A stretch of 64,000 nucleotides of DNA from IMG/VR virus record IMGVR_UViG_3300004481_001615. One strand, given 5' to 3'. The notes under the pieces were generated by a model. The model made no database searches. It had not been told where the DNA came from and worked only from the letters and a program-made list of their open reading frames with translations. A program made the translations under genes and the position numbers. Each line of letters starts with the position of its first letter. Within the stretch, counting starts at the first letter, position 1. Below are positions 1 through 64,000 of this stretch, piece by piece. The DNA comes from a virus (lineage: Duplodnaviria; Heunggongvirae; Uroviricota; Caudoviricetes).

Positions 1-147
1 CTTTTCATTGCGTCCTGTGCGTCTCCCATAGCTATTAAATCTGTGTTGATTAATAGTTGGAGTTCTTTGATTTGGGACCTCAATCTCCAGATTTTTAATC
101 GGTTCTTAGCGGCCCTGTTTTTATAGAACTTATAACCTCTTCGCGCA
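1..147 (-). CDS. hypothetical protein, C-terminal part cut off by the window edge
   Basis: ATG at 147 on the minus strand, preceded by a GAGGTGAT Shine-Dalgarno 4 nt upstream. The frame is open to position 1. Not in the ORF track because it is partial. Confidence 0.35.
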
Positions 148-162
148 TTGGTTGCCATTTTA

Positions 163-402
163 TCACCTCAGTGGTTTTATTGACCTAGGCATATTTTTTA
201 GATTTTGTACAAGACCACTAAAAAGGAGACGTTTTATCGGATGCCCTCTTATATCGGCGAATGTTGGACCGTGCCTGCTAAAGTAGTAACCATACGTATC
301 TGCCCAGAACTCTTCCCAACCACCCTTTTCTAACTGGTGACGGGCACTCTTTGCTCTCGCCTCTTGCTTGGCTATTATTTTATGACTCGGTGTACGATAC
401 AT
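163..402 (-). CDS. hypothetical small protein (79 aa)
   Basis: Track ORF, co-oriented and tightly packed with its neighbours. Confidence 0.4.
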   Translation of the reverse strand: MYRTPSHKIIAKQEARAKSARHQLEKGGWEEFWADTYGYYFSRHGPTFADIRGHPIKRLLFSGLVQNLKNMPRSIKPLR

Positions 403-404
403 TT

Positions 405-668
405 TTACTTCTTCGTCCTCCTAAGTGTCTTTAGGGTCTTTTTAAGGGACTCACGGTACGCTTCGAGATGTGAGAAGTAATCCCTACCAAACTCGTACTC
501 TAATATCTCAGAGATTAAATTGTCCTTTGGTTCGTTTCGGGCATGAGACATGTCAAGTCGTGAGGTCCTGCTAAAGATATCAAAAACTTTCTTTTTTGTG
601 CATTTTTTGAGGTCATCATAACGCCACTTTATATTCATTCCCTTAACTGCGTCGCCCAAAGATATCAA
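405..668 (-). CDS. hypothetical protein (87 aa)
   Basis: Track ORF with a TTG start. The conserved TATA motif ends about 23 nt upstream, so the transcript looks leaderless. Confidence 0.45.
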   Translation of the reverse strand: MISLGDAVKGMNIKWRYDDLKKCTKKKVFDIFSRTSRLDMSHARNEPKDNLISEILEYEFGRDYFSHLEAYRESLKKTLKTLRRTKK

Positions 669-690
669 ATAAAATAATGGTCAATAAGTA

Positions 691-707
691 TTTAAATGTT
701 ATGAGAA
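691..707 (-). promoter_or_regulatory. conserved BRE/TATA-type promoter motif copy (TTTAAATGTTATGAGAA)
   Basis: Member of the roughly 25-copy motif family. The TATA element is 23 nt from the start of ORF 405..668. Confidence 0.6.
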
Positions 708-712
708 AAATA

Positions 713-2176
713 TCATGGAACTACTTGTGCTACCTCTGTTACTGTATAGTTACCTACACGTAAGTAGTTTATCAGATTATCTAGTTCTGTTGCATTTTGT
801 AGTGATATGATGTATGTTTTAATACCATCTGTCACTGTTATATTGTAGGGTTGTGGTTTTGGGTCGTCTGGTTCATCGGGAATGTCTGGTTCATCGGGTT
901 GTAGGTATTGTGTGTACCTTTCTAGTAATTGAGAATAAGTAACCACTTCCATCCCGAGTTCGTGGATTTTATCAATGAAAGCATTAAACTGTGCTTGAGT
1001 GTATGCTGTTGGGTACGTTCCACCATCTAAGTGATTGAACCAAATAAACATGTCTTTATTTGTGTGGGCCCGCTCTAAAGTTGCCATATCTTGTTCGAAT
1101 GAATGTGATGCACCATAGAACGCCACAGAGGGGAACGCTATCCTATCACCCGCAAGCCATGATGAACCTTTTGTGAAATAGAAGTCATCATTTAGTAAGT
1201 CTTCAGTATAGACATCAAGAAGATGTCTGTTGCACTGTATGAAGTTTGTGCCTCGAGTGAACCCCTTTGAGTTTAACCATGATACCTCACCTGCTGTGTT
1301 TTCGATGATTGTTTCTAATGGTAGTGGTAGTGGTGGTGAGCTATAATCGTACATGCGAGCATAGACACAAAAATCCCAGCCATTATTGTATAAGACTTTC
1401 ATCCTCTCTATGTCGTAGAGACTGACACCATTCGTTCTTGCTGTAGCAACAACTCCACTATAGTTGTACTCTAGAAGTTTTGGACCGGCCCAGTAAAAGA
1501 CTCTATCATAAGGACCATCAAAAGTTATGACTACTGCCCCGTTCGGGAACAGTAATTGGTTAGGATAGGCTCTGAGGTCGTCGATAGAAAATGTCCAGTT
1601 ACCATTTGAAGCAACAAATCTAAAGACAATTCTTATTATGTTTGTCATGTCAATGGTTGTCCCTGAGATGTATGAAGTGCTCATTATGAAATGATGTGAC
1701 CAGACCTTATCAGAACCCTGTAATCTTGTGCCTGTCCTGTAACTCCTCCAAACCCTGACTCTGCCCATGTTATCGTATGTTTCGAGGTAAAATGTGAAGT
1801 CGCTGGGGATTTCCCCAGATGTCTTCACCCAGAATCCTAGGTTACAATTTGAGAGATTTAGTGATGGATTGAATGTCTTGTAGAACCTGAGTTTCTCTGT
1901 ACCAATTTGATTCGGGGTACCCTTTAGGGAGGAGTTCGAATTAACATAACTTGTATTGTCGTAGGATATATAGCCGTACGTGACCGACCATCCAGAGTCC
2001 ATGTCATCGATTGTCCTGTTCTCTGAGTGTTTTAATATGATGTCTATAAGCGGGAGTTCCTCACCCGCCAAGACATTGTTGTTGAAGTAACCATTAGCAA
2101 ATAGAGTGCTAATAACTATTGTCAAAACTAGCATGACTGCTCTTATTTGAACAAACATTTTCATCTTTCTTTCCAC
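713..2176 (-). CDS. secreted protein with a NodB-like (TFDGP) polysaccharide-deacetylase/hydrolase-like domain
   Basis: N-terminal signal peptide/TM (MKMFVQIRAVMLVLTIVISTLFA), an ITFDGPYD motif, and a Pro/Asp-rich linker near the C-terminus. The functional assignment is weak. Confidence 0.4.
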   Translation of the reverse strand: MERKMKMFVQIRAVMLVLTIVISTLFANGYFNNNVLAGEELPLIDIILKHSENRTIDDMDSGWSVTYGYISYDNTSYVNSNSSLKGTPNQIGTEKLRFYKTFNPSLNLSNCNLGFWVKTSGEIPSDFTFYLETYDNMGRVRVWRSYRTGTRLQGSDKVWSHHFIMSTSYISGTTIDMTNIIRIVFRFVASNGNWTFSIDDLRAYPNQLLFPNGAVVITFDGPYDRVFYWAGPKLLEYNYSGVVATARTNGVSLYDIERMKVLYNNGWDFCVYARMYDYSSPPLPLPLETIIENTAGEVSWLNSKGFTRGTNFIQCNRHLLDVYTEDLLNDDFYFTKGSSWLAGDRIAFPSVAFYGASHSFEQDMATLERAHTNKDMFIWFNHLDGGTYPTAYTQAQFNAFIDKIHELGMEVVTYSQLLERYTQYLQPDEPDIPDEPDDPKPQPYNITVTDGIKTYIISLQNATELDNLINYLRVGNYTVTEVAQVVP

Positions 2177-2215
2177 CTACTGCATACTAACCATAAATTA
2201 GTATTGGTTAGTTTA

Positions 2216-2230
2216 TTTATAAATGTTATT
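2216..2230 (-). promoter_or_regulatory. promoter motif variant (TTTATAAATGTTATT)
   Basis: Motif family member. 40 nt upstream of the start of ORF 713..2176. Confidence 0.5.
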
Positions 2231-2459
2231 GTTTGTTGCCCAGCCAACGGCGAGCGAATGCCTCGGTTGGCATGGAACCCGTTATCATTACCCACTTACC
2301 CTTAGAATTGAGAACTGCACCGTACCAGTAATACTTCGGACCTAATTTATCAGACTTTGAGAGGGCGAGTGTGTTTTTCTGCTTATAGATAAGCCTGTTA
2401 TCATGCTTTACCTCGGGTTTGATGTTTCTCCTACCCTTTCTAGTATCAATCCAGACCAT
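2226..2459 (-). CDS. hypothetical basic protein (77 aa)
   Basis: Track ORF; its stop codon abuts the promoter motif. Confidence 0.4.
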   Translation of the reverse strand: MVWIDTRKGRRNIKPEVKHDNRLIYKQKNTLALSKSDKLGPKYYWYGAVLNSKGKWVMITGSMPTEAFARRWLGNKQ

Positions 2460-2590
2460 CTACCTTACTCTCGCCTTTACCTTTGCTTTTGCTTGGCACT
2501 TCTCACAAGCCACTTTGGTTTTATATTGCCTATCCTTCCTACAATAGTAAGGATGTTCTCGAGTAAATGGTACACGAGAATTACAGGGAT

Positions 2591-2824
2591 TCACTTACGT
2601 TTCTTCCTTAGAGACTTCTTGTAATTCTCAGATTCTTCTATGGTCTTTTTGGTCATCCTTTTGACTCTGATAGACATCCGAAGTGGTGAATAACCCATAC
2701 CCTTCCTTACTATCCTCATCATTTTTGCGTATGCATCAGCGTCTTGTTTATTGTCAAAGTACTTCATACTTGTTATGAGTTTTGAGAGCGTATCGTACAT
2801 AGCAACAACGTATTTATAGGGCAT
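2591..2824 (-). CDS. hypothetical basic protein (77 aa)
   Basis: Track ORF. Confidence 0.4.
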   Translation of the reverse strand: MPYKYVVAMYDTLSKLITSMKYFDNKQDADAYAKMMRIVRKGMGYSPLRMSIRVKRMTKKTIEESENYKKSLRKKRK

Positions 2825-2829
2825 TCTCT

Positions 2830-3006
2830 CTACAGCCTCCTCCTTGTTTTCTTGAGTACCTGAGATGCTACTTTTATAAACTTCTCATTCGAATGTATTT
2901 GTTCACGGATTTCTTTGATTTCAGCTTTTAGTGCTTTGTTCTTACCACGTGCATTTCCAATTACTATCCTTATTGTTTTTGGGTCATATACCCTTTCGAG
3001 AGACAT
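2830..3006 (-). CDS. small ORF (58 aa) below the track cutoff
   Basis: Hand translation: ATG at 3006, immediately after the stop of 3007..3231, and stop at 2830. Lys-rich, like its neighbours. Confidence 0.25.
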   Translation of the reverse strand: MSLERVYDPKTIRIVIGNARGKNKALKAEIKEIREQIHSNEKFIKVASQVLKKTRRRL

Positions 3007-3231
3007 CTACTTACTCCTCAGTCCTTCATTGACACGTCTGAGAATCTCTTTTGTCTTCTGTATTTCATCTCTGATTTTTCTCATCCTCTCGTTTGCGTAC
3101 CCGATAGGAACACGTGTCTTGTTTCTTCTATATACAATTCTACCTATCTCACCCTGTAGCATATCGAGACGGTGTTCTAGTCTTTCTGGGCTCATTCTAA
3201 GTAATGTTCCACGTTCTGCTTTACGTACCAT
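3007..3231 (-). CDS. hypothetical coiled-coil protein (74 aa)
   Basis: Track ORF. Promoter motif 27 nt upstream. Confidence 0.4.
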   Translation of the reverse strand: MVRKAERGTLLRMSPERLEHRLDMLQGEIGRIVYRRNKTRVPIGYANERMRKIRDEIQKTKEILRRVNEGLRSK

Positions 3232-3257
3232 GATAAAAATTATATCATCAATATATA

Positions 3258-3274
3258 TTTAAATGTTATGAGAA
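3258..3274 (-). promoter_or_regulatory. promoter motif copy (TTTAAATGTTATGAGAA)
   Basis: Motif family member. 27 nt upstream of the ATG at 3231. Confidence 0.6.
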
Positions 3275-3658
3275 AATCTTCTTCTTATCGATTAACATCC
3301 AAGCAAGAACGTTGGTCACACACACCTCTTGGATTCTGATAATAGCCCACCCAGCAAGTCTAAGACGGTTATCTTTTTGCTCGTCCCTACTTTGCTGTTC
3401 AGGTGAGTCATGGTATCCTCCATCAATCTCAACTGCTATCCTGTCGTTGGGAAAGCAAAAGTCTAACTCAAATGCTTTACTACCACCAACATTCCAGAGA
3501 CAGTTCGAATAGAAGTCACCGGAACCGAGAACAGGGCGAGAAAGGATTTGATTGTACTGCTTAGCGACCCGATAAGACTTACCTTTTTTCAGTTTCAGGA
3601 CTTTGGTAAGGATTTGAGAAAAAATACGTTCTCCCTGAGATTGACGACGACCAACCAT
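3266..3658 (-). CDS. DUF559/Vsr-like (PD-(D/E)xK) endonuclease domain protein
   Basis: AVEIDGGYHDS...RDEQKDNRLRLAGWAIIRI matches the DUF559 endonuclease signature. Confidence 0.5.
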   Translation of the reverse strand: MVGRRQSQGERIFSQILTKVLKLKKGKSYRVAKQYNQILSRPVLGSGDFYSNCLWNVGGSKAFELDFCFPNDRIAVEIDGGYHDSPEQQSRDEQKDNRLRLAGWAIIRIQEVCVTNVLAWMLIDKKKIFS

Positions 3659-3682
3659 TTATGATAAAAAGAGAAGTAGTAT

Positions 3683-3697
3683 TTATAAATGTTATTT
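3683..3697 (-). promoter_or_regulatory. promoter motif variant (TTTATAAATGTTATT)
   Basis: 25 nt upstream of the ATG at 3658. Confidence 0.5.
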
Positions 3698-3707
3698 CTT
3701 TCGGTTT

Positions 3708-3926
3708 TTATCTTACCACATACCCGCCCTTTTTGTTGACATAAACATCAACCTTACCACGCTTAAGAACACCAGAATAAAGCCCCATATAGCCCTTACT
3801 TCCGGGTATTCTTCCTTTATTATCTTTTTGGAGTTTTTTAGCGTCTTCATATATTTGATTATGAATTCTGGCACGTTCTTCGCACCACTTTTTATCTTTT
3901 GATACACATAGTGCTTTTTTGGGCAT
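3708..3926 (-). CDS. hypothetical Lys-rich protein; possible fragment of a disrupted endonuclease-like gene
   Basis: Track ORF. One of three contiguous ORFs in different frames between 3708 and 4299. Confidence 0.3.
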   Translation of the reverse strand: MPKKALCVSKDKKWCEERARIHNQIYEDAKKLQKDNKGRIPGSKGYMGLYSGVLKRGKVDVYVNKKGGYVVR

Positions 3927-3931
3927 TATTT

Positions 3932-4165
3932 TTACTCCTTCAACACCTTCTTTGCCCGTTTTTCTGCTTTATCTAGTTCAGCTTGAGTAAAAAGATATTT
4001 ATCTCCCAGTCCGTCTTTGATTCCATAATACCTTCTTTTACCTTTCCATGCATAAATTCCATGACCTGCACCATCAAATGTTGTGAGTTTTTTCTTTTTT
4101 GTCACTTCTATCACCGGTTCCATCCTGACATATCTAACTCCCAACGGAATGAATGAGAGCCACAT
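3932..4165 (-). CDS. hypothetical protein with a GIY...YYG (GIY-YIG-like) motif
   Basis: HGIYAWKGKRRYYGIKDG. Overlaps 4111..4299 by 55 nt in another frame. Confidence 0.3.
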   Translation of the reverse strand: MWLSFIPLGVRYVRMEPVIEVTKKKKLTTFDGAGHGIYAWKGKRRYYGIKDGLGDKYLFTQAELDKAEKRAKKVLKE

Positions 4166-4299
4166 TTACTGCACTTATATTTGTCTTTAAATTTTTCAAA
4201 TTTTTTAGCAATATCGTGGCTATCTTTTCCTTTTATCGTTTTCTTGCTTTTTTTACCACATATGTAGCATGTAAGTTTTAGCTTCGAAGTATCTGTCAT
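4111..4299 (-). CDS. zinc-ribbon protein (CxxC...CxxC)
   Basis: CYICGKK...CSKCGSH. Confidence 0.35.
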   Translation of the reverse strand: MTDTSKLKLTCYICGKKSKKTIKGKDSHDIAKKFEKFKDKYKCSKCGSHSFRWELDMSGWNR

Positions 4300-4460
4300 T
4301 TCTTATTCCTTCTCCTTGGTCTATCTGGGACTACTTGAGTATGAAGAGCAAAAATTGTTTGAAGTTTCTCCTCTTCGCGTTTTAATTGCGCTCTTGCTTT
4401 TATTACATGGTTATTTTGTTTTTCCCTACGTTTTTCCCAAATGCTATATGAGATTTTCAT
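4296..4460 (-). CDS. small ORF (54 aa) below the track cutoff
   Basis: Hand translation MKISYSIWEKRREKQ.... ATG lies about 33 nt downstream of the TATA motif. Its stop overlaps the ATG of 4111..4299 as ATGA. Confidence 0.25.
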   Translation of the reverse strand: MKISYSIWEKRREKQNNHVIKARAQLKREEEKLQTIFALHTQVVPDRPRRRNKK

Positions 4461-4492
4461 ACTTATCTAAAAATAATATATGCTGATAAGTA

Positions 4493-4509
4493 TTTAAATG
4501 TTATGAGAA
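4493..4509 (-). promoter_or_regulatory. promoter motif copy (TTTAAATGTTATGAGAA)
   Basis: Motif family member that drives the 4460 ORF. Confidence 0.55.
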
Positions 4510-5169
4510 TAGCCTGTGGTACCGGTCATACAAACCAACATACTTAAAGAAGTAGTAGGCACAGGGTGCTCCCAGTACACATGCTCCAACCTCTGAGACA
4601 ACGGCCATCCAGTAAATAGATAACTCTAACATTCCTGCACTATCTGAGATAAACACATGGTTTGGGAGCACAAAAAAGAAGATTATAATGAACATAGGAG
4701 TAACCATTATTAGTAGAGGATAGCCAAGAACGATTAGTAGAGCTTTTTTGTATTTCAGTATTATCTTCCTATGCTTGTAGATGTAAATAAAGGGGAGAGA
4801 CAGTATCAAATACCCACCAATTGTCTGTATAAGACCAATAATGGGATTACCACCCGATACTGCTCCGTCTCCACCAACAACAACAGGAGGAGGAATGAGT
4901 TGGGGAACATTTAATAATGCTGGAACAACTGCCCTAAAGAAAGTCATCATAACCTCGATATTGATAAAAGCCTCAAAGAGAGAAAATATTAATGTCACGA
5001 TGTAGAGATAAATATTGTAAGGTCGAGGCAGGAGACCCATAAACAGACCGGCAACCATCAGTGTTCCGGGGACACCAAAAAAATTAGTACCACTGACCAT
5101 CCATGATACAACGAAATAGAAACCCAGACCCATACCAATTAATGTCCATGCACGGGTTGATATTGTCAC
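4501..5169 (-). CDS. multi-pass integral membrane protein
   Basis: Several hydrophobic helices, e.g. AWTLIGMGLGFYFVVSWMV and FMGLLPRPYNIYLYIVTLIFSLF. Confidence 0.45.
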   Translation of the reverse strand: MTISTRAWTLIGMGLGFYFVVSWMVSGTNFFGVPGTLMVAGLFMGLLPRPYNIYLYIVTLIFSLFEAFINIEVMMTFFRAVVPALLNVPQLIPPPVVVGGDGAVSGGNPIIGLIQTIGGYLILSLPFIYIYKHRKIILKYKKALLIVLGYPLLIMVTPMFIIIFFFVLPNHVFISDSAGMLELSIYWMAVVSEVGACVLGAPCAYYFFKYVGLYDRYHRLFS

Positions 5170-6875
5170 CTTCGTATTGCCTCTTTAAACCACTTTGGGA
5201 TTATCTGCCAATTCTTATATATGATATCATTAAATTTGCCGTCAAGTATAAAGGTATTGCCCCAGTCCGAGTCAGAACGACAGACTCTGCCGTATGTTTG
5301 GATGAGACTCATAAGAGTCTGCCATTCGTACCACCCACCATCAATCTCAGACCGCTTTTTTATCTGTGGGTCGCCCAAATAAGGATAGGGGACTTTGCAT
5401 AGAACCTGCCACCGTGCGAGGTCGTCGTGGAGGTCCACACCCAACCTCATAGAGGGAGTCACCATAATCATCGGTGGTGATGATTCAAAGAACGATTGGA
5501 AAACATCTTCACGGTTCTGGTCGAGGTTAGACATCATGACTCGTCTGTGGATAGAGTTAGTTAAAATGAACTGGGCGATAGCATTTGTGTGTGTGTGTAT
5601 TACCCCTTTATGAGAGATATTTTGTGGGATGATTGTGTGGTCTAGGTACTGTAACATATCTGAGAGATACTTGTTTAGTGTCGCCTGTGTCGCCTTCCCT
5701 ACAGGTCGAACGAAGAGTGGACGATTAGCTGGTGGAAAATTTGATGAACCCACCCGAAGGAACTTGACATCCTCTTTTATTCCCAGATATGATTTTAATC
5801 TCTCTGAGTCCAGTATTGTAGCTGAGACGAGGAGGTGCTTGTTTGTGTGCTCAAAGAGAGCAGAGTGAGCGAACGGTGCAACCGTTACTGGTCTAAAAAC
5901 TACTCCCTCATCAGTGTTGTTCCAAACCCAGTTATCGGGATTTGTGGAAATATTTGAGATTAGGAGACTTACTTTTTCAATGAGACCCATAACAAGTAAG
6001 CGGTTCCGTATCTCCGCTGGGCTCACCCCTTGTGATGAGACCTGTCGAGCTGTTCCAAACTTATTGAGGATTGCCTGCATTGTCTGTCTCAGTTCGCCCA
6101 GCCAGAGTCTCCACGACATTATATCGTTGTGGTAGGGAATGTTTATCGGTGTATGCTCAAACGTGTCCGTTATCCTTTTGAGTGTGCGTCGGGTTACTGC
6201 CATTTCAATAAAAGACATTAACATTGACTCGATTGTATGTGCCTCATCTAGTATAGAAAGTTCTCTATGAGCAAAGGAGTGAGAGAACATCATTTCATTT
6301 AGGAAGTAGTGGTAGTTGTGGATTGTCAAAGGAGAATGAATTGCAATATCTTTTTGTTTCCAGTATGAACAGTGAGGGTCTTCTATATCTGCCCAGTTGA
6401 ACTTTACGCCAAACTCATCAAATGGAGATTCGGCCTCATCTTCATCAACATCCTCGAGTGGCGAGTTCTTACCCACTCTTTTGGGCTTGTAAGCACATGG
6501 GTACTCTGTATCTAGTATGCAGGGAGCATCGGCACAGTCCGGGTACTCCGGGTACTCTGAGTCATAGAGATGCGTAACGTTCCTTTTGGCAACTGAACAT
6601 ATGAAGTTACTCCTACCTTTGATTAGGGCGATGTCATTAAAGTCTCTGAGATACTGGTTTTGTAAGTAGATATCAGATACAAGGAAGTGTGTGTAAGAGT
6701 TATTTTCTTTAAATAACCACTTTGCTATAGCGTATGCAACTGGTGATTTCCCAAATCCCGTGGGAGCCTCTAAGAAGATGTAGTTGTAGGAGTCCCACCA
6801 ACTTTCAATTGAGTCCATTACATCTTTTTGATATGGTCTCATTGACTGGAAGGGGAAATGGGAAATTATCGTCAT
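5166..6875 (-). CDS. XPD/Rad3-like superfamily-2 helicase with a putative Fe-S cluster
   Basis: Walker A EAPTGFGKSP and a DEAH box (SILDEAH). A cluster of four Cys (FICS, CADAPC, PCAYK, HCSYW) lies between them, as in XPD. Confidence 0.6.
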   Translation of the reverse strand: MTIISHFPFQSMRPYQKDVMDSIESWWDSYNYIFLEAPTGFGKSPVAYAIAKWLFKENNSYTHFLVSDIYLQNQYLRDFNDIALIKGRSNFICSVAKRNVTHLYDSEYPEYPDCADAPCILDTEYPCAYKPKRVGKNSPLEDVDEDEAESPFDEFGVKFNWADIEDPHCSYWKQKDIAIHSPLTIHNYHYFLNEMMFSHSFAHRELSILDEAHTIESMLMSFIEMAVTRRTLKRITDTFEHTPINIPYHNDIMSWRLWLGELRQTMQAILNKFGTARQVSSQGVSPAEIRNRLLVMGLIEKVSLLISNISTNPDNWVWNNTDEGVVFRPVTVAPFAHSALFEHTNKHLLVSATILDSERLKSYLGIKEDVKFLRVGSSNFPPANRPLFVRPVGKATQATLNKYLSDMLQYLDHTIIPQNISHKGVIHTHTNAIAQFILTNSIHRRVMMSNLDQNREDVFQSFFESSPPMIMVTPSMRLGVDLHDDLARWQVLCKVPYPYLGDPQIKKRSEIDGGWYEWQTLMSLIQTYGRVCRSDSDWGNTFILDGKFNDIIYKNWQIIPKWFKEAIRR

Positions 6876-6898
6876 TTAATTATAGGATAGTAGTATCA

Positions 6899-6914
6899 TT
6901 TATAAATGTTATGA
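6899..6914 (-). promoter_or_regulatory. promoter motif copy (TTTATAAATGTTATGA)
   Basis: 24 nt upstream of the helicase ATG at 6875. Confidence 0.6.
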
Positions 6915-7169
6915 TTAAATAACTTTCTTGAGCTTTTTTATTTTTTCTCTCTCGTAATCGCCAATATAAACCTCTCTACCATTATCAAGTGTTATACAAA
7001 TTTCCTTCCCGACACCAACTGGTCCACCCCGAGAAGTATTCACATAATCAACCTTACCTAACTCTCCACCATATAAAACACGACTTCCCTTTCTTACATT
7101 TGACCTTTTATCGAGGTCAAGAACTACTTGCACTGTTTTTGTCTGGGTTCTGTTTTCCTTTCTTACCAT
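6915..7169 (-). CDS. hypothetical protein (84 aa)
   Basis: Track ORF with its own promoter motif 25 nt upstream. Confidence 0.4.
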   Translation of the reverse strand: MVRKENRTQTKTVQVVLDLDKRSNVRKGSRVLYGGELGKVDYVNTSRGGPVGVGKEICITLDNGREVYIGDYEREKIKKLKKVI

Positions 7170-7193
7170 AATAAATAATTATTGATATAAGTA

Positions 7194-7210
7194 TTTAAAT
7201 GTTATGAGAA
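7194..7210 (-). promoter_or_regulatory. promoter motif copy (TTTAAATGTTATGAGAA)
   Basis: 25 nt upstream of the ATG at 7169. Confidence 0.6.
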
Positions 7211-7219
7211 GGATTTTAC

Positions 7220-8095
7220 CTATATCTCAACGATAATATCTACTCTTTTCATGATTTCTCTTGTGTTATTACGTAGAGAGACTTCTGTCACATCACAACA
7301 TACCGCGAGGTCTTTTTGTGTAAGTTCTGTACCTAAGAGTTTACATGATATATATAGGATAGCTCCCGCAAGTGTCAATGGAGACCTACCTGAACTAGTA
7401 TGATTACTACAAAGTGCTGTATATATCTGTCTGCTGATTAATTCTATATCACCAGACATATTAAACTTCATTACTGCCTTTGATATGAGTAATAAAACAC
7501 GGTTATCTTCTGTTTTAGGTATGATACCAGCATTTCTAAGAGCAAAGTAACAGCTACCGATAATTGTGTGTTGTATCCTCACTTTTTCACAAAAGCCTTT
7601 TAGACTGATGGGTTGGTCATGTATCCTATATGAAGCATAGATTGTTGTGCACAGTGTCGTATAGATTGACCTTCCCCTGACATACCCAGATGAAACAACT
7701 TTACGGTATAGAGAGATTGCCGTCTGACATACAACAGTCGGAATGTTTAAAGAGTCTTTGAGGACGGCAAGAGAACTCAATGCAACACTCATATTGTGAT
7801 TAAGGGAGTTTTGCGCCACTGCCCTATCATTGACCTTCCTCAATCTACCCCACATTATTGCTGTTTCACCCACATCCTTCTTATTGTAACCAATTAGAAC
7901 TTGTGGACGGGGAATTTTTGAGATTGGAGCACCACGATTTTTTGTGTCGTCAGTAACATCCCAGCGTTCAGTTAATGTTGGGAATCTACAAAGAACAAAC
8001 CCACATTTAGTGCACACACACTCTCCTGAACTATCAACCGTAAGCTCTGCCCCGCAGAGTTCACATATGAGATTATCTAAAGAGGTCGTCGACAT
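7220..8095 (-). CDS. tfb: transcription factor B (TFIIB-like)
   Basis: N-terminal Zn ribbon CELCGAELTVDSSGECVCTKCGF followed by a roughly 250-aa helical core. Size is typical of archaeal TFB. The likely true start is the internal M (MSTTSLD) at 8095; the track ORF extends into polB. Confidence 0.65.
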   Translation of the reverse strand: MSTTSLDNLICELCGAELTVDSSGECVCTKCGFVLCRFPTLTERWDVTDDTKNRGAPISKIPRPQVLIGYNKKDVGETAIMWGRLRKVNDRAVAQNSLNHNMSVALSSLAVLKDSLNIPTVVCQTAISLYRKVVSSGYVRGRSIYTTLCTTIYASYRIHDQPISLKGFCEKVRIQHTIIGSCYFALRNAGIIPKTEDNRVLLLISKAVMKFNMSGDIELISRQIYTALCSNHTSSGRSPLTLAGAILYISCKLLGTELTQKDLAVCCDVTEVSLRNNTREIMKRVDIIVEI

Positions 8096-10397
8096 CCTTG
8101 TATCCCTCCACATGGTCCCATGATATACCAACAGAAGCGAGTATGCGCTCGAGTGGTGACCTGAGTGTTCGATTGATAATCCAGTCATAATCTGGAACAA
8201 CCCCACGGGACGTTACTGCACTTTGCTCAAGATAAGACACCCACTCATTATGAGGTAATGAACCTGTGGATTTTGCTTTGAAATACCGGACTAAATCTCC
8301 TGGGATTATTGATTCCCCAATATACATGTTGTTCCATATTGCACCATTGTAATATTCACCAGAGACTTTCTTCTCGGTAAATGGTTGAGAAAGGTTTATA
8401 GGTATTGTAATGTCATCTAATGAATATTTGTTACTTTTTATAGAATCCATTATAGTCTTGATTTTTGTTGTCAACTCTGTGATGTTATCCATCAATATAT
8501 CATCAATCACTTCCTTTTGTAACTTACGGGTAACCTCAGATGTATTACCCCTCACATACTCGAACCCCTTAACTAGGATGTAATCACAGGGTTCTCCTCC
8601 CTCCCTGACAATCCTCTGACCGTAACGCTTTTTAGCTCCCACACCTGTCCCCTTCTTTTCGATAAAGAGTGTTGTCTTTGCGAACCGGTCCTCTTTGATA
8701 TGGAAGCGAGAATCTACTATACCCTTCTCTCCTGCCCAGATAGATAACTCATCATTGACTTCGTCAACAAGATTATCAACCTCATCTGGCTTGCTGTGTA
8801 TTAAGATTGAATCTGTATCACCATAGATTGTCTTGTGTCCTATCTTGAGTGCACGACTCCTTACTCGGTCTAATCCCTCCGCACCCGTTCTCAGAACAAA
8901 ATCTCCTCTCTCTTTGCTGTAGATTCGTGAACCCGAGTAAGCAAAGTATCCCCACGCACCTGAGAGGAAGTGCTTGACAACGGTCTGGGTGAGCTTGACT
9001 GTATTGTACTCTTGCGTACCGGGAGTATGCTTTTTCAGTTCTGCATCCCACTTATCACGTTCCGCTGATAGGTATGAGATTACTGCCGGTGCTAGTTTTC
9101 CCCAGATGTCGGGTGATGTCTCTTTCGGGAATGACAAGAGGATTGATGGGTAGTAACGTGACATGTCTAGTACGGTGATATCTCGATAAATCCCAGCATC
9201 AGGAGTGAAGACAACAGCACCCTCGTCCAGACCACTATCATCCTCAGCAGTTCCACTCATTGGGAGTGTGAACCCGAGTTGATGTGCCATACGCAACCAG
9301 AGCGGGTCATGACGTTTGACATGAGATGTTGTATAGTTGATTGTATGCAGACCAACAAAATTACGCTGAGCCCAGAAGTTACTGATTAAGTCGTATTGTA
9401 TCCATTTACCATCTGTCACTCGTTTAAAACCAGTATCAAGTTTTACACAATACTCAACATCCTTTTTATTGTAGAGGATAAAGTCATCCCGAGTATTCCG
9501 ATTATTATACATTTCTACTTTAAAGAACTCTGATACCATATCCTCTGAATGGAGTATCCCTTCACGAACAACAACCTCTTTAAGCCTGTTGCCCAGTGAG
9601 CCTCTGATTTTTCTATACGCCTCGAGGAGGTCAAAGACCTCACCCGACTCCCCAACGGGGATGTGCTTGTGGAAATTCGAGTTTGCCCACGCCTCTAGGT
9701 AGTTAATATCAAACTCAATATTCCAACCAGTGACAATATCTGGGTTCATATAATTGAGATACTCAATCACCTTACCCAGAAGATGTGTAGGTGTAGGAAC
9801 ATGCATAATAATCCAGTCTGGTAGTGGGTTCATTACAACCTCTTTTATGACTCTATCATCCGCACATATTGTCAAATACCTTTTATGGAAGGAATCAAAG
9901 AACGAAACAGATACAACGGGTGCTGTTGGGTTACGTGCGTTAGGGAATCTACCCTGCGTTTTAACCTCGATATCCATGTAGATGACATGGGGCAGTATTA
10001 CCTTGTTAACGGGTTCAAGTAGATTATAAGGAATAATCCTCGATTGAGAATCGGTCTTAAAGCACGAGAGGATTCCTGTGTCAATTAGGAACCGTTGGAT
10101 GAAATTGATATCCGCCTCATGTGCTGATGTGAACCTACCACGATTATCACGGACTTTTAGTGGGTCAGTTACAACTATTTTCTGGTCGAAGGAACCATCC
10201 ATAAATTTGTACCTATCTGAAATAACCGGTACAACCCATGGTTCTGCTGGTACTGTATCTGACTCGGGAACATACATATAGGGTTCGAAACCCGTGATGT
10301 ATAGGAGTTGTTTTTTGTACTCTTCATCACGTACCCACATATCGATATTCTGGGACGTACCATTGTAGTTTGCTGTGATATATTGGTATGTGGGCAT
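8073..10397 (-). CDS. polB: family B DNA polymerase
   Basis: Exo I YMDIEV, Exo II YNKKDVEY, Pol A DMSRYYPSI and Pol C YGDTDS. 774 aa. Confidence 0.9.
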   Translation of the reverse strand: MPTYQYITANYNGTSQNIDMWVRDEEYKKQLLYITGFEPYMYVPESDTVPAEPWVVPVISDRYKFMDGSFDQKIVVTDPLKVRDNRGRFTSAHEADINFIQRFLIDTGILSCFKTDSQSRIIPYNLLEPVNKVILPHVIYMDIEVKTQGRFPNARNPTAPVVSVSFFDSFHKRYLTICADDRVIKEVVMNPLPDWIIMHVPTPTHLLGKVIEYLNYMNPDIVTGWNIEFDINYLEAWANSNFHKHIPVGESGEVFDLLEAYRKIRGSLGNRLKEVVVREGILHSEDMVSEFFKVEMYNNRNTRDDFILYNKKDVEYCVKLDTGFKRVTDGKWIQYDLISNFWAQRNFVGLHTINYTTSHVKRHDPLWLRMAHQLGFTLPMSGTAEDDSGLDEGAVVFTPDAGIYRDITVLDMSRYYPSILLSFPKETSPDIWGKLAPAVISYLSAERDKWDAELKKHTPGTQEYNTVKLTQTVVKHFLSGAWGYFAYSGSRIYSKERGDFVLRTGAEGLDRVRSRALKIGHKTIYGDTDSILIHSKPDEVDNLVDEVNDELSIWAGEKGIVDSRFHIKEDRFAKTTLFIEKKGTGVGAKKRYGQRIVREGGEPCDYILVKGFEYVRGNTSEVTRKLQKEVIDDILMDNITELTTKIKTIMDSIKSNKYSLDDITIPINLSQPFTEKKVSGEYYNGAIWNNMYIGESIIPGDLVRYFKAKSTGSLPHNEWVSYLEQSAVTSRGVVPDYDWIINRTLRSPLERILASVGISWDHVEGYKDVDDLFR

Positions 10398-10667
10398 TTA
10401 CTGTGCCCTCTCAGTGTCCCAGACATACCGCTCGACAGAGTAGGTATTGATGTTAGCAGACTTTAGATAGTTTATTACTACTCCTTCGTGGTCGTAGATG
10501 AGTTCTATGTACGCTGTCTTTAGGTTCTTTGTGCTTTTTGTTGGTGTTACAACTAACATCTCTATCGGTGCTCTGACTAGATAAGCCTCGTAATTTGCTG
10601 GTTTGCAATTAGCTTTTATCCATTTTGTGAACATTTCTGTGTCAACAAATTCTATTCTTGCCATCAT
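10398..10667 (-). CDS. hypothetical protein (89 aa)
   Basis: Strong AGGGAGGTGAT Shine-Dalgarno upstream. ATG overlaps the preceding stop as ATGA. Confidence 0.45.
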   Translation of the reverse strand: MMARIEFVDTEMFTKWIKANCKPANYEAYLVRAPIEMLVVTPTKSTKNLKTAYIELIYDHEGVVINYLKSANINTYSVERYVWDTERAQ

Positions 10668-10810
10668 ATCACCTCCCTATAGTGTGCTGTCACTAAACAG
10701 AAAATCCCACCTATAAGGAGGGCAGACCCTAGACCACCAACAATCAAGATTGATATCGTGATTGCTCCACCACCAGCATACCACAATGTTCTTTTTGTGA
10801 TTTTTACCAT
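10664..10810 (-). CDS. small TM micro-protein (48 aa)
   Basis: Hand-verified codon by codon: MVKITKRTLWYAGGGAITISILIVGGLGSALLIGGIFCLVTAHYREVI. Start overlaps the TPM stop (ATGGTAA) and stop overlaps the next start (ATGA). Confidence 0.35.
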   Translation of the reverse strand: MVKITKRTLWYAGGGAITISILIVGGLGSALLIGGIFCLVTAHYREVI

Positions 10811-11856
10811 TTACCAACGGCACCTCCACCGCCCGACGCTCCACCACCAAAACTCCCGCCACTCGAGTGACCACCACCCGAGTAATCAGAAGAACTCCTA
10901 CTTCTCTCTCGTCGTCTACGTACCTCTTGTTCCCTCTGTCTCTGTCTCTGCCTCTCTTCTTCCTCTTCCCTTTTCTTTCGTAATATCCTATCTTGGACTG
11001 TCTCTATGAGTCTTCGACCGCTAATCGTTTCCATAGTATTCCCACATTTTAGGCATCGCCAATATGATAAGAATAGGAGAGTATACATTGTGCCTATAAG
11101 AACCTCTTTTGTCTTATCTTGGAGAACCTCACCCATCTGTACCTCCCCGCAGTGCTCACAGGACTGCTGACGTCTAGGATTGATGGGAACATCATACTCC
11201 TTTCTACTACTAATGAGTTCGTAGCTATTTTCTATTCTCATATTACCATTATGAATCAATACCAATACGACCGGAGAAGTTATAACAGCAAATCCCAATA
11301 GGTAGGTAAGGGGTTGTACCATCCAACCAAAATCTAAGACTGGCAATACTGGATTGGGATTTGTCTGAGATGGAAAACCAATTTCCTTTGCGAGAGCGAC
11401 TACTGAATTATAGATGCCCTCACCTACCTTACCATCTTTGAGTTTTGGTGTGAGAATATCTCTACCAATCCTACCACACTCTGCGTCAGTGAGCTGACCT
11501 TCTAGACCGTAACCAACCTCAATACCCCACTCTCTTTCTGTCATTGCAATTAAGAGTAAAATACCATTATCTTTATCCGCTTTACCTATACCTGCGACAC
11601 CATCAAGTGGTACATCATTGAAGTATGATAGTTTTGTTTCTTCCATTGTCCTATTACCCATGTTCGTGAGAGTTATACAGACAATCTCCGCTGTTGTATT
11701 TGAATCTACCACAAAAGAGAAATCATCAATCGCCATTTCCCATTCAGAGTCAATGACATCTGCGTTGTCGTAGACATAATGAGGCCTGGTTGAGTTAGTT
11801 ATGGGTAAAGATAGAAGAAATAATATGGTAAGCAATAACCATTTTGATATCTTCAT
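10804..11856 (-). CDS. TPM-domain (TLP18.3/DUF477) protein with a Zn ribbon and a Gly/Arg-rich tail
   Basis: Signal peptide, then GILLLIAMTEREWGIEVGYGLEGQLTD (TPM signature), a CEHCGEV...CLKCGN ribbon and a GGGASGGGG tail. Confidence 0.6.
   Translation of the reverse strand: MKISKWLLLTILFLLSLPITNSTRPHYVYDNADVIDSEWEMAIDDFSFVVDSNTTAEIVCITLTNMGNRTMEETKLSYFNDVPLDGVAGIGKADKDNGILLLIAMTEREWGIEVGYGLEGQLTDAECGRIGRDILTPKLKDGKVGEGIYNSVVALAKEIGFPSQTNPNPVLPVLDFGWMVQPLTYLLGFAVITSPVVLVLIHNGNMRIENSYELISSRKEYDVPINPRRQQSCEHCGEVQMGEVLQDKTKEVLIGTMYTLLFLSYWRCLKCGNTMETISGRRLIETVQDRILRKKREEEEERQRQRQREQEVRRRRERSRSSSDYSGGGHSSGGSFGGGASGGGGAVGKW
10933..10957. repeat. (CTCTGT)n microsatellite encoding the RQRQRQ tract of the TPM protein
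   Basis: Direct hexamer repeats visible in the sequence. Confidence 0.6.
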
Positions 11857-12468
11857 CTAACCTACCACCACGGGTGGGTTTGTCTGAGACTCGTTATTTG
11901 CTTGATAGTTGGGTTTTTGAGACATTCCATTCATACCAGCCACAATACTAGCTGGGAACATCTGGATAGCAGTGTTGTATGATTGAACTGACTCGATGTA
12001 TCGCATACGTGCTACGGCAACACGATTATTCGTTCCTGCTAGTTCATCCATCAATCCAAGTACAATTGTGTCACCATTGAGTTCTGGGTAGTTTTCTGTT
12101 GTGACAATTACGAGGAGACGACCCACAATATTGTCAAGTGCTCCCTGAGCTTCCATCTGTTCTGTCACTGGTTGAGAGAGAGACTTACCCCACTGTGAAC
12201 GTGCCTCTGCTATTGAGGTGAGGAGATTTGTTTCATAGTTGATATAGATTTTTGTGGCATTGACCAGACTTGGAATCAGGTCATATCGACGCTGGTACTG
12301 ATTCTGAACCTCAGACCACTTGGCCTCAACATCCACTTTCTTGGTTATGAGACCATTATAAGTCCCAAAATACCAACCAGCACCAATACCTGCTGTGATT
12401 ATTATACCTACCATGAAACCAATTAGGATTATTTTACCATCCATTTTAGATGCCCTTCTTATTACCAT
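11857..12468 (-). CDS. lemA: LemA family protein
   Basis: N-terminal TM helix and WSEVQNQYQRRYDLIPSLV, which resembles the LemA signature. Paired with a TPM gene, as is typical. Confidence 0.6.
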   Translation of the reverse strand: MVIRRASKMDGKIILIGFMVGIIITAGIGAGWYFGTYNGLITKKVDVEAKWSEVQNQYQRRYDLIPSLVNATKIYINYETNLLTSIAEARSQWGKSLSQPVTEQMEAQGALDNIVGRLLVIVTTENYPELNGDTIVLGLMDELAGTNNRVAVARMRYIESVQSYNTAIQMFPASIVAGMNGMSQKPNYQANNESQTNPPVVVG

Positions 12469-13159
12469 GAGCTATGACTTGCAAACGTGCCGAGAGATTG
12501 AAACCATACTTGACACAATCTTTCCATATTGATGGTAGGAGAGTTATACATCTTTCTGATGTTGTGCATTCTGGCATAAGCCAAACACGGTCTGGTCGTA
12601 TGCCATTGTTTTGGCAGAACACGATAACCTCTTTTGTGTCCTCATCAGTAGCGACAACAAACTTCCAATTAATGTTATACCTGTAATTGTAGTTGTTTAT
12701 CATCATATTGGAATAAAGGAACCAATCTGGGTGAACAGTAGTATCACGAACGACGACATCTTCTTTAGATTGAGAGTTTGAGAGTTTTGGCGAAATGTTG
12801 ATTTCCCAGTGCTTCAATATATCGGGCACCCATTTAAGACCCAATAATGAAATTGTACCGTTTGTTTCCATGGCATACCTAGTTCCACTTGCAGAACCCA
12901 GCATAAAATCCCAGATTTCGCCCTTTTGTAGTAGTGGTTCTCCACCCGTGAAGACAATCATATCACCTGTCTTAAATCCGAGCGAAGAAAGTTTATCTTT
13001 TAGTTCCTGCATGGTATAGTCCGTTCCACCTGACCAGCTGTACTTTGTATCACACCACTTACAAGCTAGGTTACAACCAGCTAATCGAACAAAATAGGCG
13101 ACACGGCCCGTCGATGGACCCTCACCTTGGATTGATTTAAAAACCTCAACTACTTTCAT
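12446..13159 (-). CDS. queE: 7-carboxy-7-deazaguanine synthase (radical SAM)
   Basis: FVRLAGCNLACKWCDTKYSW matches the QueE CxxxCxxCD cluster-binding motif. Confidence 0.7.
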   Translation of the reverse strand: MKVVEVFKSIQGEGPSTGRVAYFVRLAGCNLACKWCDTKYSWSGGTDYTMQELKDKLSSLGFKTGDMIVFTGGEPLLQKGEIWDFMLGSASGTRYAMETNGTISLLGLKWVPDILKHWEINISPKLSNSQSKEDVVVRDTTVHPDWFLYSNMMINNYNYRYNINWKFVVATDEDTKEVIVFCQNNGIRPDRVWLMPECTTSERCITLLPSIWKDCVKYGFNLSARLQVIAHGNKKGI

Positions 13160-13572
13160 ATACTCACTCCCTGATTGTCTCCCTCATAGATTGTAAAGTG
13201 AACACATTCTTCATCTAAATCAAATTTTGTCGCTAGCTCTCTTTTTATGGTCATAGCAATCTCTTCCACACTTGTGTTTTCTATAGATTTGATATCAAGT
13301 ACACATTCATTAGCGACTAAAATTTTGGCCTTTTGCCAGATATGTTCGTGCCTAGTTGGCACTAGAAGTATGTGGTCCCAATTCTCTTTGAAATAGGCTT
13401 TTATCTCGCCTAGGTCGATACAATAACCTGTCTCTTTATCCATAGTCTCATTTGTTATGTCTATTTTTAGTTTTTTAATGAAATATGTATGCCCATGAAG
13501 TCTCCCACACTTGGGATGGCTGGGGATGTAATGAGACAGGTCAATTGTTATTTTATTAAGCTTGAGGAGCAT
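13156..13572 (-). CDS. queD: 6-carboxy-5,6,7,8-tetrahydropterin synthase
   Basis: 138 aa with CGRLHGHTY, the QueD/PTPS CxxxHGH motif. Overlaps queE by 4 nt. Confidence 0.65.
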   Translation of the reverse strand: MLLKLNKITIDLSHYIPSHPKCGRLHGHTYFIKKLKIDITNETMDKETGYCIDLGEIKAYFKENWDHILLVPTRHEHIWQKAKILVANECVLDIKSIENTSVEEIAMTIKRELATKFDLDEECVHFTIYEGDNQGVSI

Positions 13573-13870
13573 TTACAACCAACTCTCCATCTACTAACCG
13601 ATTATATGAGTCTGAGATTGAATCGGACAGACCCACATGGAAATCTTTGGCCGAGAACCCACACTTGGAACATTTGAATGAGTAGAAGTTCTGTTTTGAC
13701 TGTTCCTTACCCTGACCAATGAGCCTAAATCGTTTTTGACCATGAAGGGTAGGATAATGACATGTCGGGCAGAGAAACGGTCCCTTTGTCATGTCTTTGA
13801 TTTGTTTCCGCTTATTGCGGGTTATCGAATCTCGAACGAGGTCGAGAGAAGTCTTATTACGTTTCACCAT
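13556..13870 (-). CDS. zinc-ribbon protein (104 aa)
   Basis: CPTCHYP...CSKCGF. First gene downstream of the promoter at 13893. Confidence 0.4.
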   Translation of the reverse strand: MVKRNKTSLDLVRDSITRNKRKQIKDMTKGPFLCPTCHYPTLHGQKRFRLIGQGKEQSKQNFYSFKCSKCGFSAKDFHVGLSDSISDSYNRLVDGELVVNAPQA

Positions 13871-13892
13871 AGATTAAAAGAGAACAATCATA

Positions 13893-13908
13893 TTTATAAA
13901 TGTTATGA
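13893..13908 (-). promoter_or_regulatory. promoter motif copy (TTTATAAATGTTATGA)
   Basis: 23 nt upstream of the ATG at 13870. No further motif copy until 7210, which implies a roughly 6.6-kb operon. Confidence 0.6.
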
Positions 13909-14136
13909 TTTCTTTTTAATATACTTTTTCCCATGACCCCATACATGATAACGGATACCGTGGGGTGACATATAAGACATTACCTCTAAAATTTTCCACT
14001 CTCTTCGATGGTCATATTTCCAACCCTTTGCATCACTCTCTCTCGAAGAGTCGTACAGAAGGGTATACATAAGGTCTGGGAAGTCAAAGAGCTTCGCTCG
14101 TCTTCCATTCCTGATTGATATACCTTTCCTCCCCAT
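13903..14136 (-). CDS. hypothetical protein (77 aa)
   Basis: Track ORF. Confidence 0.35.
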   Translation of the reverse strand: MGRKGISIRNGRRAKLFDFPDLMYTLLYDSSRESDAKGWKYDHRREWKILEVMSYMSPHGIRYHVWGHGKKYIKKKS

Positions 14137-14337
14137 CTACTTCGAACGCCTCTTATATTCTCGGGATGTATCTCTTAACTTTTTATTGAGCTCTTTTACT
14201 CGTTTCTTGTCATTATCTATACGAAACTGCAGTGTTTCTATCTCTTCCAGATACTGCCCAATAAAATATTTTAAGTCACGTACTGTTGTATATGAAAGTG
14301 GATTAAACTTTTTCACTGCCACTCCTTTTTTAACCAT
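14137..14337 (-). CDS. hypothetical coiled-coil protein (66 aa)
   Basis: Track ORF. Promoter motif 26 nt upstream. Confidence 0.4.
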   Translation of the reverse strand: MVKKGVAVKKFNPLSYTTVRDLKYFIGQYLEEIETLQFRIDNDKKRVKELNKKLRDTSREYKRRSK

Positions 14338-14361
14338 GATAGAATAATATGTCTTTAAATA

Positions 14362-14378
14362 TTTAAATGTTATGAGAA
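14362..14378 (-). promoter_or_regulatory. promoter motif copy (TTTAAATGTTATGAGAA)
   Basis: Motif family member. Confidence 0.6.
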
Positions 14379-14421
14379 AAAATCGTCTTCAACTCTCAAT
14401 AGAAGAAGCTACAACCATATT

Positions 14422-14712
14422 TTAGGTCAACACCACGAGCACCCCTCGTTCTAACAGTTTCACAGAGGAATCTACAATAAAAAATTCACGCACAAACCCA
14501 TCATAGGTACTATTTTCTTTTAAGTATTCACGTACATGTTCCTTTGCATCTACCATACTATATGCAATCACATAGAAAATGTATTTTTTATCGCCGAATC
14601 CTCTGTTGTACATTAGTTTGTAAAGATGATGTTCCTTTCCTCCTTCACCAATTAATTTTATTTCGCTCACATTACTCACCTCCATATGGTTCTGTGAGTT
14701 TGTTAAATGCAT
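14422..14712 (-). CDS. hypothetical protein (96 aa)
   Basis: Track ORF. Confidence 0.4.
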   Translation of the reverse strand: MHLTNSQNHMEVSNVSEIKLIGEGGKEHHLYKLMYNRGFGDKKYIFYVIAYSMVDAKEHVREYLKENSTYDGFVREFFIVDSSVKLLERGVLVVLT

Positions 14713-14947
14713 CGAGTAATTTATCTAAAGTCCCAGTTGTAATGTAGACCCATGTTGCTTCACCCTCTGGAACGCCCTTTGTCTTTAACCATCTAAGAGA
14801 GTGTATTTCTCTACTGTTTTTCACTATGCGGATTTTTTGCCCTTTTAACCACGTTCTAACAGCTACTCCCTCATGAACAATGGTAAAATATCCCATCCCA
14901 AACTCTGTCCTCATTTTAACTGCGTTTGTTGGTTGTTTTTTGCTCAC
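14672..14947 (-). CDS. hypothetical protein (91 aa)
   Basis: Track ORF. Confidence 0.4.
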   Translation of the reverse strand: MSKKQPTNAVKMRTEFGMGYFTIVHEGVAVRTWLKGQKIRIVKNSREIHSLRWLKTKGVPEGEATWVYITTGTLDKLLDAFNKLTEPYGGE

Positions 14948-15147
14948 TTTTTATTCACTCTTTTAACTCTATTTTTGGTATGAAAATCTAATAAAGCATT
15001 ACTTATTTTATTTTTAATCATTTCCTTATCACTCTCATTTCCAGTTATAAAATAGGATTTAAATTCAGATTCAAGTTCTAAAAATAATCCTTCGGCAAAT
15101 GGACTAGCTAACTCTAATTGTCTATTAATATATTTTTCAAAGCTCAT
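14944..15147 (-). CDS. hypothetical protein (67 aa)
   Basis: Track ORF with a 4-nt overlap to its neighbour. Confidence 0.4.
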   Translation of the reverse strand: MSFEKYINRQLELASPFAEGLFLELESEFKSYFITGNESDKEMIKNKISNALLDFHTKNRVKRVNKK

Positions 15148-15509
15148 TTTTCATTTACCTTCAACCACTCAATTCTTGGTAACCAAGTCTTGATAAATTC
15201 TGGGACATCATTATTCATATGCTTAATTGTTATCCAATCCATTATGTCTTTTAAAAGCTTCAAATCTACAGCCTTCCCATACTGGCACTTTCTACAATTT
15301 CTTATTACTGGCACATTGAGTTCCCTGCAAAAACCCTGTATAGCTACTCTTGCGCTGTGGCTTTCAGTCATAATGTGACCACATTCTAAAATATACCAGT
15401 AGGTTCTTGGATTGCCCTGCTGGGTTAGGTCCCAAGTTGATGGGATAATGGTGATTACTTTACTTTTAACTAATTTTGGTTGTGATTTAAAATTACTCAT
15501 TCTCGCCAC
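15144..15509 (-). CDS. hypothetical Cys-rich protein (121 aa)
   Basis: CGHIM...C...CRKCQYGK. Confidence 0.4.
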   Translation of the reverse strand: MARMSNFKSQPKLVKSKVITIIPSTWDLTQQGNPRTYWYILECGHIMTESHSARVAIQGFCRELNVPVIRNCRKCQYGKAVDLKLLKDIMDWITIKHMNNDVPEFIKTWLPRIEWLKVNEK

Positions 15510-15712
15510 ATCTCCGTGTACTTTCCTAATTTTATGGTGTTTTGTATCAATTCAGTAGCCTCCTTTGGGGTGTACCAATGGTCATCAATCAGGTGTAATT
15601 CTACTTCAGCTATTGCTTTTTCTACATCTGGATTGTTATCAATATCATACTTCTTGCCATGCCAATGACATACTTTACCTAACGGACACGTAATCCAAAA
15701 CATCATTGTCAT
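15497..15712 (-). CDS. hypothetical protein (about 72 aa, start revised)
   Basis: The track ORF extends into the upstream gene in another frame. The internal MTMMFW start carries an AGGAGGG Shine-Dalgarno and overlaps the upstream stop as ATGA. Confidence 0.4.
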   Translation of the reverse strand: MTMMFWITCPLGKVCHWHGKKYDIDNNPDVEKAIAEVELHLIDDHWYTPKEATELIQNTIKLGKYTEMWRE

Positions 15713-16218
15713 TGCTCTTCCCTCCTGATGGCTTTGATTATATAGGTTCGACCACCAACTCTCCGACCATTGTTGGTGTACCCACCATATGTTACTTGAT
15801 AAGATGGAACATGACCTCGCCATACGCACTGTTCTGCATCCTGACGGTTCTCCCAGACTAGACCACAGACACACTTCCACATGTTCTTGATTACCTCGAC
15901 TTCGTGATAGCCGTCACCAATAGCACGGGGTTCCATTCTATAAACTGTCGCCTTCTCCATTCTCTTGACTTTTGGCGTCTTGAAAACTCCCTTTTCCCAG
16001 TCCCTGACTTCGTCCTCTGTTGTTTCACATTCATCTGAGAGGTCGGGTATTGTGACTACTGTCTTTGATAAATCGGTGCTCCCACAAACTGGGCACGAGA
16101 ACTCTTTTCTGTATAACATTCTATCAATCATTTCGATTGATTGAGGTGACGCTCCATAAGTATGGAAGTGACCGCACTGCCCACACACAACCCTCTGTAA
16201 TTCTATATCCATTACCAT
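15709..16218 (-). CDS. double zinc-ribbon protein
   Basis: CGQCGH...CPVCGS and CVCG...C. Start revised to ATG 16218 (MVMDIELQ), which sits about 30 nt downstream of the TATA. Confidence 0.45.
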   Translation of the reverse strand: MVMDIELQRVVCGQCGHFHTYGASPQSIEMIDRMLYRKEFSCPVCGSTDLSKTVVTIPDLSDECETTEDEVRDWEKGVFKTPKVKRMEKATVYRMEPRAIGDGYHEVEVIKNMWKCVCGLVWENRQDAEQCVWRGHVPSYQVTYGGYTNNGRRVGGRTYIIKAIRREEQ

Positions 16219-16247
16219 TCTACCTGATAGTATAATGGTCAATGACA

Positions 16248-16263
16248 TTTATAAATGTTATGG
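16248..16263 (-). promoter_or_regulatory. promoter motif variant (TTTATAAATGTTATGG) with downstream ACCTGATA element
   Basis: The TATA is 19 bp from the conserved tacctgata element at 16221-16229. Confidence 0.55.
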
Positions 16264-16421
16264 TTAGAGATTTATCTATAAATTCTCAGATTCTCAAATC
16301 GTCAAATCTCAACGGAGGAGATTTTTTTTTTTTTAAACTTATCCTAAAATAAACAGAGGGCTCTAGGTCACGAAGCAAACCAAACATAAATTCAATCTCA
16401 ATATTTATGCTTTTTATACTG

Positions 16422-16437
16422 TATATAAATGTTATGG
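16422..16437 (-). promoter_or_regulatory. promoter motif variant (TATATAAATGTTATGG) facing an ORF-free 160-bp region
   Basis: Motif family member with no ORF of 60 aa or more downstream before the next motif. Confidence 0.45.
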
Positions 16438-16716
16438 TTCTGTTATATCAGCCAACTCTGTAATGGGTAACCGTCGGTATTGGTAGCCATCATCCGACAC
16501 ATGCATTTTCAACCTCTCAGCGACCACCTTAAATATCTCTACAGCTTCCTTTGGGGTAGTTGCACGTATATATAGCGTAGAAATAATAACAGATGGATGA
16601 AAAGCATTTTTTGTACCCTTACTATTAATAACACTAAACTGCCAGATATCCTCGGACTTTGAGATACTTAAACCACTTCCAGCGGTGGGGTAATGACTCT
16701 CTGGTGGTTCACTCAT
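16432..16716 (-). CDS. hypothetical protein (94 aa)
   Basis: Track ORF. Confidence 0.4.
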   Translation of the reverse strand: MSEPPESHYPTAGSGLSISKSEDIWQFSVINSKGTKNAFHPSVIISTLYIRATTPKEAVEIFKVVAERLKMHVSDDGYQYRRLPITELADITEP

Positions 16717-17069
16717 GGTCTTTCACCCAACTTTTCTTTGATGAGTGTTTTTATATCTTCTAGCAACTGGTCCCTATCACCGGAGAACCTGAGTCTGTTC
16801 TCATCGGGGATGTGAGCAAACTCTGATTCTTTTTTGATTATCATATCTTCGATGTCGTTTATTATCTTCCAGAGTTTTTCGGAAACGTTCGGGTAGAACG
16901 TAGAGTAGAACCTTCTCCACTCCTCATCGGTGTGGTGCGTATTGAACCAGTGCCACATCTCTTTGTCGGAAATGAAGTTATAATGACTCCACTTCGCATA
17001 TCCTCGCATAGCCTCTGTCTCGGCACGGTCTGCTCTGATTCTTTTATCTGAGATAATTACTTCACTCAT
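16713..17069 (-). CDS. hypothetical protein (118 aa)
   Basis: Track ORF with a 4-nt overlap to folE. Confidence 0.4.
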   Translation of the reverse strand: MSEVIISDKRIRADRAETEAMRGYAKWSHYNFISDKEMWHWFNTHHTDEEWRRFYSTFYPNVSEKLWKIINDIEDMIIKKESEFAHIPDENRLRFSGDRDQLLEDIKTLIKEKLGERP

Positions 17070-17695
17070 TTACTATCCGCCACCTTATAGAACTCATCAC
17101 GGAGAGCTGAGTCTGTTCGGAAGGCTCCGAGGAGTGCTGTGTTTGTTGCACCCTCACCATTCTTCACTCCTCTCATACGCATGCACATATGGAGACCCCT
17201 CACTTTGACAGCCACGTGGTCTGTGCATAGAGTCTTTGATAGAAGCTCGGCGAGTTGTGGTGTAAACTCTTCTTGGACGATTGGTTGACGAGCAAATATG
17301 TCGGTAATCCTTATTAACTTTGAGAGACCAACTATCTTACCTTGTGGGATGTACCCAAGTGAGACCCTGTACTCCACTGGAAGGAAGTGATGTGGGCAGA
17401 TTGAAAAGACTGTAAATGGTTCGAGTGCAAGTAAGGCGTCTCTGTTGTGAGGGAAGATAGCTTGTGCATGTTCCTCACATATTTCTATAATTTCGGGTTG
17501 TGGCACAGTGAATCCTAACAACCACTCTGCCATCCGTTTAGGGGTTTCTTTAAAGTTTGGGTCTTTTAAATCAATTCCCAACTCTATAAGGAGACTTGTG
17601 ACATGTTTAGTCACAAGAGAAGAACTTCTATTTGATTTGAATTCCTTTTTTGAACTCATACCATCACCTAACATAAACTTTTCAAGGTTATCCAA
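17066..17695 (-). CDS. folE: GTP cyclohydrolase I
   Basis: SICPHHFLPVEYRVSLGYIPQGKIVGLSKLIRI closely matches the FolE active-site block CEHHLVPF...GYIP...GLSKL. Confidence 0.7.
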   Translation of the reverse strand: MDNLEKFMLGDGMSSKKEFKSNRSSSLVTKHVTSLLIELGIDLKDPNFKETPKRMAEWLLGFTVPQPEIIEICEEHAQAIFPHNRDALLALEPFTVFSICPHHFLPVEYRVSLGYIPQGKIVGLSKLIRITDIFARQPIVQEEFTPQLAELLSKTLCTDHVAVKVRGLHMCMRMRGVKNGEGATNTALLGAFRTDSALRDEFYKVADSK

Positions 17696-18041
17696 CTATA
17701 TCACCATACTTTCCTTTAACTCCGTCGCCTTCACCGACGACGACTGATATATCATTATCGTATTTTATCTTGAGTTTGGTATATAAGTCTTTAGCATACA
17801 TCTCACATGACCATGCAGAATCAATTTTCTTGTAGTCCTCGAGATGTGATGCTACTAGTTCACGGAGGTCGTGGAACTCCACTTGCCTGTCGAGGTCACC
17901 AACCGACATTCTCACTGTCACATCAAAGATATGTTGATGAGGATATCTGAGGTACTGCCTATTTTTTGGCGCATCTCGCCAATGATGGGTTCCTAAGAAT
18001 GGAACCGTAACTTCAATATATGAGGTTATCATTTTAAACAA
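17688..18041 (-). CDS. second PTPS-family (QueD-like) protein
   Basis: 117 aa with His-rich GTHHW...YPHQHIF, compatible with the PTPS Zn triad. Overlaps folE and the GT gene. Confidence 0.4.
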   Translation of the reverse strand: MFKMITSYIEVTVPFLGTHHWRDAPKNRQYLRYPHQHIFDVTVRMSVGDLDRQVEFHDLRELVASHLEDYKKIDSAWSCEMYAKDLYTKLKIKYDNDISVVVGEGDGVKGKYGDIVG

Positions 18042-19173
18042 CTCCCACGATTGAGAGCATTTTTCCGATTACTCTCGTCTTATCGTACCGCTCAGCAAAC
18101 TTATAACAGTTATCTGGATAGAGAGCGTACCTAAATATCTTTTTAGATGCTCCACCCGTTCCGTCTCCAACAGGTGAAAAGAAATATGTTGAGTAGTCTG
18201 CACCATCACCACTTAATGTATCCACGTACGCTAGTCTTTTTGGAACAACTGGAGTACAACCGAGTGCACATGCCTCTAAGACTCCGTAACCAAACGTTTC
18301 TTGTCGGGCAGTTGAGAGTACAACGGTAGATTGTGATAGGATATCATAATATTCTGGTTTTGATAGTCCATATTTTAGTAGTATTCTATCTCTATATGTT
18401 GAATAGAATTCACTGAACCGACGTGCTAGTTCTGGGTCACGGATTTTGGGTATCGACCCAGATGTTATTACTAATTTGATGTAGTGAGCACTTGCTCTGT
18501 TAAAGACATTCGACATAATATTTATCATGTCAACAACACCCTTTTCTGGTGCCAGTCTATGAGGGAACACAACCCATGGGAGCTTACCGAGTGGCGACTT
18601 CCATCTACGGATTTCTTCGAGGTCGAGGGGCAGACCGGTCACGTGGATATTACCATTCTGACGGTCCCAAAATGTTTTACTAAAGAGTACTTTACTCCAC
18701 TCTGAACCAACAAAAATAGCGTCGGCACTGTTACCTATCATCTGTTCGAAGTGTGATGCCCACGGGCGACAACCCGCTTGTGCTAGGAAGTCCCACGGGT
18801 CATAAGAACCAGCGTGCATTACACCACAAATTTTGAATTTAGCATTACTGAGACTTCGGATATAGAAGAGAGACTCAATACCGGGATGCCATAGGTCAGC
18901 GAAGAAGATTGTATCTTCGTCGGTTATCTCACCAACTTTTATTGCTTTTATGAGAGTTTGGATTTGAGATTGAGCAAAGTACGGTCGGGAATGGATGTCG
19001 AGGAATTCACCAGACTCAATCTTTGTTGTGAGTGGTGTGCCATCAACCTGCACGAAATCTACACCGAGGCTGTTGAATACTTGTGGGAAGAAACGGGCCC
19101 AGTCAGCGGTATATCGTTCCTCTAGTGGTTCAAGCGGTACCCAAATTAACATTTTCGTTCTCCTTTTTCTCAT
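18034..19173 (-). CDS. GT-B fold glycosyltransferase (GT4-like)
   Basis: C-terminal ETFGYGVLEACALGCTPVV is an EX7E-type motif. In an operon with folE and the PTPS-like gene. Confidence 0.55.
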   Translation of the reverse strand: MRKRRTKMLIWVPLEPLEERYTADWARFFPQVFNSLGVDFVQVDGTPLTTKIESGEFLDIHSRPYFAQSQIQTLIKAIKVGEITDEDTIFFADLWHPGIESLFYIRSLSNAKFKICGVMHAGSYDPWDFLAQAGCRPWASHFEQMIGNSADAIFVGSEWSKVLFSKTFWDRQNGNIHVTGLPLDLEEIRRWKSPLGKLPWVVFPHRLAPEKGVVDMINIMSNVFNRASAHYIKLVITSGSIPKIRDPELARRFSEFYSTYRDRILLKYGLSKPEYYDILSQSTVVLSTARQETFGYGVLEACALGCTPVVPKRLAYVDTLSGDGADYSTYFFSPVGDGTGGASKKIFRYALYPDNCYKFAERYDKTRVIGKMLSIVGVV

Positions 19174-19855
19174 AAACTGAAAATCGCTTCAACCAAGGTT
19201 CCTGTTCTGGGAGTTTGGGTGTATTACCATCAATATCTGTATTAAAGATTCTCTGATACTTTTGTGTACTCTTCTCCTCTATATGTGGGCTTTGGTCATA
19301 TTCTTCCCATATTTTCATTATCTTCTTTCTCAGGGACACACAACGTGCTTCTGTAAGCACATTCTTCATCATATCTTCATTTACTACTCTTGTCTCTTTT
19401 ATGTTGATTAATTCATCTTTTATCATTTCTCGGAAGAAATAACAAACAACACTCGCAAACTGTGTATAACTTGTATCATCCAAATGTGGTCCATATGTCG
19501 GAAACGGGCGAATATAGGTATCTAGTCTATCCCACTTCATACGCCATAAATCATCATACTTATGCGTGTGCTCTAGCGCTCTTAGAATAAAATTAACAGC
19601 ATCCTCGATACCACGGTCATAGTCACTCCTCTTACTTTCAATTGCTCCTTTCTCAAGCTCAGCACGCTTGTCTATCACATCAGCTTGTTGCTGTTGTAGT
19701 TCTAACATCTCTTTTTGATGTACAGCACGCATATTTTCTACTTCTTTACTCAGTTCTAAAATATAAGTAAGCTGTCCTTTTTCTATTATTTCCATTATCT
19801 TTGATACAATGAGAGCTTCCCCGTGCTCATCTACGAGTTTCTCTAATACTGACAA
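19130..19855 (-). CDS. hypothetical coiled-coil protein (241 aa)
   Basis: Track ORF. Promoter motif 38 nt upstream. Confidence 0.4.
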   Translation of the reverse strand: MSVLEKLVDEHGEALIVSKIMEIIEKGQLTYILELSKEVENMRAVHQKEMLELQQQQADVIDKRAELEKGAIESKRSDYDRGIEDAVNFILRALEHTHKYDDLWRMKWDRLDTYIRPFPTYGPHLDDTSYTQFASVVCYFFREMIKDELINIKETRVVNEDMMKNVLTEARCVSLRKKIMKIWEEYDQSPHIEEKSTQKYQRIFNTDIDGNTPKLPEQEPWLKRFSVYEKKENENVNLGTA

Positions 19856-19892
19856 TTCAATATATCTCCTAATTAAAGATTAGATGATTACA

Positions 19893-19908
19893 TTTATAAA
19901 TGTTATTA
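19893..19908 (-). promoter_or_regulatory. promoter motif variant (TTTATAAATGTTATTA)
   Basis: Motif family member. Confidence 0.5.
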
Positions 19909-20436
19909 TTCAAATAGATAATTGAGAGTATTGTCTTCTAGTTTCTTTTTAATCCCCTTCCTCTCAAGAAGATGTTTATATCTGTACTCACTGATACCTA
20001 ACATAGGTAGAGCAACCACAACATCTCCTATCTTAGTTATATTATTCATATATGGAAGTATGTCAAGAAGGAAGCGCTCTTTTATTTCCTTATGTAACCA
20101 ACCCTTCCTCCCCACTCTACCATGTGATGTACATGTCCACCTCCAAATATCCTTACTTGCTACAACACTATTACTCTTCTGAATATTTCCTTTCTCTATC
20201 TGACGTGAAACTGTCCCACCATACCATCTATGATACATTTCTACTATATTTCTCTCCTGACAAGCAACAACTATAATAACAGAACTTGAGGACGCGGAGA
20301 CACATCCCTCACCATCAAAAAAACCAGCAAGATATGATTTTTCTAACTCACTTGGTTGTTCTCCGGTCATCCCAGCCAATTCATCATCATTCTCCAGTGA
20401 AGTAGGGCTGGGGAACGGTACCGACATTCTTGGCAC
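19906..20436 (-). CDS. LAGLIDADG homing endonuclease
   Basis: LAGFFDGEGCVS dodecapeptide motif. 176 aa. Confidence 0.55.
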   Translation of the reverse strand: MPRMSVPFPSPTSLENDDELAGMTGEQPSELEKSYLAGFFDGEGCVSASSSSVIIVVACQERNIVEMYHRWYGGTVSRQIEKGNIQKSNSVVASKDIWRWTCTSHGRVGRKGWLHKEIKERFLLDILPYMNNITKIGDVVVALPMLGISEYRYKHLLERKGIKKKLEDNTLNYLFE

Positions 20437-21269
20437 CTATCAAAGAGAACATTCTCTAAGTGACTGCTACGCATTGCTTCTGCGTGGACATCCTGCCACA
20501 CTTCTCTAAGTGGTTTCTGCCAGAGGTTACCGTAGGTGAACGAGACTGTTTTGTCTTTGAAGGGATGGGTATCGTAGAAGAAGCAACAGGGAACAACATC
20601 TCCATTCCACAGGACCGAAACAGATAACCACGGATTTAAGCATGGTCGGTGGGTTTTGAGTTGTGCTGACTCATCACGGGCTCCAACAAAACATTCCTCG
20701 ACTGTACGGACAAGAGAGTTCGGGCGGTCTTTATACCGGTTAAAGACATTCTCGATTTCGTCCTTGTTCTCAGGGAGAACAACACACTGTATGTCCACAA
20801 ACGGACGGTGCTCGAGTTTGAGAAAGGCATCTACATCAGATTGGATGTTCACGAAGATGTTTGGGTCGCTGGGTCTGCGGATTTTATTATACGTCTCTTC
20901 TGTATACGCGTCCATTGAGATTGTCAAGAAGTCTAGTTTTTGGAGTGTTTGAAAGTGCCTTGCCATATTTACGGCATTTGTACTCATACCAACTTTTACA
21001 CCAGCACTGTGGAGTTTATCAATGATGACAGGAAGTTGCGGGTGAAGGGTAGGTTCACCATACCCTTGGAGTTCGACCATATAGGAGGAGTCAAAGTCTC
21101 TTCGGTTGGTCATGAGGTCGATTAAGTTTGGATTGAGGTAGCCCAGTTTGCGTTTCATCCACTCCCTGCCACACATCCAACAGTTAAGCTGGCAGTGGTT
21201 GGTTGTCTCGATTTGATAAACTTCTGGGAGAATGTCGAAGTCAAAGTCTTTGATTCGTATGTTCTTCAT
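20367..21269 (-). CDS. radical SAM enzyme with a C-terminal Cys-rich (SPASM/twitch-like) region
   Basis: HCQLNCWMCG (CxxxCxxC), plus VPCCFFYD...CQEC near the C-terminus. Confidence 0.6.
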   Translation of the reverse strand: MKNIRIKDFDFDILPEVYQIETTNHCQLNCWMCGREWMKRKLGYLNPNLIDLMTNRRDFDSSYMVELQGYGEPTLHPQLPVIIDKLHSAGVKVGMSTNAVNMARHFQTLQKLDFLTISMDAYTEETYNKIRRPSDPNIFVNIQSDVDAFLKLEHRPFVDIQCVVLPENKDEIENVFNRYKDRPNSLVRTVEECFVGARDESAQLKTHRPCLNPWLSVSVLWNGDVVPCCFFYDTHPFKDKTVSFTYGNLWQKPLREVWQDVHAEAMRSSHLENVLFDRCQECRYRSPALLHWRMMMNWLG

Positions 21270-21292
21270 TAATAGAAAGAGAGGAGAGTCTA

Positions 21293-21308
21293 TTTATAAA
21301 TGTTATTA
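21293..21308 (-). promoter_or_regulatory. promoter motif variant (TTTATAAATGTTATTA)
   Basis: 24 nt upstream of the ATG at 21269. Confidence 0.55.
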
Positions 21309-21506
21309 TTCCTGTATATTTGACTTTACAGGAACAGACTGCCATATCCAGTATGAGTACCCACAAATTGCGCAGGTTATTTCATCCTCAAAATCTATGC
21401 CACCACATTCTGGGCATTTTTGATACTGTTCAATTCCATCTATTATGTAGATAAATCGTTTAGCACCACCAGCACCAGATTCTGTTCTGATTGGTTTGGT
21501 ACTCAA
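21306..21506 (-). CDS. zinc-ribbon protein (66 aa)
   Basis: CPECGG...CAICGY. Confidence 0.4.
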   Translation of the reverse strand: MSTKPIRTESGAGGAKRFIYIIDGIEQYQKCPECGGIDFEDEITCAICGYSYWIWQSVPVKSNIQE

Positions 21507-21509
21507 TTA

Positions 21510-21794
21510 CTAATCCCCATACTCATATTCCATGTAGAACTTGTTCGTTCTGCCAGCTAATTTTTTGATGTCTCCTTTGAGGTGAAAACCCTTACCAAAA
21601 CTATTTTTGATGACAGCGAGGACACCATAAACATTTTCTGTTAGGTCCTTTGGGTCCCACTCTACTCTCATCTTATCAGGATTGATAGTTATTCCACCGA
21701 TTACGGTTTTACCATTGATTGTTCTTTTCTTTATCTTTCTCATATCAACAGTCATTTTTATCACTCTTTGACGTAAACACCGTTCCGTAACCAT
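21510..21794 (-). CDS. hypothetical protein (94 aa)
   Basis: Track ORF. Confidence 0.4.
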   Translation of the reverse strand: MVTERCLRQRVIKMTVDMRKIKKRTINGKTVIGGITINPDKMRVEWDPKDLTENVYGVLAVIKNSFGKGFHLKGDIKKLAGRTNKFYMEYEYGD

Positions 21795-21982
21795 GATATT
21801 TCGATTAGTAGGGGATACTCAAACATACTGAGCCCAGTATATTGACCATTACTTGCTTCTACTCTGGCCGTTGTTCCGTCACTGAACTCTAGGTATAGGT
21901 AGGGTGTGTCATCGAAATCTTTTTCAAAATCACCAAACCACGCGTTGGTTATGGTCTTACCACGTAGACTATCTATCGGCAT
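21761..21982 (-). CDS. hypothetical protein (73 aa)
   Basis: Track ORF. Promoter motif 32 nt upstream. Confidence 0.4.
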   Translation of the reverse strand: MPIDSLRGKTITNAWFGDFEKDFDDTPYLYLEFSDGTTARVEASNGQYTGLSMFEYPLLIEISWLRNGVYVKE

Positions 21983-22013
21983 TTGTTATCAATAAGTAAA
22001 AGAGATTATGTCA

Positions 22014-22029
22014 TTTATAAATGTTATGA
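22014..22029 (-). promoter_or_regulatory. promoter motif copy (TTTATAAATGTTATGA)
   Basis: Motif family member. Confidence 0.6.
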
Positions 22030-22043
22030 TATCATAAACCCAT

Positions 22044-22295
22044 TTATTTTCTAATATAGATAGGATAAACTACTTTATCTCCTTTAAAACTTGGACGAAT
22101 TACAGCAGGTTTACCTTCCTTTCGGTACTTTCTTACTTTCTCCTCTGCTGTGGTCATTTTTTCATGTGTTGAAACTAATATAAAGACTCGCCCTCTGATT
22201 TTTATACTCTTATTTACTCTTCTATTTATTTTGGGTCCCCGACCCGTTCTAGGAATAGTTGACAATCCCTTAAAATATCCATCATATCCTTGCAT
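22044..22295 (-). CDS. hypothetical basic protein (83 aa)
   Basis: Track ORF. Confidence 0.4.
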   Translation of the reverse strand: MQGYDGYFKGLSTIPRTGRGPKINRRVNKSIKIRGRVFILVSTHEKMTTAEEKVRKYRKEGKPAVIRPSFKGDKVVYPIYIRK

Positions 22296-22577
22296 TTAAA
22301 CTATTCCTTTTTTGATTTTTATACTTATTGATGGGTAAGTACCGAACGCCACCACGCCCGGTGAGCCATAGACACGAAGAACATTGTCTTTTCCACACAC
22401 ATCAATAGCAACCTTTTTTGCTTTACTCACTAATGTTTTACTGGGTCCCATACCTGTCCCGCCCGTAATGTAAACAGAATCTAATGTTTTTGCTGTACGG
22501 AAAATCCTGACATCTGTAAAAGTTTTCCTCAGAGTAGATAATAATTTCTTTCCTACTTCTGTTACCATATTCATCAC
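22296..22577 (-). CDS. hypothetical protein (93 aa)
   Basis: Track ORF. Confidence 0.4.
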   Translation of the reverse strand: MMNMVTEVGKKLLSTLRKTFTDVRIFRTAKTLDSVYITGGTGMGPSKTLVSKAKKVAIDVCGKDNVLRVYGSPGVVAFGTYPSISIKIKKGIV

Positions 22578-22588
22578 ATCCTTACATA

Positions 22589-22921
22589 CTAACGAGTACT
22601 TCCATTATTCTTTAATAAGTCATAGTGCTCGAAAGAGGGATATTCATTCTCAAAACCAGACATATTAAATTTACCATGTTTCTTCGTATACCTTTCGACC
22701 TCTACTCTTATTTTTTTAGCAACCTTATTTAAATCACTAATACATCCTGATTTTGTGGGCCACCACTCGTCCTCTGCCCATGGTGTTGCATTTACTCTAC
22801 CGATTAAGACCGCCCCTGCTGTGTACCGACCATCCTCATCGGCTCCTTCACGTGTTCTTACCCAAACCTTTGGGAAAACTAATGTTTTTGTCGTTTTCTT
22901 TTTTACCATATTCTTTATCAA
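22589..22921 (-). CDS. hypothetical protein (110 aa)
   Basis: Track ORF. Promoter motif 26 nt upstream. Confidence 0.4.
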   Translation of the reverse strand: MIKNMVKKKTTKTLVFPKVWVRTREGADEDGRYTAGAVLIGRVNATPWAEDEWWPTKSGCISDLNKVAKKIRVEVERYTKKHGKFNMSGFENEYPSFEHYDLLKNNGSTR

Positions 22922-22946
22922 TATAAAATCTATTCTCTCATTGATA

Positions 22947-22963
22947 TTTAAATGTTATGAGAA
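22947..22963 (-). promoter_or_regulatory. promoter motif copy (TTTAAATGTTATGAGAA)
   Basis: Motif family member. Confidence 0.6.
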
Positions 22964-23017
22964 AATAATCTGGGAAGGGTAAACGGACCAATTAAACCAT
23001 GCATAAAGGAGTGCCCG

Positions 23018-23278
23018 TTACACCTTCTTTCCAGAGTAGTGGAACGCTGATACCCACATTGCTAGTGGTGGTAGGTTTGCTATTGCACTTATAGGGTCGT
23101 TTATCATGAAAAAACCGTAGGTGAATAGTGTGCAAGCTATGATGTATGCTAGGCACGTTGTTTTGCTGAAGCTCGTTGTCTGCGTTTTTAGAATGGTAAT
23201 GGCTTGTGGGATACAAAGCAGAGCAATGAGCCATGTGCCTATATTGAAGCTGAGATTGATTAAATCCAGAGTAGTCAC
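23018..23278 (-). CDS. small membrane protein (86 aa)
   Basis: Two or three hydrophobic helices. Start overlaps the stop of 23275..24549 as ATGA. Preferred over the overlapping 22992..23336 frame. Confidence 0.4.
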   Translation of the reverse strand: MTTLDLINLSFNIGTWLIALLCIPQAITILKTQTTSFSKTTCLAYIIACTLFTYGFFMINDPISAIANLPPLAMWVSAFHYSGKKV

Positions 23279-24549
23279 CCAAACAACACATTGTCCATTC
23301 TACCGTACTTTCCGAAACTATATTCTTTGTTGGCATGCTCGAAGTCGTTTTCTTCTACACATCTGAGATACTCGACCATTTGTGCCGTATGTGGGTCAGA
23401 TGTTGCTTTGACAAAGTCGATGTAATCGTCTGGAGAATCAGCGAGAGCATCTAAGCAGTGATAGTATTCTAGCACTTTGTAGAGGTTATGGAGGGCTATC
23501 AACCCGCCTGGTAATGAACCTTCTTTATTGAATTCTTGTGGGGTCGAGATTTGACAGACTGGACAACTACATGGGAGTTTTGATAGGGTAGATTCGTAAG
23601 ATTCACCGAACGCGATTCCTCGAGTGATATTGTAGGGTAGATAATACTTGCGATAACGAGCACCTGTTATTGAAAAAGAGGCAGAGTCAAATGTGAGGTG
23701 ATTGAAGAAACGTTTGGCATAGATGATTATTGGAGCTGTATTTAAACCAGTGGCTAAAAACATATGGACACGTTCTTTCTCGAGCGTCTGAGCATATCCG
23801 AGTACTAATGCAATAGAATCTGGGTCATTTTGGTTTGCACCAAATGCATGACCATCAAATTGTAGGTCTTTCATAGCGTCGGTAAATTTTTCTAGTTCTT
23901 CGAGAGTATAACCATGGATTACCTTTAGTAGTTGGAGTTTATCGGATTGACGACTTCGGTGCATTATCTCGTAGTTTCGTCTGGATATCTTGATTGATTC
24001 GTCAAAGGATTTCTCTGTTGAACGTGTTCCGAACCCACCTGTTCCGAGTTCACCATTTTTAACGGGTGGAGAATCGAGAGTTAATGCTATATCGGCGTTG
24101 TGTTCCTCCCATTTTAGAATGTCAGCGGGATTAGGTTTGACTCCCTGAGACCATACTTGGAAACCACCTGAGTCTGAGACAAATGTGAAGTCCTTTCGTG
24201 GGATGCGATAAAATTCACGGAAGTCGAACTTGTCCATACCATAGAACGCGGAAACCAGTAGAGCATCATATCGGAAGATAGCTGTTTCTGTCCACCAATC
24301 GAGACTGTACCCCTCTGGAGCTTGGATTCCTTCAAATCGGGTAACTGAACCAGGAGCAGGTGTAAACTGTACACGTCTATTTGGATTTATGTTATTGAGT
24401 GCCCAACCAGGCACATATTGAACATTGTTGCGCAGAGAGTGACCTGCTGATGATAAGCCCGACGGAAGTGCAGGAATGTATTTTAAATCGGGTTTCATAC
24501 CGACCTGACTGCCACCTGTTGTTGCCGGAGTATATCTAACATCTCCCAT
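23275..24549 (-). CDS. tRNA-guanine transglycosylase family protein, DpdA-like (candidate 7-deazaguanine DNA transglycosylase)
   Basis: TGT zinc site CSCPVC-x22-H near the C-terminus. About 424 aa. Start revised to the internal ATG at 24549, which is 34 nt downstream of the TATA. Confidence 0.6.
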   Translation of the reverse strand: MGDVRYTPATTGGSQVGMKPDLKYIPALPSGLSSAGHSLRNNVQYVPGWALNNINPNRRVQFTPAPGSVTRFEGIQAPEGYSLDWWTETAIFRYDALLVSAFYGMDKFDFREFYRIPRKDFTFVSDSGGFQVWSQGVKPNPADILKWEEHNADIALTLDSPPVKNGELGTGGFGTRSTEKSFDESIKISRRNYEIMHRSRQSDKLQLLKVIHGYTLEELEKFTDAMKDLQFDGHAFGANQNDPDSIALVLGYAQTLEKERVHMFLATGLNTAPIIIYAKRFFNHLTFDSASFSITGARYRKYYLPYNITRGIAFGESYESTLSKLPCSCPVCQISTPQEFNKEGSLPGGLIALHNLYKVLEYYHCLDALADSPDDYIDFVKATSDPHTAQMVEYLRCVEENDFEHANKEYSFGKYGRMDNVLFG

Positions 24550-24582
24550 GTTGATTGTCAAAAAATAATGGGTAGATATCAT

Positions 24583-24598
24583 TTATAAATGTTATGAT
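24583..24598 (-). promoter_or_regulatory. promoter motif copy (TTTATAAATGTTATGA)
   Basis: Motif family member driving the DpdA-like gene. Confidence 0.6.
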
Positions 24599-24601
24599 TG
24601 T

Positions 24602-25590
24602 TTAGGCTTTTTCGAGAATTTTCGGTACAGTTGTGTCGTACATCTTGCCGTTCTTATGTGGGCAGTCATTGATGTCTTCAAAGAGACATAGTCCTCGTAG
24701 TCTCAGGTAACCACAAGAATAGGTTTTGTATTTTGAGAGTGTTCTTATTTGATAAAGAGTCGTGGGTTTAGACCAATCCAACCACTGCAACTGTTCATAG
24801 AAACCAGCTATCTGTTCTGGAGAGAAGAATTGGAGAAGGTCGACAGTTGATGCGACACGTGATATGTGGAGTGGGTTGGGAATGTTAACTGCCCTGTAGA
24901 GACAGGGTCGTAAGATGTTCGAGAGGAACTCACTACCAACTGATGAACTAAGAGAAGGGAGTGCAAGTGCAGGTGTATAGTTACGTATCTCAGATAAAGT
25001 TGCTCTGGGAAGGTCGTTTATTGTATGTTTTGGTGATGGAATAGCTGAGTATTCGTGGGGCATCTTAGACCATTGAACAATATCCATCCATTTATAGTTG
25101 ATGAATTCTGGTGGTAGATGTGTGCACCATGTCTTATTAGCAGGAGGTCGACGGGTATTAGGAACACGACTGATTCGACGGACATCCCCAATACAGTGAG
25201 GGTCCGCTGTTGTTTTGAGATAATCTTTACCAAAAACGGCTTTGAGGATACCCCACGTGGCTTCGGATAATCTCTCTTTAGTTGTCGGGACTGGTTTTAG
25301 TAAGATGTAGATATGTATCCCTTTTTTACCTGATACAATAGGAATAACTGCGTGATTCCTTTCTTCCAGCCATGTATAGACCCTTTTAGCATCTTCGAGT
25401 CCACGTGCGTGCCCATCAAAGTCGAAGTAGATTTTATCAATAATGCCAGAAAGGGGATAGATTGAGGTGTAACAGTCGGTGACACCATCATTTTGTATTA
25501 GGTAGTTCTGGAAACCCTCGATTGAGTTTGCTACAGAACGGATACCTACCTCACGTGGGAATTGACCAAAAAGTTGGAGAGTTAGAGTGT
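24602..25590 (-). pseudogene. frameshift-disrupted gene (at least 4 ORF fragments in 3 frames)
   Basis: Pieces at 24602..25087, 25018..25233, 25297..25491 and 25445..25590 are adjacent or overlapping in different frames. Hand translation shows an open frame at 25590 that terminates at a TGA TAA where the next fragment is already open in a shifted frame. Confidence 0.35.
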
Positions 25591-25599
25591 CGAGAATTA

Positions 25600-26060
25600 T
25601 TGTACATCACCCAGATATTCAGCCACATAACATGAGCTGGTCTTTAGCGAACCGTCACCTGACGGGGCACCATTCAACCCTGTCGCATACCAAATAGGGA
25701 TTATCCACATCGCCAACCGGCGTAGTCTGAGTAGCCTGTTGCTTAGATGGACCCTCAACGGGTTCCAGACCTGATAGTCACGGCCTCGGGTTTGTTGGGG
25801 ACTTGGTTTTACTATCAGGTGTGGGATTTTCGGCTTCTCGGCCTTATATTCGTCTATTCTGGTAGGGCACTCGTTATATGGTTTCTGTTCTGAGTGATTA
25901 CAACCAGGAGTTATCTCGGATGGGAACGAGGGTTCAAGTAAGTCTTCCGAGTACGTCCTTTCCGGCAGGGTTCGACCCTTTATGAGTAAGCCCTCCAGTC
26001 GGCGTTTGCTATCTAGGACTAGATAGGTCTTGACTTTACTCGTTCCCTGCAATTTCCGTA
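25600..26060. ncRNA. candidate structured non-coding RNA (GC-rich island, unknown family)
   Basis: About 52% GC against about 38% for the flanks. The only long ORF here is track 25597..26052, whose composition does not look protein-like. Paired segments are visible: cctgatagt/actatcagg, gggaacgag/ctcgttccc 120 nt apart, and hairpins ccgtca-cc-tgacgg and ctatctag-ga-ctagatag. Confidence 0.35.
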
Positions 26061-26064
26061 ACTC

Positions 26065-26829
26065 CTAAGTTGTCGCCACGAAATACATCAGAGACATGTC
26101 AGTTGATACTTGGGTCACAAACATTGCTGTTTCTGCAACAGTGATGACAATCTCACCCACAAAGTTTGCTAAGATATCGATTACATATTGCATGTGGAAT
26201 GTATAGTTTTGTTTGTCCTCGGGTGTTATTATCTTTCGTGGTACACGAACTTTTGATGTCTCTAACTGCATATCACGCGTTGCATCGCCATCCATATCCC
26301 ACTTTAAGAGCATTGTCTTATCATTGAGGGACAGGGTAACTCTCTCAGCTTTTGGGGTGCCCATCTTATCGACGGATAGTATGGCTTGGAACTGTGGGTT
26401 ATCTGCAACGGAAGTTGCCAAAAGTCCTACACCGGGAACATCTTTGATGTTCTTACGTTCATCTATACCAAGTGTTTTGATATCTGGGTTCGGAAGGATT
26501 GCGGACCATTTATCGCCACCAACCTCAAACAAGAGTCTGTTATTGGGAAGGTCGAACCCGACCGAACATGTTTCAACATTATTCATTTTTAGGCTTTCTA
26601 GGTTCTTGAGAAAGATAGGTGTGACTTTTATATCGACATCCTCTGCTATCTCATAGGTTTTGAAGTACGTTGGTCGGTATGTTCCAAATGCACCGTATGT
26701 GCCTTTTGTGACTGTTGCTATTACTCCCGAAGGAGTGAAACGGATAAGAGCGCCATCAATCGTGGCGTTCATAAGTGCACGTCTAAATAGTTCTACTAGA
26801 CGTTTCGGTTCTACTGTAACTTTATTCAT
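26065..26829 (-). CDS. PCNA-like sliding clamp (tentative)
   Basis: 254 aa, acidic, beta-rich, the right size for archaeal PCNA. It sits within 3.5 kb of the RFC-like genes that follow the strand switch at 28.9 kb. No diagnostic motif was verified. Confidence 0.35.
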   Translation of the reverse strand: MNKVTVEPKRLVELFRRALMNATIDGALIRFTPSGVIATVTKGTYGAFGTYRPTYFKTYEIAEDVDIKVTPIFLKNLESLKMNNVETCSVGFDLPNNRLLFEVGGDKWSAILPNPDIKTLGIDERKNIKDVPGVGLLATSVADNPQFQAILSVDKMGTPKAERVTLSLNDKTMLLKWDMDGDATRDMQLETSKVRVPRKIITPEDKQNYTFHMQYVIDILANFVGEIVITVAETAMFVTQVSTDMSLMYFVATT

Positions 26830-27944
26830 TTAACTATCTCTCCTTTGTAGAGACGGCTGAACGCATCTACTTTTCCCGGTTCACTGGTAATATCAGCCCT
26901 TTTACCTGTGGGGAACTCAGCATATTTCGATGCTGTCACGTGAGCAAAAAATCTAACCTCACCTGTTTGTTTGTCCTCTGTTGACCAAGTCTCAATCTGG
27001 ATGTCAGTCTGGTCTTCAATGATGTCAATCCAATTTGGTTTCTTGCGTTTCTCTTTTGTGACACCACTGATGATTACTTCTTCAAAGTCGTACTTGGTAC
27101 AGAATATTACACCTTGCTTTACTAGGGTCGAAAGTTTGAGGAAAAGCTGTTTGATATATAGTCGACGGCTCTTCCAGTACTGCCACTCGACTCCCTGCGT
27201 CCAACCCAAATTATTACGGTGACGCATAACATTCTCAGAGATTTTCGTATACTCTTCCAAACCATCTATGATGAACCAATCTGGACGCTCCTCATCGGAA
27301 TATGTTTTAATTTTATCAAGTATTGTGTTAATGTACCGGAACGTTATCTCAGAGGAGATTAAAGTCGCTTCTGGTGAAGAGTAATCCATGTATCTTATAG
27401 CATCGTAGATTGTTACTGCTTTATCTCTGAGGAACATGCTTATCCATGTTGGTACGGTTTTGTGGTCGAACGAGAGTACTGTTTTCTTACCAGGAAATGA
27501 GAGTGCGAGTGTTGTCTTTGAGGAGTTCTTACCACCAAAGATTGTTATGTAACGTAGTACTGACTCACTTTCTGGTGTCAAGTCAAACTCTTTTGGAAAT
27601 TCTGGTAGTGGTGGTGGTGGGATGTCGGTCACTTTCGAACCGAACTGTGACAACCCAGAAGCAGTAAGGGGATTGACCTCTTTTTGTAATGGATTTTCGG
27701 GTGGTGGTGCTAACATATCAGCAAGACTTGTCACTTTTGGCTGTTCGATTGGTTTTGGTTTCTCGATTACTTCTTCTTTTTTGACCTCGGGTAAAATTGG
27801 TGGTTGTGGCTTTTCGGGTTCTGGTGGCGGACTAGCAAAAAGGTCTGTTTCTTGTGGTATTACAGGTTGAGGCTTTACATCCTCTTTTTGAGGTTGTTTC
27901 TCCTCGGGCTTTTTACCACCGAAGAGGGCCTCGATAGATGACAA
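26826..27944 (-). CDS. RecA-superfamily P-loop ATPase with a Pro-rich N-terminal region
   Basis: Walker A IFGGKNSSKTTLALS and Walker B-like WFIIDGLEE. N-terminal PQPVIPQETDLFASPPPEPEKPQPP tract. Confidence 0.4.
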   Translation of the reverse strand: MSSIEALFGGKKPEEKQPQKEDVKPQPVIPQETDLFASPPPEPEKPQPPILPEVKKEEVIEKPKPIEQPKVTSLADMLAPPPENPLQKEVNPLTASGLSQFGSKVTDIPPPPLPEFPKEFDLTPESESVLRYITIFGGKNSSKTTLALSFPGKKTVLSFDHKTVPTWISMFLRDKAVTIYDAIRYMDYSSPEATLISSEITFRYINTILDKIKTYSDEERPDWFIIDGLEEYTKISENVMRHRNNLGWTQGVEWQYWKSRRLYIKQLFLKLSTLVKQGVIFCTKYDFEEVIISGVTKEKRKKPNWIDIIEDQTDIQIETWSTEDKQTGEVRFFAHVTASKYAEFPTGKRADITSEPGKVDAFSRLYKGEIVK

Positions 27945-27947
27945 AGA

Positions 27948-28913
27948 CTAATTCTCCTGTAATCCACCAGATTCAAAGATTGAAAGCACAAGAGCAATAT
28001 TCATTGAAACTGTGTCTTGCTGGGTCTCTGCATCTTTACCCTTATCAATAGGGCCAAAGAAAGCACAGTACGAGCCATCCTCATAGATACAGAACTCGGG
28101 TGGCACCCAACCCAGAATACCTGGATAAACTGTCCTTCCTTGGTTATCGACATAGGGTTGACCTTCGACTGTTGGGTCGGTGATTGTCATCCTTCCTCCC
28201 ATCAGTTCTATACCTTCTGGCAAGCCTTTGTACTTAAAGACGTTTGGTGGTCCTGAAACATAACCAACAATACATCTCCAGTCAGTCGGTATGACAAAAT
28301 TATCTTTACCTCGAGCAGATGGATTTGTGTATGCTTCAGCGACTGTGATTATAGGGACGCTTAATGTGCGTGCAACATCTAAGTAGTTCTGATTGATTGG
28401 TTGCTCTGCACGGAAAACAGTTCTGTCATCAATGATGAGGTCTCCTGTTTCACCGTACCTGCCTAGGGTTGTACTATAAACCATTAATGGAGTCATGTCA
28501 AGTGGCATGTCAGCAAATTTACCGTTACCAGTCATACGACGGATAACCATTTTATCATTTTCTCTGAGTGCCACAAAAGCATTGATGTACGGTCGGCTTT
28601 TACCTTTCGCACATCTTTTACCATGATGACCCAGATATAAGATGCGATAATCTTTAGCGGGTGGTCTTTGGACCAACATTTGATAGACTCTACCGATTGC
28701 AAATTGTTGACGAATCTGTAGAATAGTTTCTGGTGTCGCTCCGGGGAAGTTGCGCAGAGACTGTGTACCACTTGCATCGAACTCTCTATGGTACTCTTTT
28801 AGAACTGCATCACGGGGCATTCCCCAACGACTGACTAATTGACTTATCTTACTCTCGACAAAATCTGGATAGGTCGACGGGTGAGATAGTAGACGAGAAT
28901 CTTGGACACTCAA
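27948..28913 (-). CDS. hypothetical protein (321 aa)
   Basis: Track ORF, first gene of the leftward block. The bidirectional promoter motif lies 32 nt upstream. Confidence 0.4.
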   Translation of the reverse strand: MSVQDSRLLSHPSTYPDFVESKISQLVSRWGMPRDAVLKEYHREFDASGTQSLRNFPGATPETILQIRQQFAIGRVYQMLVQRPPAKDYRILYLGHHGKRCAKGKSRPYINAFVALRENDKMVIRRMTGNGKFADMPLDMTPLMVYSTTLGRYGETGDLIIDDRTVFRAEQPINQNYLDVARTLSVPIITVAEAYTNPSARGKDNFVIPTDWRCIVGYVSGPPNVFKYKGLPEGIELMGGRMTITDPTVEGQPYVDNQGRTVYPGILGWVPPEFCIYEDGSYCAFFGPIDKGKDAETQQDTVSMNIALVLSIFESGGLQEN

Positions 28914-28942
28914 TCTAAGTCAGAGGATAGATATAATGATAA

Positions 28943-28958
28943 CATATATAAATGTTTG
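28943..28958. promoter_or_regulatory. bidirectional promoter at the strand-switch point (CATATATAAATGTTTG)
   Basis: Nearly symmetric aacat-ATATAAA-atgtt. About 26-32 nt from both the minus-strand ATG at 28913 and the plus-strand ATG at 28978. Confidence 0.5.
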
Positions 28959-28977
28959 TCCAATATCTAACATCAAT

Positions 28978-29271
28978 ATGTCCGACACATATACAACTGT
29001 TAAGGTTGAGCCAAATAAGAGGAAACTTACACCGTCTGGGCCATCAACCGTTATAACCATACCACCCGAGTGGTTAAGATTCACTGAGAAGAAACTAGAG
29101 AGAAAACTAGAGGATGTCACTCTCATACTCAACTCTGTTATTATCGTCGTACCGGATGATAAAGAGGTACCGATTTATAAAGAGTTCTTGATTTATTGGG
29201 AAAAATTAAATGGTAGAGAGAAATCCATAGCTCTCAGAGAGATTAAAAAAGTTAAGGGGCGTACAAAGTGA
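28978..29271 (+). CDS. hypothetical protein (start revised to MSDTYTT)
   Basis: The track ORF starts inside the promoter motif. The internal ATG at 28978 is 26 nt downstream of the TATA. Confidence 0.4.
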   Translation: MSDTYTTVKVEPNKRKLTPSGPSTVITIPPEWLRFTEKKLERKLEDVTLILNSVIIVVPDDKEVPIYKEFLIYWEKLNGREKSIALREIKKVKGRTK

Positions 29272-29272
29272 G

Positions 29273-30226
29273 TTGGTTAAAACCAAGCTCACTGAAAAAT
29301 ACCGACCACACAAATGGGAGGATATGATAGGTCAGGACACCATTGTAAGTAGAGTTAAGGCTATCGTAGACCGTAAAGGACCTTACCCACATTTCTTATT
29401 TTGTGGTCCTCCTGGTTCAGGTAAGACAACACTCGCTATGATATTTGCCTCAGAGACGGGTATGGACCTTCATGAGTATAATGCAAGTGATGACCGTACT
29501 CTAACGTTCGTCAGAGAACAAATCAAAAAGTTGGCTGAGTTTGCTGGTGAACGGGTAATACTCTTAGACGAGGCAGATATGTTGAGGTCCGATGCTCAGA
29601 TGGCACTAAAAAGGATTATGGAAACATCAAATAGTATTTTTGTCCTTTGTGCAAACGACGAATGGAAGATAGATGACGCCATTAAGAGTAGGTGTGCTAT
29701 TTTTAGATTCGAGAGGATACCGGACTCTGAGATTGAGAAAAGAGTTGTCGATATTATTGTCAAAGAAGGATTCGGTATAGTTCAAGACCCAACGGTCGCA
29801 CTAGGATTAAAAAAATTAGTTGAGAATGCTCGGGGAGATTTGAGGACAGCACTTAATGACCTAGAGTCGATTGTTGATGAGCACAACACAATAACCGTCG
29901 ACTCGGTAGCTCTTCCTCTGGGCAAGACAGACCTCCCTATACTAGCATTGACAAAAGCACTCGAAGGTGACTTTGACACAGCTAGACAGATGATTGAAAA
30001 ATCATATATCGAGGGCAAGTATAACCCACGTACAGCATTTAAAGAGATTTACAACTCTATTCCAAAACTCGATGCAGAGTTAGATGTCAAGATTAGGATG
30101 TTCGAAAAACTGGGCGAGGTTGAGAGAGGATTCTTAATGGGCGGAGACCCGATAATACAACTTGTGACGTATTTCGCATTTGTCTGGTTGATTCCTCATG
30201 CATCTAAGTGCCCACATTTAGGGTGA
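29273..30226 (+). CDS. rfcS: replication factor C small subunit (clamp loader AAA+)
   Basis: EKYRP box, Walker A FCGPPGSGKTT, Walker B LLDEAD and the SRC motif KSRCAIF. TTG start. Confidence 0.8.
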   Translation: MVKTKLTEKYRPHKWEDMIGQDTIVSRVKAIVDRKGPYPHFLFCGPPGSGKTTLAMIFASETGMDLHEYNASDDRTLTFVREQIKKLAEFAGERVILLDEADMLRSDAQMALKRIMETSNSIFVLCANDEWKIDDAIKSRCAIFRFERIPDSEIEKRVVDIIVKEGFGIVQDPTVALGLKKLVENARGDLRTALNDLESIVDEHNTITVDSVALPLGKTDLPILALTKALEGDFDTARQMIEKSYIEGKYNPRTAFKEIYNSIPKLDAELDVKIRMFEKLGEVERGFLMGGDPIIQLVTYFAFVWLIPHASKCPHLG

Positions 30227-30232
30227 CTAAAC

Positions 30233-30721
30233 TTGAAGAGAACATTTCGAGTAGGTGACCGGATAGTGGAACAGTCTGCAAAAGAAAAGATAGAACCGTA
30301 CTCAATCCATATTTGTCCTGGTGAAAACCCAGCAATCGGGATATCGAGAGATTTTAAGGATGTCTTAGCTGACATAGGATGTGTTAAGTTTGATGAGAGA
30401 GCAGGCACCTTTTACCATGATGATATCAGAGCAGATATAGCAATCTCAGGTAACACATTGTGCTTGTTCTTTTATAGAAATATGGGTGAAAAGGTTGAAG
30501 GAACAAAACTCCACAACTATCTTGTAACAAATATACCAAGAAACTATAGAGAAGAAATCAACAGACGGTTCCCAACAATGGTGGGTGTTAAGGTAGAAGA
30601 ACACCACCTCTTACCTCCTCGGCAGGCAAGTACTCTTTATCTGGAGTTTGATTTAAATAAGGCAGAAGTTGTTGGGAAGTCGATGCCTGTTGTGGACGAT
30701 AAATTGTTTGGTGATGATTGA
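30233..30721 (+). CDS. hypothetical protein (162 aa)
   Basis: Track ORF inside the plus-strand operon. Confidence 0.4.
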   Translation: MKRTFRVGDRIVEQSAKEKIEPYSIHICPGENPAIGISRDFKDVLADIGCVKFDERAGTFYHDDIRADIAISGNTLCLFFYRNMGEKVEGTKLHNYLVTNIPRNYREEINRRFPTMVGVKVEEHHLLPPRQASTLYLEFDLNKAEVVGKSMPVVDDKLFGDD

Positions 30722-31467
30722 TGAAGAACTTCACACTCGTCCCGTTTACACAGACTCAGATGAATTTGGCTGAAAAGTGCTCATTGAGTTGGTTCTATTA
30801 TAGGAAGAAAGTACCTCGTGTTGTTAGTGATGACAGATATACTTTGGCGGGCAGTATTGTTCATGAAAGTATAAAAGACTACTACAAAGTGATAACAGAT
30901 AACCCACATAGTGGTGTGATATCTGGAACTTTTAAGGAGATTTTAGAGAGGAGATGGGACCCGTACAAAGAGAAGTTGAAAGACCTGTATAATAGAAAAG
31001 AAAAATGTAAGGAAAGTTTCATCAAGTTTGAGGTGGGAAGACTGGGTCGATGGCAGAAATTTAGACCAACACTCATTGAGGATAAGAGAGAAGCAAAACT
31101 TGATGGAATAGATTTTTTTACAATTCTTGACACGTTCTGGAAAGAGGATGGAATTTTGGTTGATTGGAAAACTGGTAATAAAGTTATGATTGACACCAGT
31201 GACTACATCCAAGGGTCGATAGAAAAACTGATTTTGGAAGATAATGGTTTCACGGTTAGGAAAGTGCTTTTCATTATGCTCTCCTCTGGTAAGGTCATTG
31301 AAATGCCCCATAAGCCCAGAGAGTTTATACTTGATAGAGCAAGAGCGATGATTGAAATTTGGAAGGAACAGAGATATGAAAGGAATAAGGAGGGTGGATG
31401 TATGTTCTGCAACTACCAACTCAGGTGTCAACTAGAAGAAAAAGGAATTTGTATGTGGGAGATATAA
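30718..31467 (+). CDS. Cas4-like PD-(D/E)xK nuclease with Fe-S Cys motifs
   Basis: N-terminal AEKCSLSWFYYRK and C-terminal CMFCNYQLRC (CxxCx5C), the same pattern as Cas4/RecB-family nucleases. Confidence 0.5.
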   Translation: MMKNFTLVPFTQTQMNLAEKCSLSWFYYRKKVPRVVSDDRYTLAGSIVHESIKDYYKVITDNPHSGVISGTFKEILERRWDPYKEKLKDLYNRKEKCKESFIKFEVGRLGRWQKFRPTLIEDKREAKLDGIDFFTILDTFWKEDGILVDWKTGNKVMIDTSDYIQGSIEKLILEDNGFTVRKVLFIMLSSGKVIEMPHKPREFILDRARAMIEIWKEQRYERNKEGGCMFCNYQLRCQLEEKGICMWEI

Positions 31468-31469
31468 AA

Positions 31470-32141
31470 ATGGAAAAAGTAGTAGATATTAAGGGTAAGG
31501 ATAGACTTAGACAGGGACTAGATGCAGAACTAGCATGGAAGTGGCTAGCATCACACGCAAGTGACGAATTTGTATTACCAATAATAGAAAAGATGGATAT
31601 ATTGGAGGAAAAATATAAACCACCCAAATTATCATTTGTTTCCTCAACGAATGATATGTTTGACCCAACAGATTGTCTCATTAATCGAAAACCGGCACAA
31701 ATAAAGAGAACAAACCTGGATAATAGACAATCCTATAAAAGTATTGTGTGGGAAATACTTCGAAAGTATAATGATACCACATTTAAGGGTGGTTGGGGGC
31801 AATCGGTTCTCAGAAATAATTTTTACCTACTGAATATATGCTATCGTACAAGTAGTTCAAAGGAACCACATGCTGGGTATCTCTATTATATGTATCACCC
31901 AGAATTCAATAAAATGTTAACTGATATCAATAATACCATAGACTTTACCGTACCCCAAAATAAAACCGATGAAGAGTTACGTGCAATTGGATTGCAAGTG
32001 TTATGGGACCCAAAGGACATGCCAAACCGACAGGTACAATCTGCTTCGGTTACGAAGCACATTTTAAGAGATACTATTCCAAAAGAATCAATGATTAATT
32101 TAACGAGTTTAATATATAATGGAATGACGAAAAAGGGTTGA
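31470..32141 (+). CDS. hypothetical protein (start revised to MEKVVDI)
   Basis: The track ORF overlaps the Cas4-like gene by 70 nt. The internal ATG directly follows its stop. Confidence 0.4.
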   Translation: MEKVVDIKGKDRLRQGLDAELAWKWLASHASDEFVLPIIEKMDILEEKYKPPKLSFVSSTNDMFDPTDCLINRKPAQIKRTNLDNRQSYKSIVWEILRKYNDTTFKGGWGQSVLRNNFYLLNICYRTSSSKEPHAGYLYYMYHPEFNKMLTDINNTIDFTVPQNKTDEELRAIGLQVLWDPKDMPNRQVQSASVTKHILRDTIPKESMINLTSLIYNGMTKKG

Positions 32142-32147
32142 AGAAAT

Positions 32148-32342
32148 ATGGTGAATTGTAAAAGATGTCATAGAGAACTGAGGAACCCACAATCAATTAT
32201 TGATGGGTACGGACCCGTGTGTTATGTTAAAGAGTTTGGTAAGAAAGGACCAATCATAAAGAGGAAGGAACCCGAGGAAGAGTACCCAAATGTAGAGTAT
32301 TTATTTGAGGATGATAAAGATGTTCAAACCAAAAAGTATTAA
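32148..32342 (+). CDS. zinc-ribbon protein (64 aa)
   Basis: CKRCHREL...GPVCY. Confidence 0.4.
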   Translation: MVNCKRCHRELRNPQSIIDGYGPVCYVKEFGKKGPIIKRKEPEEEYPNVEYLFEDDKDVQTKKY

Positions 32343-33171
32343 AGATTTAGTAGGCAACCCTACCGCACATAAAAAGTTAGAGGAAATGATTAAGGATAAA
32401 ACACCTGCTCTTCTGGTTGGACCACCAGGAGTAGGCAAGACAAGTGGTGTTCATGTGATTGCAGAGGAACTTGGGTATGAAGTCGTAGAGGTCAATGCAA
32501 GTGACGAGCGTAGGGTTGGAGACGATGATAAACCAGGAGAACTGAAACGGGTGCTTTGGAGGTCTCAGATGAATGCCGTATTCGGAGAAAAGTATTTGAT
32601 TTTCTTAGATGAAATTGACGGTATGGGTGCGAAGAACGTTGATGGGCCCTCGAGTTGGGATGTTGTCAAGAAGATTTTACTGACAAGCAAATGGCCAGTT
32701 GTGATGGCCTGTAATGAGGAGTATAAGGTCCCCGACTCAATCAAGAAGATGGCAATTAAGATTGAGTTTAGGAGAGCTGATGTAAGAACCGTAGCAAAAC
32801 TCGTTCAGAGGTTTGGAAAGGATGTAGGAATGGAACCAAATATGGATGTAATTGGCGGGGATATCAGAGCTGGACTAATGGCTATATTTGGTGGTGAGGG
32901 TTATTCACCGTCGGGTGACTTCACAGATGTCCAGAGGTTCTTTGTCGAGGGAGGAGATTTTGACCCGGAGAGATATGTTTGGATAATGGATAACATACCC
33001 AACTTCTTTAAGGGATATGATATGTACTTAGCATATAAAGTGCTGGGTCTCGCCTCTTCGGTAAATAAGTCTGCACTAGACATGTTACCGAAGGGAAGAG
33101 CAGGTAGAGTAAAGTATCCGACATTTTGGTTAGCAAGGAGGAAGGTCAATGACGATAGTGGAGACGGGTAG
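32320..33171 (+). CDS. second RFC-like AAA+ clamp-loader subunit (short RFC-large-like)
   Basis: IKDLVGN box, Walker A LVGPPGVGKTS and Walker B FLDEIDGM. About 284 aa, shorter than cellular RFC-L. Confidence 0.6.
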   Translation: MFKPKSIKDLVGNPTAHKKLEEMIKDKTPALLVGPPGVGKTSGVHVIAEELGYEVVEVNASDERRVGDDDKPGELKRVLWRSQMNAVFGEKYLIFLDEIDGMGAKNVDGPSSWDVVKKILLTSKWPVVMACNEEYKVPDSIKKMAIKIEFRRADVRTVAKLVQRFGKDVGMEPNMDVIGGDIRAGLMAIFGGEGYSPSGDFTDVQRFFVEGGDFDPERYVWIMDNIPNFFKGYDMYLAYKVLGLASSVNKSALDMLPKGRAGRVKYPTFWLARRKVNDDSGDG

Positions 33172-34606
33172 AAAAGCAGGGATAACATCTGAGGGATTGG
33201 TAGGAGAACTCGCTAGATTTATGCTAGAGGGAGTACCCACTAACCCAGATTGGTGTGAGAATCTTGCTATTTGTCTAGTTGGTATAGCGTCAGCATGTGG
33301 AAAGGGCGATATTAGAGAGATTAGAAATGCTTTCGGTTCTGTCAGAGGCAATATCTTCACAATTTATATAGGGGCTAGTAGGTTGGGTTTCAAGACAATA
33401 CCCCTAAAAACAGTGGTCAGACCCATGTTAAAGGAACTTACAACACTACATAATAGGGAGATGTGCTTAGAGTATGGGATAACAACACAGGAATTCGATA
33501 GACGGTACGGTGACGCTCAGAGAGCAACAACAAAGGAAAGGAACACAAAAGAATGGAAATTAGAAAAGACCTTCTTGAACAAGATTTCTGGGAATATGGT
33601 AAATTATGAAATGCCAGAAAGTTTCACATCAGAGTACTTGACATCATGGTTGATGACCCACCCGAATGGGATGATTTGTTCAGATGAATTTACAAGCATG
33701 TTTAAGGGAGCGAGTAAGAAGGACTACATGTCGAATGTCATGGAGGTTTTGAGTAGGCTCTATGATGGTGAGATAGAAAAGAAAGGAACTATATCGAGAG
33801 GTATAGAAGATGTGGGTGCAGTTCACGTGTCCTTTGCTTCAGCAACAACACCCTACATAATGACATTGATGGATGATAACTTTTTTTGGCAGGGAACAGG
33901 AAATAGAATATTGTGGATTGTCGATGAATCAATTGAAAAGATTGATGAAAAAGAAGCAGAAAACTTTATATCGTTCTTTTGGCCCCCAGAAACAAGTCAG
34001 GGATGGAAGAATGAGTTTGATAGGTTACTGGGGTTACTGTCAAATATTAGGAACTTACCAGGAGGCCAGATGACGCTATCATTCGGTGCTGGTGCAATGT
34101 TGAACAAGTATAGGATTGAAAAATATAATAAGGCGGTCGCTCTATCAGAGGAAGATATGATGAACCGTGACTCGAGTTTTATCGCAGGACTGGCACAGAA
34201 TGCAATGAAGTTAGCATTGGTTCATGCGATTGGAAGGTTTGCTGTAGACCCAGATGCTATTTTCTTTGGTATGCTCGAGATTGATGAAAGGGACACAGAA
34301 TGGGCGATAAATAAGGTTGAGAGGCACATGCAGTATTATCATAGATTGTGGGAGTTAGCGAGCAGAGTAAGGAAAGGAACGATACCTGATTATAAGACAG
34401 ACCAAGAAAGAGTTATATACACAATTAGGAAGTTAGAAGAAACGGGCAGACAACTGACAGCTAATGTGCTTAGACAGCAGACGGGTTGGATGAAAGATAA
34501 TTGCCAAGAGTTACTGGATACGATGGTTATGAACGGTGATATAAGATTAGTTCAGAAAAACATCATAGGAAAAACGATAAGCTACTACACAACAAAGGGA
34601 GCATGA
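33149..34606 (+). CDS. hypothetical large protein (485 aa)
   Basis: Track ORF and last gene of the plus-strand operon. No recognisable motif. Confidence 0.4.
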   Translation: MTIVETGRKAGITSEGLVGELARFMLEGVPTNPDWCENLAICLVGIASACGKGDIREIRNAFGSVRGNIFTIYIGASRLGFKTIPLKTVVRPMLKELTTLHNREMCLEYGITTQEFDRRYGDAQRATTKERNTKEWKLEKTFLNKISGNMVNYEMPESFTSEYLTSWLMTHPNGMICSDEFTSMFKGASKKDYMSNVMEVLSRLYDGEIEKKGTISRGIEDVGAVHVSFASATTPYIMTLMDDNFFWQGTGNRILWIVDESIEKIDEKEAENFISFFWPPETSQGWKNEFDRLLGLLSNIRNLPGGQMTLSFGAGAMLNKYRIEKYNKAVALSEEDMMNRDSSFIAGLAQNAMKLALVHAIGRFAVDPDAIFFGMLEIDERDTEWAINKVERHMQYYHRLWELASRVRKGTIPDYKTDQERVIYTIRKLEETGRQLTANVLRQQTGWMKDNCQELLDTMVMNGDIRLVQKNIIGKTISYYTTKGA

Positions 34607-34650
34607 AATCAGTAGAAGGCAATACCGTCATGGATTATATCATGTAAATC

Positions 34651-34665
34651 TATTTTATTTTTCTT
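34651..34665 (+). terminator. oligo-T terminator candidate for the plus-strand operon
   Basis: ctattttatttttcttg about 45 nt after the stop at 34606, in a convergent intergenic region. Confidence 0.3.
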
Positions 34666-34781
34666 GATGAATTGTTCAAACTTTCTTTTGGCGAGGGCTC
34701 TGGAATTTGCTTGTATATCTTTTGTATGAATTGTACGTTCGCCAACAACATGATATTCGAAATAATACGTCTTTATTATAA

Positions 34782-35060
34782 CTAATCCCTTCCAAAACCC
34801 ATTATATCATTTCCGGCCCCAGAAGTTTGTTTTGGGCCGTCGCATGGATACTCTGCATCAGTCTTGATTAGTCTCTGACCACGACCCGTTCCCAGACCGA
34901 CACCATGTAATCTGAAGTGTTCTTCACACATATTGGCCCACGGACCATATATGGTCTTACCATCGTATTCTGCTGGTTCTGAACATCCTTCTATCTTGCA
35001 GATATCACATACCGGCAGTTCTTTGACATATACATTCCTTACCATACATCCCATCTCCAT
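34782..35060 (-). CDS. Cys-rich small protein (92 aa)
   Basis: CDICKIEGC...C...H. A TATCAGGTA element precedes the ATG. Confidence 0.4.
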   Translation of the reverse strand: MEMGCMVRNVYVKELPVCDICKIEGCSEPAEYDGKTIYGPWANMCEEHFRLHGVGLGTGRGQRLIKTDAEYPCDGPKQTSGAGNDIMGFGRD

Positions 35061-35091
35061 TACATACCTGATAATAAAATGGTATATAACA

Positions 35092-35107
35092 TTTATAAAT
35101 GTATTGG
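35092..35107 (-). promoter_or_regulatory. promoter motif variant (TTTATAAATGTATTGG) with downstream ACCTGATA element
   Basis: The TATA is 19 bp from tacctgata at 35065-35073. Confidence 0.5.
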
Positions 35108-36331
35108 TTACCAGAGTGCAAGTTCGCCGTTCACTAAACGGTCACAGAAGGTATTAAGATTCTCAAACTCGTATGTGACTATGTTCCTAATCATCTTGTA
35201 GTCTATACCACGAGTACCGTTCACTTGCACGGCAACGTGGGCCGGTTCATTAATGGGCTTACCTATCTGACTGACGAGCCAACAATAAACATCTGCTTCC
35301 TTTTCATCGAGGGTATCATAAATCTCCATGGCTATTTGGAATGCCAGTGCATTATAGATTTTACCAACATGACTCACGGCATTTTTACCTGGAGCGGCCT
35401 CACTTGCCATCGGACGGCAGAGTGGGATTATTCCATTAGCATCGTTACCTCGACCTACCTGACCACTATCACCCGATTCTGCGGAGGTACCGTTGACGGT
35501 CATGAACAAACCATCTATACCTCTCTTTGGATTATCTAGTGCATTGATATTCAATTGACCGAGTTTTATTTTTGTATCTGTCTTGTTGAAGAACCAGTTG
35601 ATGTGTGCTGTGACAATGTCTTTGAGGAATTTTTTGTTTTTCATATAATCATCGACAGATGAAACATACTTATCAACAAATGCTGTGGACATCGTGAGGT
35701 TGAGAATATTAGACTGACGAACCGCCATTAATTTGATGTCCTCACCAAAGTACGGGAAACATGTCTTAAACTCTTTTTTGTTGAGTTCTGCCTCGAGTGA
35801 TTTAACTAGTTCTTCTGTGGGTGTACGAGGATAATAACCAACAACAGCCGAGGTATCGTTTGCTCCGAGATATTTTGTGGTTTTGCGTTTGAAGATATCT
35901 GTAAGGTTTTGGCTACCTCGCTGGACCTCTGAGAAGAACACAACATCATTATCAACATCATTAAATCGGAGATGTGTTTTGAACCATTCTTTACCTGTTG
36001 ATGTGAGTATGTTATTCACCCAGTTGGGTGTTGGACCTGCCGTTGCACGGTCTCCAAGGTAAATCTTTATGGGTTTGATAATACTTCCACCTCCGAACTT
36101 TGGCTCAGAGACCCCAGCGGTAAGGAGGATTTTGTCGAGGTTAAAATGGAGAACCGTATCATACTCTTTACGGTACGCTTTACTCAGGGCGACACTCATA
36201 TTGTCAGCAAGAGCATCACAGATTGTATCGGGATGACCTAACCCTTTTCGTTCTACAATTTCGAAGGGCTTCTTAGCTAGAACTTCATTGGTATTCTGAG
36301 TAACATAAAAAGTCGATTCGTCAATAGTCAT
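35108..36331 (-). CDS. mat: archaeal-type S-adenosylmethionine synthetase
   Basis: EIVERKGLGHPDTICDALAD matches the archaeal MAT (PF01941) signature. 407 aa. Own promoter 24 nt upstream. Confidence 0.75.
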   Translation of the reverse strand: MTIDESTFYVTQNTNEVLAKKPFEIVERKGLGHPDTICDALADNMSVALSKAYRKEYDTVLHFNLDKILLTAGVSEPKFGGGSIIKPIKIYLGDRATAGPTPNWVNNILTSTGKEWFKTHLRFNDVDNDVVFFSEVQRGSQNLTDIFKRKTTKYLGANDTSAVVGYYPRTPTEELVKSLEAELNKKEFKTCFPYFGEDIKLMAVRQSNILNLTMSTAFVDKYVSSVDDYMKNKKFLKDIVTAHINWFFNKTDTKIKLGQLNINALDNPKRGIDGLFMTVNGTSAESGDSGQVGRGNDANGIIPLCRPMASEAAPGKNAVSHVGKIYNALAFQIAMEIYDTLDEKEADVYCWLVSQIGKPINEPAHVAVQVNGTRGIDYKMIRNIVTYEFENLNTFCDRLVNGELALW

Positions 36332-36354
36332 TGAGAAATAAATAAAATAGAACG

Positions 36355-36370
36355 TATATAAATGTTTATA
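36355..36370 (-). promoter_or_regulatory. promoter motif variant (TATATAAATGTTTATA)
   Basis: 24 nt upstream of the MAT ATG. Confidence 0.5.
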
Positions 36371-36488
36371 TTACCGTGGTTTGAGTTTATCAACCTTTCT
36401 GATGAGTGCCATTTGCTCTTCATCAGAGAGGGCGAGAAACTCACGGGCTGACTTCTCTGATATTTGGTCCGTTCTTACAAGACAAAGA

Positions 36489-36755
36489 TTAGACAATACT
36501 GAATTCACTTAACAACCATCCTTCCTTCATTCCCTTAACAAAGAACCATGTCATAAATCGTCTGCGCTTAGCTTTATAGTATTTATAATCTACCATTAAC
36601 ACATCAGGTATTTCTTTAATATCAAGCCCACCAAAGGCATCTTGTTCCTTCCAAACCACTTCAAATTGTTTCTCTTCCTCTTCATTAGGGTACTCATTAA
36701 ATATTGACACGAGACTGAGAGCAGACATCTTATGCGTTCCTCCACATGAGGTCAA
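36489..36755 (-). CDS. hypothetical protein (88 aa)
   Basis: Track ORF. Confidence 0.4.
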   Translation of the reverse strand: MTSCGGTHKMSALSLVSIFNEYPNEEEEKQFEVVWKEQDAFGGLDIKEIPDVLMVDYKYYKAKRRRFMTWFFVKGMKEGWLLSEFSIV

Positions 36756-37032
36756 TTACTGTGCGGGCGGTCTTTAATGCACTATACTCTTCCTTTGCAT
36801 TCGAATAATTCCAAAAATGGATTTCATCAACTTTTCTGAACAAACCATCGTCGCTTGGTGCATTGATATGGGCTAGATTTTTCCCGTTCTTTGGCATCGG
36901 TTCCCAAACATTGATGTGGGCCCCGCCTTCTTTCGCACCAATCATTTCTATTGAGAAACTACCAATCGTTTTCTCTGAGGTTGTCAATGCCTGACTACCC
37001 CATCCTTCTAACTCAATTTTTCTTTTGACCAT
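36730..37032 (-). CDS. hypothetical protein (100 aa)
   Basis: Begins MVKRK. Shares its 5' leader, tatcaggtagaATGGTATGGTcAAAAGA, with the gene at 40831. Confidence 0.4.
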   Translation of the reverse strand: MVKRKIELEGWGSQALTTSEKTIGSFSIEMIGAKEGGAHINVWEPMPKNGKNLAHINAPSDDGLFRKVDEIHFWNYSNAKEEYSALKTARTVIDLMWRNA

Positions 37033-37066
37033 ACCATTCTACCTGATATAGTATATATCAGAGACA

Positions 37067-37082
37067 TTTATAAATGTTATGA
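37067..37082 (-). promoter_or_regulatory. promoter motif copy (TTTATAAATGTTATGA) with downstream ACCTGATA element
   Basis: The TATA is 19 bp from tacctgata at 37040-37048. Confidence 0.6.
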
Positions 37083-37145
37083 TTGATGCTATGCACAATA
37101 TAGGGTATATAATAATAAGAATATATTTAGTCTAGACGCTTCTAT

Positions 37146-37316
37146 CTATCTATTTATCCCCTTAATATAATCATCAATATGCTCTGGATGACGTGTTACG
37201 ATATGACGAGCATACCTACGCTCACCCTGTAATGCACTAATACAGTACGGACACTGTATTACTTGGCTCTTCTGTGTCCTCTTCTTCGTTCTAGAAAATC
37301 TTTTTCTTCCTACCAT
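37146..37316 (-). CDS. small C2H2-type zinc-finger protein (56 aa) below the track cutoff
   Basis: Hand-verified codon by codon: MVGRKRFSRTKKRTQKSQVIQCPYCISALQGERRYARHIVTRHPEH (C-x2-C-x12-H-x4-H). The ATG overlaps the stop of 37316..37552 as TAATG. Confidence 0.35.
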   Translation of the reverse strand: MVGRKRFSRTKKRTQKSQVIQCPYCISALQGERRYARHIVTRHPEHIDDYIKGINR

Positions 37317-37552
37317 TACCTTTTCCTCTTCTCAACATGAATGTACATTTGCAGACCAGGACTCCAGACACGCTCTACCTCGCCCTTTTTCATCCGTTTC
37401 CGTATATCTCTCTGCTCATATTCAATACGAGTATCAATAATCTGTGACTCTAGCTTTGATATCAGAGAGTCGAGTTCATCACGCTTTTTCTTTGCTTTTG
37501 ATATCTGAGAACGAATCCTATCAAGTTTATCTCCGAGAGACATACGTTTCAC
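37316..37552 (-). CDS. hypothetical coiled-coil protein (78 aa)
   Basis: Track ORF. Confidence 0.4.
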   Translation of the reverse strand: MKRMSLGDKLDRIRSQISKAKKKRDELDSLISKLESQIIDTRIEYEQRDIRKRMKKGEVERVWSPGLQMYIHVEKRKR

Positions 37553-37725
37553 CGTAACTTAATCACCTTACGACTTTCCTTCTTCCATCGGTGTTTGTTC
37601 TCATTATAAACTTTACATGAGGCACATTTTGGCTTACCATGTACGCACTCTGTCTTTGAGTAACCACCATACGATAACAAATCACATACATATGTCCGGT
37701 AAGACCACCAGACCTTTCTGACCAA

Positions 37726-38055
37726 CTATCTCTTCCTCTCTCTCATCTTTGCGGTGAAGTAAACATTTAATGTTTTCGGGTAATATCGTGGACGTGTTAG
37801 ACTCTTTTGTTTCGTCATCGCTACCCAAACAATACTGTGACCATAGCCGTCAGTAAGATTCTTGTACGCTTGACTCTTAATAATTATTGTGTGGTTCTTA
37901 TCAGCTCCTTTTGGATAAGACTTCACATCAGAGACCGTGAGGACCGCTTTACATAGTACAAGAGGGAATACTGTCTCTGATTCTTTTCTCCAAGAATATC
38001 TAGTGAGCTTCCCCGCTTTTTTTACTAACGATATACTCTCAACTTTCACAGTCAC
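37726..38055 (-). CDS. hypothetical protein (109 aa)
   Basis: Track ORF. Confidence 0.4.
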   Translation of the reverse strand: MTVKVESISLVKKAGKLTRYSWRKESETVFPLVLCKAVLTVSDVKSYPKGADKNHTIIIKSQAYKNLTDGYGHSIVWVAMTKQKSLTRPRYYPKTLNVYFTAKMRERKR

Positions 38056-38062
38056 TTATGCA

Positions 38063-38374
38063 TCACCCAGATTTACGTTTCTTCTTAATCAGAGAGGAGT
38101 CATTATCAACCCTGAATATTACTCCCCAGTGGGAACTAGCTCTGAGAGACCGACCTCCACGAAATGGTTTCCAATTGTCCCAAACCTGTACAATCGTTAT
38201 ATTGAGACCCTTCTCTTTGAGTTTGTCTTTTATCCTCTGAGCCATCTTATGTTGGTCATCACCCATACGATAGAAGTAACTCCGAAGGGCCTCGACGGTA
38301 CCGTCCTTCTTAAAGATAATCTTATCAGCGGTAATGGTGTTTTTTATCACTCGTTTAGCGTGAGGAGATACCAT
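38063..38374 (-). CDS. hypothetical protein (103 aa)
   Basis: Track ORF. Confidence 0.4.
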   Translation of the reverse strand: MVSPHAKRVIKNTITADKIIFKKDGTVEALRSYFYRMGDDQHKMAQRIKDKLKEKGLNITIVQVWDNWKPFRGGRSLRASSHWGVIFRVDNDSSLIKKKRKSG

Positions 38375-38542
38375 TTTATTTCCTCTTTTGTATCTTACGT
38401 CGTTGTTTGTTCGTGTACTCGAGGAGTTCTATCTGTTCCTTTATCTGTTTTATCTCAGACTGATGGTACTCTATTTTTGATTTGAGAGTAACAATTCTTT
38501 CTCTAACTTGTTTCGATATCCGGTCCGACATCATCCATCACC

Positions 38543-38917
38543 TTATTTCTTAAGCCTCTCCCAGAGACTTTTTTTCGACCTTTTCTTAGCGTATCTTACT
38601 TTGTGCTCCTCGAGCTTTCCGTGTTCATACTGCTTGCCGTACTCATAAGACTCTTTTACATTGCCGTATGTCTGTGCAACTCTTCCTGCAAACGTTCCGA
38701 GAGAGTAAAGTATGCTCTTGCGATTTACCTTATGTATTCTGCCTTTTGATAGTACTAGATAAAACTCGTCATGGACCTCTGTTACTGTACCCGACCGTCG
38801 ACCATTAGGAACTTTAAAAGATAACCTTTCCCCGACTTTCTTTGCTTTGGCGTGACCCTTTCCGTGGGTTTTCTCTCCAGCTCTGCGGAATGCCTCGGGC
38901 GTCTTTATATAAGTCAT
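38543..38917 (-). CDS. hypothetical basic protein (124 aa)
   Basis: Lys/Arg-rich. Promoter motif 30 nt upstream. Confidence 0.4.
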   Translation of the reverse strand: MTYIKTPEAFRRAGEKTHGKGHAKAKKVGERLSFKVPNGRRSGTVTEVHDEFYLVLSKGRIHKVNRKSILYSLGTFAGRVAQTYGNVKESYEYGKQYEHGKLEEHKVRYAKKRSKKSLWERLKK

Positions 38918-38946
38918 ATCAATAAAGATTTATCCTCTCGTGGATA

Positions 38947-38963
38947 TTTAAATGTTATGAGAA
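38947..38963 (-). promoter_or_regulatory. promoter motif copy (TTTAAATGTTATGAGAA)
   Basis: Motif family member. Confidence 0.6.
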
Positions 38964-39521
38964 GAAATATTCCTTCACATCTGGTTGAGACAACAACCTG
39001 ACAATCTCCATATCTTTCTGTAATACTGGTAGAAGGTCTGGGTTGTATATCGTTGATGCAGGGTGGTAGAGTGGTATAATCCGAGCCGGAATTCCCTCGA
39101 TAGAGAGAACCTTTCCGTGCCATGTTGAGAGATATAATGTTTGTTTAAATGCACTCAGAGCTACTCTCCCTAATGTCACAATTAACTTAGGACGAATTTT
39201 TTCAATCTCATCAAATAGTTTCGGAGAACAGTTCTGAACCTCCTCAACTGTTGGTGACCTATTCCCACCCGTTTCTGATACTGGACGGCACTTCACTGCG
39301 TTTGTAATATAGATTTTATCACGTGGTAACTCAGCTATTTTGAGCAGACCATCAAGTATCTTACCAGCGGGACCAACAAATGGTGCTCCCACTCTATCTT
39401 CATACCTACCGGGAGCCTCACCCACAAGCATCACTCTTGCGTTCTGGGGTCCCTTTCCACAAACAATACATGTCCTGTGTTTTACTATATCAGGACATTT
39501 ACTACAATCTAAGGTTTCCAA
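38955..39521 (-). CDS. udg: uracil-DNA glycosylase, family 4
   Basis: Motif A LVGEAPGRYEDRVGAPFVGPAGKILD and motif B LYHPAS. Four Cys near the N-terminus for an Fe-S cluster. Confidence 0.75.
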   Translation of the reverse strand: METLDCSKCPDIVKHRTCIVCGKGPQNARVMLVGEAPGRYEDRVGAPFVGPAGKILDGLLKIAELPRDKIYITNAVKCRPVSETGGNRSPTVEEVQNCSPKLFDEIEKIRPKLIVTLGRVALSAFKQTLYLSTWHGKVLSIEGIPARIIPLYHPASTIYNPDLLPVLQKDMEIVRLLSQPDVKEYFFS

Positions 39522-39961
39522 TCTTCTAATGCAACTCCATTTTTATATACATTCCAATATGATAACGCGAATGTTGTTGTGTTCTCCTTACGGTTGCACA
39601 ACTCCTTAATCCTATCCATACTAAATACGAAGTAATGCTTCCCGATAGGATGACGGAAGCGTAACTCCACAATAAAAAGGGGAGAGAGACTACTCTCACT
39701 ACAAAATGAGAGTAGGTTATTGAAACTTGTTTTTTCTATCCTAACATTGCCCTCCTCGATACCTCGACGTTTCGAATGCCTACCAACAGTAATACTCTTG
39801 ACTTCGATACCATAATTTGTTGGATTAGAGTAAAGTATTAAATCGGGTGAACCGTTATTGTCATCACGATGTACAATGTCTCCATGGGTCTTTAATATAT
39901 CAGCAACAGCGAGCTCCGCTACGATTCCTGTCTCGTTATTTTGTTGTCGTCGGTACCCCAC
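39509..39961 (-). CDS. Hjc-like Holliday-junction resolvase / PD-(D/E)xK nuclease
   Basis: GSPDLILY...GIEVKS fits the Hjc E...D...EVK pattern. 150 aa. Confidence 0.45.
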   Translation of the reverse strand: MGYRRQQNNETGIVAELAVADILKTHGDIVHRDDNNGSPDLILYSNPTNYGIEVKSITVGRHSKRRGIEEGNVRIEKTSFNNLLSFCSESSLSPLFIVELRFRHPIGKHYFVFSMDRIKELCNRKENTTTFALSYWNVYKNGVALEDWKP

Positions 39962-40334
39962 TACTTATCACCATACCATTCGGGTCTTTATGAGAGTATA
40001 AGATTACTTTTATACCCATCTTTTTAGCCTGTTCTATCGTATCTTTTGTGCCCTTACTCTTTGAGAGGTCATTGTGAAAAGCAAGAATAACATCTGGAGA
40101 CATATCCAACATCTCTTTGTTACGCTTAGGACCAGCACCCTTACCATAGATGTGCCATTTAGCATTTACAACAAAACAATCGAGCCCGAGGTTCGTACCC
40201 AAACGGTTCGCCATCTGGTCAGCTCCTCTAGCTCCACCCGTTATGAGTTTTGTGCCTCTCGGATACTTCCTAAGGACATCATCAATCATACCGTCGTCAT
40301 CCCAGTGCCTATCACCGCAAACAAGTATAATCAT
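39936..40334 (-). CDS. SLOG/DprA-like Rossmann-fold protein (YspA-type)
   Basis: ITGGARGADQ GxARGxD motif. 132 aa. Confidence 0.45.
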   Translation of the reverse strand: MIILVCGDRHWDDDGMIDDVLRKYPRGTKLITGGARGADQMANRLGTNLGLDCFVVNAKWHIYGKGAGPKRNKEMLDMSPDVILAFHNDLSKSKGTKDTIEQAKKMGIKVILYSHKDPNGMVISSGVPTTTK

Positions 40335-40335
40335 C

Positions 40336-40608
40336 TTATGTTGTCACTCTCGTCAGTGGTCTCGTTGATACTCTGATTCTTATAGGGACTCTCATGTTAC
40401 CAATTACATTAAATCTGCTATATAATCTATGAGCTTTTTCTAATGCACTCTCACCATCCTCAACTATCATGTTGTCATCTAAAAGGATGTAATCAAAACC
40501 CCTACGTTCGTAGACATAATACCTAGAAGGCATCTTAGGTCCACCTCGATGGATGCTCACCATCACATCCTTCTTCTTCTGGTTGTTTTTCATACTCTGG
40601 AAGTTCAT
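40336..40608 (-). CDS. hypothetical protein (90 aa)
   Basis: Track ORF. Confidence 0.4.
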   Translation of the reverse strand: MNFQSMKNNQKKKDVMVSIHRGGPKMPSRYYVYERRGFDYILLDDNMIVEDGESALEKAHRLYSRFNVIGNMRVPIRIRVSTRPLTRVTT

Positions 40609-40831
40609 TACTGATATTTTCGTACCAATTTGTCCACATTAGACCACAATCTTTACAACTGATATCTAACCTGACATTGGTGTCAATATAATGTTCTGGG
40701 GTGAACACCACGCTATCACTCTCACAATTCGGGCACTGATTGAGATAATATCCCAAATTAATCTTTTTTAAGAGCTGAATCATCTGTCTTTGAGTCATCT
40801 TTTTAACATCTGCCACAATTCTTTTAACCAT
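40535..40831 (-). CDS. zinc-ribbon protein (98 aa)
   Basis: CPNCES...CKDCG. Begins MVKRI behind the same leader as the 37032 gene. Confidence 0.4.
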   Translation of the reverse strand: MVKRIVADVKKMTQRQMIQLLKKINLGYYLNQCPNCESDSVVFTPEHYIDTNVRLDISCKDCGLMWTNWYENISNELPEYEKQPEEEGCDGEHPSRWT

Positions 40832-40865
40832 ACCATTATACCTGATATTAGATATATTCTTTACA

Positions 40866-40881
40866 TTTATAAATGTTATGA
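40866..40881 (-). promoter_or_regulatory. promoter motif copy (TTTATAAATGTTATGA) with downstream ACCTGATA element
   Basis: The TATA is 19 bp from tacctgata at 40839-40847. Confidence 0.6.
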
Positions 40882-40886
40882 TTGAG

Positions 40887-40896
40887 AAAAAAAAAA
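40887..40896 (-). terminator. oligo-T (T10 on the coding strand) terminator candidate after the SPFH gene
   Basis: A10 on the plus strand equals T10 on the minus strand. It lies 7 nt after the stop at 40903 and immediately before the next promoter. Confidence 0.4.
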
Positions 40897-40902
40897 TGGG
40901 AA

Positions 40903-41955
40903 TTAGTTAATCTCAGCAGGTAGTGTCAATAATAGGTCATTTTCTCCTAAGATAACAGATGGGAGTTTGCCGTCCCAGTTAAGCCATCTCAGATAACTCA
41001 CATATTCTGGTGTAACTTGTTCATTGATAATCCTGATTGCTTCTGCTTGTGCTTCTGCTTCGATTAGTATTTTTTGACCTTCTGCTTGTGCCGCTAAAAT
41101 CTTTTGTTGTGCACTTGCCTCTGCATTTATGACCGTCACATTATATTGACCTTCTGCATTGATTATGTACTGTTGCTGTTGGAACCTCGATATTTCAACT
41201 TTATTCTTTTCCGTGAGGGCATCTTGTGTTGCCACTACTTTTCTCTCGATAGCATCCCAGAACTCTTGGCTGAATTGGAAATCTATTATGTTCACAGTTA
41301 AAACATCTATACCGTACGGTCTCAGTCTAGTTCCCAAAGTATCTGTCAGTTGTATTACAACCAAAGGTCTTTCTGTGATTAAATGTTCTGCTGTCCAATC
41401 CGCTGTTGTTGCTTTTAATTCTTCCATTATCACGGGTTCTATCAATAGGTGAAGATAATCTGTTCTAAGACTCTGATAAACATTCCATACTGATGCTTCA
41501 CTGATTCGGTAATGTACAGCTAGTTTTGTTGTAATCTCTTGTAAGTCATTTGAAGCAGTTGATTCTGTAACCTCTGCCTTCTGTATCATTACAGACATCA
41601 TTTCTACGTTCTGCCATGGTAGTACAAGGTGAAGACCTTCTTGTAAATTAACTGGTTCAACTTTTCCTAATGTGAGTAATACACCTCTATGACCAGCTGG
41701 AACAAGAACAATTACACTTGTTATTATCCATATAAGGAACACTATACCTAGAAATGCTCCTACCAATCTTACTGGTTTGTTCTCGAGAAAGTTTGGAATA
41801 AATGGGTTATCTGTATCCTCCTCTCTACCTATGTTGACTTCATCGTCCGGACGATGCATTCTTCCTCTATCCCCTCGAAACTCTTTTAAAGCAAAGATTG
41901 CTATTCCTAATATTGCAATCATTCCGATTACAAATCCAAATATATACATATCCAT
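40903..41955 (-). CDS. SPFH/band-7 (stomatin/prohibitin-like) membrane protein
   Basis: N-terminal TM helices followed by a band-7 domain with a coiled-coil and EAQAEA repeats. 350 aa. Confidence 0.6.
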   Translation of the reverse strand: MDMYIFGFVIGMIAILGIAIFALKEFRGDRGRMHRPDDEVNIGREEDTDNPFIPNFLENKPVRLVGAFLGIVFLIWIITSVIVLVPAGHRGVLLTLGKVEPVNLQEGLHLVLPWQNVEMMSVMIQKAEVTESTASNDLQEITTKLAVHYRISEASVWNVYQSLRTDYLHLLIEPVIMEELKATTADWTAEHLITERPLVVIQLTDTLGTRLRPYGIDVLTVNIIDFQFSQEFWDAIERKVVATQDALTEKNKVEISRFQQQQYIINAEGQYNVTVINAEASAQQKILAAQAEGQKILIEAEAQAEAIRIINEQVTPEYVSYLRWLNWDGKLPSVILGENDLLLTLPAEIN

Positions 41956-41988
41956 AGTTTATACCCATACTATAAAATCATAATGACA

Positions 41989-42004
41989 TTTATAAATGTT
42001 ATGT
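41989..42004 (-). promoter_or_regulatory. promoter motif variant (TTTATAAATGTTATGT)
   Basis: 34 nt upstream of the ATG at 41955. It is the last motif copy before a 16-kb motif-free stretch. Confidence 0.55.
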
Positions 42005-42952
42005 TATTCCATCTATCAGACCCTTAGCGTAGCCTATCGACCATGACAGGAACATCATATACAACGTAATAAAGAGAACAATAGGGTATGGTAGGTTGTT
42101 TATATCGAACTCATCAACAGTAAACATTGTTTCTGCTATCAAAAAAACAGAAAGGACCAAAAAAGGTAAACTAATAAATGGAATCAATAAAAGGAGTGAA
42201 ATAAATAAGACTGTTGGTATTGCATGCTGAGGGGTAAATATTTTAGTCTTCAGTGCTAATCGTGACCTACTCCAAGCATACCCAAACATCTGCTTCGCAA
42301 ACGCCGTGATTGTTTCTCTCTCTTTATGAACAACCGGTGCTTCTGGGATTGAGTAGAGATTTTTCTTTAAGACATTTCTTATACGATAATTGAGTTCCCA
42401 GTCTTCACAACCACCGATTTTCTCATTGAATCCACCAACTGCTAAGATATCTTTTAATCTATAAGCAGAGTTGAATCCTGGGATGCTCTCGAGTTTTCTC
42501 ACATCACTAAACTGCCTACCATGAGATGAAAACAAACCGATAATTGAATGTATAGCTCTCCCGAGTTTTGTTGTGTAATTCGAACGACAACCAGAAGATA
42601 AACCAGAAGCATCTGGGAGACGCTTAAAATAATCAGAGATTTGAAGGGACCAGTCTGGTGGTACTTCAGTATCAGCGTCTAGAAAGGCTACATACTGACT
42701 TGTCGCATACTTAAGCCCTTCATTACATGCAACTGCCCGCCGTGAACCCTTTGTGGTTGATAATGGTTCTTTGATATATTGGGTCTCATAAAGGTGAGCT
42801 ATATCAATGGTCCTGTCAGTCGAGTGTGCATCAACAACTATGATACTGTTCACTGGTTCAATCTGTTTTAATAAAGAGATTAAGCAGGCCTCGAGATACT
42901 GGCCAGCGTTCTTTGTTGGTATGATAATATCAAGTACTCTTTTGTTCTGCAT
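41999..42952 (-). CDS. GT2 family glycosyltransferase with C-terminal TM helices
   Basis: LDIIIPTKNAG N-terminal motif, FLDADTEVPP DxD, and two TM helices near the C-terminus. Confidence 0.65.
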   Translation of the reverse strand: MQNKRVLDIIIPTKNAGQYLEACLISLLKQIEPVNSIIVVDAHSTDRTIDIAHLYETQYIKEPLSTTKGSRRAVACNEGLKYATSQYVAFLDADTEVPPDWSLQISDYFKRLPDASGLSSGCRSNYTTKLGRAIHSIIGLFSSHGRQFSDVRKLESIPGFNSAYRLKDILAVGGFNEKIGGCEDWELNYRIRNVLKKNLYSIPEAPVVHKERETITAFAKQMFGYAWSRSRLALKTKIFTPQHAIPTVLFISLLLLIPFISLPFLVLSVFLIAETMFTVDEFDINNLPYPIVLFITLYMMFLSWSIGYAKGLIDGIT

Positions 42953-43529
42953 GTATCAACATCGCCCTAACACCACTGAGGCTCATAGCTATAAGCATAA
43001 TACGACCCACATTATTTGCACGCTCATAAAAAACATTTTTTGCATCAAACTCCTCTACAAATGTTAGACTTAAATCAGAGAGCATGTTTTTTACTCGCCG
43101 TCTTGTTAAGGTATGTGGATGACCCCTATACATGGGACGATAAATTGCAGAAGGAAAAACATACGTCCAAAGAACAATCCTTCCTCTACAGATACGCTTT
43201 ATTTCTCTCATCGATTCTTCTGGGTCTTCTGTATGGTCTAAGGAATTGACAACGAGCACGTCTTCGAAAGATTTATCTGGATAAGACATGTCTTCTGCTT
43301 TTCCTAATACAAAGTTTTTACCTAAGTATCTGTAATCAATCGGGTCTAAACCCACTATGTTCTCATCAAATCTCCAAATACCATGGTTACCACAACCAAT
43401 TTCGATAGCAGGATACCTGATATCTCTAAGCCTCAGGAAGTTCATCCAATACTTTTTACTGTGTTGTATACCCCACCGAGTGTCGTCATACAATCTTTCT
43501 CGCTCTTGACTCTTCTCCCAGATAGTCAT
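42930..43529 (-). CDS. class I SAM-dependent methyltransferase
   Basis: EIGCGNHG glycine-rich SAM-binding motif. Confidence 0.45.
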   Translation of the reverse strand: MTIWEKSQERERLYDDTRWGIQHSKKYWMNFLRLRDIRYPAIEIGCGNHGIWRFDENIVGLDPIDYRYLGKNFVLGKAEDMSYPDKSFEDVLVVNSLDHTEDPEESMREIKRICRGRIVLWTYVFPSAIYRPMYRGHPHTLTRRRVKNMLSDLSLTFVEEFDAKNVFYERANNVGRIMLIAMSLSGVRAMLIHAEQKST

Positions 43530-44071
43530 ATTTTCTCACCTACCTTTTCTATAGGGATAATTATATCTGTCTTATTTTTTACCACGCCTGACCATAATAA
43601 GTGCCCCGTTGTTTTACTCACTGCCCACAACCAGTTATGTGGGTCATATGTAGATGTTTTGTTTGCATAGTACATAAAATCTGTAAACCATCCTATATAC
43701 AACATATAATACATAGACACCACAAAACAAGTAAAAAGCAGAATTGTTTGTTTTGTCAATTGTAAATGAACGGACTTTGATAACCATGAAAAAATCATTA
43801 GCATGCATAATAAGGATATCACTACATAAAATCTGGGATAGTCAACACCATCAAATATGCTTACTGTCCCAAATCCCTTCCACATTGTATATATCCATAT
43901 TAGGTCGTAGAAAAAGAATGCTAGCTCCGCTAATATAGACGCCAAGACTAGTCTTAGAATAAATGGTCCCCTTATCTTATAGTATGAAATTAAAAAAACA
44001 AGAAGCAAAGAAGTTACCGTTACCCAATGAAGACCGAACACTCTTATACTAAATATTTCTATCATTGACAC
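43526..44071 (-). CDS. integral membrane protein (181 aa)
   Basis: Several hydrophobic helices, rich in W/Y. Confidence 0.45.
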   Translation of the reverse strand: MSMIEIFSIRVFGLHWVTVTSLLLVFLISYYKIRGPFILRLVLASILAELAFFFYDLIWIYTMWKGFGTVSIFDGVDYPRFYVVISLLCMLMIFSWLSKSVHLQLTKQTILLFTCFVVSMYYMLYIGWFTDFMYYANKTSTYDPHNWLWAVSKTTGHLLWSGVVKNKTDIIIPIEKVGEKI

Positions 44072-44487
44072 TTCACCATATTACATTCCCAGTCATTTTT
44101 ATTCCATATCATGTCATAGAGGTAATACATCCAAAGTTTATTTCCAATGTAAGTTAAGGTAATATTGGTTACTGCTGTCCAACTTCCAGTGACTAAAAGA
44201 GAAACCATACCGAGGACACCGTTCCCTAGAATTATCTCATAAGTGAATATTCGGGCGTACTTCTTGTATTTCCAATCAGTCAATCGACGCATCCAAACTC
44301 TCTCATGTAGATAGTAGATTACAATAAAGAGTCCGTGATGAATTAGGGTTATCATTGTTGTCTGTATTAGAGAACCAGTATAATAATATGTAACGAGCGC
44401 TAAGAAAGCTACACCTATCAACCTCCAAAGAACACTCCTCACTATAGAGCGTTTATGACTTTCTACTCTAGTCAGTTTTTCTGCCAT
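44062..44487 (-). CDS. GtrA-like small polytopic membrane protein
   Basis: 141 aa with four TM segments. Adjacent to GT2 and cytidylyltransferase genes. Confidence 0.35.
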   Translation of the reverse strand: MAEKLTRVESHKRSIVRSVLWRLIGVAFLALVTYYYTGSLIQTTMITLIHHGLFIVIYYLHERVWMRRLTDWKYKKYARIFTYEIILGNGVLGMVSLLVTGSWTAVTNITLTYIGNKLWMYYLYDMIWNKNDWECNMVKCQ

Positions 44488-44932
44488 ATCTTTTCACTAT
44501 CTTATTGATAATACTTGTTGTACTCCTTCCCTCATAATATCTTGGCTGAACTAACTTACCACCAATCGATTCAATAAACTCCTTGCTTGCGATTAAGTCT
44601 TTATCTGTTGTGGCGTTCCAATCATCACCATGGAACAGATATTTGAGGTTATATCCCATTTCAACTAGTTGTCTCATAATCATTGTTTGGTCTCTAGTAT
44701 GGACAGTAACTGCCATATCAACGACCTTTAGTGCAGATATTATTTCAAATCTCTCATTGAATGGGATTATGGGTGTCCTTTTATATGTTGCTGTGAGCCT
44801 GTCTGTAAAGACCCCCACGACAAGAAAATCACAGTGCTTCTTGCACTCATATAGAAAGTGCAGGTGTCCGAAGTGGAATAAATCACCCACAACAAACGCA
44901 TACCCAACATTATCATTGTCCATTTTTAACAA
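44468..44932 (-). CDS. cytidylyltransferase-family nucleotidyltransferase (TagD/RfaE-domII-like)
   Basis: FVVGDLFHFGHLHFL HxGH motif. 154 aa. Confidence 0.6.
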   Translation of the reverse strand: MLKMDNDNVGYAFVVGDLFHFGHLHFLYECKKHCDFLVVGVFTDRLTATYKRTPIIPFNERFEIISALKVVDMAVTVHTRDQTMIMRQLVEMGYNLKYLFHGDDWNATTDKDLIASKEFIESIGGKLVQPRYYEGRSTTSIINKIVKRYGRKTD

Positions 44933-45131
44933 TCTCCTTAAACTCTTTACATGATTCGGTTGTAAACATCAATAGAGCAATGTTTACAGATTCCTTATTT
45001 GTGCACGTACCAGATATTTCTATCTCTTTGTGCGGTTTAAAGAAGGAACATTTGCCACATATCATTTCGTTCCCCTCACTCGTGAAAGGATAGATATTAA
45101 AATTGTCACTGTATAGAGAAGGAAGTGGCAC
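44913..45131 (-). CDS. small Cys-containing protein (72 aa)
   Basis: Track ORF with CGKCS...C...C. Overlaps both neighbours, so it is uncertain. Confidence 0.25.
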   Translation of the reverse strand: MPLPSLYSDNFNIYPFTSEGNEMICGKCSFFKPHKEIEISGTCTNKESVNIALLMFTTESCKEFKEIVKNGQ

Positions 45132-45667
45132 AGTAATAAGATATCCAATCTATTAAAAATAAGCCCAAAAAATATCCCGAACTCAGGAAGTAGTTGAACA
45201 CCAATCCTGCGGATTAATGAGTAGTTTGTTCCTAACAATCCGGTTTCTTGGTATGGTATAGAGATTGCGGTTAAAAAGAGGACCATTGTAACTATCCCGA
45301 TAGCATATTGATTTGTAATATATGCCGATAAGAGAAGCATCAATGAAACTACAATTCCGTGGTTGATGTGGTCTAAGAACTCGCCGTGTTTAGAAGCGGT
45401 CCCATTATATCGAGCAATCCAACCATCTGAATAGTCGAATGCTATATAAACCCATAGAAAAACTACCGCTAAGAGATTTAGACCGAGATACATACAATAA
45501 ATACCAATTAGCCCTGACTCCGCACTCAACAGTGTTGTCTGGTCTGCTGATGTGCCGAAACTTATGAGCATTCGAGTGAGCTTCTCGGACGCGTGTAGCT
45601 TACCATGGAGACTAAACACACGTCTTGCCTTTTGTAGCCGAACCTCATCAATTTCCATGATAGTCAC
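45062..45667 (-). CDS. CDP-alcohol phosphatidyltransferase family membrane protein
   Basis: DYSDGWIARYNGTASKHGEFLDHINH fits D-G-x2-A-R-x8-G-x3-D-x3-(D/H). Several TM helices. Confidence 0.45.
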   Translation of the reverse strand: MTIMEIDEVRLQKARRVFSLHGKLHASEKLTRMLISFGTSADQTTLLSAESGLIGIYCMYLGLNLLAVVFLWVYIAFDYSDGWIARYNGTASKHGEFLDHINHGIVVSLMLLLSAYITNQYAIGIVTMVLFLTAISIPYQETGLLGTNYSLIRRIGVQLLPEFGIFFGLIFNRLDILLLCHFLLYTVTILISILSRVRGTK

Positions 45668-46305
45668 ACCCGTTTGTATAGTATCACAACCTGCTCATTC
45701 ATTCCTGTGGGTCGAAGATGAACTAGTTCAAACCCTCGTTGTCTGAGGTACTTTGTGAAATACTCAATACGGAAACTATATTCCTTAACACCTCCCTTCT
45801 TGCTATTGAGTAGTTCCCAGCCGACTTTCATCAACATACCCATGGGACTAAAGTGGTTTGGTTGTATAACCATAATATACTTATCTGCAATTCTAATGAA
45901 CTCATCCATATATGGTTCTGGGTTTTTAAAGTGCTCCCAGAGACCCTCACTGAAAACGAGACCAAAGTGCCTGTTTGGGAATGGTGTATTACCAGCATCA
46001 CCAAGAATGACATCTTTATCTCTTTCAAAACCATAAACCTCCTTCGATGCTTCTATTCCCTTTTCTGTGTACTCTATACCAATGGAGTTTTTGAATCCCA
46101 CTTCTCGGATAATATTTAGTGTTGAACCGTTCCCAGAACCCATATCAACAACAAGCATGTCCTTCGGGAGTAGCGCAAGTAGTTCACGCATAATTTGTAG
46201 TCGTTGCCTCCTGACTCTACGACCGAACCAAGAAGCATTTTCTTCAAGCGAACCGCCCATTTCCCAGTGACGGTCCCACGCTACTTTTACTTCTTTATCA
46301 CTCAT
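45664..46305 (-). CDS. class I SAM-dependent methyltransferase
   Basis: VVDMGSGNGSTL motif I. Confidence 0.5.
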   Translation of the reverse strand: MSDKEVKVAWDRHWEMGGSLEENASWFGRRVRRQRLQIMRELLALLPKDMLVVDMGSGNGSTLNIIREVGFKNSIGIEYTEKGIEASKEVYGFERDKDVILGDAGNTPFPNRHFGLVFSEGLWEHFKNPEPYMDEFIRIADKYIMVIQPNHFSPMGMLMKVGWELLNSKKGGVKEYSFRIEYFTKYLRQRGFELVHLRPTGMNEQVVILYKRV

Positions 46306-47468
46306 TTTTCTAACTTCCTATATAATTTTATTCCGTTCTCTTCCTTAATTAATTCCCATAATGGATTGTCTGCCCAGTAGTCTTCTATGGGTTTCCGAAC
46401 ATGAATGGTCCTACCCTCATTAAAAACAAAATACAAACCCATGTTAGACATCCTAGGTGTAAGTAAAACCATTTTAAATCTTGGATTGAGCGGGTCAAGA
46501 AAATCCAAACTTAGATTCATAAGTTGTGTTGTGTTCAAACTGATGGTCGGACTTATCATAACCAGTGTTGTATTTGAACCGATAGTCAGGTTTACCACGA
46601 GACTACTTGTTCTCAGCGAAACACGGAGAGGGTAGTCTACGAACCATTCTTGATTTGTAAAGTTCTCCATGTTTAGATTATCAATAAATAAATATTCTTC
46701 ACGAGTCAAAGCATCTCCAGTAAAAAGCACAATGGGAGTAAGTATAGAAATACTAATCAGAGAGATTACTGACAACACAGCTAACCTCTTATAATCTAAG
46801 ACCTTTACTGCATAGTAAATAAATGGTATGAGGAAATAATATGTGAGCCTTGGCGGAGAGAACACATTTGGCATATAGTTAATCCATGAGAACGCAAACA
46901 ACCCAACAGCTACAATAAAGTAGACGTCCATCAAACGATTTCGCTGATTATACACCCAACTATATACTGCAACACAACCAAGTGAGACTAGACCACCAAA
47001 CATGATTAGGCCCTGCAACAATTCCCCAAAAGAATAAAGCCATAGATTACTTAACTTTAAACCGGCCAGTAGATTTGCTAGAGAGAGATTTGTTACCAAT
47101 CTCTGATGTGGGTTTAAAGGAGAGTAAAACAAGAGTATAGATACAATCAACGCTACGATGACTATAACTCTTCTCTTGTTAGAGGCAACCACAAACTGGT
47201 CAGCAAACATTACACCAACGATAAAGACAGGTGGAAGTAGGTGACTCAGTACAGATAGAGCTAAAAATGGCAGAACAAAGAGGTACTTCTTCCTTTGATA
47301 GAATGCAAATGCAGTTAATGCAAAGAAGAATCCTAATGTCTCCGTTGAGCCAAAGTAAGCACTCCTGTAATAGGCAATTTCACTCACTGCCCATAAAGTA
47401 CATCCCATGATGCTCTGCTTGATGGTGAGGTTATTCCTCAGGACATACCATAATGGGATTATTGTCAA
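46302..47468 (-). CDS. polytopic membrane protein, GT-C-like glycosyltransferase candidate
   Basis: About 9 TM helices plus a C-terminal soluble domain. The frame stays open a further 97 codons upstream, to 47759, with no canonical start. Confidence 0.4.
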   Translation of the reverse strand: MTIIPLWYVLRNNLTIKQSIMGCTLWAVSEIAYYRSAYFGSTETLGFFFALTAFAFYQRKKYLFVLPFLALSVLSHLLPPVFIVGVMFADQFVVASNKRRVIVIVALIVSILLFYSPLNPHQRLVTNLSLANLLAGLKLSNLWLYSFGELLQGLIMFGGLVSLGCVAVYSWVYNQRNRLMDVYFIVAVGLFAFSWINYMPNVFSPPRLTYYFLIPFIYYAVKVLDYKRLAVLSVISLISISILTPIVLFTGDALTREEYLFIDNLNMENFTNQEWFVDYPLRVSLRTSSLVVNLTIGSNTTLVMISPTISLNTTQLMNLSLDFLDPLNPRFKMVLLTPRMSNMGLYFVFNEGRTIHVRKPIEDYWADNPLWELIKEENGIKLYRKLEK

Positions 47469-47719
47469 TGCACCGAAGAACGGGTTTATATATTTACTCA
47501 GTAGTAGGTAATCAATATGAGTAATCTGCCATGTCCAGTAGATGAGTTGATGTTCTAGGACTGGGTAATATCCAATCTGTGGGCTTGTACCAAAGTGAAC
47601 AAAATCATAGACAGTAATGAAATTGTAGTTCTCCTCGAGTATAAACCGATAGACTAGAAAGAGGTGTGGGATAGCTCTGATGAAGAAACCAATAGCACCG
47701 AGTGCTACTAGTGTTAGTG

Positions 47720-49078
47720 TTACTTTTCTCTCAAGAATCGTAGCATACCCACTCCATCTTCAATAACGTGTTTAATCTCTCTCGGAGAGCTTAATGTCTG
47801 TAACCACCATTTTGGGTTGTAGAGATAGAACTGTCTAAAACAATACTGTTCCCACTTCCGCATCTCATCGAAATCCATCATATGTTTATTGGGAAGGTCT
47901 TTATATGCACTCATCACATCAATGATGGGCACGTTTGGATAGGGTTGTAGTTGTGCAACATTGATGCGGGTGGCATCGGATTTTTTAATCCAACTAACCA
48001 TATTTTTTATCTGTTGTTCTGTCATCCAAGGAAATATCATAAATGATGAACTTGTCCACATACCCAATTTCTTGACGTTGGTTGCAAACTCTGATTGCTG
48101 TTGTACCGTGAGGTCTTTTCTAATCTCATTTAGTATTGTTTGGTCAGGGACCTCATAACCAACGTGCATTGTTCGACAACCAGCATCTTTCATCAATTTG
48201 AGAGTCTCGTAGTCTTTATCTGCACGAGAGTAACAACCCCAAACAATATCCAGTTTCTCATCCAGAAGAGTTTGGCTGATTTCTACTGCTCTGGGTGTCG
48301 GTAGGGTTGAGTCTTGGAAGAACACCTGATTTACTTCTGTGAGACATTCTTTTATGAACCATAACTCGTCTATTACTAGTCTCAGAGACCTTTTCTGGTA
48401 CCGTTGGGGATGTAATCTATCCATACCATTAATCCATGAACAAAAAGCACATCTGTGCGGGCAACTCGAGGCAGTGAACAAATCAACAAAGGGATGACGG
48501 AAGCTCGTTTGATGATAACTAGGAATGCTGAGGTGTTTTTTGTAAACACCAGTAACAAATGGCATCCAATCAAGTTCTCTTGTTGTGTAGGGTTCTCGTT
48601 GTGGATTGAATAGTATTTTGTTATCCTCTCTGTACCTGAGTCCTGGTATATCCTTTTTATCCGTACTATCAAAGAGTTTTGGAAGTGTATATTCGAACTG
48701 ACCAAATGTCATGCTATTTACCGACCTGCACTTTTCTAGTGCATTGGGCATGTGAGCTGACCATGGGCCAACAAGTGTAACGTCCCAGTGTGTTCCAAGT
48801 ATATCAGCAAATTTTAGGTCTGTTTCTGCGGTATCGTAAGCCCAGTAATATGCAATCTTATCTGGGTTCCATTTTATGATAGTGTTGTAGGTCTCATTGA
48901 TTGATGACCCCATAACAGAAGCGTCGATTAATTTACATTCATAACCATACTTCTCTAAAACTCCGGTTGCATAGGCTAGGTAGATAGGAGGCCAGCTCTG
49001 TGTATGGATTTTAGACCTCCTTACTAGTCTTCCTGTTCTGATAACATCTCCGGGTGGATTTAAGAGAAGTATCTTCAT
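47720..49078 (-). CDS. B12-binding-domain radical SAM enzyme
   Basis: N-terminal MKILLLNPP B12-binding-like region, then SSCPHRCAFCSW CxxxCxxC. 452 aa. Confidence 0.6.
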   Translation of the reverse strand: MKILLLNPPGDVIRTGRLVRRSKIHTQSWPPIYLAYATGVLEKYGYECKLIDASVMGSSINETYNTIIKWNPDKIAYYWAYDTAETDLKFADILGTHWDVTLVGPWSAHMPNALEKCRSVNSMTFGQFEYTLPKLFDSTDKKDIPGLRYREDNKILFNPQREPYTTRELDWMPFVTGVYKKHLSIPSYHQTSFRHPFVDLFTASSCPHRCAFCSWINGMDRLHPQRYQKRSLRLVIDELWFIKECLTEVNQVFFQDSTLPTPRAVEISQTLLDEKLDIVWGCYSRADKDYETLKLMKDAGCRTMHVGYEVPDQTILNEIRKDLTVQQQSEFATNVKKLGMWTSSSFMIFPWMTEQQIKNMVSWIKKSDATRINVAQLQPYPNVPIIDVMSAYKDLPNKHMMDFDEMRKWEQYCFRQFYLYNPKWWLQTLSSPREIKHVIEDGVGMLRFLREK

Positions 49079-49081
49079 ATT

Positions 49082-49324
49082 CTAACCCCTAAAAGCTAAT
49101 AAAATCATTATTAGCACAGTAAGTGTTACAGCGAGGAGCCCCCAAACAGGGTTGAAGAGTAAATGAGATTCTGGTCTTGGATGTATAAAATCCACAACCC
49201 AACCAGACCTACATCTGTTGCAGTAATAGTATATCCTACCTTCATCATCAGTGACAGCATCTCTGCACTTAAGCCAATTTATCTCTGGGCAGATTTGACC
49301 ATCAATCTTTCTTTTCTCACTCAA
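49082..49324 (-). CDS. small Zn-ribbon protein with a C-terminal TM helix
   Basis: CPEINWLKC...CNRCRSGW, then a hydrophobic tail. Confidence 0.35.
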   Translation of the reverse strand: MSEKRKIDGQICPEINWLKCRDAVTDDEGRIYYYCNRCRSGWVVDFIHPRPESHLLFNPVWGLLAVTLTVLIMILLAFRG

Positions 49325-49325
49325 G

Positions 49326-50249
49326 TTAAAGTGTCCTCCAATCGGGTGGTTCTATGGCATTTTTATCTTCATAATAGTCGAATAGTGTTTGAATTATACT
49401 ATAAACATCATATCTCGGTGCCCAACCCACCGTATCAGTGATTTGTTTAGTTGAAAGTGTGCTTTTTTTGATGTATCCCGGTGCTCCATAGGGTACTAGC
49501 TTATAATTCAGGTGATATCCCCTATCCTCTGCCTCTTGCGAAACTATCTCTACGAGCTGTTTTCCAGATGTTTCCATACCCATCGACAAGTTAAAGGTCC
49601 CACAACCACCCCACGATGGTGCTTTGATTAAAGCATCAACAATATCTCTGACATCTATTAAATCACGGTATGTTTGCCCTTTGTAAAAGACATCGACAGG
49701 AGTGTTGTTGATAGAACACCAGACAAGTCGATTAGGGAAACAACGCCCTCGAGTGCCAACAACCGTACCGAAACGGAAGATTGTAAATGGAACACCAGAC
49801 TTCCTTATTATTTCTTCTGCTACCCACTTTGAATAACCATACGGACTTGACAGTCTTATCGGGTCAAACTCTTCAATCTTCCGTCCCTCACCATAAACAT
49901 TTGCTGTTGATGAGAACACAATACATTCGGGCTTTATGGAGTGGAGTGCATTGTATGTTCCACTAGCATTACTACGGAAGATATCTTTATCACCGTAGAA
50001 CCAGCTTGACTCACCCTTTGTCATTGTCCAAGGCATAGCGGCCAAGTGAAATAGCACATCGGGTTGGTCACCCAAATATGTAAAGTTTGGGTCAGCTAGG
50101 TCAGCGTGCTCATATAAGACATCATCTTTTATTGTGGCTGGCGGTTTTTTATCTATATTGATTACCCTACGGGAACGTGTATGTAACTCATCAACAAGAT
50201 GTGAACCAATAAAACCTGACCCACCAGTAACTACACATACTTTACGCAT
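49326..50249 (-). CDS. NAD-dependent sugar-nucleotide epimerase/dehydratase (SDR)
   Basis: VTGGSGFIGSHLV Rossmann motif and YGYSK YxxxK. Confidence 0.65.
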   Translation of the reverse strand: MRKVCVVTGGSGFIGSHLVDELHTRSRRVINIDKKPPATIKDDVLYEHADLADPNFTYLGDQPDVLFHLAAMPWTMTKGESSWFYGDKDIFRSNASGTYNALHSIKPECIVFSSTANVYGEGRKIEEFDPIRLSSPYGYSKWVAEEIIRKSGVPFTIFRFGTVVGTRGRCFPNRLVWCSINNTPVDVFYKGQTYRDLIDVRDIVDALIKAPSWGGCGTFNLSMGMETSGKQLVEIVSQEAEDRGYHLNYKLVPYGAPGYIKKSTLSTKQITDTVGWAPRYDVYSIIQTLFDYYEDKNAIEPPDWRTL

Positions 50250-50348
50250 TTTTCTTTCCCTCTTTTTTCTTCTTTTCTTCTAATATTATTGGGCAATGAA
50301 GAACGTTAAAACATGTCAAACAATCGATACCGGGAGAACATGCTTTTC

Positions 50349-50570
50349 TCATTCTTCCATCGCCTCCGTCACTTCCTTTTTTATATCTGAAAACGACTTT
50401 CCCTTATAGAACCACCACAAACAACTCGGGATGCTCGTGAGTGGGATGAGCGTGAAATGGACATACATGTCATTGTATATACCATCAATGTTTCTCTTTA
50501 TATATAGACCAACCAAACTGTCTATTACAATGTATATAACAAATAGATAAAATACGCTATCCATTACCTT
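50349..50570 (-). CDS. possible small membrane protein (C-terminal part of track ORF 50349..50801)
   Basis: Only the portion that does not overlap the GT2 gene looks like a TM protein (VFYLFVIYIVIDSLVGLYI). Start uncertain. Confidence 0.2.
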   Translation of the reverse strand, partial: KVMDSVFYLFVIYIVIDSLVGLYIKRNIDGIYNDMYVHFTLIPLTSIPSCLWWFYKGKSFSDIKKEVTEAMEE

Positions 50571-51763
50571 CTTTTCAACTCCATTATTTGTCGCTTCGCA
50601 ACCATTATGATGATTGAGAATAATAGTAAAATCAAGCCAACCGACAACGCACCCACACCGATAATTCCCAGTCCGATTGAGAATGTGTCTTCTACCTGAT
50701 ATATGTATAACATCTTTAATAGAGAGTACCCAGCATAACCGAGTGCTAGGAGTGCAGGAACAATCAGCACGAGGAAAGTATTTCTCCACAGGAGTGTCCA
50801 CATCACAGTTTCGATGAGATTCTTCCCGTGGGTCAGGGTAGGTGTAGAGTGCTCTGTATCAGCGTAAACAATATTACAGGGAACCTCAGATAATCGTAGG
50901 TCGTTCGAACGGGCGATATTGAGAACTTCCAACGATGCGCTCATACTATAGTCAGAGAGTTTCATAGTATTTATTGCTTTCCTGTTATATGCACGAAAAC
51001 CGCACTGACTATCACCAACGCCAAGGATTGTATTTATGGTCTTTATGATAACCTGACGGTGGATTGGTGTATCGTGACTGCCTAAGAACCGATTACCTAT
51101 CACGATGTCTGACTCTCTCAGAGCAAGTAGGAATTGTGGTATCTGAGTCGGGTCATGTTGACCGTCACCATCTAGGATTACAAGTTTATCATAATCATAC
51201 TGGCGAGCATGGTCAAAGAGTTTGTCTAACGCCCCACCATAACCAAGATTAGGATGACCATTAATTATATACGCACCTGCACTGGAGGCATAATAAGGAG
51301 TTTTGTCCGTGCATCCATCACAATAGACAACAACATCACCATGCTTTTTTGCATTGAGAACAACCTGTATGATATGGTCCTCTTCCTGATGCGCGGGGAT
51401 GCCAATCATTACATTCCCGTGGATTGGGAACTCGACCTTTGGTGTGTTATTGAAGAGTTCTATCTCTTTCGGGTCATTTGAGTCTCCACTACAAGCAACT
51501 CGGTGATAGTGGTCTGGGATTGAGCAGTGTGTTGAATCAACAACATACCATGGTTGATTGTGTCGGATGGATATCATATAATCATAGAGGACTGTTGTAC
51601 ATCTGAGTTCTTCTTCGAATGTTGGTTCTTTTGTGTGCCTGTGTGTACAGGACATAACTCTGACCAAGTGACCCTTATCATCGATTGTGTTAACAAGGAA
51701 GACTAAATCATCATTATAGAGTAGTTTTTCTTTATTTGGTATATCACATATAGGACAGGACAT
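50564..51763 (-). CDS. GT2 glycosyltransferase (DPM1/GtrB-like) with an N-terminal Cys/His domain and C-terminal TM helices
   Basis: VILDGDGQHDP signature, CPICD...CTHRH at the N-terminus, and two TM helices at the C-terminus. Confidence 0.6.
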   Translation of the reverse strand: MSCPICDIPNKEKLLYNDDLVFLVNTIDDKGHLVRVMSCTHRHTKEPTFEEELRCTTVLYDYMISIRHNQPWYVVDSTHCSIPDHYHRVACSGDSNDPKEIELFNNTPKVEFPIHGNVMIGIPAHQEEDHIIQVVLNAKKHGDVVVYCDGCTDKTPYYASSAGAYIINGHPNLGYGGALDKLFDHARQYDYDKLVILDGDGQHDPTQIPQFLLALRESDIVIGNRFLGSHDTPIHRQVIIKTINTILGVGDSQCGFRAYNRKAINTMKLSDYSMSASLEVLNIARSNDLRLSEVPCNIVYADTEHSTPTLTHGKNLIETVMWTLLWRNTFLVLIVPALLALGYAGYSLLKMLYIYQVEDTFSIGLGIIGVGALSVGLILLLFSIIIMVAKRQIMELKRR

Positions 51764-52746
51764 TAGATAAACCTCCTTTTTAATAATGTTAGGAATGTGT
51801 AGAACACATTACGGGTGAACATAAAATCAGTATTTGGATAACAACCATAGACACAACCAGCACATGCCAGTTGGATTTTGAGGGCGTCTATTTCTCTGTC
51901 AAACCTCCACCAGTAGTCAAAGTCCTCAGAGAGAATGTTTTTGTCTGTAAAGTAATCTTGGCAGTACCCAAAATCACCATTCGGCATGATGTCTATGAAC
52001 CTCAGACCAGCACGGCATAAGTAGGGTCGTTTACCAACCATGTAATCTCTCGACATCTTTGTAAATGGTATTGTATCCATGAGAGGATAATTCCAGTAGT
52101 TTCTATCGATAAAGTCGTATATCTCATTGACTTTTCCTTTATCATAGATATCGGAGCTGACTCTAAAAGAGTACTCTGACGCTTCTGTTTTTACCACTGC
52201 AGGACAGAGCATGATGCTGAATTTGTTTACTCGAGCAAAGTCCAGCATGGTTCTAATTGACCCTAAGTTCAGGTTACTATTACTTATAACACAACTTATA
52301 TTGGGTTTGATACCATTCTCTTTCAGGACAAAGATTGATTTTATAACTTTCGTTGGGTCGTATTTTGTCTCACTAGGTATTAATGAGTCGAGACTGACGG
52401 ATACAAAATCAATACCAGACTTTGCTAAACTAATATATTTATCCTCGGGCATTGTACCATTAGTTGTTATTTGTGTATACATGCCCAGTGACTTTGCATA
52501 CTTTATGAGGTCTGTTATGTCGTCTCTGAGCATTGGTTCTCCGCCAGTGAAACTCAAGATATGGACACCCAACTCTTTTATTTTATCTATAACCTTCTTT
52601 GATAGGTCGGTATCCTCAAACTTGCTGTAGTCCTTCCTCCAGATACCACAATAACTACATCTGAGGTTGCAACGTGTTGTAACGAAATAATGAGCAAAAA
52701 ACGGTCTAGAGGAATCTGCTAGGCACTTGAGATATTCTGTAATCAC
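51763..52746 (-). CDS. radical SAM enzyme with a C-terminal Cys-rich (SPASM-like) domain
   Basis: FVTTRCNLRCSYCGIW CxxxCxxC, plus C...CAGCVYGC later. Confidence 0.6.
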   Translation of the reverse strand: MITEYLKCLADSSRPFFAHYFVTTRCNLRCSYCGIWRKDYSKFEDTDLSKKVIDKIKELGVHILSFTGGEPMLRDDITDLIKYAKSLGMYTQITTNGTMPEDKYISLAKSGIDFVSVSLDSLIPSETKYDPTKVIKSIFVLKENGIKPNISCVISNSNLNLGSIRTMLDFARVNKFSIMLCPAVVKTEASEYSFRVSSDIYDKGKVNEIYDFIDRNYWNYPLMDTIPFTKMSRDYMVGKRPYLCRAGLRFIDIMPNGDFGYCQDYFTDKNILSEDFDYWWRFDREIDALKIQLACAGCVYGCYPNTDFMFTRNVFYTFLTLLKRRFI

Positions 52747-53333
52747 TTTGTGTACCTCCAGATATCTATAAGGTCTTTGAACATCTGGAACCAGACCTTA
52801 CGAACATCCACAGTGCTGTTCTCATTATAACTATAATATTCATTGATTTCGCAGACTTTGTGGTTCCTTTTTAGTGCTCTTATTAGGAACTCTGTACTCC
52901 AAGCAAATCCCTTTACTCGTTGGTCTTTGAGGAGGTCTAAACCAACATCACGCTTAAAGGACATTGTACCACTTTGGAAATCTAAATTGACACCAAAAAA
53001 AGCGAGAGTAAGTGCTCCGTATCCAAATGATGCTACGCGCCTCACAAGGGGAAACTCTCGAATCCTGAGTATCGTAGATATATCAGCAGTGTCAAGAAGA
53101 TTTACTAACCTATTCATACCGATTGTTGTTGTTGGCACATCAACATCTGTAGTGAGGACAATATCTCCCTTAGCATTTTCTGTTCCAACTTTTATTGCTC
53201 CACCCTTACCCTGCCGTACATCAGAGTGCAGGTGCACAATAGAACTCATTTCTTCTGATAATCGTTTACATATCTCATAACTACCATCATGCCCTTCATC
53301 CTCAACAAGTACTATCTCAAGTGGTTTGAGCAA
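52743..53333 (-). CDS. GT2 glycosyltransferase, possibly N-terminally disrupted
   Basis: DVDV DxD. An in-frame upstream extension (to about 53393) encodes SIVIPIYKGSALIES, which looks like the usual GT2 N-terminal motif, but has no start codon. Confidence 0.45.
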   Translation of the reverse strand: MLKPLEIVLVEDEGHDGSYEICKRLSEEMSSIVHLHSDVRQGKGGAIKVGTENAKGDIVLTTDVDVPTTTIGMNRLVNLLDTADISTILRIREFPLVRRVASFGYGALTLAFFGVNLDFQSGTMSFKRDVGLDLLKDQRVKGFAWSTEFLIRALKRNHKVCEINEYYSYNENSTVDVRKVWFQMFKDLIDIWRYTK

Positions 53334-53413
53334 ACTGCACCTTGAAACCGCACTCTCGATTAACGCACTCCCCTTGTATATTGGGATGACTATACTGACA
53401 TGATGGTTGTAAC

Positions 53414-54163
53414 CTATTTCTTACCACTCCACGCTTTTGTGAACTCATCTATTATGGCTTTTGTTTTATCATACATCAGTATCTCGTCTAATACTTTGGG
53501 TGTAACGGTCACAATATCTGCACCACTTGTGATGCATGCTGGTATATCGTGCATTGAACGAATGCTACCACAAATTATTTTGGAATCAAATTCTGTTGTG
53601 CACTTATATCTATTTAAGTTCTCTATCTGTTTGTTAGCGTACGCTCTATCAATATCATCGGGAAAAATCTTTTCTCGTGATTCCATTGATAGGAGGCTCG
53701 TCCTTTTATGGGGAAGTGAATTATATCGTGATTCCATTGATAGGTCTATCATTCTATTATAGAAAAGTGAGACGTACTGTGGGTCCTGTTGCATTGCAAG
53801 AATCCCCTGACTCGCTGAGAGCAAACAAGTAACATTGATATTTATTTCTCTCTTGGAGAGATGTTTTATCAGACTCAAACTCTCAAACCCATAGAACGGA
53901 ACTTTTATAGTAATCAAATCAGAGATTGAACAGTAATGTAGTGCCTCTACAACCAAGTCAGTTTCTGGCTTGGTTGGGTCTAGGAGTTCAACAGATACAG
54001 ACTCTAGACCACTAAGCCCACATATAACTGCTAATGTTTCATCAATGTTTTTCACACCATCTTGTGCGAGTATCTTTGGATTAGTAGTTACACCACTAAT
54101 CAATTTCAAATCAATGGCCCGTACAATTTGAACAACATCGGCCGTATCTAAAAACAAACTCAT
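53414..54163 (-). CDS. transaldolase / fructose-6-phosphate aldolase (FSA/TalC family)
   Basis: MSLFLDTADVVQ...GVTTNPKIL is near-identical in pattern to the FSA/TalC N-terminal signature. 249 aa. Confidence 0.7.
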   Translation of the reverse strand: MSLFLDTADVVQIVRAIDLKLISGVTTNPKILAQDGVKNIDETLAVICGLSGLESVSVELLDPTKPETDLVVEALHYCSISDLITIKVPFYGFESLSLIKHLSKREININVTCLLSASQGILAMQQDPQYVSLFYNRMIDLSMESRYNSLPHKRTSLLSMESREKIFPDDIDRAYANKQIENLNRYKCTTEFDSKIICGSIRSMHDIPACITSGADIVTVTPKVLDEILMYDKTKAIIDEFTKAWSGKK

Positions 54164-54561
54164 TTTTTTGTAGCCTCCTTAAAACACCTGACCATATCAG
54201 GTTGAATATTTGTGATTGGATGAAACTTCTTCATCATTGATATTGCATTATCTATCGACACACCGTGCCTATATACTAGATAGAGAGCAACAATAAACGG
54301 GGAACGGGAAAAACCACCCCTACAGTGAACGAGTACGGTTGAGTCGTTCCTCACTACCTCATCTAACTCTTTAAGAACATGGTAGTAGTTATCTACAGGG
54401 TTAGGACCATCATTTAGATGCCATGTAAAGTCTTCTAATCCTGTCTTTTTGCCACCCACATTGATGACATAACCAATTCCCTTACGTTCAAGCCCTGTTT
54501 TCGTGTAGTTTGCATCACCAACAAAGATGTTACGGGTTATCTTATTCATCATATTCCCCAC
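54160..54561 (-). CDS. dual-specificity (Cys-based) protein phosphatase fold
   Basis: VHCRGGFSRSP HCx5R active-site loop. 133 aa. Confidence 0.55.
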   Translation of the reverse strand: MGNMMNKITRNIFVGDANYTKTGLERKGIGYVINVGGKKTGLEDFTWHLNDGPNPVDNYYHVLKELDEVVRNDSTVLVHCRGGFSRSPFIVALYLVYRHGVSIDNAISMMKKFHPITNIQPDMVRCFKEATKK

Positions 54562-55111
54562 TCATCCTCTTAACACATGCAACAATGATATGTGCCCACA
54601 CAGAGTGAACACCCTCGATAATATACGGATTCTTTGATTGACCACACAAACTCAGAGAACAGAGATTCTTTAACTGCCCTCCGTTGTTACCAATGAGACC
54701 AATAACATTACTTGACCTTGTTAAGAAATTCTCTGCCAGTCTAAAGAGATTGGAACTCCATGATGTCCCCGCTGGACTCCTACCAGCAGAACCATTGACA
54801 GAAGCAATGACTAGTATATCATCTTGATTAAATAGGTTCTCTATTATATGAGTATAAACATCTTCCCACCCAAAGTCATTTACTTTAGCGGTTAATTGAC
54901 TCATATTATCTGTTAAACAGTTTGAGTTTATCCCGAGTGTTCGAAGGTCAGCTGTCATATGTGACATCGTTGATGCCGAACCACCATTACCTACGGTCCA
55001 GACAGTTCCTTTACATTGTGATAGGATTCGAGAAATCTTAGTAAGAGTCTCGTGGTCAGTCATATCTATTTCTGTTCCAACCTCTGCAAGTAGTTCTTCT
55101 GATTTAAGCAA
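54542..55111 (-). CDS. gmhA: SIS-domain phosphoheptose isomerase
   Basis: WTVGNGGSAS matches the GmhA GNGGSA motif. 189 aa. Confidence 0.6.
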   Translation of the reverse strand: MLKSEELLAEVGTEIDMTDHETLTKISRILSQCKGTVWTVGNGGSASTMSHMTADLRTLGINSNCLTDNMSQLTAKVNDFGWEDVYTHIIENLFNQDDILVIASVNGSAGRSPAGTSWSSNLFRLAENFLTRSSNVIGLIGNNGGQLKNLCSLSLCGQSKNPYIIEGVHSVWAHIIVACVKRMSGEYDE

Positions 55112-56057
55112 ATTGTATTACCTCCGTTCCTGTGTGGGTTATCTCGAATGGTGTATATGTATGAATATCTAGGACCTCTCTTAAAATTGTTTGTTTAACA
55201 TAATCGTTGGGAACAATTATGAGTAAGAAACCTCCACCACCAGCACCAACAAGTTTTCCACCGATTGCTCCGGCCTTTTTCAATCTATCATAGAGTTGGT
55301 TTATACGAGAACTAGACATTGATTTGGTTATGCTCTGTTTTATATACCAGTGCTCATCCATTATCTCACCCAGCCGATTCCATCTATTCTCTATTATAGC
55401 ATTGAAAGATTCTTGACCCAACTCCTTAATCTCTTTGAGTTGTGTCTCCGACTTCCTCACCTCGTTAAGTATCGGCATAGAATCTCTGACCTCACCAGTA
55501 TATATGAGCATGAGTTTGTCCTCGATTTCTGGGTCGTAGATACTCTGACTAGTTACCTTACCTTTCTCATCAATTCTGTATGCTCTCATACCTCCGAAAG
55601 AGGCAGAGTACTGGTCTTGTTTTCCTATCGGTCGGCCTAAAAGTGTTCTCTCGATATAGTACGCGGATTCGGCAATATCCTCTCTACGTTTGATACTGGC
55701 GGGCCCATTACCGGATGTGAGTGCTAGTATTGAACCGACGGTAAATGCACCAGAAGAACCCAACCCACTCCCAGCAGGCAGGTCTGCATATGTTATGAAC
55801 TCTGTATGTGCACGTATGCTGTGCTGTTCAAATAGTGCTTTGATTATGGGATGTTTGATAGCCTCGGGTGTTTCAGGGTTCTCTAATTGAGAATACACAA
55901 TTCTCAACTGTTTCTCGAACCTGAGATTTACACAAACATACACATATTTATTTATGGTAGCATTTATCCAAAACCCACCATGTTTCTCGTAGAACTCTGG
56001 GATATCGGTGCCTCCACCACCCAGAGTAATTCTAAAGGGAGTACGTGTTATTATCAT
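55104..56057 (-). CDS. GHMP-family sugar kinase (HddA-like heptose-7-P kinase candidate)
   Basis: LPAGSGLGSSGA GHMP motif 2. 317 aa. Confidence 0.6.
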   Translation of the reverse strand: MIITRTPFRITLGGGGTDIPEFYEKHGGFWINATINKYVYVCVNLRFEKQLRIVYSQLENPETPEAIKHPIIKALFEQHSIRAHTEFITYADLPAGSGLGSSGAFTVGSILALTSGNGPASIKRREDIAESAYYIERTLLGRPIGKQDQYSASFGGMRAYRIDEKGKVTSQSIYDPEIEDKLMLIYTGEVRDSMPILNEVRKSETQLKEIKELGQESFNAIIENRWNRLGEIMDEHWYIKQSITKSMSSSRINQLYDRLKKAGAIGGKLVGAGGGGFLLIIVPNDYVKQTILREVLDIHTYTPFEITHTGTEVIQFA

Positions 56058-56692
56058 GTTTTAACCTCGAATGGTATATCTTTTTTGATAACAAGAAATG
56101 TTATTACAGTACAAATCATCCTATCAATCATAAAGTATGTTGAGTTCCATATATCTGAACCTACCACACCCAAAGGCACGGGCCAAAATAACATAAAGAC
56201 TGTCGCAGAGATAAATCCAACTATTACTAACCCAAGTGAGAACTTGTCTGTTTTCCACCCTATACTATCTTTGATGAACCATACCATAAACAGACCGGTT
56301 ATATGAAGCAACCAATCAGATTGGAACCCTGTTGTAAGTGCATTCTTGATTAAAAAGGGAGATTCCCAATAAAATGAACCAATAAAAACAACGAGTGCAG
56401 ATATACTTATTGCTTGTGGGAAGTGCCACCCGCGTCTCTCTAAGACATTAGACATCAGCAAACCAATAGTAAGGTAAACGAAAATGAGTCGAGAAGACGC
56501 AAATTGTTCTAACAGTTGCTGACCACTAGGAACATAATAAAGAAATATAAAAAGTCCCGTAATAGCGACCATAAGAATTGAAGAAAGAGAATCTAATCTC
56601 TTCGTACGATTATGGAAAAACAACATCCACCATATTGGTTGAACCCAGAATATTGTAAAGAAGAATAGACTCCTTATGTCCTCAGTATTCAT
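56054..56692 (-). CDS. integral membrane protein (212 aa)
   Basis: Six or more hydrophobic helices. Confidence 0.45.
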   Translation of the reverse strand: MNTEDIRSLFFFTIFWVQPIWWMLFFHNRTKRLDSLSSILMVAITGLFIFLYYVPSGQQLLEQFASSRLIFVYLTIGLLMSNVLERRGWHFPQAISISALVVFIGSFYWESPFLIKNALTTGFQSDWLLHITGLFMVWFIKDSIGWKTDKFSLGLVIVGFISATVFMLFWPVPLGVVGSDIWNSTYFMIDRMICTVITFLVIKKDIPFEVKT

Positions 56693-57375
56693 TCAAAACT
56701 CTCCCATTGCATCCTGAGTGGTGCTCTAATACTATCATGTTTTATGATTGGTAAGAAGATAACAAAACATGGGATTCGGGTCAGCAACCAAAAAATGTTC
56801 CTATTTGGGTCCCCACCGAGTCCTAAATCTGAGAGAGTCATTGCTTCCCAAAAACTCGTCTGTTGCAGGCCAACGTAACCAATTATTACAACAGAGAGTG
56901 AGAGTAATACTGATGTCCATTCCTGTTCTCCTATTCTATCTTTTACAAAACCAAACTCGAGATTAAGTATGTATAATGTTATTGTGAGTGATACTACAAT
57001 GATAAAATACATACTATTAAAGCCTGTTCCACGGAAAAACTGGCTTTGAACGGCCCACATTATCCCTCCAAGGTATGTATGGTCTAGAGTGAATAGTGCA
57101 GATATAAAAAATTTTGTTGGTGGATACAGACGGTCTAGTACTGTGTAGTACATCAAGAAACTAACAAAAATCATAGATATAGATAAAGCATGTACTTTGA
57201 TTGAGGTGTACGGAATTGGTGCGACAGCAAAGATATCAGAAGAAAGTGCTATGTGTCCTAAACCATAAAATATTACAAGAAGTGATACAGCATAAATAGA
57301 GACATCAAAGAACAGACCGGTAAGTGTATCCTCACCAGTGAACACCTCACCATGTGCCGTCAGCCTTCTCCCCAC
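56689..57375 (-). CDS. integral membrane protein (228 aa)
   Basis: Several TM helices. Overlaps its upstream neighbour by 4 nt. Confidence 0.45.
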   Translation of the reverse strand: MGRRLTAHGEVFTGEDTLTGLFFDVSIYAVSLLVIFYGLGHIALSSDIFAVAPIPYTSIKVHALSISMIFVSFLMYYTVLDRLYPPTKFFISALFTLDHTYLGGIMWAVQSQFFRGTGFNSMYFIIVVSLTITLYILNLEFGFVKDRIGEQEWTSVLLSLSVVIIGYVGLQQTSFWEAMTLSDLGLGGDPNRNIFWLLTRIPCFVIFLPIIKHDSIRAPLRMQWESFE

Positions 57376-57892
57376 CCTTTTTTGAAACTAAACCAGTTAG
57401 GTACCCAAACGGTCCTACTGTGAGTGCATAATTCCAGAGAGATGCAATGGCGATTGCGAGGATGTTTGCAAAGAAAAGGGGAAGTATAGTAATAAAGGTA
57501 GATAGGATTAGATAATTTACTAAGACGCCACCAATACCAGCTACGATGACGTAGTTTATGACGGGCCAGAACTTCGTATAAAGATTTGAGATACGACCCG
57601 AAGTATCAAAAAGTTTGAGTAACCCGAGGACTATACTCGAGAGGACATTCGACTTTGAAAGTTCCCTCCGGAGTCTCTTATCGTTCACAATACCCGAACG
57701 GAGACCCTCGACCTCCCTTTTGAGTCGAGCGTTTTCCTCTTTGAGGTCCTCGAGGTCCTCAACCATTCTGTATCGTTTCCTTTTGTAACTTCTCTGCTTT
57801 CGCACGTGACGCTCTTCCTCGGAGGAAGTAGATAAAAGCACCACCGAGTAGAACGATGGCGATAGTCAAGAAGTAATCCATCTCTAACATCC
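57347..57892 (-). CDS. membrane protein: N-terminal TM helix, coiled-coil, C-terminal GtrA-like TM bundle (start revised)
   Basis: Codon-by-codon check shows the track frame continues upstream to ATG 57892 (MLEMDYFLTIAIVLLGG...), which is preceded by a GGAGGTG Shine-Dalgarno. The promoter lies about 49 nt upstream. Confidence 0.45.
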
Positions 57893-57940
57893 GAACACCT
57901 CCATAATTATTGTACTTAATTTATAGATTGGTTATCAGTA

Positions 57941-57956
57941 TTTATAAATGTTATCT
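57941..57956 (-). promoter_or_regulatory. promoter motif variant (TTTATAAATGTTATCT), the only candidate promoter for the glycan island
   Basis: Motif family member and first copy upstream of the motif-free 42.0-57.9 kb block. Confidence 0.5.
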
Positions 57957-57965
57957 TCTGAAGGG

Positions 57966-58193
57966 CTATTTCCTGCCCGCAATCTTCTTTGCTTTGCTGA
58001 CTCTCTTATCCCACCAGACCCGACCCTTTGTGTAACTCTCCTCTCTGATTTTTTTTGTTTTCTCTACTGCTTTGACACCGATACGTATCGCTTTATCACC
58101 GTGTTTTCGGTATTTTGGGTCGAGGTGTGCATACCTCTCAAAGAACTTATCTGCTAAATCAGCTTCCTTGTCTGTATATTTTTTCTTTGCCAT
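57966..58193 (-). CDS. hypothetical basic protein (75 aa)
   Basis: Lys-rich track ORF. Confidence 0.4.
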   Translation of the reverse strand: MAKKKYTDKEADLADKFFERYAHLDPKYRKHGDKAIRIGVKAVEKTKKIREESYTKGRVWWDKRVSKAKKIAGRK

Positions 58194-58201
58194 TTAATCA
58201 C

Positions 58202-60574
58202 CTATGCTGGGAGAGGCAACCATGATAGGAAGCCATATATCCTGTCAACAACGAAATTAAACACTGTCCATGTCGTCGATGTGATTATGCTCAATACACC
58301 ATACGCTGTTTGGATATCTGAGATTGCTATCGCCATGAAATTTTGACCCGTGGTTTTCTCCCGACTATCAATAGACCCCAACCACCAGACGAATATTCCT
58401 ATCGGGATAAAATCAATCCATTCTGATATACTGAAATATGTTGTAAGATTACCCAGACCGGTCGAGACATCTGCTGTTCCCTGCCATAACTTGACACCAA
58501 AATCTGCTACATAAACAACGACTTCTGCGACACGGATTCCCCAGTCTAAGATGAATATACCAAAATATACAACGAACATAAAGAGCATGGTAATAGAACT
58601 GACAATTATTGTAACGCTATCTGAGAAGAAACCAGCTAGGTCATCTATCATACCCGATAATGTTGTAAGGAAGGTTAATATCCCAAAAGCATCAAAGACA
58701 GTATTAATCTCATCCGCACCAAGTTCTGTTACAATCAACTCAACGGTTGGGAGATTTGCTGGTTCAGCATCAACGAAATCTGCTAATAAGTCTAGATAAA
58801 GATGATATGTATTTGTCTGTACTGCGTATGGAGGCATAAATGTGAAACTATATGCACCCGATACTACGGTATCATCTGTTGATGCTACATAGTCATCAAC
58901 ATCTAGAAGTCGTACTCTTGTGAACTGAGCATCTGGAGGGGCTATAGCAGATAATGTATCTCCAGTTGCTGTTGTTGCATACATAACTGTTCCTGTGATG
59001 TGAGCCATTTCACCCATGTACACTGTTGTATCGTCTGCTCCTATACTCGCTACTAAACGAGCTATGATATCAAAATAGTTTGATTGATAAACAGCCCATG
59101 CTATTGTTTCCGTTGGTGATTCAACATAAGCATAGATTTCTAAATCTTCCTCACTTGTGATATCCCACTCGAATCTTATTGAGAATGTGGCTGTCCAAGT
59201 ATCTCCGTCTTCTGCCCATGAACAAGCATCGGTGTCAATATCAATCGTTGTTGCACCTGTCTGGATTGCCCATGCGGGTGTCCCTGAGAGAGTGGTTCCC
59301 TGAACTTCGAACCTAACATCCCCTGCTTGGTTACCTCTTAAGTAAACATCTGAGATTGTATCACTATAATCTGTAACAGCCACAGTAAATGTGTAGTACT
59401 TATACATAGTATAGCAGTTATCTGTTGTGTCCATATTTGAGATTGACGCAACGGGCGTACCCACAGAGGTATAAGTACAATAGATACAGTACTCAATTGT
59501 GCCTATTGTTCCGTCTGTTGGGTCTGTTGGTGTTGCATAGTTATTGGATGTATCTGTTGTTGATACAGCACCAGTGGAATCTCCCTTTTGCGCTATTGCA
59601 CTTGTAACTATACAAATATAATAGTTCTGAACAGTTAATGATGGTTTTGTAACATATGTACATATAGTCCAACCGGGACTTGCACCAGCAGATACTGCGG
59701 GACCGACACCGTTTGCGATGATTGTTTCATCTGATACCTGAACTAGTACACCCTTCCAGTTCCCGTCCTCACTATAAGCATGAACCGATACTGCTACACC
59801 AACTGCCGCTGGTGCACCCCTTACACCCGCTAGCGTATTTGCATTGAGGTTATATGTTGTGGAAGATGTTGTTTCTATACCGAATGTTGGGTCTACAGTA
59901 ACTGGGTATTTTGCTGTGTTCAACCATTTTTGGTCCACGGTAACTATTAATTGATTGTTAACAAAACTGAGCACACCCCAGATTGATTTACCAGCAGAAT
60001 CATAGACCAATGGACGATAAATATGCATAATTTTACCTGTACCGTAGATACCGTTTCTCTGGTCACCATAAACAGCATAAGACCCTACGACATTGATTGG
60101 TCGGTACGCTCTCAGTTTCCCGTCCGCATCGAAGGCATGTGTAGCATTGACTGTTACCCAGTCGGGATTTTGGTCGCCCTCATTGAGTGGAGGTTGATAC
60201 CAGAAAATAGCATTTTTTAATGCTACTGGATAAGCGAATGAGTTTGTTGGTGGCTTAGATTTTAGAATTATATTGATTTCGTAACCGTTATCTAGTTGTA
60301 TTGCCTCGTATAAATAGTCTGTAAATCCAGTGATTTTAGCAAAATCGACATCGATTGTCGAGTGACCCATCCATCTGTTGACTTTTAATTTCTGGCCCTC
60401 GAGTACCATCTCCGCGGGTTTGGCCGCTATTGTTGCTTGATAATCGCCTAGAATGAGATTTGTTGGTATCATACAAACGAGGAGTAGGAGAATGATAAAG
60501 AGAGGACGCTTATTCAATTTTTGTGACCTCAACCTCAATGGGAAGAATCTTCGACTGTCGATAGCGCCATGCAT
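58202..60574 (-). CDS. large Thr/Ser-rich surface (envelope / S-layer-like) protein with N- and C-terminal TM segments
   Basis: N-terminal TM/signal region LFIILLLLVCMIPTNLILG, long T/S/A-rich stretches, and C-terminal hydrophobic helices. 790 aa. Directly downstream of the glycan island. Confidence 0.45.
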   Translation of the reverse strand: MHGAIDSRRFFPLRLRSQKLNKRPLFIILLLLVCMIPTNLILGDYQATIAAKPAEMVLEGQKLKVNRWMGHSTIDVDFAKITGFTDYLYEAIQLDNGYEINIILKSKPPTNSFAYPVALKNAIFWYQPPLNEGDQNPDWVTVNATHAFDADGKLRAYRPINVVGSYAVYGDQRNGIYGTGKIMHIYRPLVYDSAGKSIWGVLSFVNNQLIVTVDQKWLNTAKYPVTVDPTFGIETTSSTTYNLNANTLAGVRGAPAAVGVAVSVHAYSEDGNWKGVLVQVSDETIIANGVGPAVSAGASPGWTICTYVTKPSLTVQNYYICIVTSAIAQKGDSTGAVSTTDTSNNYATPTDPTDGTIGTIEYCIYCTYTSVGTPVASISNMDTTDNCYTMYKYYTFTVAVTDYSDTISDVYLRGNQAGDVRFEVQGTTLSGTPAWAIQTGATTIDIDTDACSWAEDGDTWTATFSIRFEWDITSEEDLEIYAYVESPTETIAWAVYQSNYFDIIARLVASIGADDTTVYMGEMAHITGTVMYATTATGDTLSAIAPPDAQFTRVRLLDVDDYVASTDDTVVSGAYSFTFMPPYAVQTNTYHLYLDLLADFVDAEPANLPTVELIVTELGADEINTVFDAFGILTFLTTLSGMIDDLAGFFSDSVTIIVSSITMLFMFVVYFGIFILDWGIRVAEVVVYVADFGVKLWQGTADVSTGLGNLTTYFSISEWIDFIPIGIFVWWLGSIDSREKTTGQNFMAIAISDIQTAYGVLSIITSTTWTVFNFVVDRIYGFLSWLPLPA

Positions 60575-63392
60575 CGTTTAATGCCTCTCTAAAGGATTTT
60601 GCTCGTACTTCTTTTCTTATAATCTTATCCGTATTAATAAATGTCACCCGATATTTAATTGTTTTTTCCTCTATACCCTTCAATACTCTCATAGAAGACT
60701 CTTTATCTCTACTCGGAAGAAATGGTATTCTCTCATCTATTTTCATTTGTGTTAGTATTGAAACTATTACTTGGACCTGCTCAGATGTTAGTGACTGGAC
60801 CAGCGACTGAAGTTGAACCTGACTCAAAGATAATATCTGCTCTTGTAAAGTAGAAGCATCTTGCCTAGATATTTGACCAGAAATAAGAGAATTTATCTGA
60901 GATTGCATTGTCTTTATATTTTGCGATGTTAATATTTCCTGTGCTCTTAGGTCTTTAAGTTTAACCAACGAACCCGTAGCGGTTATTACCTGACTCTCTA
61001 CATCCTCTCTGAGTTTTCTCCTCACTTCATCCAACTGCGTATCACCAATTATTGGAACAACACCAGAAGATTTTAAGACCTCTAAATATTGCTTAGCAGG
61101 CATTGTACTCGGGTCAGTGTAGATAGAAGCAAACCCACCCATCGACATAAATGCTTCTGGAGCACCATCTGTAAGCTTTGAAGCAAGTTCCCAAGTTACA
61201 TAACCTTTGATTGCTCCCGTTTTTAGGTCGGGAATCATTACAACAGCCGTTCCACCTTTTTTGGCAACATCATCCGCAAGTGAAAAGGAAGACTCTGCCC
61301 ATGTATATTTTTTATTGTTCTTCAACCAATTCTCAAATTCTGCTATACTCATATTAGCTGGCCCAACAGTTTTAGTTCTGTAGTTGTATGCATCTTCAAC
61401 AGCTGTACTTCTCCAACCCCTTCCCTTTGGTGCCTTATAAGCACCGAAGGCTTCCTTTTCAAGTGTAGTTTCAAATGTTTTAAGGTCATCAAGTGTAGTG
61501 ATTTTCTTGAGTATTTTAGCTTTTTCTGGGTCAACCTTATTCAATATCTTATCCCAGAACGATACTCGCTGTTTTAGTGCTGATTTGTATGGGATAATTT
61601 CGTCTATCGTATCGATTGGTTTAATACCTTCGTGTGTTACCTGTACCAGTTTTTTTGTTGTAATTAGGTCTTTTATTTTTGGAATCTTTGTGAGTGCCTT
61701 TCCCATAGCATATCCACCCACGATTCCACCCACAACCTCAACAACAAAACCAAGTGGGTCGGATGCAACTTCCTTACCAAGTGCTTTTTTGACTTGGTTG
61801 GCTATGTCAATATACTCCTGACTCACATTACGATAGGGAGATATCTGGAGGATTGTATCAGTGACTTGTTTAGCAAGTAATGGGTCCTTATAGGCATCAA
61901 GTGTTTTCTCGTAAATCATTCTATTGTATTCTAGTTCGTTCTTACTATCGAGCATTTCGGGTGCTGTTATGTATCCGATGGTATTTGCTATATTTGCCCA
62001 CGATGCTGGTCGCACAAGAGCAGTCACACCTTCATATGCTCCTCTTGTTCCCTTTAAGACAACAGAACCCAGATAATTGACAAATGAGTCTAGTTGCTTA
62101 CCATCCATCATACCTAATTCGGTAGATTTAATCTGGAGATAAGCTATGGAATCCGTTATCTTATCAGTAACCACACTGAACATGTTCTCGTAACCCTCGT
62201 AGACATCAGAAAATGTTAGAGGCTTACCACCAATGTGGGGTTCAATTGTCCACGTTGCAGAGAGTTCAGCCAAGTATTTTTGCCTTTCTTGTGGGTCCAT
62301 ATTATCTAGGTCTTTGGTGTCAACTCTGACATTTGTAGAAGACATTGGTTTTAGGTCTGTTGTGTCCTCTGCAATCTGTCTACGGTCATATGTCTCTCTC
62401 AATTTAGCTAGGAATTTATCTGCTTCTTCTTGAGTCTTGAATGACCTTTTCTCTATCTCTCCCACACCGACCTGCCATGTCACAGTATATGATGTATTTT
62501 TATCGACAAATACCTGTGCCTCGTCTCTCGTCCTGAACGTCTGCATCCTCTCTGTTCCTGATTCATCCTTCCATGTTACAACGAACTTATTTATAGAGTC
62601 TCTAAACATATTTGCTTCTTTTTCGTTATTGAATATTTTTATCCTGTCTGGACCGTTAGGAGCATCTTTATATGTAACCGTATAGATACGTCCACCAAGT
62701 GATTTATAGGTTCCTGTTGATTTATCAAATCCCTCTTCTACAAACTTACCTCCCTGTACCTTTGCTAATACTCGTGGGTCTATAAAGGTCGCACCAGACT
62801 CTCTTAACTTCCTGTACTTGTCATAGTCGGCTTTAGTGATTAAACCATACTTGTAAGCTCTTTCATACTTCTCGTCTGTATCTGTCAGGGAATTAACTTC
62901 GTCCACTTTAACTTTTCCTTGGTAGTATGAAACTAAATCATCTGAATTAATCTGATATCTCTTACCATCAACTTTAATGGTTACCTGTGAACCAGGAGGG
63001 TATGGATTGTATGCGTACCAGTTCTCACCAAATGAATCACGCATTTGATTGACCGCAGTAAGAATAATTTTTGTGTTTTCATCCGCTTTCGAATCGATTT
63101 GAAGTGGAGGTGCAGAAACGGGTTTTATAGGCATTGGTATCTTTGTTGTGGGTGCAACAACCTTAGTTGTTGTAGAAATAGGAATTGGCTTTGGGATTAA
63201 AACATTTTCTGCTTCATACACTGCTTCCCTAATCCTGCTTACACCCGCTGTTTTGATTGCAGTTATACGAGGGTCTTCTTCCTGAACTGTGGCTTCCTGA
63301 CTTGTCACTTGTTCTGGTGGGGCATAAATCTTACCAGGAATTATAACAATTCCTGTTCCATCATCCATTAATCTCTTTCTCGGTACGCTCAT
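60510..63392 (-). CDS. giant structural-type protein (960 aa) with three tandem ~32-aa repeats and a C-terminal coiled-coil
   Basis: Repeats YTVTYKDAPNG...ANMFRDSINK, FVVTWKDESGT...AQVFVDKNTS and YTVTWQVGVGE...ADKFLAKLRE. Q/L-rich heptads near the C-terminus. Confidence 0.4.
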   Translation of the reverse strand: MSVPRKRLMDDGTGIVIIPGKIYAPPEQVTSQEATVQEEDPRITAIKTAGVSRIREAVYEAENVLIPKPIPISTTTKVVAPTTKIPMPIKPVSAPPLQIDSKADENTKIILTAVNQMRDSFGENWYAYNPYPPGSQVTIKVDGKRYQINSDDLVSYYQGKVKVDEVNSLTDTDEKYERAYKYGLITKADYDKYRKLRESGATFIDPRVLAKVQGGKFVEEGFDKSTGTYKSLGGRIYTVTYKDAPNGPDRIKIFNNEKEANMFRDSINKFVVTWKDESGTERMQTFRTRDEAQVFVDKNTSYTVTWQVGVGEIEKRSFKTQEEADKFLAKLRETYDRRQIAEDTTDLKPMSSTNVRVDTKDLDNMDPQERQKYLAELSATWTIEPHIGGKPLTFSDVYEGYENMFSVVTDKITDSIAYLQIKSTELGMMDGKQLDSFVNYLGSVVLKGTRGAYEGVTALVRPASWANIANTIGYITAPEMLDSKNELEYNRMIYEKTLDAYKDPLLAKQVTDTILQISPYRNVSQEYIDIANQVKKALGKEVASDPLGFVVEVVGGIVGGYAMGKALTKIPKIKDLITTKKLVQVTHEGIKPIDTIDEIIPYKSALKQRVSFWDKILNKVDPEKAKILKKITTLDDLKTFETTLEKEAFGAYKAPKGRGWRSTAVEDAYNYRTKTVGPANMSIAEFENWLKNNKKYTWAESSFSLADDVAKKGGTAVVMIPDLKTGAIKGYVTWELASKLTDGAPEAFMSMGGFASIYTDPSTMPAKQYLEVLKSSGVVPIIGDTQLDEVRRKLREDVESQVITATGSLVKLKDLRAQEILTSQNIKTMQSQINSLISGQISRQDASTLQEQILSLSQVQLQSLVQSLTSEQVQVIVSILTQMKIDERIPFLPSRDKESSMRVLKGIEEKTIKYRVTFINTDKIIRKEVRAKSFREALNDAWRYRQSKILPIEVEVTKIE

Positions 63393-63712
63393 TTAACTCG
63401 CTTCCTTATAACTATTGACATTGGTGGGGCCGTAGCTATACCCGTTGCACCAGATATCGCGTCCATATAATCTCCTGCTGTGACTGTTCCCATCTGTATT
63501 CTGTCTCCGTACTTTATCTTGATATCATAATTATCTGAAGACACTGGAACCTGAGGTGATATACCAACATTTTCCGAAATGAACATCTGACTACGTGGCT
63601 TCTCTATTTCCGGCTTGTCACCCTCACCACGAACGTATTTATGAACAATCTTACCTTCTCGCTCGTGTCTCCTAACTGAATGCCTGTAGGGTGATTTTCT
63701 TTTTTTAACCAT
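63389..63712 (-). CDS. hypothetical basic protein (107 aa)
   Basis: Track ORF. The promoter motif is 66 nt upstream, with a CCACGGCCGTGG palindrome in between. Confidence 0.4.
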   Translation of the reverse strand: MVKKRKSPYRHSVRRHEREGKIVHKYVRGEGDKPEIEKPRSQMFISENVGISPQVPVSSDNYDIKIKYGDRIQMGTVTAGDYMDAISGATGIATAPPMSIVIRKRVK

Positions 63713-63777
63713 GGTTTTCTACTCCATAATACCACGGCCGTGGCTATGGGGCTAGAGATTTATAGACATGATAAATA

Positions 63778-63794
63778 TTTAAATGTTATGAGAA
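63778..63794 (-). promoter_or_regulatory. promoter motif copy (TTTAAATGTTATGAGAA)
   Basis: Motif family member. Confidence 0.6.
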
Positions 63795-63997
63795 AAATAG
63801 AAGAATAATCCAATCACAGCAACAATCAGAAAAATAGCTATGTTACGATAACTATGTATGTGAATTTTTGTTGACCTACCTTCTTGGATTGTTACACCAC
63901 GTTGATATTGACTCTTTCTAACCTTACAACCATGACTTTCTGGTAGGTGATGTTTTGAACAAAACTCCTGACGACACACGGGACAAGTGAACATCAA
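63779..63997 (-). CDS. AN1-like zinc-finger protein with a C-terminal TM helix
   Basis: CPVCRQEFCSKHHLPESHGCK followed by IAIFLIVAVIGLFFYF. Confidence 0.4.
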   Translation of the reverse strand: MMFTCPVCRQEFCSKHHLPESHGCKVRKSQYQRGVTIQEGRSTKIHIHSYRNIAIFLIVAVIGLFFYFSHNI

Positions 63998-64000
63998 TAG

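What the first reader, a model, noticed from the sequence alone, without database searches (positions are those of the whole stretch)
689..63794. Genome-wide 24-bp palindromic TATA promoter motif, about 25 copies in front of transcription units
The motif TCATAACATTTATAAATGTTATGA (core TTTA(T)AAATGTTATGA(GAA)) recurs about 25 times. Every copy is in the same orientation relative to the minus-strand genes, and its TATA element sits 23-40 nt upstream of the first ATG of a gene or gene block (positions are in the feature list).

The right half (AAATGTTATGAGAA) is much better conserved than the left. On the minus strand this gives a BRE-like TCATAACA block immediately upstream of the TTTATAAA TATA box. 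That layout is an archaeal BRE/TATA promoter with leaderless or very short-leader mRNAs.

This degree of promoter uniformity is characteristic of viruses that bring their own initiation factor. The motif is absent from 7.2-13.9 kb, 24.6-28.9 kb and 42.0-57.9 kb, which defines operons of up to 16 kb.
Basis: seen in the sequence. Interest (0 to 1): 0.75.

Follow-up and report, generated by a model that had tools for sequence, protein, structure and literature searches.

The report
Uniform archaeal promoters in a virus-like element
The repeated motif is the core promoter (a factor-B recognition element next to a TATA box) of an archaeal virus-like genome, present in near-identical form before almost every transcription unit; the genome also carries its own copy of the initiation factor TFB, which makes it a useful but not unprecedented case of archaeal viral transcription control.

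Summary
The core CATAACATTTA occurs 24 times at one mismatch or fewer on the gene strand, against about 3 expected. With degenerate copies there are 26 sites. All are co-oriented with the genes. One palindromic copy sits between two divergent gene blocks.

The sites fall into two flavours:
- TTCTCATAACA|TTTAAATA, 8 copies, mostly before small ORFs of unknown function.
- AATCATAACA|TTTATAAAT, about 17 copies, before replication, DNA-modification and glycan genes.

The first T of the TATA box lies 30-33 nt before the start codon at 11 sites, which fits leaderless mRNAs. Most other sites are at 35-48 nt.

Gene content is archaeal: an archaeal-type SAM synthetase, PolB, RFC-like ATPases and a complete TFB. 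Relatives with 55-68% identical PolB keep a PolB-TFB gene pair and the same core motif, although their intergenic DNA cannot be aligned.

The motif is not private to the virus. The exact 18-mer also lies 29-34 nt before cellular genes (guaA, gyrB) in DPANN archaeal genomes.

So this is an ordinary archaeal BRE/TATA promoter, probably of the host lineage's type, used with unusual uniformity. A link to the viral TFB is plausible but unproven. The "24-bp palindrome" is really a 10-12 bp palindromic TATA core with one conserved arm.

The parts
63775..63793 (-). Class 1 promoter, TCTCATAACATTTAAATAT. It precedes the 107-aa, 960-aa and 790-aa genes.
38944..38962 (-). Class 1 promoter. ATG 35 nt after the TATA start (124-aa ORF).
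22944..22962 (-). Class 1 promoter before three small ORFs (22044-22921).
14359..14377 (-). Class 1 promoter. ATG at +30 (66-aa ORF), leaderless spacing.
7191..7209 (-). Class 1 promoter immediately downstream of the TFB gene. ATG at +30 (84-aa ORF). L066 and L140 have a motif-type promoter in the same position after their TFB genes.
4490..4508 (-). Class 1 promoter before a run of small ORFs (3708-4460).
3255..3273 (-). Class 1 promoter. ATG at +32 (74-aa ORF).
688..706 (-). Class 1 promoter before the 87-aa and 79-aa ORFs.
57940..57956 (-). Class 2 promoter (AGATAACATTTATAAAT) at the head of the 16-kb glycan/heptose gene block, 57.9 to 42.0 kb.
41988..42004 (-). Class 2 promoter before the SPFH/Band-7 gene.
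40865..40881 (-). Class 2 promoter with the conserved leader TATCAGGTATAATGGTATGG. The unit ends with the UDG gene.
37066..37082 (-). Class 2 promoter with the conserved TATCAGGTAGAATGG leader.
36354..36370 (-). Variant promoter TATAAACATTTATATAC, with its TATA start 31 nt before the ATG of the SAM synthetase gene.
35091..35107 (-). Degenerate class 2 promoter (CCAATACATTTATAAAT) before a 92-aa ORF. Read on the + strand it is also a near-match.
28937..28962 (.). Palindromic copy TGATAACATATATAAATGTTTGTCCA between the divergent gene blocks. It has an AACA arm on each side and is the apparent bidirectional promoter. The + block starts at ATG 28978 and the - block at TTG 28913.
24581..24597 (-). 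Class 2 promoter before the DpdA-like TGT gene.
22013..22029 (-). Class 2 promoter. ATG at +39.
21292..21308 (-). Class 2 promoter. ATG at +31 (radical SAM/SPASM gene).
19892..19908 (-). Class 2 promoter with an AGGAG Shine-Dalgarno-like leader. The unit includes the GT1 and FolE genes.
16421..16437 (-). Class 2 variant (CCATAACATTTATATAC) before a 33-aa ORF.
16247..16263 (-). Class 2 promoter with the TATCAGGTAGAATGG leader, before a zinc-binding protein gene.
13892..13908 (-). Class 2 promoter. ATG at +30. It heads the 6.7-kb unit QueD-QueE-LemA-TPM-PolB-TFB.
6898..6914 (-). Class 2 promoter. ATG at +31 (XPD-like helicase).
3681..3697 (-). Class 2 promoter. ATG at +31 (DUF559-like endonuclease).
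2215..2231 (-). Class 2 promoter before the 487-aa gene.
7220..8095 (-). Element-encoded TFB (TFIIB homologue), 291 aa. It has a CxxC...CxxC zinc ribbon, a stretch ERWDV...RGAPIS where cellular TFBs have the B-reader, two cyclin repeats and a C-terminal helix-turn-helix. It overlaps the end of PolB by 23 nt.
8073..10397 (-). Family B DNA polymerase. It is the syntenic partner of TFB in all close relatives that have a TFB gene.

Best explanation
Each copy is an archaeal core promoter.

Shown:
- The 8-bp TATA box is TTTAAATA or TTTATAAA.
- It is abutted upstream by a 7-8 bp block, (T)CATAACA, in the position of a B-recognition element (BRE).
- The TATA box starts about 30 nt before the start codon.

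Inferred mechanism, from established archaeal transcription. TBP binds the near-palindromic TATA box. The C-terminal helix-turn-helix of TFB reads the upstream block and so fixes the direction. RNA polymerase then starts about 30 nt after the first T of the TATA box. That gives leaderless mRNAs at about 11 units. Most other units get leaders of roughly 5-18 nt, some carrying an AGGT or AGGAG ribosome-binding sequence.

The copy at 28.94 kb has an AACA arm on both sides. It probably fires in both directions into the two divergent gene blocks.

The two flavours probably define two regulons or temporal classes (inferred):
- TTC-TCATAACA-TTTAAATA precedes mostly small ORFs of unknown function.
- AA-TCATAACA-TTTATAAAT precedes replication, 7-deazaguanine, SAM and glycan genes.

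The sequence type is that of the probable host lineage, DPANN archaea of the Woese/Pace/Nanoarchaeota group, where the identical 18-mer precedes cellular genes. Host TFB can therefore probably start transcription.

The element's own TFB is co-transcribed with PolB from one of these promoters. It most likely adds to or replaces host TFB at them, giving positive feedback (inferred, not shown).
For: - Enrichment and strand: 24 hits against 3.3 expected, all on one strand.
- Two discrete classes.
- Spacing of 30-33 nt to start codons at 11 sites and 35-48 nt at most others.
- Location: coding fraction is 0.93, and 18 of the 28 gaps of 35 nt or more in my gene list carry the motif. Several of the remaining gaps are gene-calling artefacts, and one holds the variant promoter at 36354-36370.
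- The top repeated 10-mers in the window all come from this motif.
- Archaeal genes: PF01941 at E 2e-130; PolB; TFB at E 3e-19, aligned over both cyclin repeats and the helix-turn-helix to 1D3U at E 1e-21.
- No excess of sigma-70-like promoters (67 against 54.6 +/- 7.5) or of intrinsic terminators (10 against 12.3).
- Conservation under divergence: relatives with 55-68% identical PolB share DNA similarity only inside coding cores. They still carry (T)CATAACATTTA(T/A)A before genes: L066 about 6 copies, L068 3, L072 3-4, L073 2-3, L140 1, and L071 has the variant TCATAAAATTTATAAATG twice.
- Host-type evidence: the exact 18-mer gives 63 hits in GTDB genomes. Thirteen are archaeal and 11 of those are DPANN. 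Seven of the 13 archaeal hits, against 2 of 50 bacterial hits, have an ATG-initiated ORF of 100 aa or more at +27 to +36. These ORFs include GMP synthase and gyrase B.
- The class 1 18-mer behaves the same way in 5 of 54 metagenome hits.
- The PolB-TFB pair is conserved in the window, L066, L067-69, L072, L073 and L140.
Against: - No transcription start site or protein-DNA binding data exist for this genome or its presumed host.
- The BRE-like block is not the textbook purine-rich BRE: it has T at -5 and C at -2.
- In the same DPANN loci, promoters that were not selected for the motif show only a general A-rich BRE. The exact motif is therefore a favoured variant there, not demonstrably the consensus.
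- The DPANN host assignment rests on 11 of 63 hits and on my own estimate of the collection's composition.
- Only 64 of the contig's 94.8 kb were seen.
- No capsid, portal or terminase gene was found, so 'virus' is an inference.
Confidence: 0.85

Rival explanations
1. Virus-private promoter, in the manner of a phage sigma factor. On this reading the TCATAACA block is a changed BRE read specifically by the element's own TFB. That TFB would redirect host RNA polymerase from host promoters to viral ones. The genome-wide uniformity would reflect dependence on that single factor.
For: - A complete TFB is encoded and is conserved next to PolB across relatives.
- The viral TFBs are only 28-38% identical overall, yet they keep a clade-specific recognition helix, (V/I)(S/T)EVSLRNNT.
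- Among the 150 best TFB representatives out of 1.84 billion proteins, most that matched my helix pattern have VT[IVL]RNRYK or a close variant. VSLRNN(T/I) occurs only in this clade and in P0053.
- In L066 and L068 the PolB-TFB operon sits behind purine-rich-BRE promoters (AGAAAGC, CCGAAAGG), while TCATAACA-type promoters form a separate subset. That fits a two-step cascade.
Against: - The identical 18-mer lies at promoter distance before guaA, gyrB and other cellular genes in DPANN MAGs.
- In this window the TFB gene itself is behind a motif-type promoter (13892-13908), so something else must read that promoter first.
- By my recollection of the human TFIIB literature, the two helix residues that contact the BRE are a valine and an arginine. 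The aligned residues are unchanged in the viral helix.
- L071, in which no TFB gene is seen over 22 of 24 kb, still has the near-identical motif.
Confidence: 0.25
2. Operator for a dimeric regulator. On this reading the palindrome is the binding site of a symmetric repressor or activator that overlaps the TATA box. The conservation would then reflect that regulator rather than the basal factors.
For: - In class 2, symmetry extends weakly beyond the TATA box: the C/G pair at position 6 is present in 64% of copies, and positions 9-10 pair in 64%.
- Extended conserved flanks distinguish the two classes.
- Regulator-bound conserved sequences around strong promoters are reported for early genes of Sulfolobales viruses (PMC11065993).
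Against: - Conservation is strongly one-sided. The upstream arm is nearly invariant and the downstream arm is near chance at most positions.
- Class 1 is symmetric over only 8 bp.
- Orientation always follows the gene.
- Spacing to the start codon is fixed.
- The same sequence is found before unrelated cellular genes.

This rival could coexist with the promoter function.
Confidence: 0.1
3. Bacterial-type promoter of a bacteriophage. On this reading TATAAAT is a -10 box, or the element is a Bacteroidota-type promoter.
For: The motif contains TATAAAT. The window is 40% G+C and gene-dense, with genes mostly on one strand, like many phages.
Against: - Archaeal-specific genes are present: a PF01941 SAM synthetase, TFB and RFC-like ATPases.
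- Start codons about 22 nt after the box, without a Shine-Dalgarno sequence, do not fit a -10 box.
- Sigma-70-like sites are not enriched and there are no intrinsic terminators above chance.
- The phage collection gave no nucleotide match to window 1-25000. The only protein-level matches are PolB, mostly to haloarchaeal viruses and cyanophages, and TFB, to crenarchaeal viruses.
Confidence: 0.02
4. A repeat with no role in transcription, such as a recombination, replication or packaging site, or a small mobile repeat that happens to lie between genes.
For: There are many near-identical copies in intergenic DNA. Pairs of copies share extended flanks, for example 22959 and 38959.
Against: - The distance to start codons is fixed.
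- Orientation is strictly coupled to the genes, including a flipped copy for the one + strand block.
- The core is kept in relatives whose intergenic DNA cannot be aligned.
- The same element occurs at the same distance before cellular genes.
Confidence: 0.03

Closest known systems
Canonical archaeal BRE/TATA core promoter (TBP-TFB-RNAP, as in the Pyrococcus TFBc-TBP-DNA structure 1D3U)
   Same: - An 8-bp AT-rich TATA box (TTTAWATA type) with a 6-8 bp element directly upstream.
- A at -3 and a purine at -6, the positions reported as preferred by TFB (PMC11065993).
- The upstream element sets the direction of transcription.
- About 30 nt from the TATA start to the start codons, as expected for leaderless archaeal mRNAs.
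- From memory, not tested: the class 1 string TTTAAATACTTAT equals the TATA region of the SSV1 T6 promoter.
   Different: - The BRE-like block has T at -5 and C at -2 instead of a purine/A run.
- Two further upstream positions (TC) are conserved.
- Copies within one genome are far more uniform than cellular promoters or those of this element's own relatives.
Intergenic repeats of halovirus HF2, which carry promoters (PMC8707807)
   Same: - Two classes of conserved intergenic repeats contain AT-rich promoter motifs.
- All nine tested repeats were active as promoters.
- The repeats are conserved in sequence and position within the virus genus.
[quoted passage not shown]
   Different: - HF2 is a haloarchaeal tailed virus, and its repeats are 58 and 29 bp long. 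Here the conserved part is 17-19 bp.
- The host lineage here is probably DPANN.
- This element encodes a TFB.
- Nothing has been tested experimentally here.
Consensus early-gene (anti-defence) regulatory sequences of Sulfolobales viruses such as SIRV2 and SSVs (PMC11065993)
   Same: - A near-identical strong BRE/TATA core with virus-specific conserved flanks precedes many small genes of unknown function.
- The same core is found before highly expressed host genes.
- Class 1 here (8 copies, T-rich flank, small ORFs without Pfam matches) fits this pattern.
   Different: - There the motif marks only the early subset of genes. Here nearly all units carry it.
- No Aca8-like regulator was identified here.
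- Expression timing is unknown.
TFB homologues encoded by archaeal viruses and mobile elements
   Same: A TFIIB-family gene lies in a viral or mobile genome. Examples:
- Rudivirus ARV3 and Sulfolobales virus YNP1 (bioRxiv 10.1101/2020.01.16.907410).
- Asgard WyrdV1 and related mobile elements (bioRxiv 10.1101/2021.07.29.453957).
- Aoguangviridae YSH_150918 (PMC10768690).
- Thaumarchaeal integrative-conjugative elements (PMC6563490).

In none of the passages read is a function or target promoter described.
   Different: - This TFB belongs to a separate small clade. The known viral TFBs are only 24-28% identical to it.
- It is fixed next to PolB.
- Its recognition helix differs from the cellular consensus.
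Phage-encoded sigma factors and single-subunit RNA polymerase phages with uniform promoters (functional analogy only)
   Same: Near-identical promoters across a viral genome, together with a virus-encoded initiation factor.
   Different: - The machinery is different (TBP/TFB and an archaeal RNA polymerase).
- The promoter is also present before cellular genes, so exclusive recognition is unlikely.

Membership tests
Archaeal BRE/TATA core promoter | An AT-rich 8-bp TATA box at a fixed distance upstream of the transcription start (centre about -26/-27) | tested here: inconclusive
   A TATA box is present at all 26 sites. The distance to start codons is 30-33 nt at 11 sites, consistent with leaderless starts. 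No start site has been mapped, so the distance to the transcription start is inferred.
Archaeal BRE/TATA core promoter | A BRE directly upstream of the TATA box (purine at -6, A at -3) | tested here: met
   CATAACA abuts the TATA box, with A at -6 and A at -3 in all strong copies. T at -5 and C at -2 are atypical.
Archaeal BRE/TATA core promoter | Orientation co-directional with the downstream gene | tested here: met
   All minus-strand units have the motif on the minus strand. The single + strand block has a flipped, two-armed copy.
Archaeal BRE/TATA core promoter | Located in an archaeal replicon | tested here: met
   PF01941 at E 2e-130, TFB, RFC-like ATPases and PolB are present. The 18-mer is enriched in archaeal MAGs.
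Archaeal BRE/TATA core promoter | Binding by TBP and TFB, and initiation by archaeal RNA polymerase | not testable with these tools
   Needs EMSA or footprinting, in vitro transcription, or start-site mapping.
Virus-private promoter read by a virus-encoded initiation factor | The genome encodes an initiation factor | tested here: met
   TFB at 7220-8095.
Virus-private promoter read by a virus-encoded initiation factor | The motif is absent from cellular promoters of the host lineage | tested here: not met
   The exact 18-mer lies 29-34 nt before guaA, gyrB and other genes in DPANN MAGs.
Virus-private promoter read by a virus-encoded initiation factor | The factor gene is expressed from a different, host-type promoter | tested here: not met
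   In the window the PolB-TFB unit starts at the class 2 site 13892-13908. In relatives L066 and L068 the operon does sit behind purine-rich-BRE promoters.
Virus-private promoter read by a virus-encoded initiation factor | DNA-recognition residues of the factor differ from those of cellular factors | tested here: inconclusive
   The helix is VSLRNNT against the cellular VT[IVL]RNRY. The valine and arginine that I recall as the main BRE contacts in TFIIB are kept. The effect on specificity is unknown.
Palindromic operator of a dimeric regulator | Both half-sites conserved symmetrically | tested here: not met
   Only the central 8-10 bp are invariant and symmetric. Outer pairs match in 14-64% of copies.
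Bacterial sigma-70 promoter | -35 and -10 hexamers, with a Shine-Dalgarno-led start downstream | tested here: not met
   67 sites against 54.6 +/- 7.5 expected. There is no Shine-Dalgarno sequence at the sites with 30-33 nt spacing.

The most novel reading that the evidence does not exclude
A family of viruses of DPANN archaea carries a fast-evolving TFB with a changed recognition helix (EVSLRNNT). This TFB would act like a phage sigma factor, preferring the TCATAACA-type BRE. In this genome every promoter would have been converted to that type. The two flavours (TTTAAATA and TTTATAAAT) would then form a host-TFB to viral-TFB cascade. That would be the first archaeal example of transcription takeover by a virus-encoded basal initiation factor.
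Probability: 0.25. Interest if true: 0.75.

Novelty: new member of a known kind. Interest (0 to 1): 0.48.

Why it matters
Promoter signals of DPANN archaea and their viruses are essentially uncharacterised, and my literature search found no DPANN-specific promoter study. This genome offers 26 near-identical, well-positioned examples in two flavours. They define its transcription units, from under 300 bp up to 16 kb, and predict mostly leaderless mRNAs.

Together with the conserved PolB-TFB pair, the genome gives a concrete test case for what a virus-encoded TFB does. Such genes are annotated in several archaeal viruses, but no function or target is described in the papers I read. The experiment is simple: compare viral and host TFB on two defined promoter variants and on purine-rich-BRE promoters from relatives.

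If the TFB turns out not to be specific, the finding is an ordinary archaeal virus using strong host-type promoters. That is still useful for annotation and for host prediction.

Tried and rejected
Searches that found no close relative or no copy of this contig:
- Megablast of window 1-25000 against the phage collection: no match.
- Exact 18-mers of both classes in IMG/VR, and the class 1 18-mer in JGI metagenome contigs: only single hits per contig. The one exception is an unrelated 44-bp tandem satellite, L060. The window's own 94.8-kb contig is not in those collections, and the look-up by its TFB product failed.
- The search for related loci with SAM synthetase (genomes), PolB and the 960-aa protein (IMG/VR): nothing confirmed.
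- tblastn of window proteins against all motif-hit loci: no related elements.

Attempts to identify structural genes or name the host:
- PHROGs and Pfam on the large and the conserved unknown proteins: no capsid, portal or terminase.
- PDB sequence search with the 372-aa conserved protein: nothing.
- Single-sequence AlphaFold of that protein: unusable, pLDDT 46.
- Cluster look-up for organism names of relatives, and a paper search for the sample identifiers: no names and no papers.

Tests of the host-type and TFB hypotheses that did not discriminate:
- Scoring DPANN and bacterial upstream regions with a strict matrix built from the viral sites: both were only weakly above control.
- The context of P0053, which has a similar TFB helix: a 55% G+C element without the motif.

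I also rejected my first impression that the TFB gene lies downstream of the class 1 site at 7206. That site lies after the gene's stop codon and serves the next ORF.
Full report

Yes. AAATGTTATGA with up to one mismatch occurs 24 times, always on the + strand, against 3.3 +/- 1.95 in dinucleotide-preserving shuffles. Nearly all ORFs outside 28.9-34.6 kb are on the minus strand, so the motif reads TCATAACATTTA... on the gene strand. The ten most repeated 10-mers of the window all derive from it; ATAACATTTA occurs 22 times.

With up to one mismatch, CATAACATTTA gives 24 gene-strand hits. Of these, 22 lie just upstream of an ORF and two (46830, 41390) are inside coding sequence. The opposite strand has two hits. 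Three weaker copies bring the total to 26: 35106, the copy at 28937-28962 between the divergent blocks, and TATAAACATTTATATAC at 36354-36370 before the SAM synthetase gene.

My gene list covers 93% of the window. Eighteen of its 28 gaps of 35 nt or more carry the motif, and several of the rest are gene-calling artefacts.

**2. Two corrections to the description**

The copies fall into two discrete classes:
- Class 1 has eight copies and reads TTCTCATAACA|TTTAAATA(C/T).
- Class 2 has about 17 copies and reads (A)A(T/C/A)CATAACA|TTTATAAAT(G).

The classes differ by one base inserted in the TATA box and by the three bases upstream of TCATAACA.

The "24-bp palindrome" is mostly the intrinsic symmetry of the TATA box. 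Only ATTTATAAAT (class 2) or ATTTAAAT (class 1) is invariantly symmetric. The next C/G pair is present in 64% of class 2 copies, and outer positions pair in 14-64%. Only six copies are within three mismatches of the full 24-mer.

**3. Position relative to genes**

I measured from the first T of the TATA box to the most plausible start codon. The distance is 30-33 nt at 11 sites and 35-48 nt at most others. The 30-33 nt sites have no Shine-Dalgarno sequence. Several longer ones do, for example AGGAG at 19907. Four class 2 sites share the leader TATCAGGTA(G/T)AATGG.

The single + strand block (28978-34606; RFC-like ATPases, a PD-(D/E)XK nuclease and a DUF3987 primase-like protein) is served by a flipped copy. 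This copy, TGATAACATATATAAATGTTTGTCCA, has an AACA arm on each side. It also lies 42 nt from the TTG start of the divergent minus-strand block, so it looks like a bidirectional promoter.

**4. What kind of genome is this?**

The gene content is archaeal and virus-like:
- An archaeal-type SAM synthetase (PF01941, E 2e-130), family B DNA polymerase, an XPD-like helicase and a DpdA-like TGT.
- FolE, QueD and QueE-like genes for 7-deazaguanine, plus LemA and TPM.
- RFC-like ATPases and a nuclease.
- UDG, an SPFH protein, and a 16-kb glycan/heptose cluster with transaldolase, SIS, a GHMP kinase, glycosyltransferases, an epimerase, radical SAM enzymes and methyltransferases.

There are no tRNA genes. 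Sigma-70-like promoters and intrinsic terminators are not enriched (67 against 54.6 +/- 7.5; 10 against 12.3). The nearest annotated PolB genes are mostly in haloarchaeal tailed viruses and cyanophages, at about 24% identity.

No capsid, portal or terminase gene was recognised, and only 64 of the contig's 94.8 kb are in the window. "Virus" is therefore an inference.

**5. The element encodes its own TFB**

The ORF at 7220-8095 (291 aa by the JGI gene call, P0001) matches PF00382 at E 3e-19. It aligns over both cyclin repeats and the C-terminal helix-turn-helix to Pyrococcus TFBc in 1D3U and 1AIS at E 1e-21. It has a CxxC...CxxC zinc ribbon and a stretch, ERWDV...RGAPIS, in the position where cellular TFBs have the B-reader (this assignment is from memory of the TFB motif).

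It overlaps the end of PolB by 23 nt. It is the last gene of the unit that begins at the class 2 site 13892-13908. The class 1 site at 7191-7209 lies after its stop codon and serves the next ORF.

**6. Relatives**

PolB homologues at 49-68% identity exist in metagenomes. Their contigs show a TFB gene immediately after PolB in L066 (68%), L067-69 (61%), L072 and L073 (55-57%) and L140. No TFB is seen in the partial contigs L070, L071, L074 and L075.

DNA similarity to the window is confined to coding cores at 64-70% identity, and intergenic DNA does not align. The core motif nevertheless recurs before genes:
- L066: atatCATAACATTTAtata and atatCATAATATTTAaatac, about six copies.
- L068: tatCATAACATTTAtata, three copies.
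- L072 and L073: (A/G)TAAC(A/G)TTTATAAATG.
- L140: ATAACATTTAAATACTTAT directly after the TFB gene, as in the window.
- L071: TCATAAAATTTATAAATG, twice.

This is conservation by selection, not by recent descent.

The relatives' promoters are otherwise diverse. Only about 6 of 18 intergenic promoters in L066 and 3-4 of 23 in L068 are of this type. The others have purine-rich BREs such as GAAAAGG, AGAAAGC and CCGAAAGG. The PolB-TFB operon itself sits behind such a promoter in L066 and L068. The near-total uniformity is therefore special to the window's genome.

**7. Is the motif private to the virus?**

No. The exact class 2 18-mer, TCATAACATTTATAAATG, gives 63 single hits in one-genome-per-species GTDB contigs. 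Thirteen hits are archaeal. Eleven of those are DPANN:
- Woesearchaeota: 5
- Pacearchaeota: 1
- Nanoarchaeota, Nanoarchaeia or Nanobdellota: 3
- Micrarchaeota: 2

DPANN genomes are, by my estimate, well under 1% of that collection's bases. The composition of the collection was not measured, so the size of the enrichment is my inference.

In 7 of the 13 archaeal loci, against 2 of 50 bacterial loci, an ATG-initiated ORF of at least 100 aa starts 27-36 nt after the TATA start. These ORFs include GMP synthase, gyrase B with an intein, a GH113 hydrolase and an HTH protein. The class 1 18-mer behaves likewise in 5 of 54 metagenome hits.

Promoters in those DPANN loci that were not selected for the motif show TATA boxes 29-30 nt before ATG codons, with A-rich BREs. 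Some are ATAAAC- or ATAAC-like. The sample is too small to call the viral motif their consensus.

The simplest reading is that the element uses a strong promoter type of its host lineage, probably DPANN archaea of the Woese/Pace/Nanoarchaeota group.

**8. Does the viral TFB read the motif specifically?**

This remains open.

For:
- The viral TFBs are only 28-38% identical overall but keep the helix (V/I)(S/T)EVSLRNNT.
- A profile search of 1.84 billion representatives shows a small isolated clade: the score drops from 220 to 188 bits after three members.
- Most of the 150 best hits that matched my helix pattern have VT[IVL]RNRYK or a close variant. VSLRNN(T/I) is found only in the clade and in P0053.

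Against:
- The valine and arginine that I recall as the main BRE contacts in TFIIB are retained.
- Cellular genes use the same 18-mer.
- The window's TFB gene is itself behind the motif.
- L071 has the motif without a visible TFB gene.

I put the sigma-like model at about 0.25.

**9. Mechanism proposed**

- Shown: the anatomy, spacing, orientation and conservation of the sites, the presence of a TFB gene, and the occurrence of the motif before cellular archaeal genes.
- Inferred from established archaeal transcription: TBP binds the TATA box. The TFB helix-turn-helix binds CATAACA and sets the direction. RNA polymerase starts about 30 nt after the TATA start, giving leaderless or short-leader mRNAs.
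- Inferred: the two flavours are two regulons. Class 1 precedes mostly small ORFs with no Pfam match, reminiscent of early or anti-defence genes of Sulfolobales viruses (PMC11065993). Class 2 precedes replication, DNA-modification, SAM and glycan genes.
- Inferred: host TFB starts expression and the viral TFB, co-expressed with PolB, reinforces it.

**10. Comparison with what is known**

This is an archaeal BRE/TATA promoter. The closest precedents are:
- The two classes of promoter-carrying intergenic repeats of halovirus HF2, which are conserved within the genus and include a bidirectional region (PMC8707807).
- The consensus early-gene regulatory sequences of Sulfolobales viruses (PMC11065993).

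Virus- or element-encoded TFBs are already annotated in rudiviruses and YNP1 (bioRxiv 10.1101/2020.01.16.907410), in Asgard wyrdviruses and related elements, in Aoguangviridae and in thaumarchaeal integrative-conjugative elements. No target is described in the passages I read.

The finding is a new member of a known kind. Three features stand out: near-total uniformity, two sharply defined flavours, and a conserved PolB-TFB module with an unusual recognition helix.

**11. Verdict**

- Confidence that these are archaeal core promoters: about 0.85.
- Interest is moderate at 0.48. It is an ordinary kind of element, but a clean and testable system for DPANN and viral transcription.

Noticed in passing
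window 24602-25600 (-): A 333-codon open frame is 64.7% identical over 323 aa to a 326-aa protein of relative L066. Where L066 has ATG, the window has ATA (25600-25598), with an in-frame TGA three codons upstream. There is no ATG, GTG or TTG for 171 codons. This could be a non-canonical start, a recent loss of the start codon, or a sequence error.
   Followed up: partly
window 12446-13572, 17066-17695, 23275-24549 (-): A gene set for 7-deazaguanine: FolE, QueD, a QueE-like radical SAM enzyme and a DpdA-like TGT. This implies hypermodified DNA. Relatives L070, L071 and L074 also carry QueC, and L074 carries QueT.
   Followed up: no
window 42000-57900 (-): One 16-kb unit encodes a glycan/heptose pathway: transaldolase, an SIS isomerase-like protein, a GHMP kinase, four GT2 glycosyltransferases, an epimerase, two radical SAM enzymes (one with a weak B12-binding domain match), methyltransferases and a CDP-alcohol phosphatidyltransferase. 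This is unusual cargo for a virus-like element.
   Followed up: no
window sites 16262, 37081, 40880, 35106 (-): Four class 2 promoters share a conserved leader, TATCAGGTA(G/T)AATGGTATGG, which starts about 28 nt after the TATA start. It may be an initiator region plus an AGGT ribosome-binding site, or a regulatory site.
   Followed up: no
window, first genes after sites 3270, 7206, 14374, 22959, 13907, 37081, 40880: Many first ORFs begin ATGGT(A/T/G)A(A/G)A, encoding MV(K/R)(K/R). The same start is seen at DPANN locus L093 and, in part, at L072 and L073. It may reflect a constraint on initiation or on translation of leaderless mRNAs.
   Followed up: no
L067-L069, e.g. L068 5641, 8574, 8749, 9893, 20628: This relative has a second, sharply conserved promoter class, AACCGAAAGGTTTAAAT, with a canonical purine-rich BRE. 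It has 5-7 copies, one of them about 100 nt upstream of PolB-TFB. No equivalent class was found in the window at up to one mismatch.
   Followed up: partly
P0006, P0007, P0012, P0021 (PolB of relatives); window 19906-20436: PolB genes of several relatives carry inteins (1080-1148 aa, with Intein_splicing or LAGLIDADG domains). The window's PolB has no intein, but a free-standing LAGLIDADG-like ORF lies at 19906-20436.
   Followed up: no
L140 4379-9457; window 35108-36331: Methyl-cycle genes appear in this group. L140 has MTHFR, two MetE-like genes and AdoHcy hydrolase. The window has SAM synthetase with its own variant promoter. This suggests a heavy SAM demand, which would fit the radical SAM enzymes and methyltransferases.
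   Followed up: no
L060 (Ga0209629_10082180) 900-1500: The class 1 18-mer occurs 11 times inside a 44-bp tandem satellite with no relation to the window. This is a coincidental match, useful as a warning for motif-based searches.
   Followed up: yes
window 40535-40831 and 15709-16248 (-): Small zinc-ribbon proteins (TFIIB-type Zn ribbon, E 1e-5, below the Pfam cut-off; a phage zinc-binding domain) are the first genes of two class 2 units. They are possible extra transcription factors.
   Followed up: no

Follow-up and report, generated by a model that had tools for sequence, protein, structure and literature searches.

The window, by which we mean the entire 64-kb stretch of DNA analysed here, carries on its minus strand (7220..8095) a real open reading frame of 291 amino acids that encodes a full-length homologue of the transcription initiation factor TFB/TFIIB, hereafter vTFB. 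The ATG at 8095 is the best candidate for its start codon, given that a Shine-Dalgarno (SD)-like hexamer, GGAGGG, read in the sequence at 8104..8109 (minus strand), lies 8 nt upstream, within the 3' end of a family B DNA polymerase (PolB) gene, and that homologues start 2–10 residues ahead of the first cysteine. The Pfam profile TFIIB (PF00382) matches vTFB in two repeats with an E-value of 2.2e-19 (69.7 bits, cut-off 23.6 bits), and a phmmer search of the PDB aligned residues 97–289 with residues 5–198 of the P. woesei TFB core (1d3u_B/1ais_B, E = 1e-21) and residues 22–285 with human TFIIB (E = 1e-10). The NCBIfam profile NF001658 aligns end to end (residues 8–290 of vTFB with positions 13–311 of 312, E = 1.9e-39), with a score of 135.6 bits that does not reach the curated cut-off of 384 bits. 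At the sequence level, vTFB is homologous to canonical cellular TFBs, yet far from them. An AF2 model built on a multiple sequence alignment (MSA) reached a pLDDT of 88.4 and was used in place of a single-sequence model that was discarded (pLDDT 40); the best Foldseek matches of the MSA-based model were TFIIB/TFB chains, with a probability of 1.00.

The N-terminal zinc ribbon (residues 11–32; 8000..8065, minus strand) is built on C11, C14, C28 and C31, which, like G32, do not vary across an alignment of 70 sequences, and residues 11–30 were modelled as three beta-strands with a pLDDT of 90–94. The Pfam profile Zn_Ribbon_TF (PF08271) nevertheless gave no match in vTFB, whereas it matches related proteins with 48–52 bits (L012 and L014) or 24–27 bits (P0002 and L015). 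The B-reader/B-linker region (residues 36–95; 7811..7990, minus strand), where the AF2 confidence is lower (pLDDT 59–70), retains ERW and RGAP in the alignment; it has VLIGYN in place of the linker signature (G)LSTEI that the four relatives share with cellular TFBs. With STEI lost and a zinc ribbon so diverged that Pfam does not recognise it, vTFB might be impaired in DNA opening. The two cyclin-like repeats (residues ~97–190, 7526..7807, and ~199–284, 7244..7501, both minus strand) are each delineated by Pfam, the PDB match and the AF2 model. Within the second repeat, the alignment places the recognition helix of the helix-turn-helix (HTH), VTEVSLRNNTREI, at residues 269–281 (7253..7291, minus strand). 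There, N277 and T278 replace the arginine and tyrosine of cellular proteins, which are found at these positions in 60 and 37, respectively, of the 68 closest database TFBs. V272 and R275, the counterparts of human TFIIB V283 and R286, which we take to be residues contacting the B recognition element (BRE), are unchanged. Thus, the original prediction of a TFB with an N-terminal zinc ribbon and a helical core stands, by the PF00382 match, the PDB match and the modelled fold, and of the two Pfam profiles it had proposed as checks, that of the core repeats gave a match and that of the zinc ribbon did not. vTFB is a genuine and full-length, though highly diverged, archaeal TFB.

The vTFB gene is the last of a 6.7-kb minus-strand unit, 13870 to 7220, that also includes QueD, QueE and PolB. 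The unit is headed by the promoter CATAACA-TTTATAAA (13893..13907; class B as defined below), with the ATG 30 nt past the first T of the TATA box. Its first gene encodes a 104-aa Zn-ribbon protein (13556..13870) and is followed by the genes for a QueD/PTPS-like enzyme (13156..13572), a QueE-like radical SAM enzyme (12446..13159), a LemA-family protein (11857..12468) and a TPM-domain protein (10804..11856), all four assigned by Pfam. Next come an 89-aa ORF (10398..10667), with the SD sequence GGAGGTGA ahead of it and a stop codon that abuts the PolB ATG, and PolB itself (8073..10397), directly upstream of vTFB, with its end (8073) overlapping the vTFB start by 23 nt. Between 14000 and 7000 on the minus strand, the motif copies at 13900 and 7199 are the only TATA-like octamers, and a T5 run occurs once; the unit accordingly has a single promoter and lacks an internal TATA box. 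Genes inside it either have an SD sequence ahead of them or directly adjoin the stop codon of the gene before. This arrangement supports the predicted co-transcription with PolB and marks vTFB as the putative last cistron of a replication and DNA-modification operon, so that it would be made together with the replication proteins. Right downstream of the vTFB stop codon, a class A promoter, TTCTCATAACA-TTTAAATA (7192..7211, minus strand), drives an 84-aa basic ORF (MVRKENR...; 6915..7169, minus strand), and a class B promoter (6899..6913, minus strand) precedes the gene for an XPD/Rad3-like helicase (5166..6875, minus strand), which directly follows TFB in L012 and L014.

By its gene content, the window belongs to an uncultured virus-like dsDNA element of archaea, the host of which is probably a member of Bathyarchaeia. 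Its PolB is closest to those of haloarchaeal tailed viruses (24% identity), and it encodes RFC-like clamp loaders, UDG, a full 7-deazaguanine gene set, a DUF3987 protein that matches a PHROG DNA primase family and a PrimPol-like ORF. The 64-kb window contains no tRNA gene, and its Pfam matches include no housekeeping function. A Pfam scan (E ≤ 0.001) of ORFs of at least 45 aa, chosen by a greedy map across the window, recovered no TBP or RNA polymerase (RNAP) subunit, in agreement with the original prediction. The window yielded neither a capsid nor a terminase gene, so that the element may be a virus or another type of extrachromosomal element; nor were integrase or conjugation genes seen in it. 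Scans of GTDB genomes with the SAM synthetase and with a PolB alignment revealed no related locus, and hence no provirus or host bin. Scans of IMG/VR with TFB, PolB, the PolB alignment and an alignment of the family TFBs yielded nothing nearer than PolBs of 21–24% identity, a word-indexed protein search with vTFB returned only the self-match, and Rfam gave no match in the window or its relatives. A scan of the window for bacterial sigma-70 promoters and terminators, irrelevant for an archaeal element, showed no meaningful enrichment. The contig with the closest SAM synthetase (L018, 62% identity) was considered as a control and set aside, being a different, AT-rich virus with other promoters; no TFB is present in the 21 kb of it examined. 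The published description of the Bathyarchaeia virome makes no mention of TFB, TFIIB or PolB, and the only family B polymerase it describes is that of Kunpengvirus, which is without TFB.

Adjacent PolB and TFB genes occur in five lineages, namely, the window, L001/L002/L013, L015, L012 and L014, the latter four being metagenomic; in three of the five, the helicase gene follows. For the same lineage pairs, identity is 29–38% for TFB, 56–74% for PolB and 51–53% for the helicase, so that TFB evolves the fastest; TFB identity within the family as a whole is 27–38%. All five family TFBs share the recognition helix E[VI]SLR[NS]N[TI], compared to EVT[IV]RNRYKE in cellular TFBs, and in a rough neighbor-joining tree without support values, the family forms one long-branched clade. 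vTFB is accordingly placed, by this rough tree and by synteny, in a PolB-linked clade of mobile-element TFBs outside the cellular TFBs, the opposite of what would be expected of a host tfb gene, and in the lineage of the window TFB is a core gene of the replication module rather than an accessory gene at the genome ends.

The conserved BRE/TATA motif that the original prediction had linked to this protein is real. The sequence CATAACA-TTTAWAWA is common to about 25 gene-strand promoters in the window: ATAACATTTAWA is present in 23 exact copies and in 28 copies with at most one mismatch, against 1.9 expected, a count that none of 100 shuffles reached, and the motif is 12–15-fold over-represented and strand-matched to genes. 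Positions −7 to −4, which were left free in the motif search, are near-invariant (C in 16, A in 20, T in 19 and A in 20 of 21). In 18 of 25 minus-strand copies, an ATG lies 30–43 nt past the first T of the TATA box, as expected for leaderless or short-leader archaeal mRNAs, which makes these copies promoter-like. For the same fixed spacing, a repressor operator was rejected as the main reading of the rigid motif; many copies are perfect palindromes (ACATTTATAAATGT), and these could additionally bind a dimeric regulator.

Two subclasses with an identical BRE can be told apart, A (TTCTCATAACATTTAAATA) and B (ATAACATTTATAAAT), the vTFB operon belonging to class B. Besides the copies around vTFB, class A promoters are located on the minus strand at 689..703, 3256..3270, 4491..4505, 14360..14374, 22945..22959, 38945..38959 and 63776..63790. 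Class B promoters are found on the same strand at 2216..2230, 3682..3696, 21293..21307, 22014..22028 and 24582..24596 (the last preceding a TGT/DpdA-like gene) and, in palindromic form, at 16248..16262, 19893..19907, 37067..37081, 40866..40880 and 41989..42003. Further minus-strand copies include a TTTATATA variant at 16422..16436, AAACA-TTTATATA upstream of the SAM synthetase gene (36355..36369) and the promoter at 57941..57955 that heads a ~16-kb block of glycosylation, lipid and radical-SAM genes. A variant palindromic motif lies between divergent minus- and plus-strand gene blocks (28939..28959), and a palindromic copy at 35086..35106 matches on both strands.

CATAACA matches at 5 of 6 positions the BRE RNWAAW, a consensus that we take to be Sulfolobus-type. 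Relative to the preferences given in the part of PMC11065993 that cites Qureshi and Jackson, it has A at −3 and, at −6, A rather than the preferred G. The BRE of the element is, then, close to canonical for archaea. The relatives carry xAAC[A/G]-TTTAWAWA promoters, with at least one xAAC[A/G] BRE in each of the five lineages. The motif and TFB are not strictly coupled, given that the TFB-containing operon of L012 and L014 is headed by AGTTCGG-TTTATATA and that L001 has several AAAG-TTTATATA promoters. In a scan of IMG/VR with the 17-nt promoter motif, the 80 listed of 120 matches were single, chance-like occurrences per contig.

It is plausible, judging from the protein and its promoters, that vTFB reads the conserved motif. 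The best explanation as a whole, with a probability of about 0.5, is that the divergent vTFB of a virus-like element biases host transcription towards the ~25 promoters of that element. Under this scenario, host TBP, host TFB and host RNAP would first fire the strong and near-canonical CATAACA-TTTAWAWA promoters, that of the vTFB operon included, and accumulating vTFB would then displace host TFB from pre-initiation complexes. The zinc ribbon and B-reader of vTFB would engage host RNAP, its cyclin core would bind host TBP and DNA, and its altered recognition helix (SLRNNT) would read the invariant xAACA BRE, the outcome being a positive-feedback bias of the host machinery to the promoters of the element. 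The binding of TBP and RNAP, the BRE preference and the order of these events are what we infer. The derived recognition helix common to the five family TFBs and the recurrence of the xAAC[A/G] BRE in all five lineages favour vTFB as the reader of the motif. The closeness of this BRE to the canonical archaeal one and the absence of the conserved B-linker STEI from vTFB speak against it. Moreover, the promoter of the vTFB operon is itself a copy of the motif; unless virions deliver vTFB, host TFB has to be the first to recognise this copy, and vTFB is thus not strictly required as a reader. Rigid BRE/TATA promoters are also found in SIRV2 and in fuselloviruses (SSVs) (PMC11065993), neither of which features among reported TFB-encoding viruses, and this too disfavours vTFB as the motif reader. 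A stronger version of the proposal, which we regard as possible and hold only tentatively, is that the PolB-linked vTFBs are true specificity factors that form virus-specific pre-initiation complexes and, possibly, activate replication origins at palindromic promoters; the E[VI]SLR[NS]N[TI] helix would then have co-evolved with the invariant CATAACA-type BRE, and host promoters would be out-competed. If so, this would be the first archaeal equivalent of the takeover of transcription by phage sigma factors.

Some of the same observations would fit an unspecialised spare TFB that secures the supply of the initiation factor without promoter preference, for example, when host TFB is limiting or shut down during infection, with the motif being a strong consensus for host TFB too. 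The near-canonical BRE, the retention of the BRE-contacting valine and arginine, the need of the element's own TFB operon for host TFB to start, and the rigid promoters of viruses not reported to carry TFB are all compatible with such a role. However, selection at the host interface should keep a spare factor near host TFBs, yet vTFB has only ~30% identity with any cellular TFB, outpaces both PolB and the helicase in divergence, and shares with its family recognition-helix substitutions at otherwise highly conserved positions. We consider a spare TFB rather unlikely.

Sulfolobus TFB3 is a truncated TFB paralogue that acts in trans, and vTFB might likewise act in trans or, as a decoy, bind host RNAP or TBP non-productively and shut off host transcription. 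The degenerate B-linker signature and diverged zinc ribbon of vTFB would be in line with a decoy, as would its score far under the NCBIfam TFB cut-off and the precedent of archaeal viruses that target RNAP, where the RIP protein of ATV mimics the B-linker (PMC9501531). Unlike the TFB3-type truncated paralogues, however, vTFB keeps the complete architecture, with both cyclin repeats and the DNA-binding HTH, and in its relatives STEI is intact and the zinc ribbon canonical. With no RNAP encoded in the window, general inhibition would extend to transcription of the element's own genes, and we therefore rate an inhibitory function as distinctly improbable.

The order PolB-TFB(-helicase), kept across the five lineages despite strong divergence, could point instead to a role coupled to replication, in which vTFB would bring RNAP to a palindromic site, promoter or origin, and thereby open the DNA or prime PolB; the perfect palindromes ACATTTATAAATGT would accept TBP and TFB in both directions. 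We give little credence to this scheme, because the element has primase-like genes of its own (the DUF3987/PHROG primase family protein and the PrimPol-like ORF), no origin was identified, and the gene adjacency may simply reflect common early timing. An ordinary host tfb gene on a chromosomal fragment, to which the cellular-type domain architecture might point, is effectively refuted, in agreement with the original prediction of an element-encoded factor, by the absence of tRNA genes and housekeeping matches across 64 kb, the dense short ORFs behind ~25 copies of one promoter, the viral-type replication and DNA-modification genes nearby, the mere 30–35% identity to the nearest cellular-type TFBs, the GTDB scans without a related locus, the rough tree and the linkage of the clade to a virus-type PolB in every instance.

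Compared with cellular archaeal TFB (P. woesei, 1D3U/1AIS; NF001658), vTFB has the same succession of ribbon, reader/linker, two cyclin repeats and C-terminal HTH, and the fold matches. It differs in being ~30% identical and scoring 135.6 bits against a 384-bit cut-off, in having the helix SLRNNT rather than T[IV]RNRY, in the loss of STEI, and in its location, a viral replication operon instead of a chromosome. Virus- and mobile-element-encoded TFBs are already known from rudiviruses, Asgard viruses and thaumarchaeal integrative-conjugative elements, so that a TFB on a mobile element is not new. Like vTFB, the TFBs of the Italian rudiviruses (ARV3 gp32, MRV1 and SSRV1) and of Sulfolobales virus YNP1 are archaeal-virus TFBs of putative function that are not accompanied by a viral RNAP. 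vTFB is 24–26% identical to these proteins and falls in a separate clade of the neighbor-joining tree without support values, and it looks like an independent acquisition. The rudivirus gene is among the variable genes typically located at genome termini, whereas vTFB is a conserved core gene in a PolB-helicase module; the hosts of rudiviruses and YNP1 are hyperthermophilic Sulfolobales, and the element described here, on a contig of 94.7 kb, is much larger than those viruses. In the Asgard virus WyrdV1 and the Asgard mobile genetic elements 10H_0 and 7H_42, which we compared by description only, a TFB carried by a mobile element has likewise been proposed to recruit the host machinery. These cases involve another host lineage and other types of element (a spindle-shaped virus and unclassified mobile elements), and the portions of the descriptions available to us report neither linkage to PolB nor a uniform promoter. 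Thaumarchaeal integrative-conjugative elements also carry a conserved TFIIB homologue on an archaeal mobile element of Thermoproteota-related hosts, in linkage with genes for ParB and type IV secretion rather than with PolB and a helicase (PMC6563490). Against this background, vTFB represents a new, independent lineage of mobile-element TFBs.

With vTFB, the range of TFBs on mobile elements grows by a new lineage, which appears to be a large virus infecting Bathyarchaeia. To our knowledge, no archaeal virus encodes an RNA polymerase, and the capture of the host transcription machinery by archaeal viruses is, for this reason, largely unexplained; phage sigma factors such as T4 gp55 and SPO1 gp28 redirect host RNAP, and haloarchaea have multi-TFB 'sigma-like' systems. 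The logic proposed for vTFB would be similar, with a supplied specificity subunit redirecting a multisubunit host RNAP, although vTFB has no homology to sigma factors and, motif classes A and B having one BRE, no factor-dependent promoter class is evident. According to a 2022 review, a preference of viral TFBs for viral promoters is not established (PMC9501531). With one divergent full-length TFB and a near-invariant BRE/TATA before almost every transcription unit, the element provides an unusually clean test case, to which four natural relatives are added that have kept the recognition helix and an AAC[A/G] BRE at a TFB identity of 27–38%. If the mechanism proposed here is true, vTFB would be an archaeal functional counterpart of a phage-encoded sigma factor.

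Translation of window positions 7220-8095 (-) yields, free of stops, a 291-aa protein; the longest ORF extends upstream to a GTG at 8206, and ATG 8095 appears the credible start, given the GGAGGG at 8109-8104 and homologues that begin 2-10 residues before the first cysteine. The original prediction that the gene encodes a TFIIB-like TFB is borne out. The Pfam TFIIB profile (PF00382) produces two repeat matches with an e-value of 2.2e-19 (69.7 bits; cut-off 23.6), and in phmmer searches of PDB sequences the Pyrococcus woesei TFB core (1d3u_B, 1ais_B) matches residues 97-289 (E 1e-21) and human TFIIB residues 22-285 (E 1e-10). NCBIfam NF001658 aligns residues 8-290 with positions 13-311 of its 312 (E 1.9e-39), at a score of 135.6 bits that falls below the curated cut-off of 384. 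A single-sequence AF2 model was useless (pLDDT 40); the AlphaFold model built from a 70-sequence alignment reached pLDDT 88.4, and its best PDB matches are TFIIB/TFB chains throughout (Foldseek probability 1.00). The predicted zinc ribbon is likewise real, with C11, C14, C28, C31 and G32 invariant in the 70-sequence alignment and three short strands modelled at pLDDT 90-94. Of the two Pfam families originally named, TFIIB was thus recovered and TF_Zn_Ribbon (PF08271) was not: the Zn_Ribbon_TF model has no match in the window TFB and does match its relatives. Elsewhere in the window, 40535-40831 (-) encodes a Zn-ribbon protein of 98 aa that PF08271 matches only weakly (20.3 bits, E 4e-4, under the cut-off) and that may be another small RNAP-interacting protein.

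From 14000 down to 7000 on the minus strand, TATA-like octamers occur only at 13900 and 7199, both copies of the conserved BRE/TATA promoter motif, and there is a single T5 run. The genes of the intervening unit (13870 to 7220, -) encode, in order, a 104-aa Zn-ribbon protein, QueD, QueE, LemA, a TPM-domain protein, an 89-aa protein, PolB and TFB; inside the unit they overlap, abut or are led by Shine-Dalgarno sequences, such as GGAGGTGA upstream of the 89-aa gene. The stop codon of the latter directly abuts the PolB ATG, and the TFB ATG lies 23 nt within the PolB 3' end. These features lend good sequence support to the predicted PolB-TFB operon.

HMMER searches of 1.84 billion representative proteins recovered one close relative of the TFB, P0002 (37% identity), all others being 25-35% identical. 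The PolB directly upstream of P0002 is 71% identical to the window PolB by BLASTP and 74% by local alignment. Scanning metagenomes with a PolB alignment brought in more contigs, drawn from three related sediment samples, and a TFB that passes Pfam TFIIB follows PolB in every contig reaching the PolB 3' end (L012, L014, L015 and L013, the last equivalent to L002). The window and L012 share 57% identity in PolB, 53% in the helicase and 33% in TFB, and the window and L001 share 74% in PolB and 38% in TFB; judged by these comparisons, TFB is the fastest-evolving gene within a conserved PolB-TFB(-helicase) module. A rough neighbor-joining tree, which has no support values, groups the TFBs of the five lineages in one long-branched clade, joined by P0066 (near-identical to the L014 TFB) and separate from the TFBs of rudivirus ARV3 and Sulfolobales virus YNP1. 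The PolB of L014 (5334-8648) is extended to 1104 aa by an intein with a LAGLIDADG homing endonuclease.

The conserved promoter motif, also part of the original prediction, is real: ATAACATTTAWA occurs in 23 exact copies in the window and in 28 with at most one mismatch, compared with 1.9 expected, a count reached in 0 of 100 shuffles. Aligned copies show C-A-T-A-A-C-A immediately 5' of TTTA[T/A]A[A/T]A, and the four positions -7 to -4, left free by the search, are C16/A20/T19/A20 among 21 copies. An ATG lies 30-43 nt past the first T of the TATA box in 18 of the 25 gene-strand copies, a spacing that fits leaderless or short-leader archaeal mRNAs, the TATA box of archaeal promoters being centred near -26. 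The motif is present in nearly all intergenic gaps with promoter-like sequence, one exception being a conventional purine-rich BRE, GAGAAG-TTTATAAA, upstream of 2591-2824. Two subclasses share the same BRE. Class A, the extended variant TTCTCATAACATTTAAATA, comprises eight minus-strand copies (696, 3263, 4498, 7199, 14367, 22952, 38952 and 63783), each ahead of a small ORF (54-124 aa); most of these ORFs are rich in lysine/arginine and five of the eight start with MV(K/R)K, and the promoters may represent a distinct expression class. Class B, (A/C)ATAACATTTATAAAT, includes the TFB operon promoter and in many copies forms the perfect palindrome ACATTTATAAATGT. Perfect CATAACATTTATAAATGTTATG-like palindromes lie at 16245-16261, 19887-19906, 35086-35102, 37064-37080, 40863-40879 and 41986-42002; no ORF is found on their opposite strand, and they could be bidirectional, producing antisense transcripts, or double as sites for a dimeric regulator.

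Whether the TFB reads this motif is plausible but undecided, because the evidence points both ways. In favor of the reader role, one recognition helix, E[VI]SLR[NS]N[TI], is common to all five family TFBs, in place of the EVT[IV]RNRYKE of the 68 nearest database TFBs (R277 in 60/68, Y278 in 37/68). Promoters of the form xAAC[A/G]-TTTAWAWA also occur in the relatives: L015 carries TATCATAACA twice, L012 and L014 have the BREs AATAACA, CGTAACA and AATAACG, and L001 has ACATAACATTTAAATACTTAT downstream of TFB, in a place matching that in the window. Promoters in two regions of Bathyarchaeia chromosomes are heterogeneous and Shine-Dalgarno-led, and lack CATAACA. Against the reader role, human TFIIB contacts the BRE through V283 and R286, and the equivalent residues of the window TFB are unchanged. 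The Sulfolobus-type BRE consensus is RNWAAW. The motif itself departs little from a canonical BRE: -3 and -4 are both A, and -6 is a purine (PMC11065993). The TFB has also lost the B-linker STEI signature, the TFB-containing operons of L012 and L014 are headed by another BRE, AGTTCGG, and several promoters of L001 are of the AAAG type. SIRV2 and fuselloviruses possess rigid BRE/TATA promoters (PMC11065993) and are not among the viruses reported to carry a TFB. Moreover, the TFB operon itself uses the motif, so recognition by a host TFB must come first as infection begins, unless TFB is packaged. The model we prefer is positive feedback, in which the host TFB would start element expression and the viral TFB would then take over.

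Pfam matches across the 64-kb window include no housekeeping function and, as originally noted, no TBP or RNAP subunit; no tRNA genes were found across the window. Its replication and repair genes encode PolB, an XPD-like helicase, two RFC-like clamp-loader proteins, an exonuclease and UDG, along with a DUF3987 protein that matches a PHROG DNA primase family; the nearest matches to the PolB are haloarchaeal tailed-virus PolBs, which share only 24% identity with it. A complete 7-deazaguanine gene set, FolE (17066-17695), QueD and QueE (12446-13572) and a TGT/DpdA-like transglycosylase (23275-24582), suggests that the DNA of the element is modified. We call the element virus-like rather than a proven virus, because Pfam and PHROG recognize no capsid or terminase within the window, which covers 64 kb of a 94.7-kb contig. 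Large minus-strand ORFs of 790, 960, 487, 254, 372 and 321 aa (58202-63392, 713-2176 and 26065-28913), with no Pfam or PHROG match, are candidate structural proteins; L012 (318/368/259 aa) and L014 (318/375/260 aa) each have three consecutive unannotated ORFs of sizes similar to those of the 321/372/254-aa trio. Bathyarchaeia are hinted at as hosts, suggestively only, by two sets of matches. The archaeal-type SAM synthetase at 35108-36331 (-) (PF01941, 435 bits) has, among its best 120 matches, 11 organism-labelled ones, 10 of them Candidatus Bathyarchaeota/Bathyarchaeia (48-51% identity), and, of the ten closest TFB matches outside the family, the clusters that carry a label are Bathyarchaeota and a Nitrososphaerota lineage.

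L001, the closest relative, encodes MTHFR, MetE and AdoHcyase instead of the SAM synthetase of the window; on this gene content, the family appears to act on the methyl cycle. Long GC-rich non-coding stretches in L001 (3250-4370, 7740-8100), each behind an AAAG/AAAC-TTTATATA promoter, lie upstream of the genes for MTHFR, two MetE-like proteins and AdoHcy hydrolase and may be structured RNAs; Rfam gave no match to them. The most GC-rich part of the window is a 453-nt stretch without a credible ORF (25598-26050, -) between the 254-aa gene and a primase-like ORF; its GC skew is reversed, its predicted folding is somewhat more stable than that of shuffles (z = -2.67), and Rfam returned no family for it even at E<=1. 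The adjoining primase-polymerase-like ORF (~24602-25597, -) has the motifs IYFDFDG and SGKKGIHIYI and a LigD_Prim-Pol match (E 0.001) below the Pfam cut-off. It is open for ~330 codons with no ATG/GTG/TTG until 25087, the ATG of its L014 homologue aligning to ATA/ATT near 25597, and could reflect a non-canonical start, an assembly error or a pseudogene. The window also carries a long run of glycosyltransferase, radical-SAM and lipid-head-group genes: a ~16-kb block (42000-57850, -) behind a single motif promoter at 57948, with no motif in two internal gaps (47468-47720, 50249-50564), encodes glycosyltransferases, radical-SAM/B12 enzymes, an epimerase, a GHMP kinase, a cytidylyltransferase, a CDP-alcohol phosphatidyltransferase, a transaldolase and methyltransferases.

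Among archaeal mobile elements, TFB homologues are reported for Italian rudiviruses and for Asgard virus WyrdV1 and Asgard MGEs; Sulfolobales virus YNP1 also carries one, and thaumarchaeal ICEs have a TFB linked to ParB in all those examined (PMC6563490). The window TFB apparently represents a new, independent lineage of such proteins, set apart from those already known by its place as a core gene of a replication module, its rapid divergence and its pairing with a near-universal element promoter. Its identity as a TFB is supported, and the redirection of host transcription is a putative role. None of the archaeal mobile-element TFBs has been functionally characterized, and their function is named as an open point in a review (PMC9501531); the TFB described here gives a clean experimental handle on that question, rather than a new principle.
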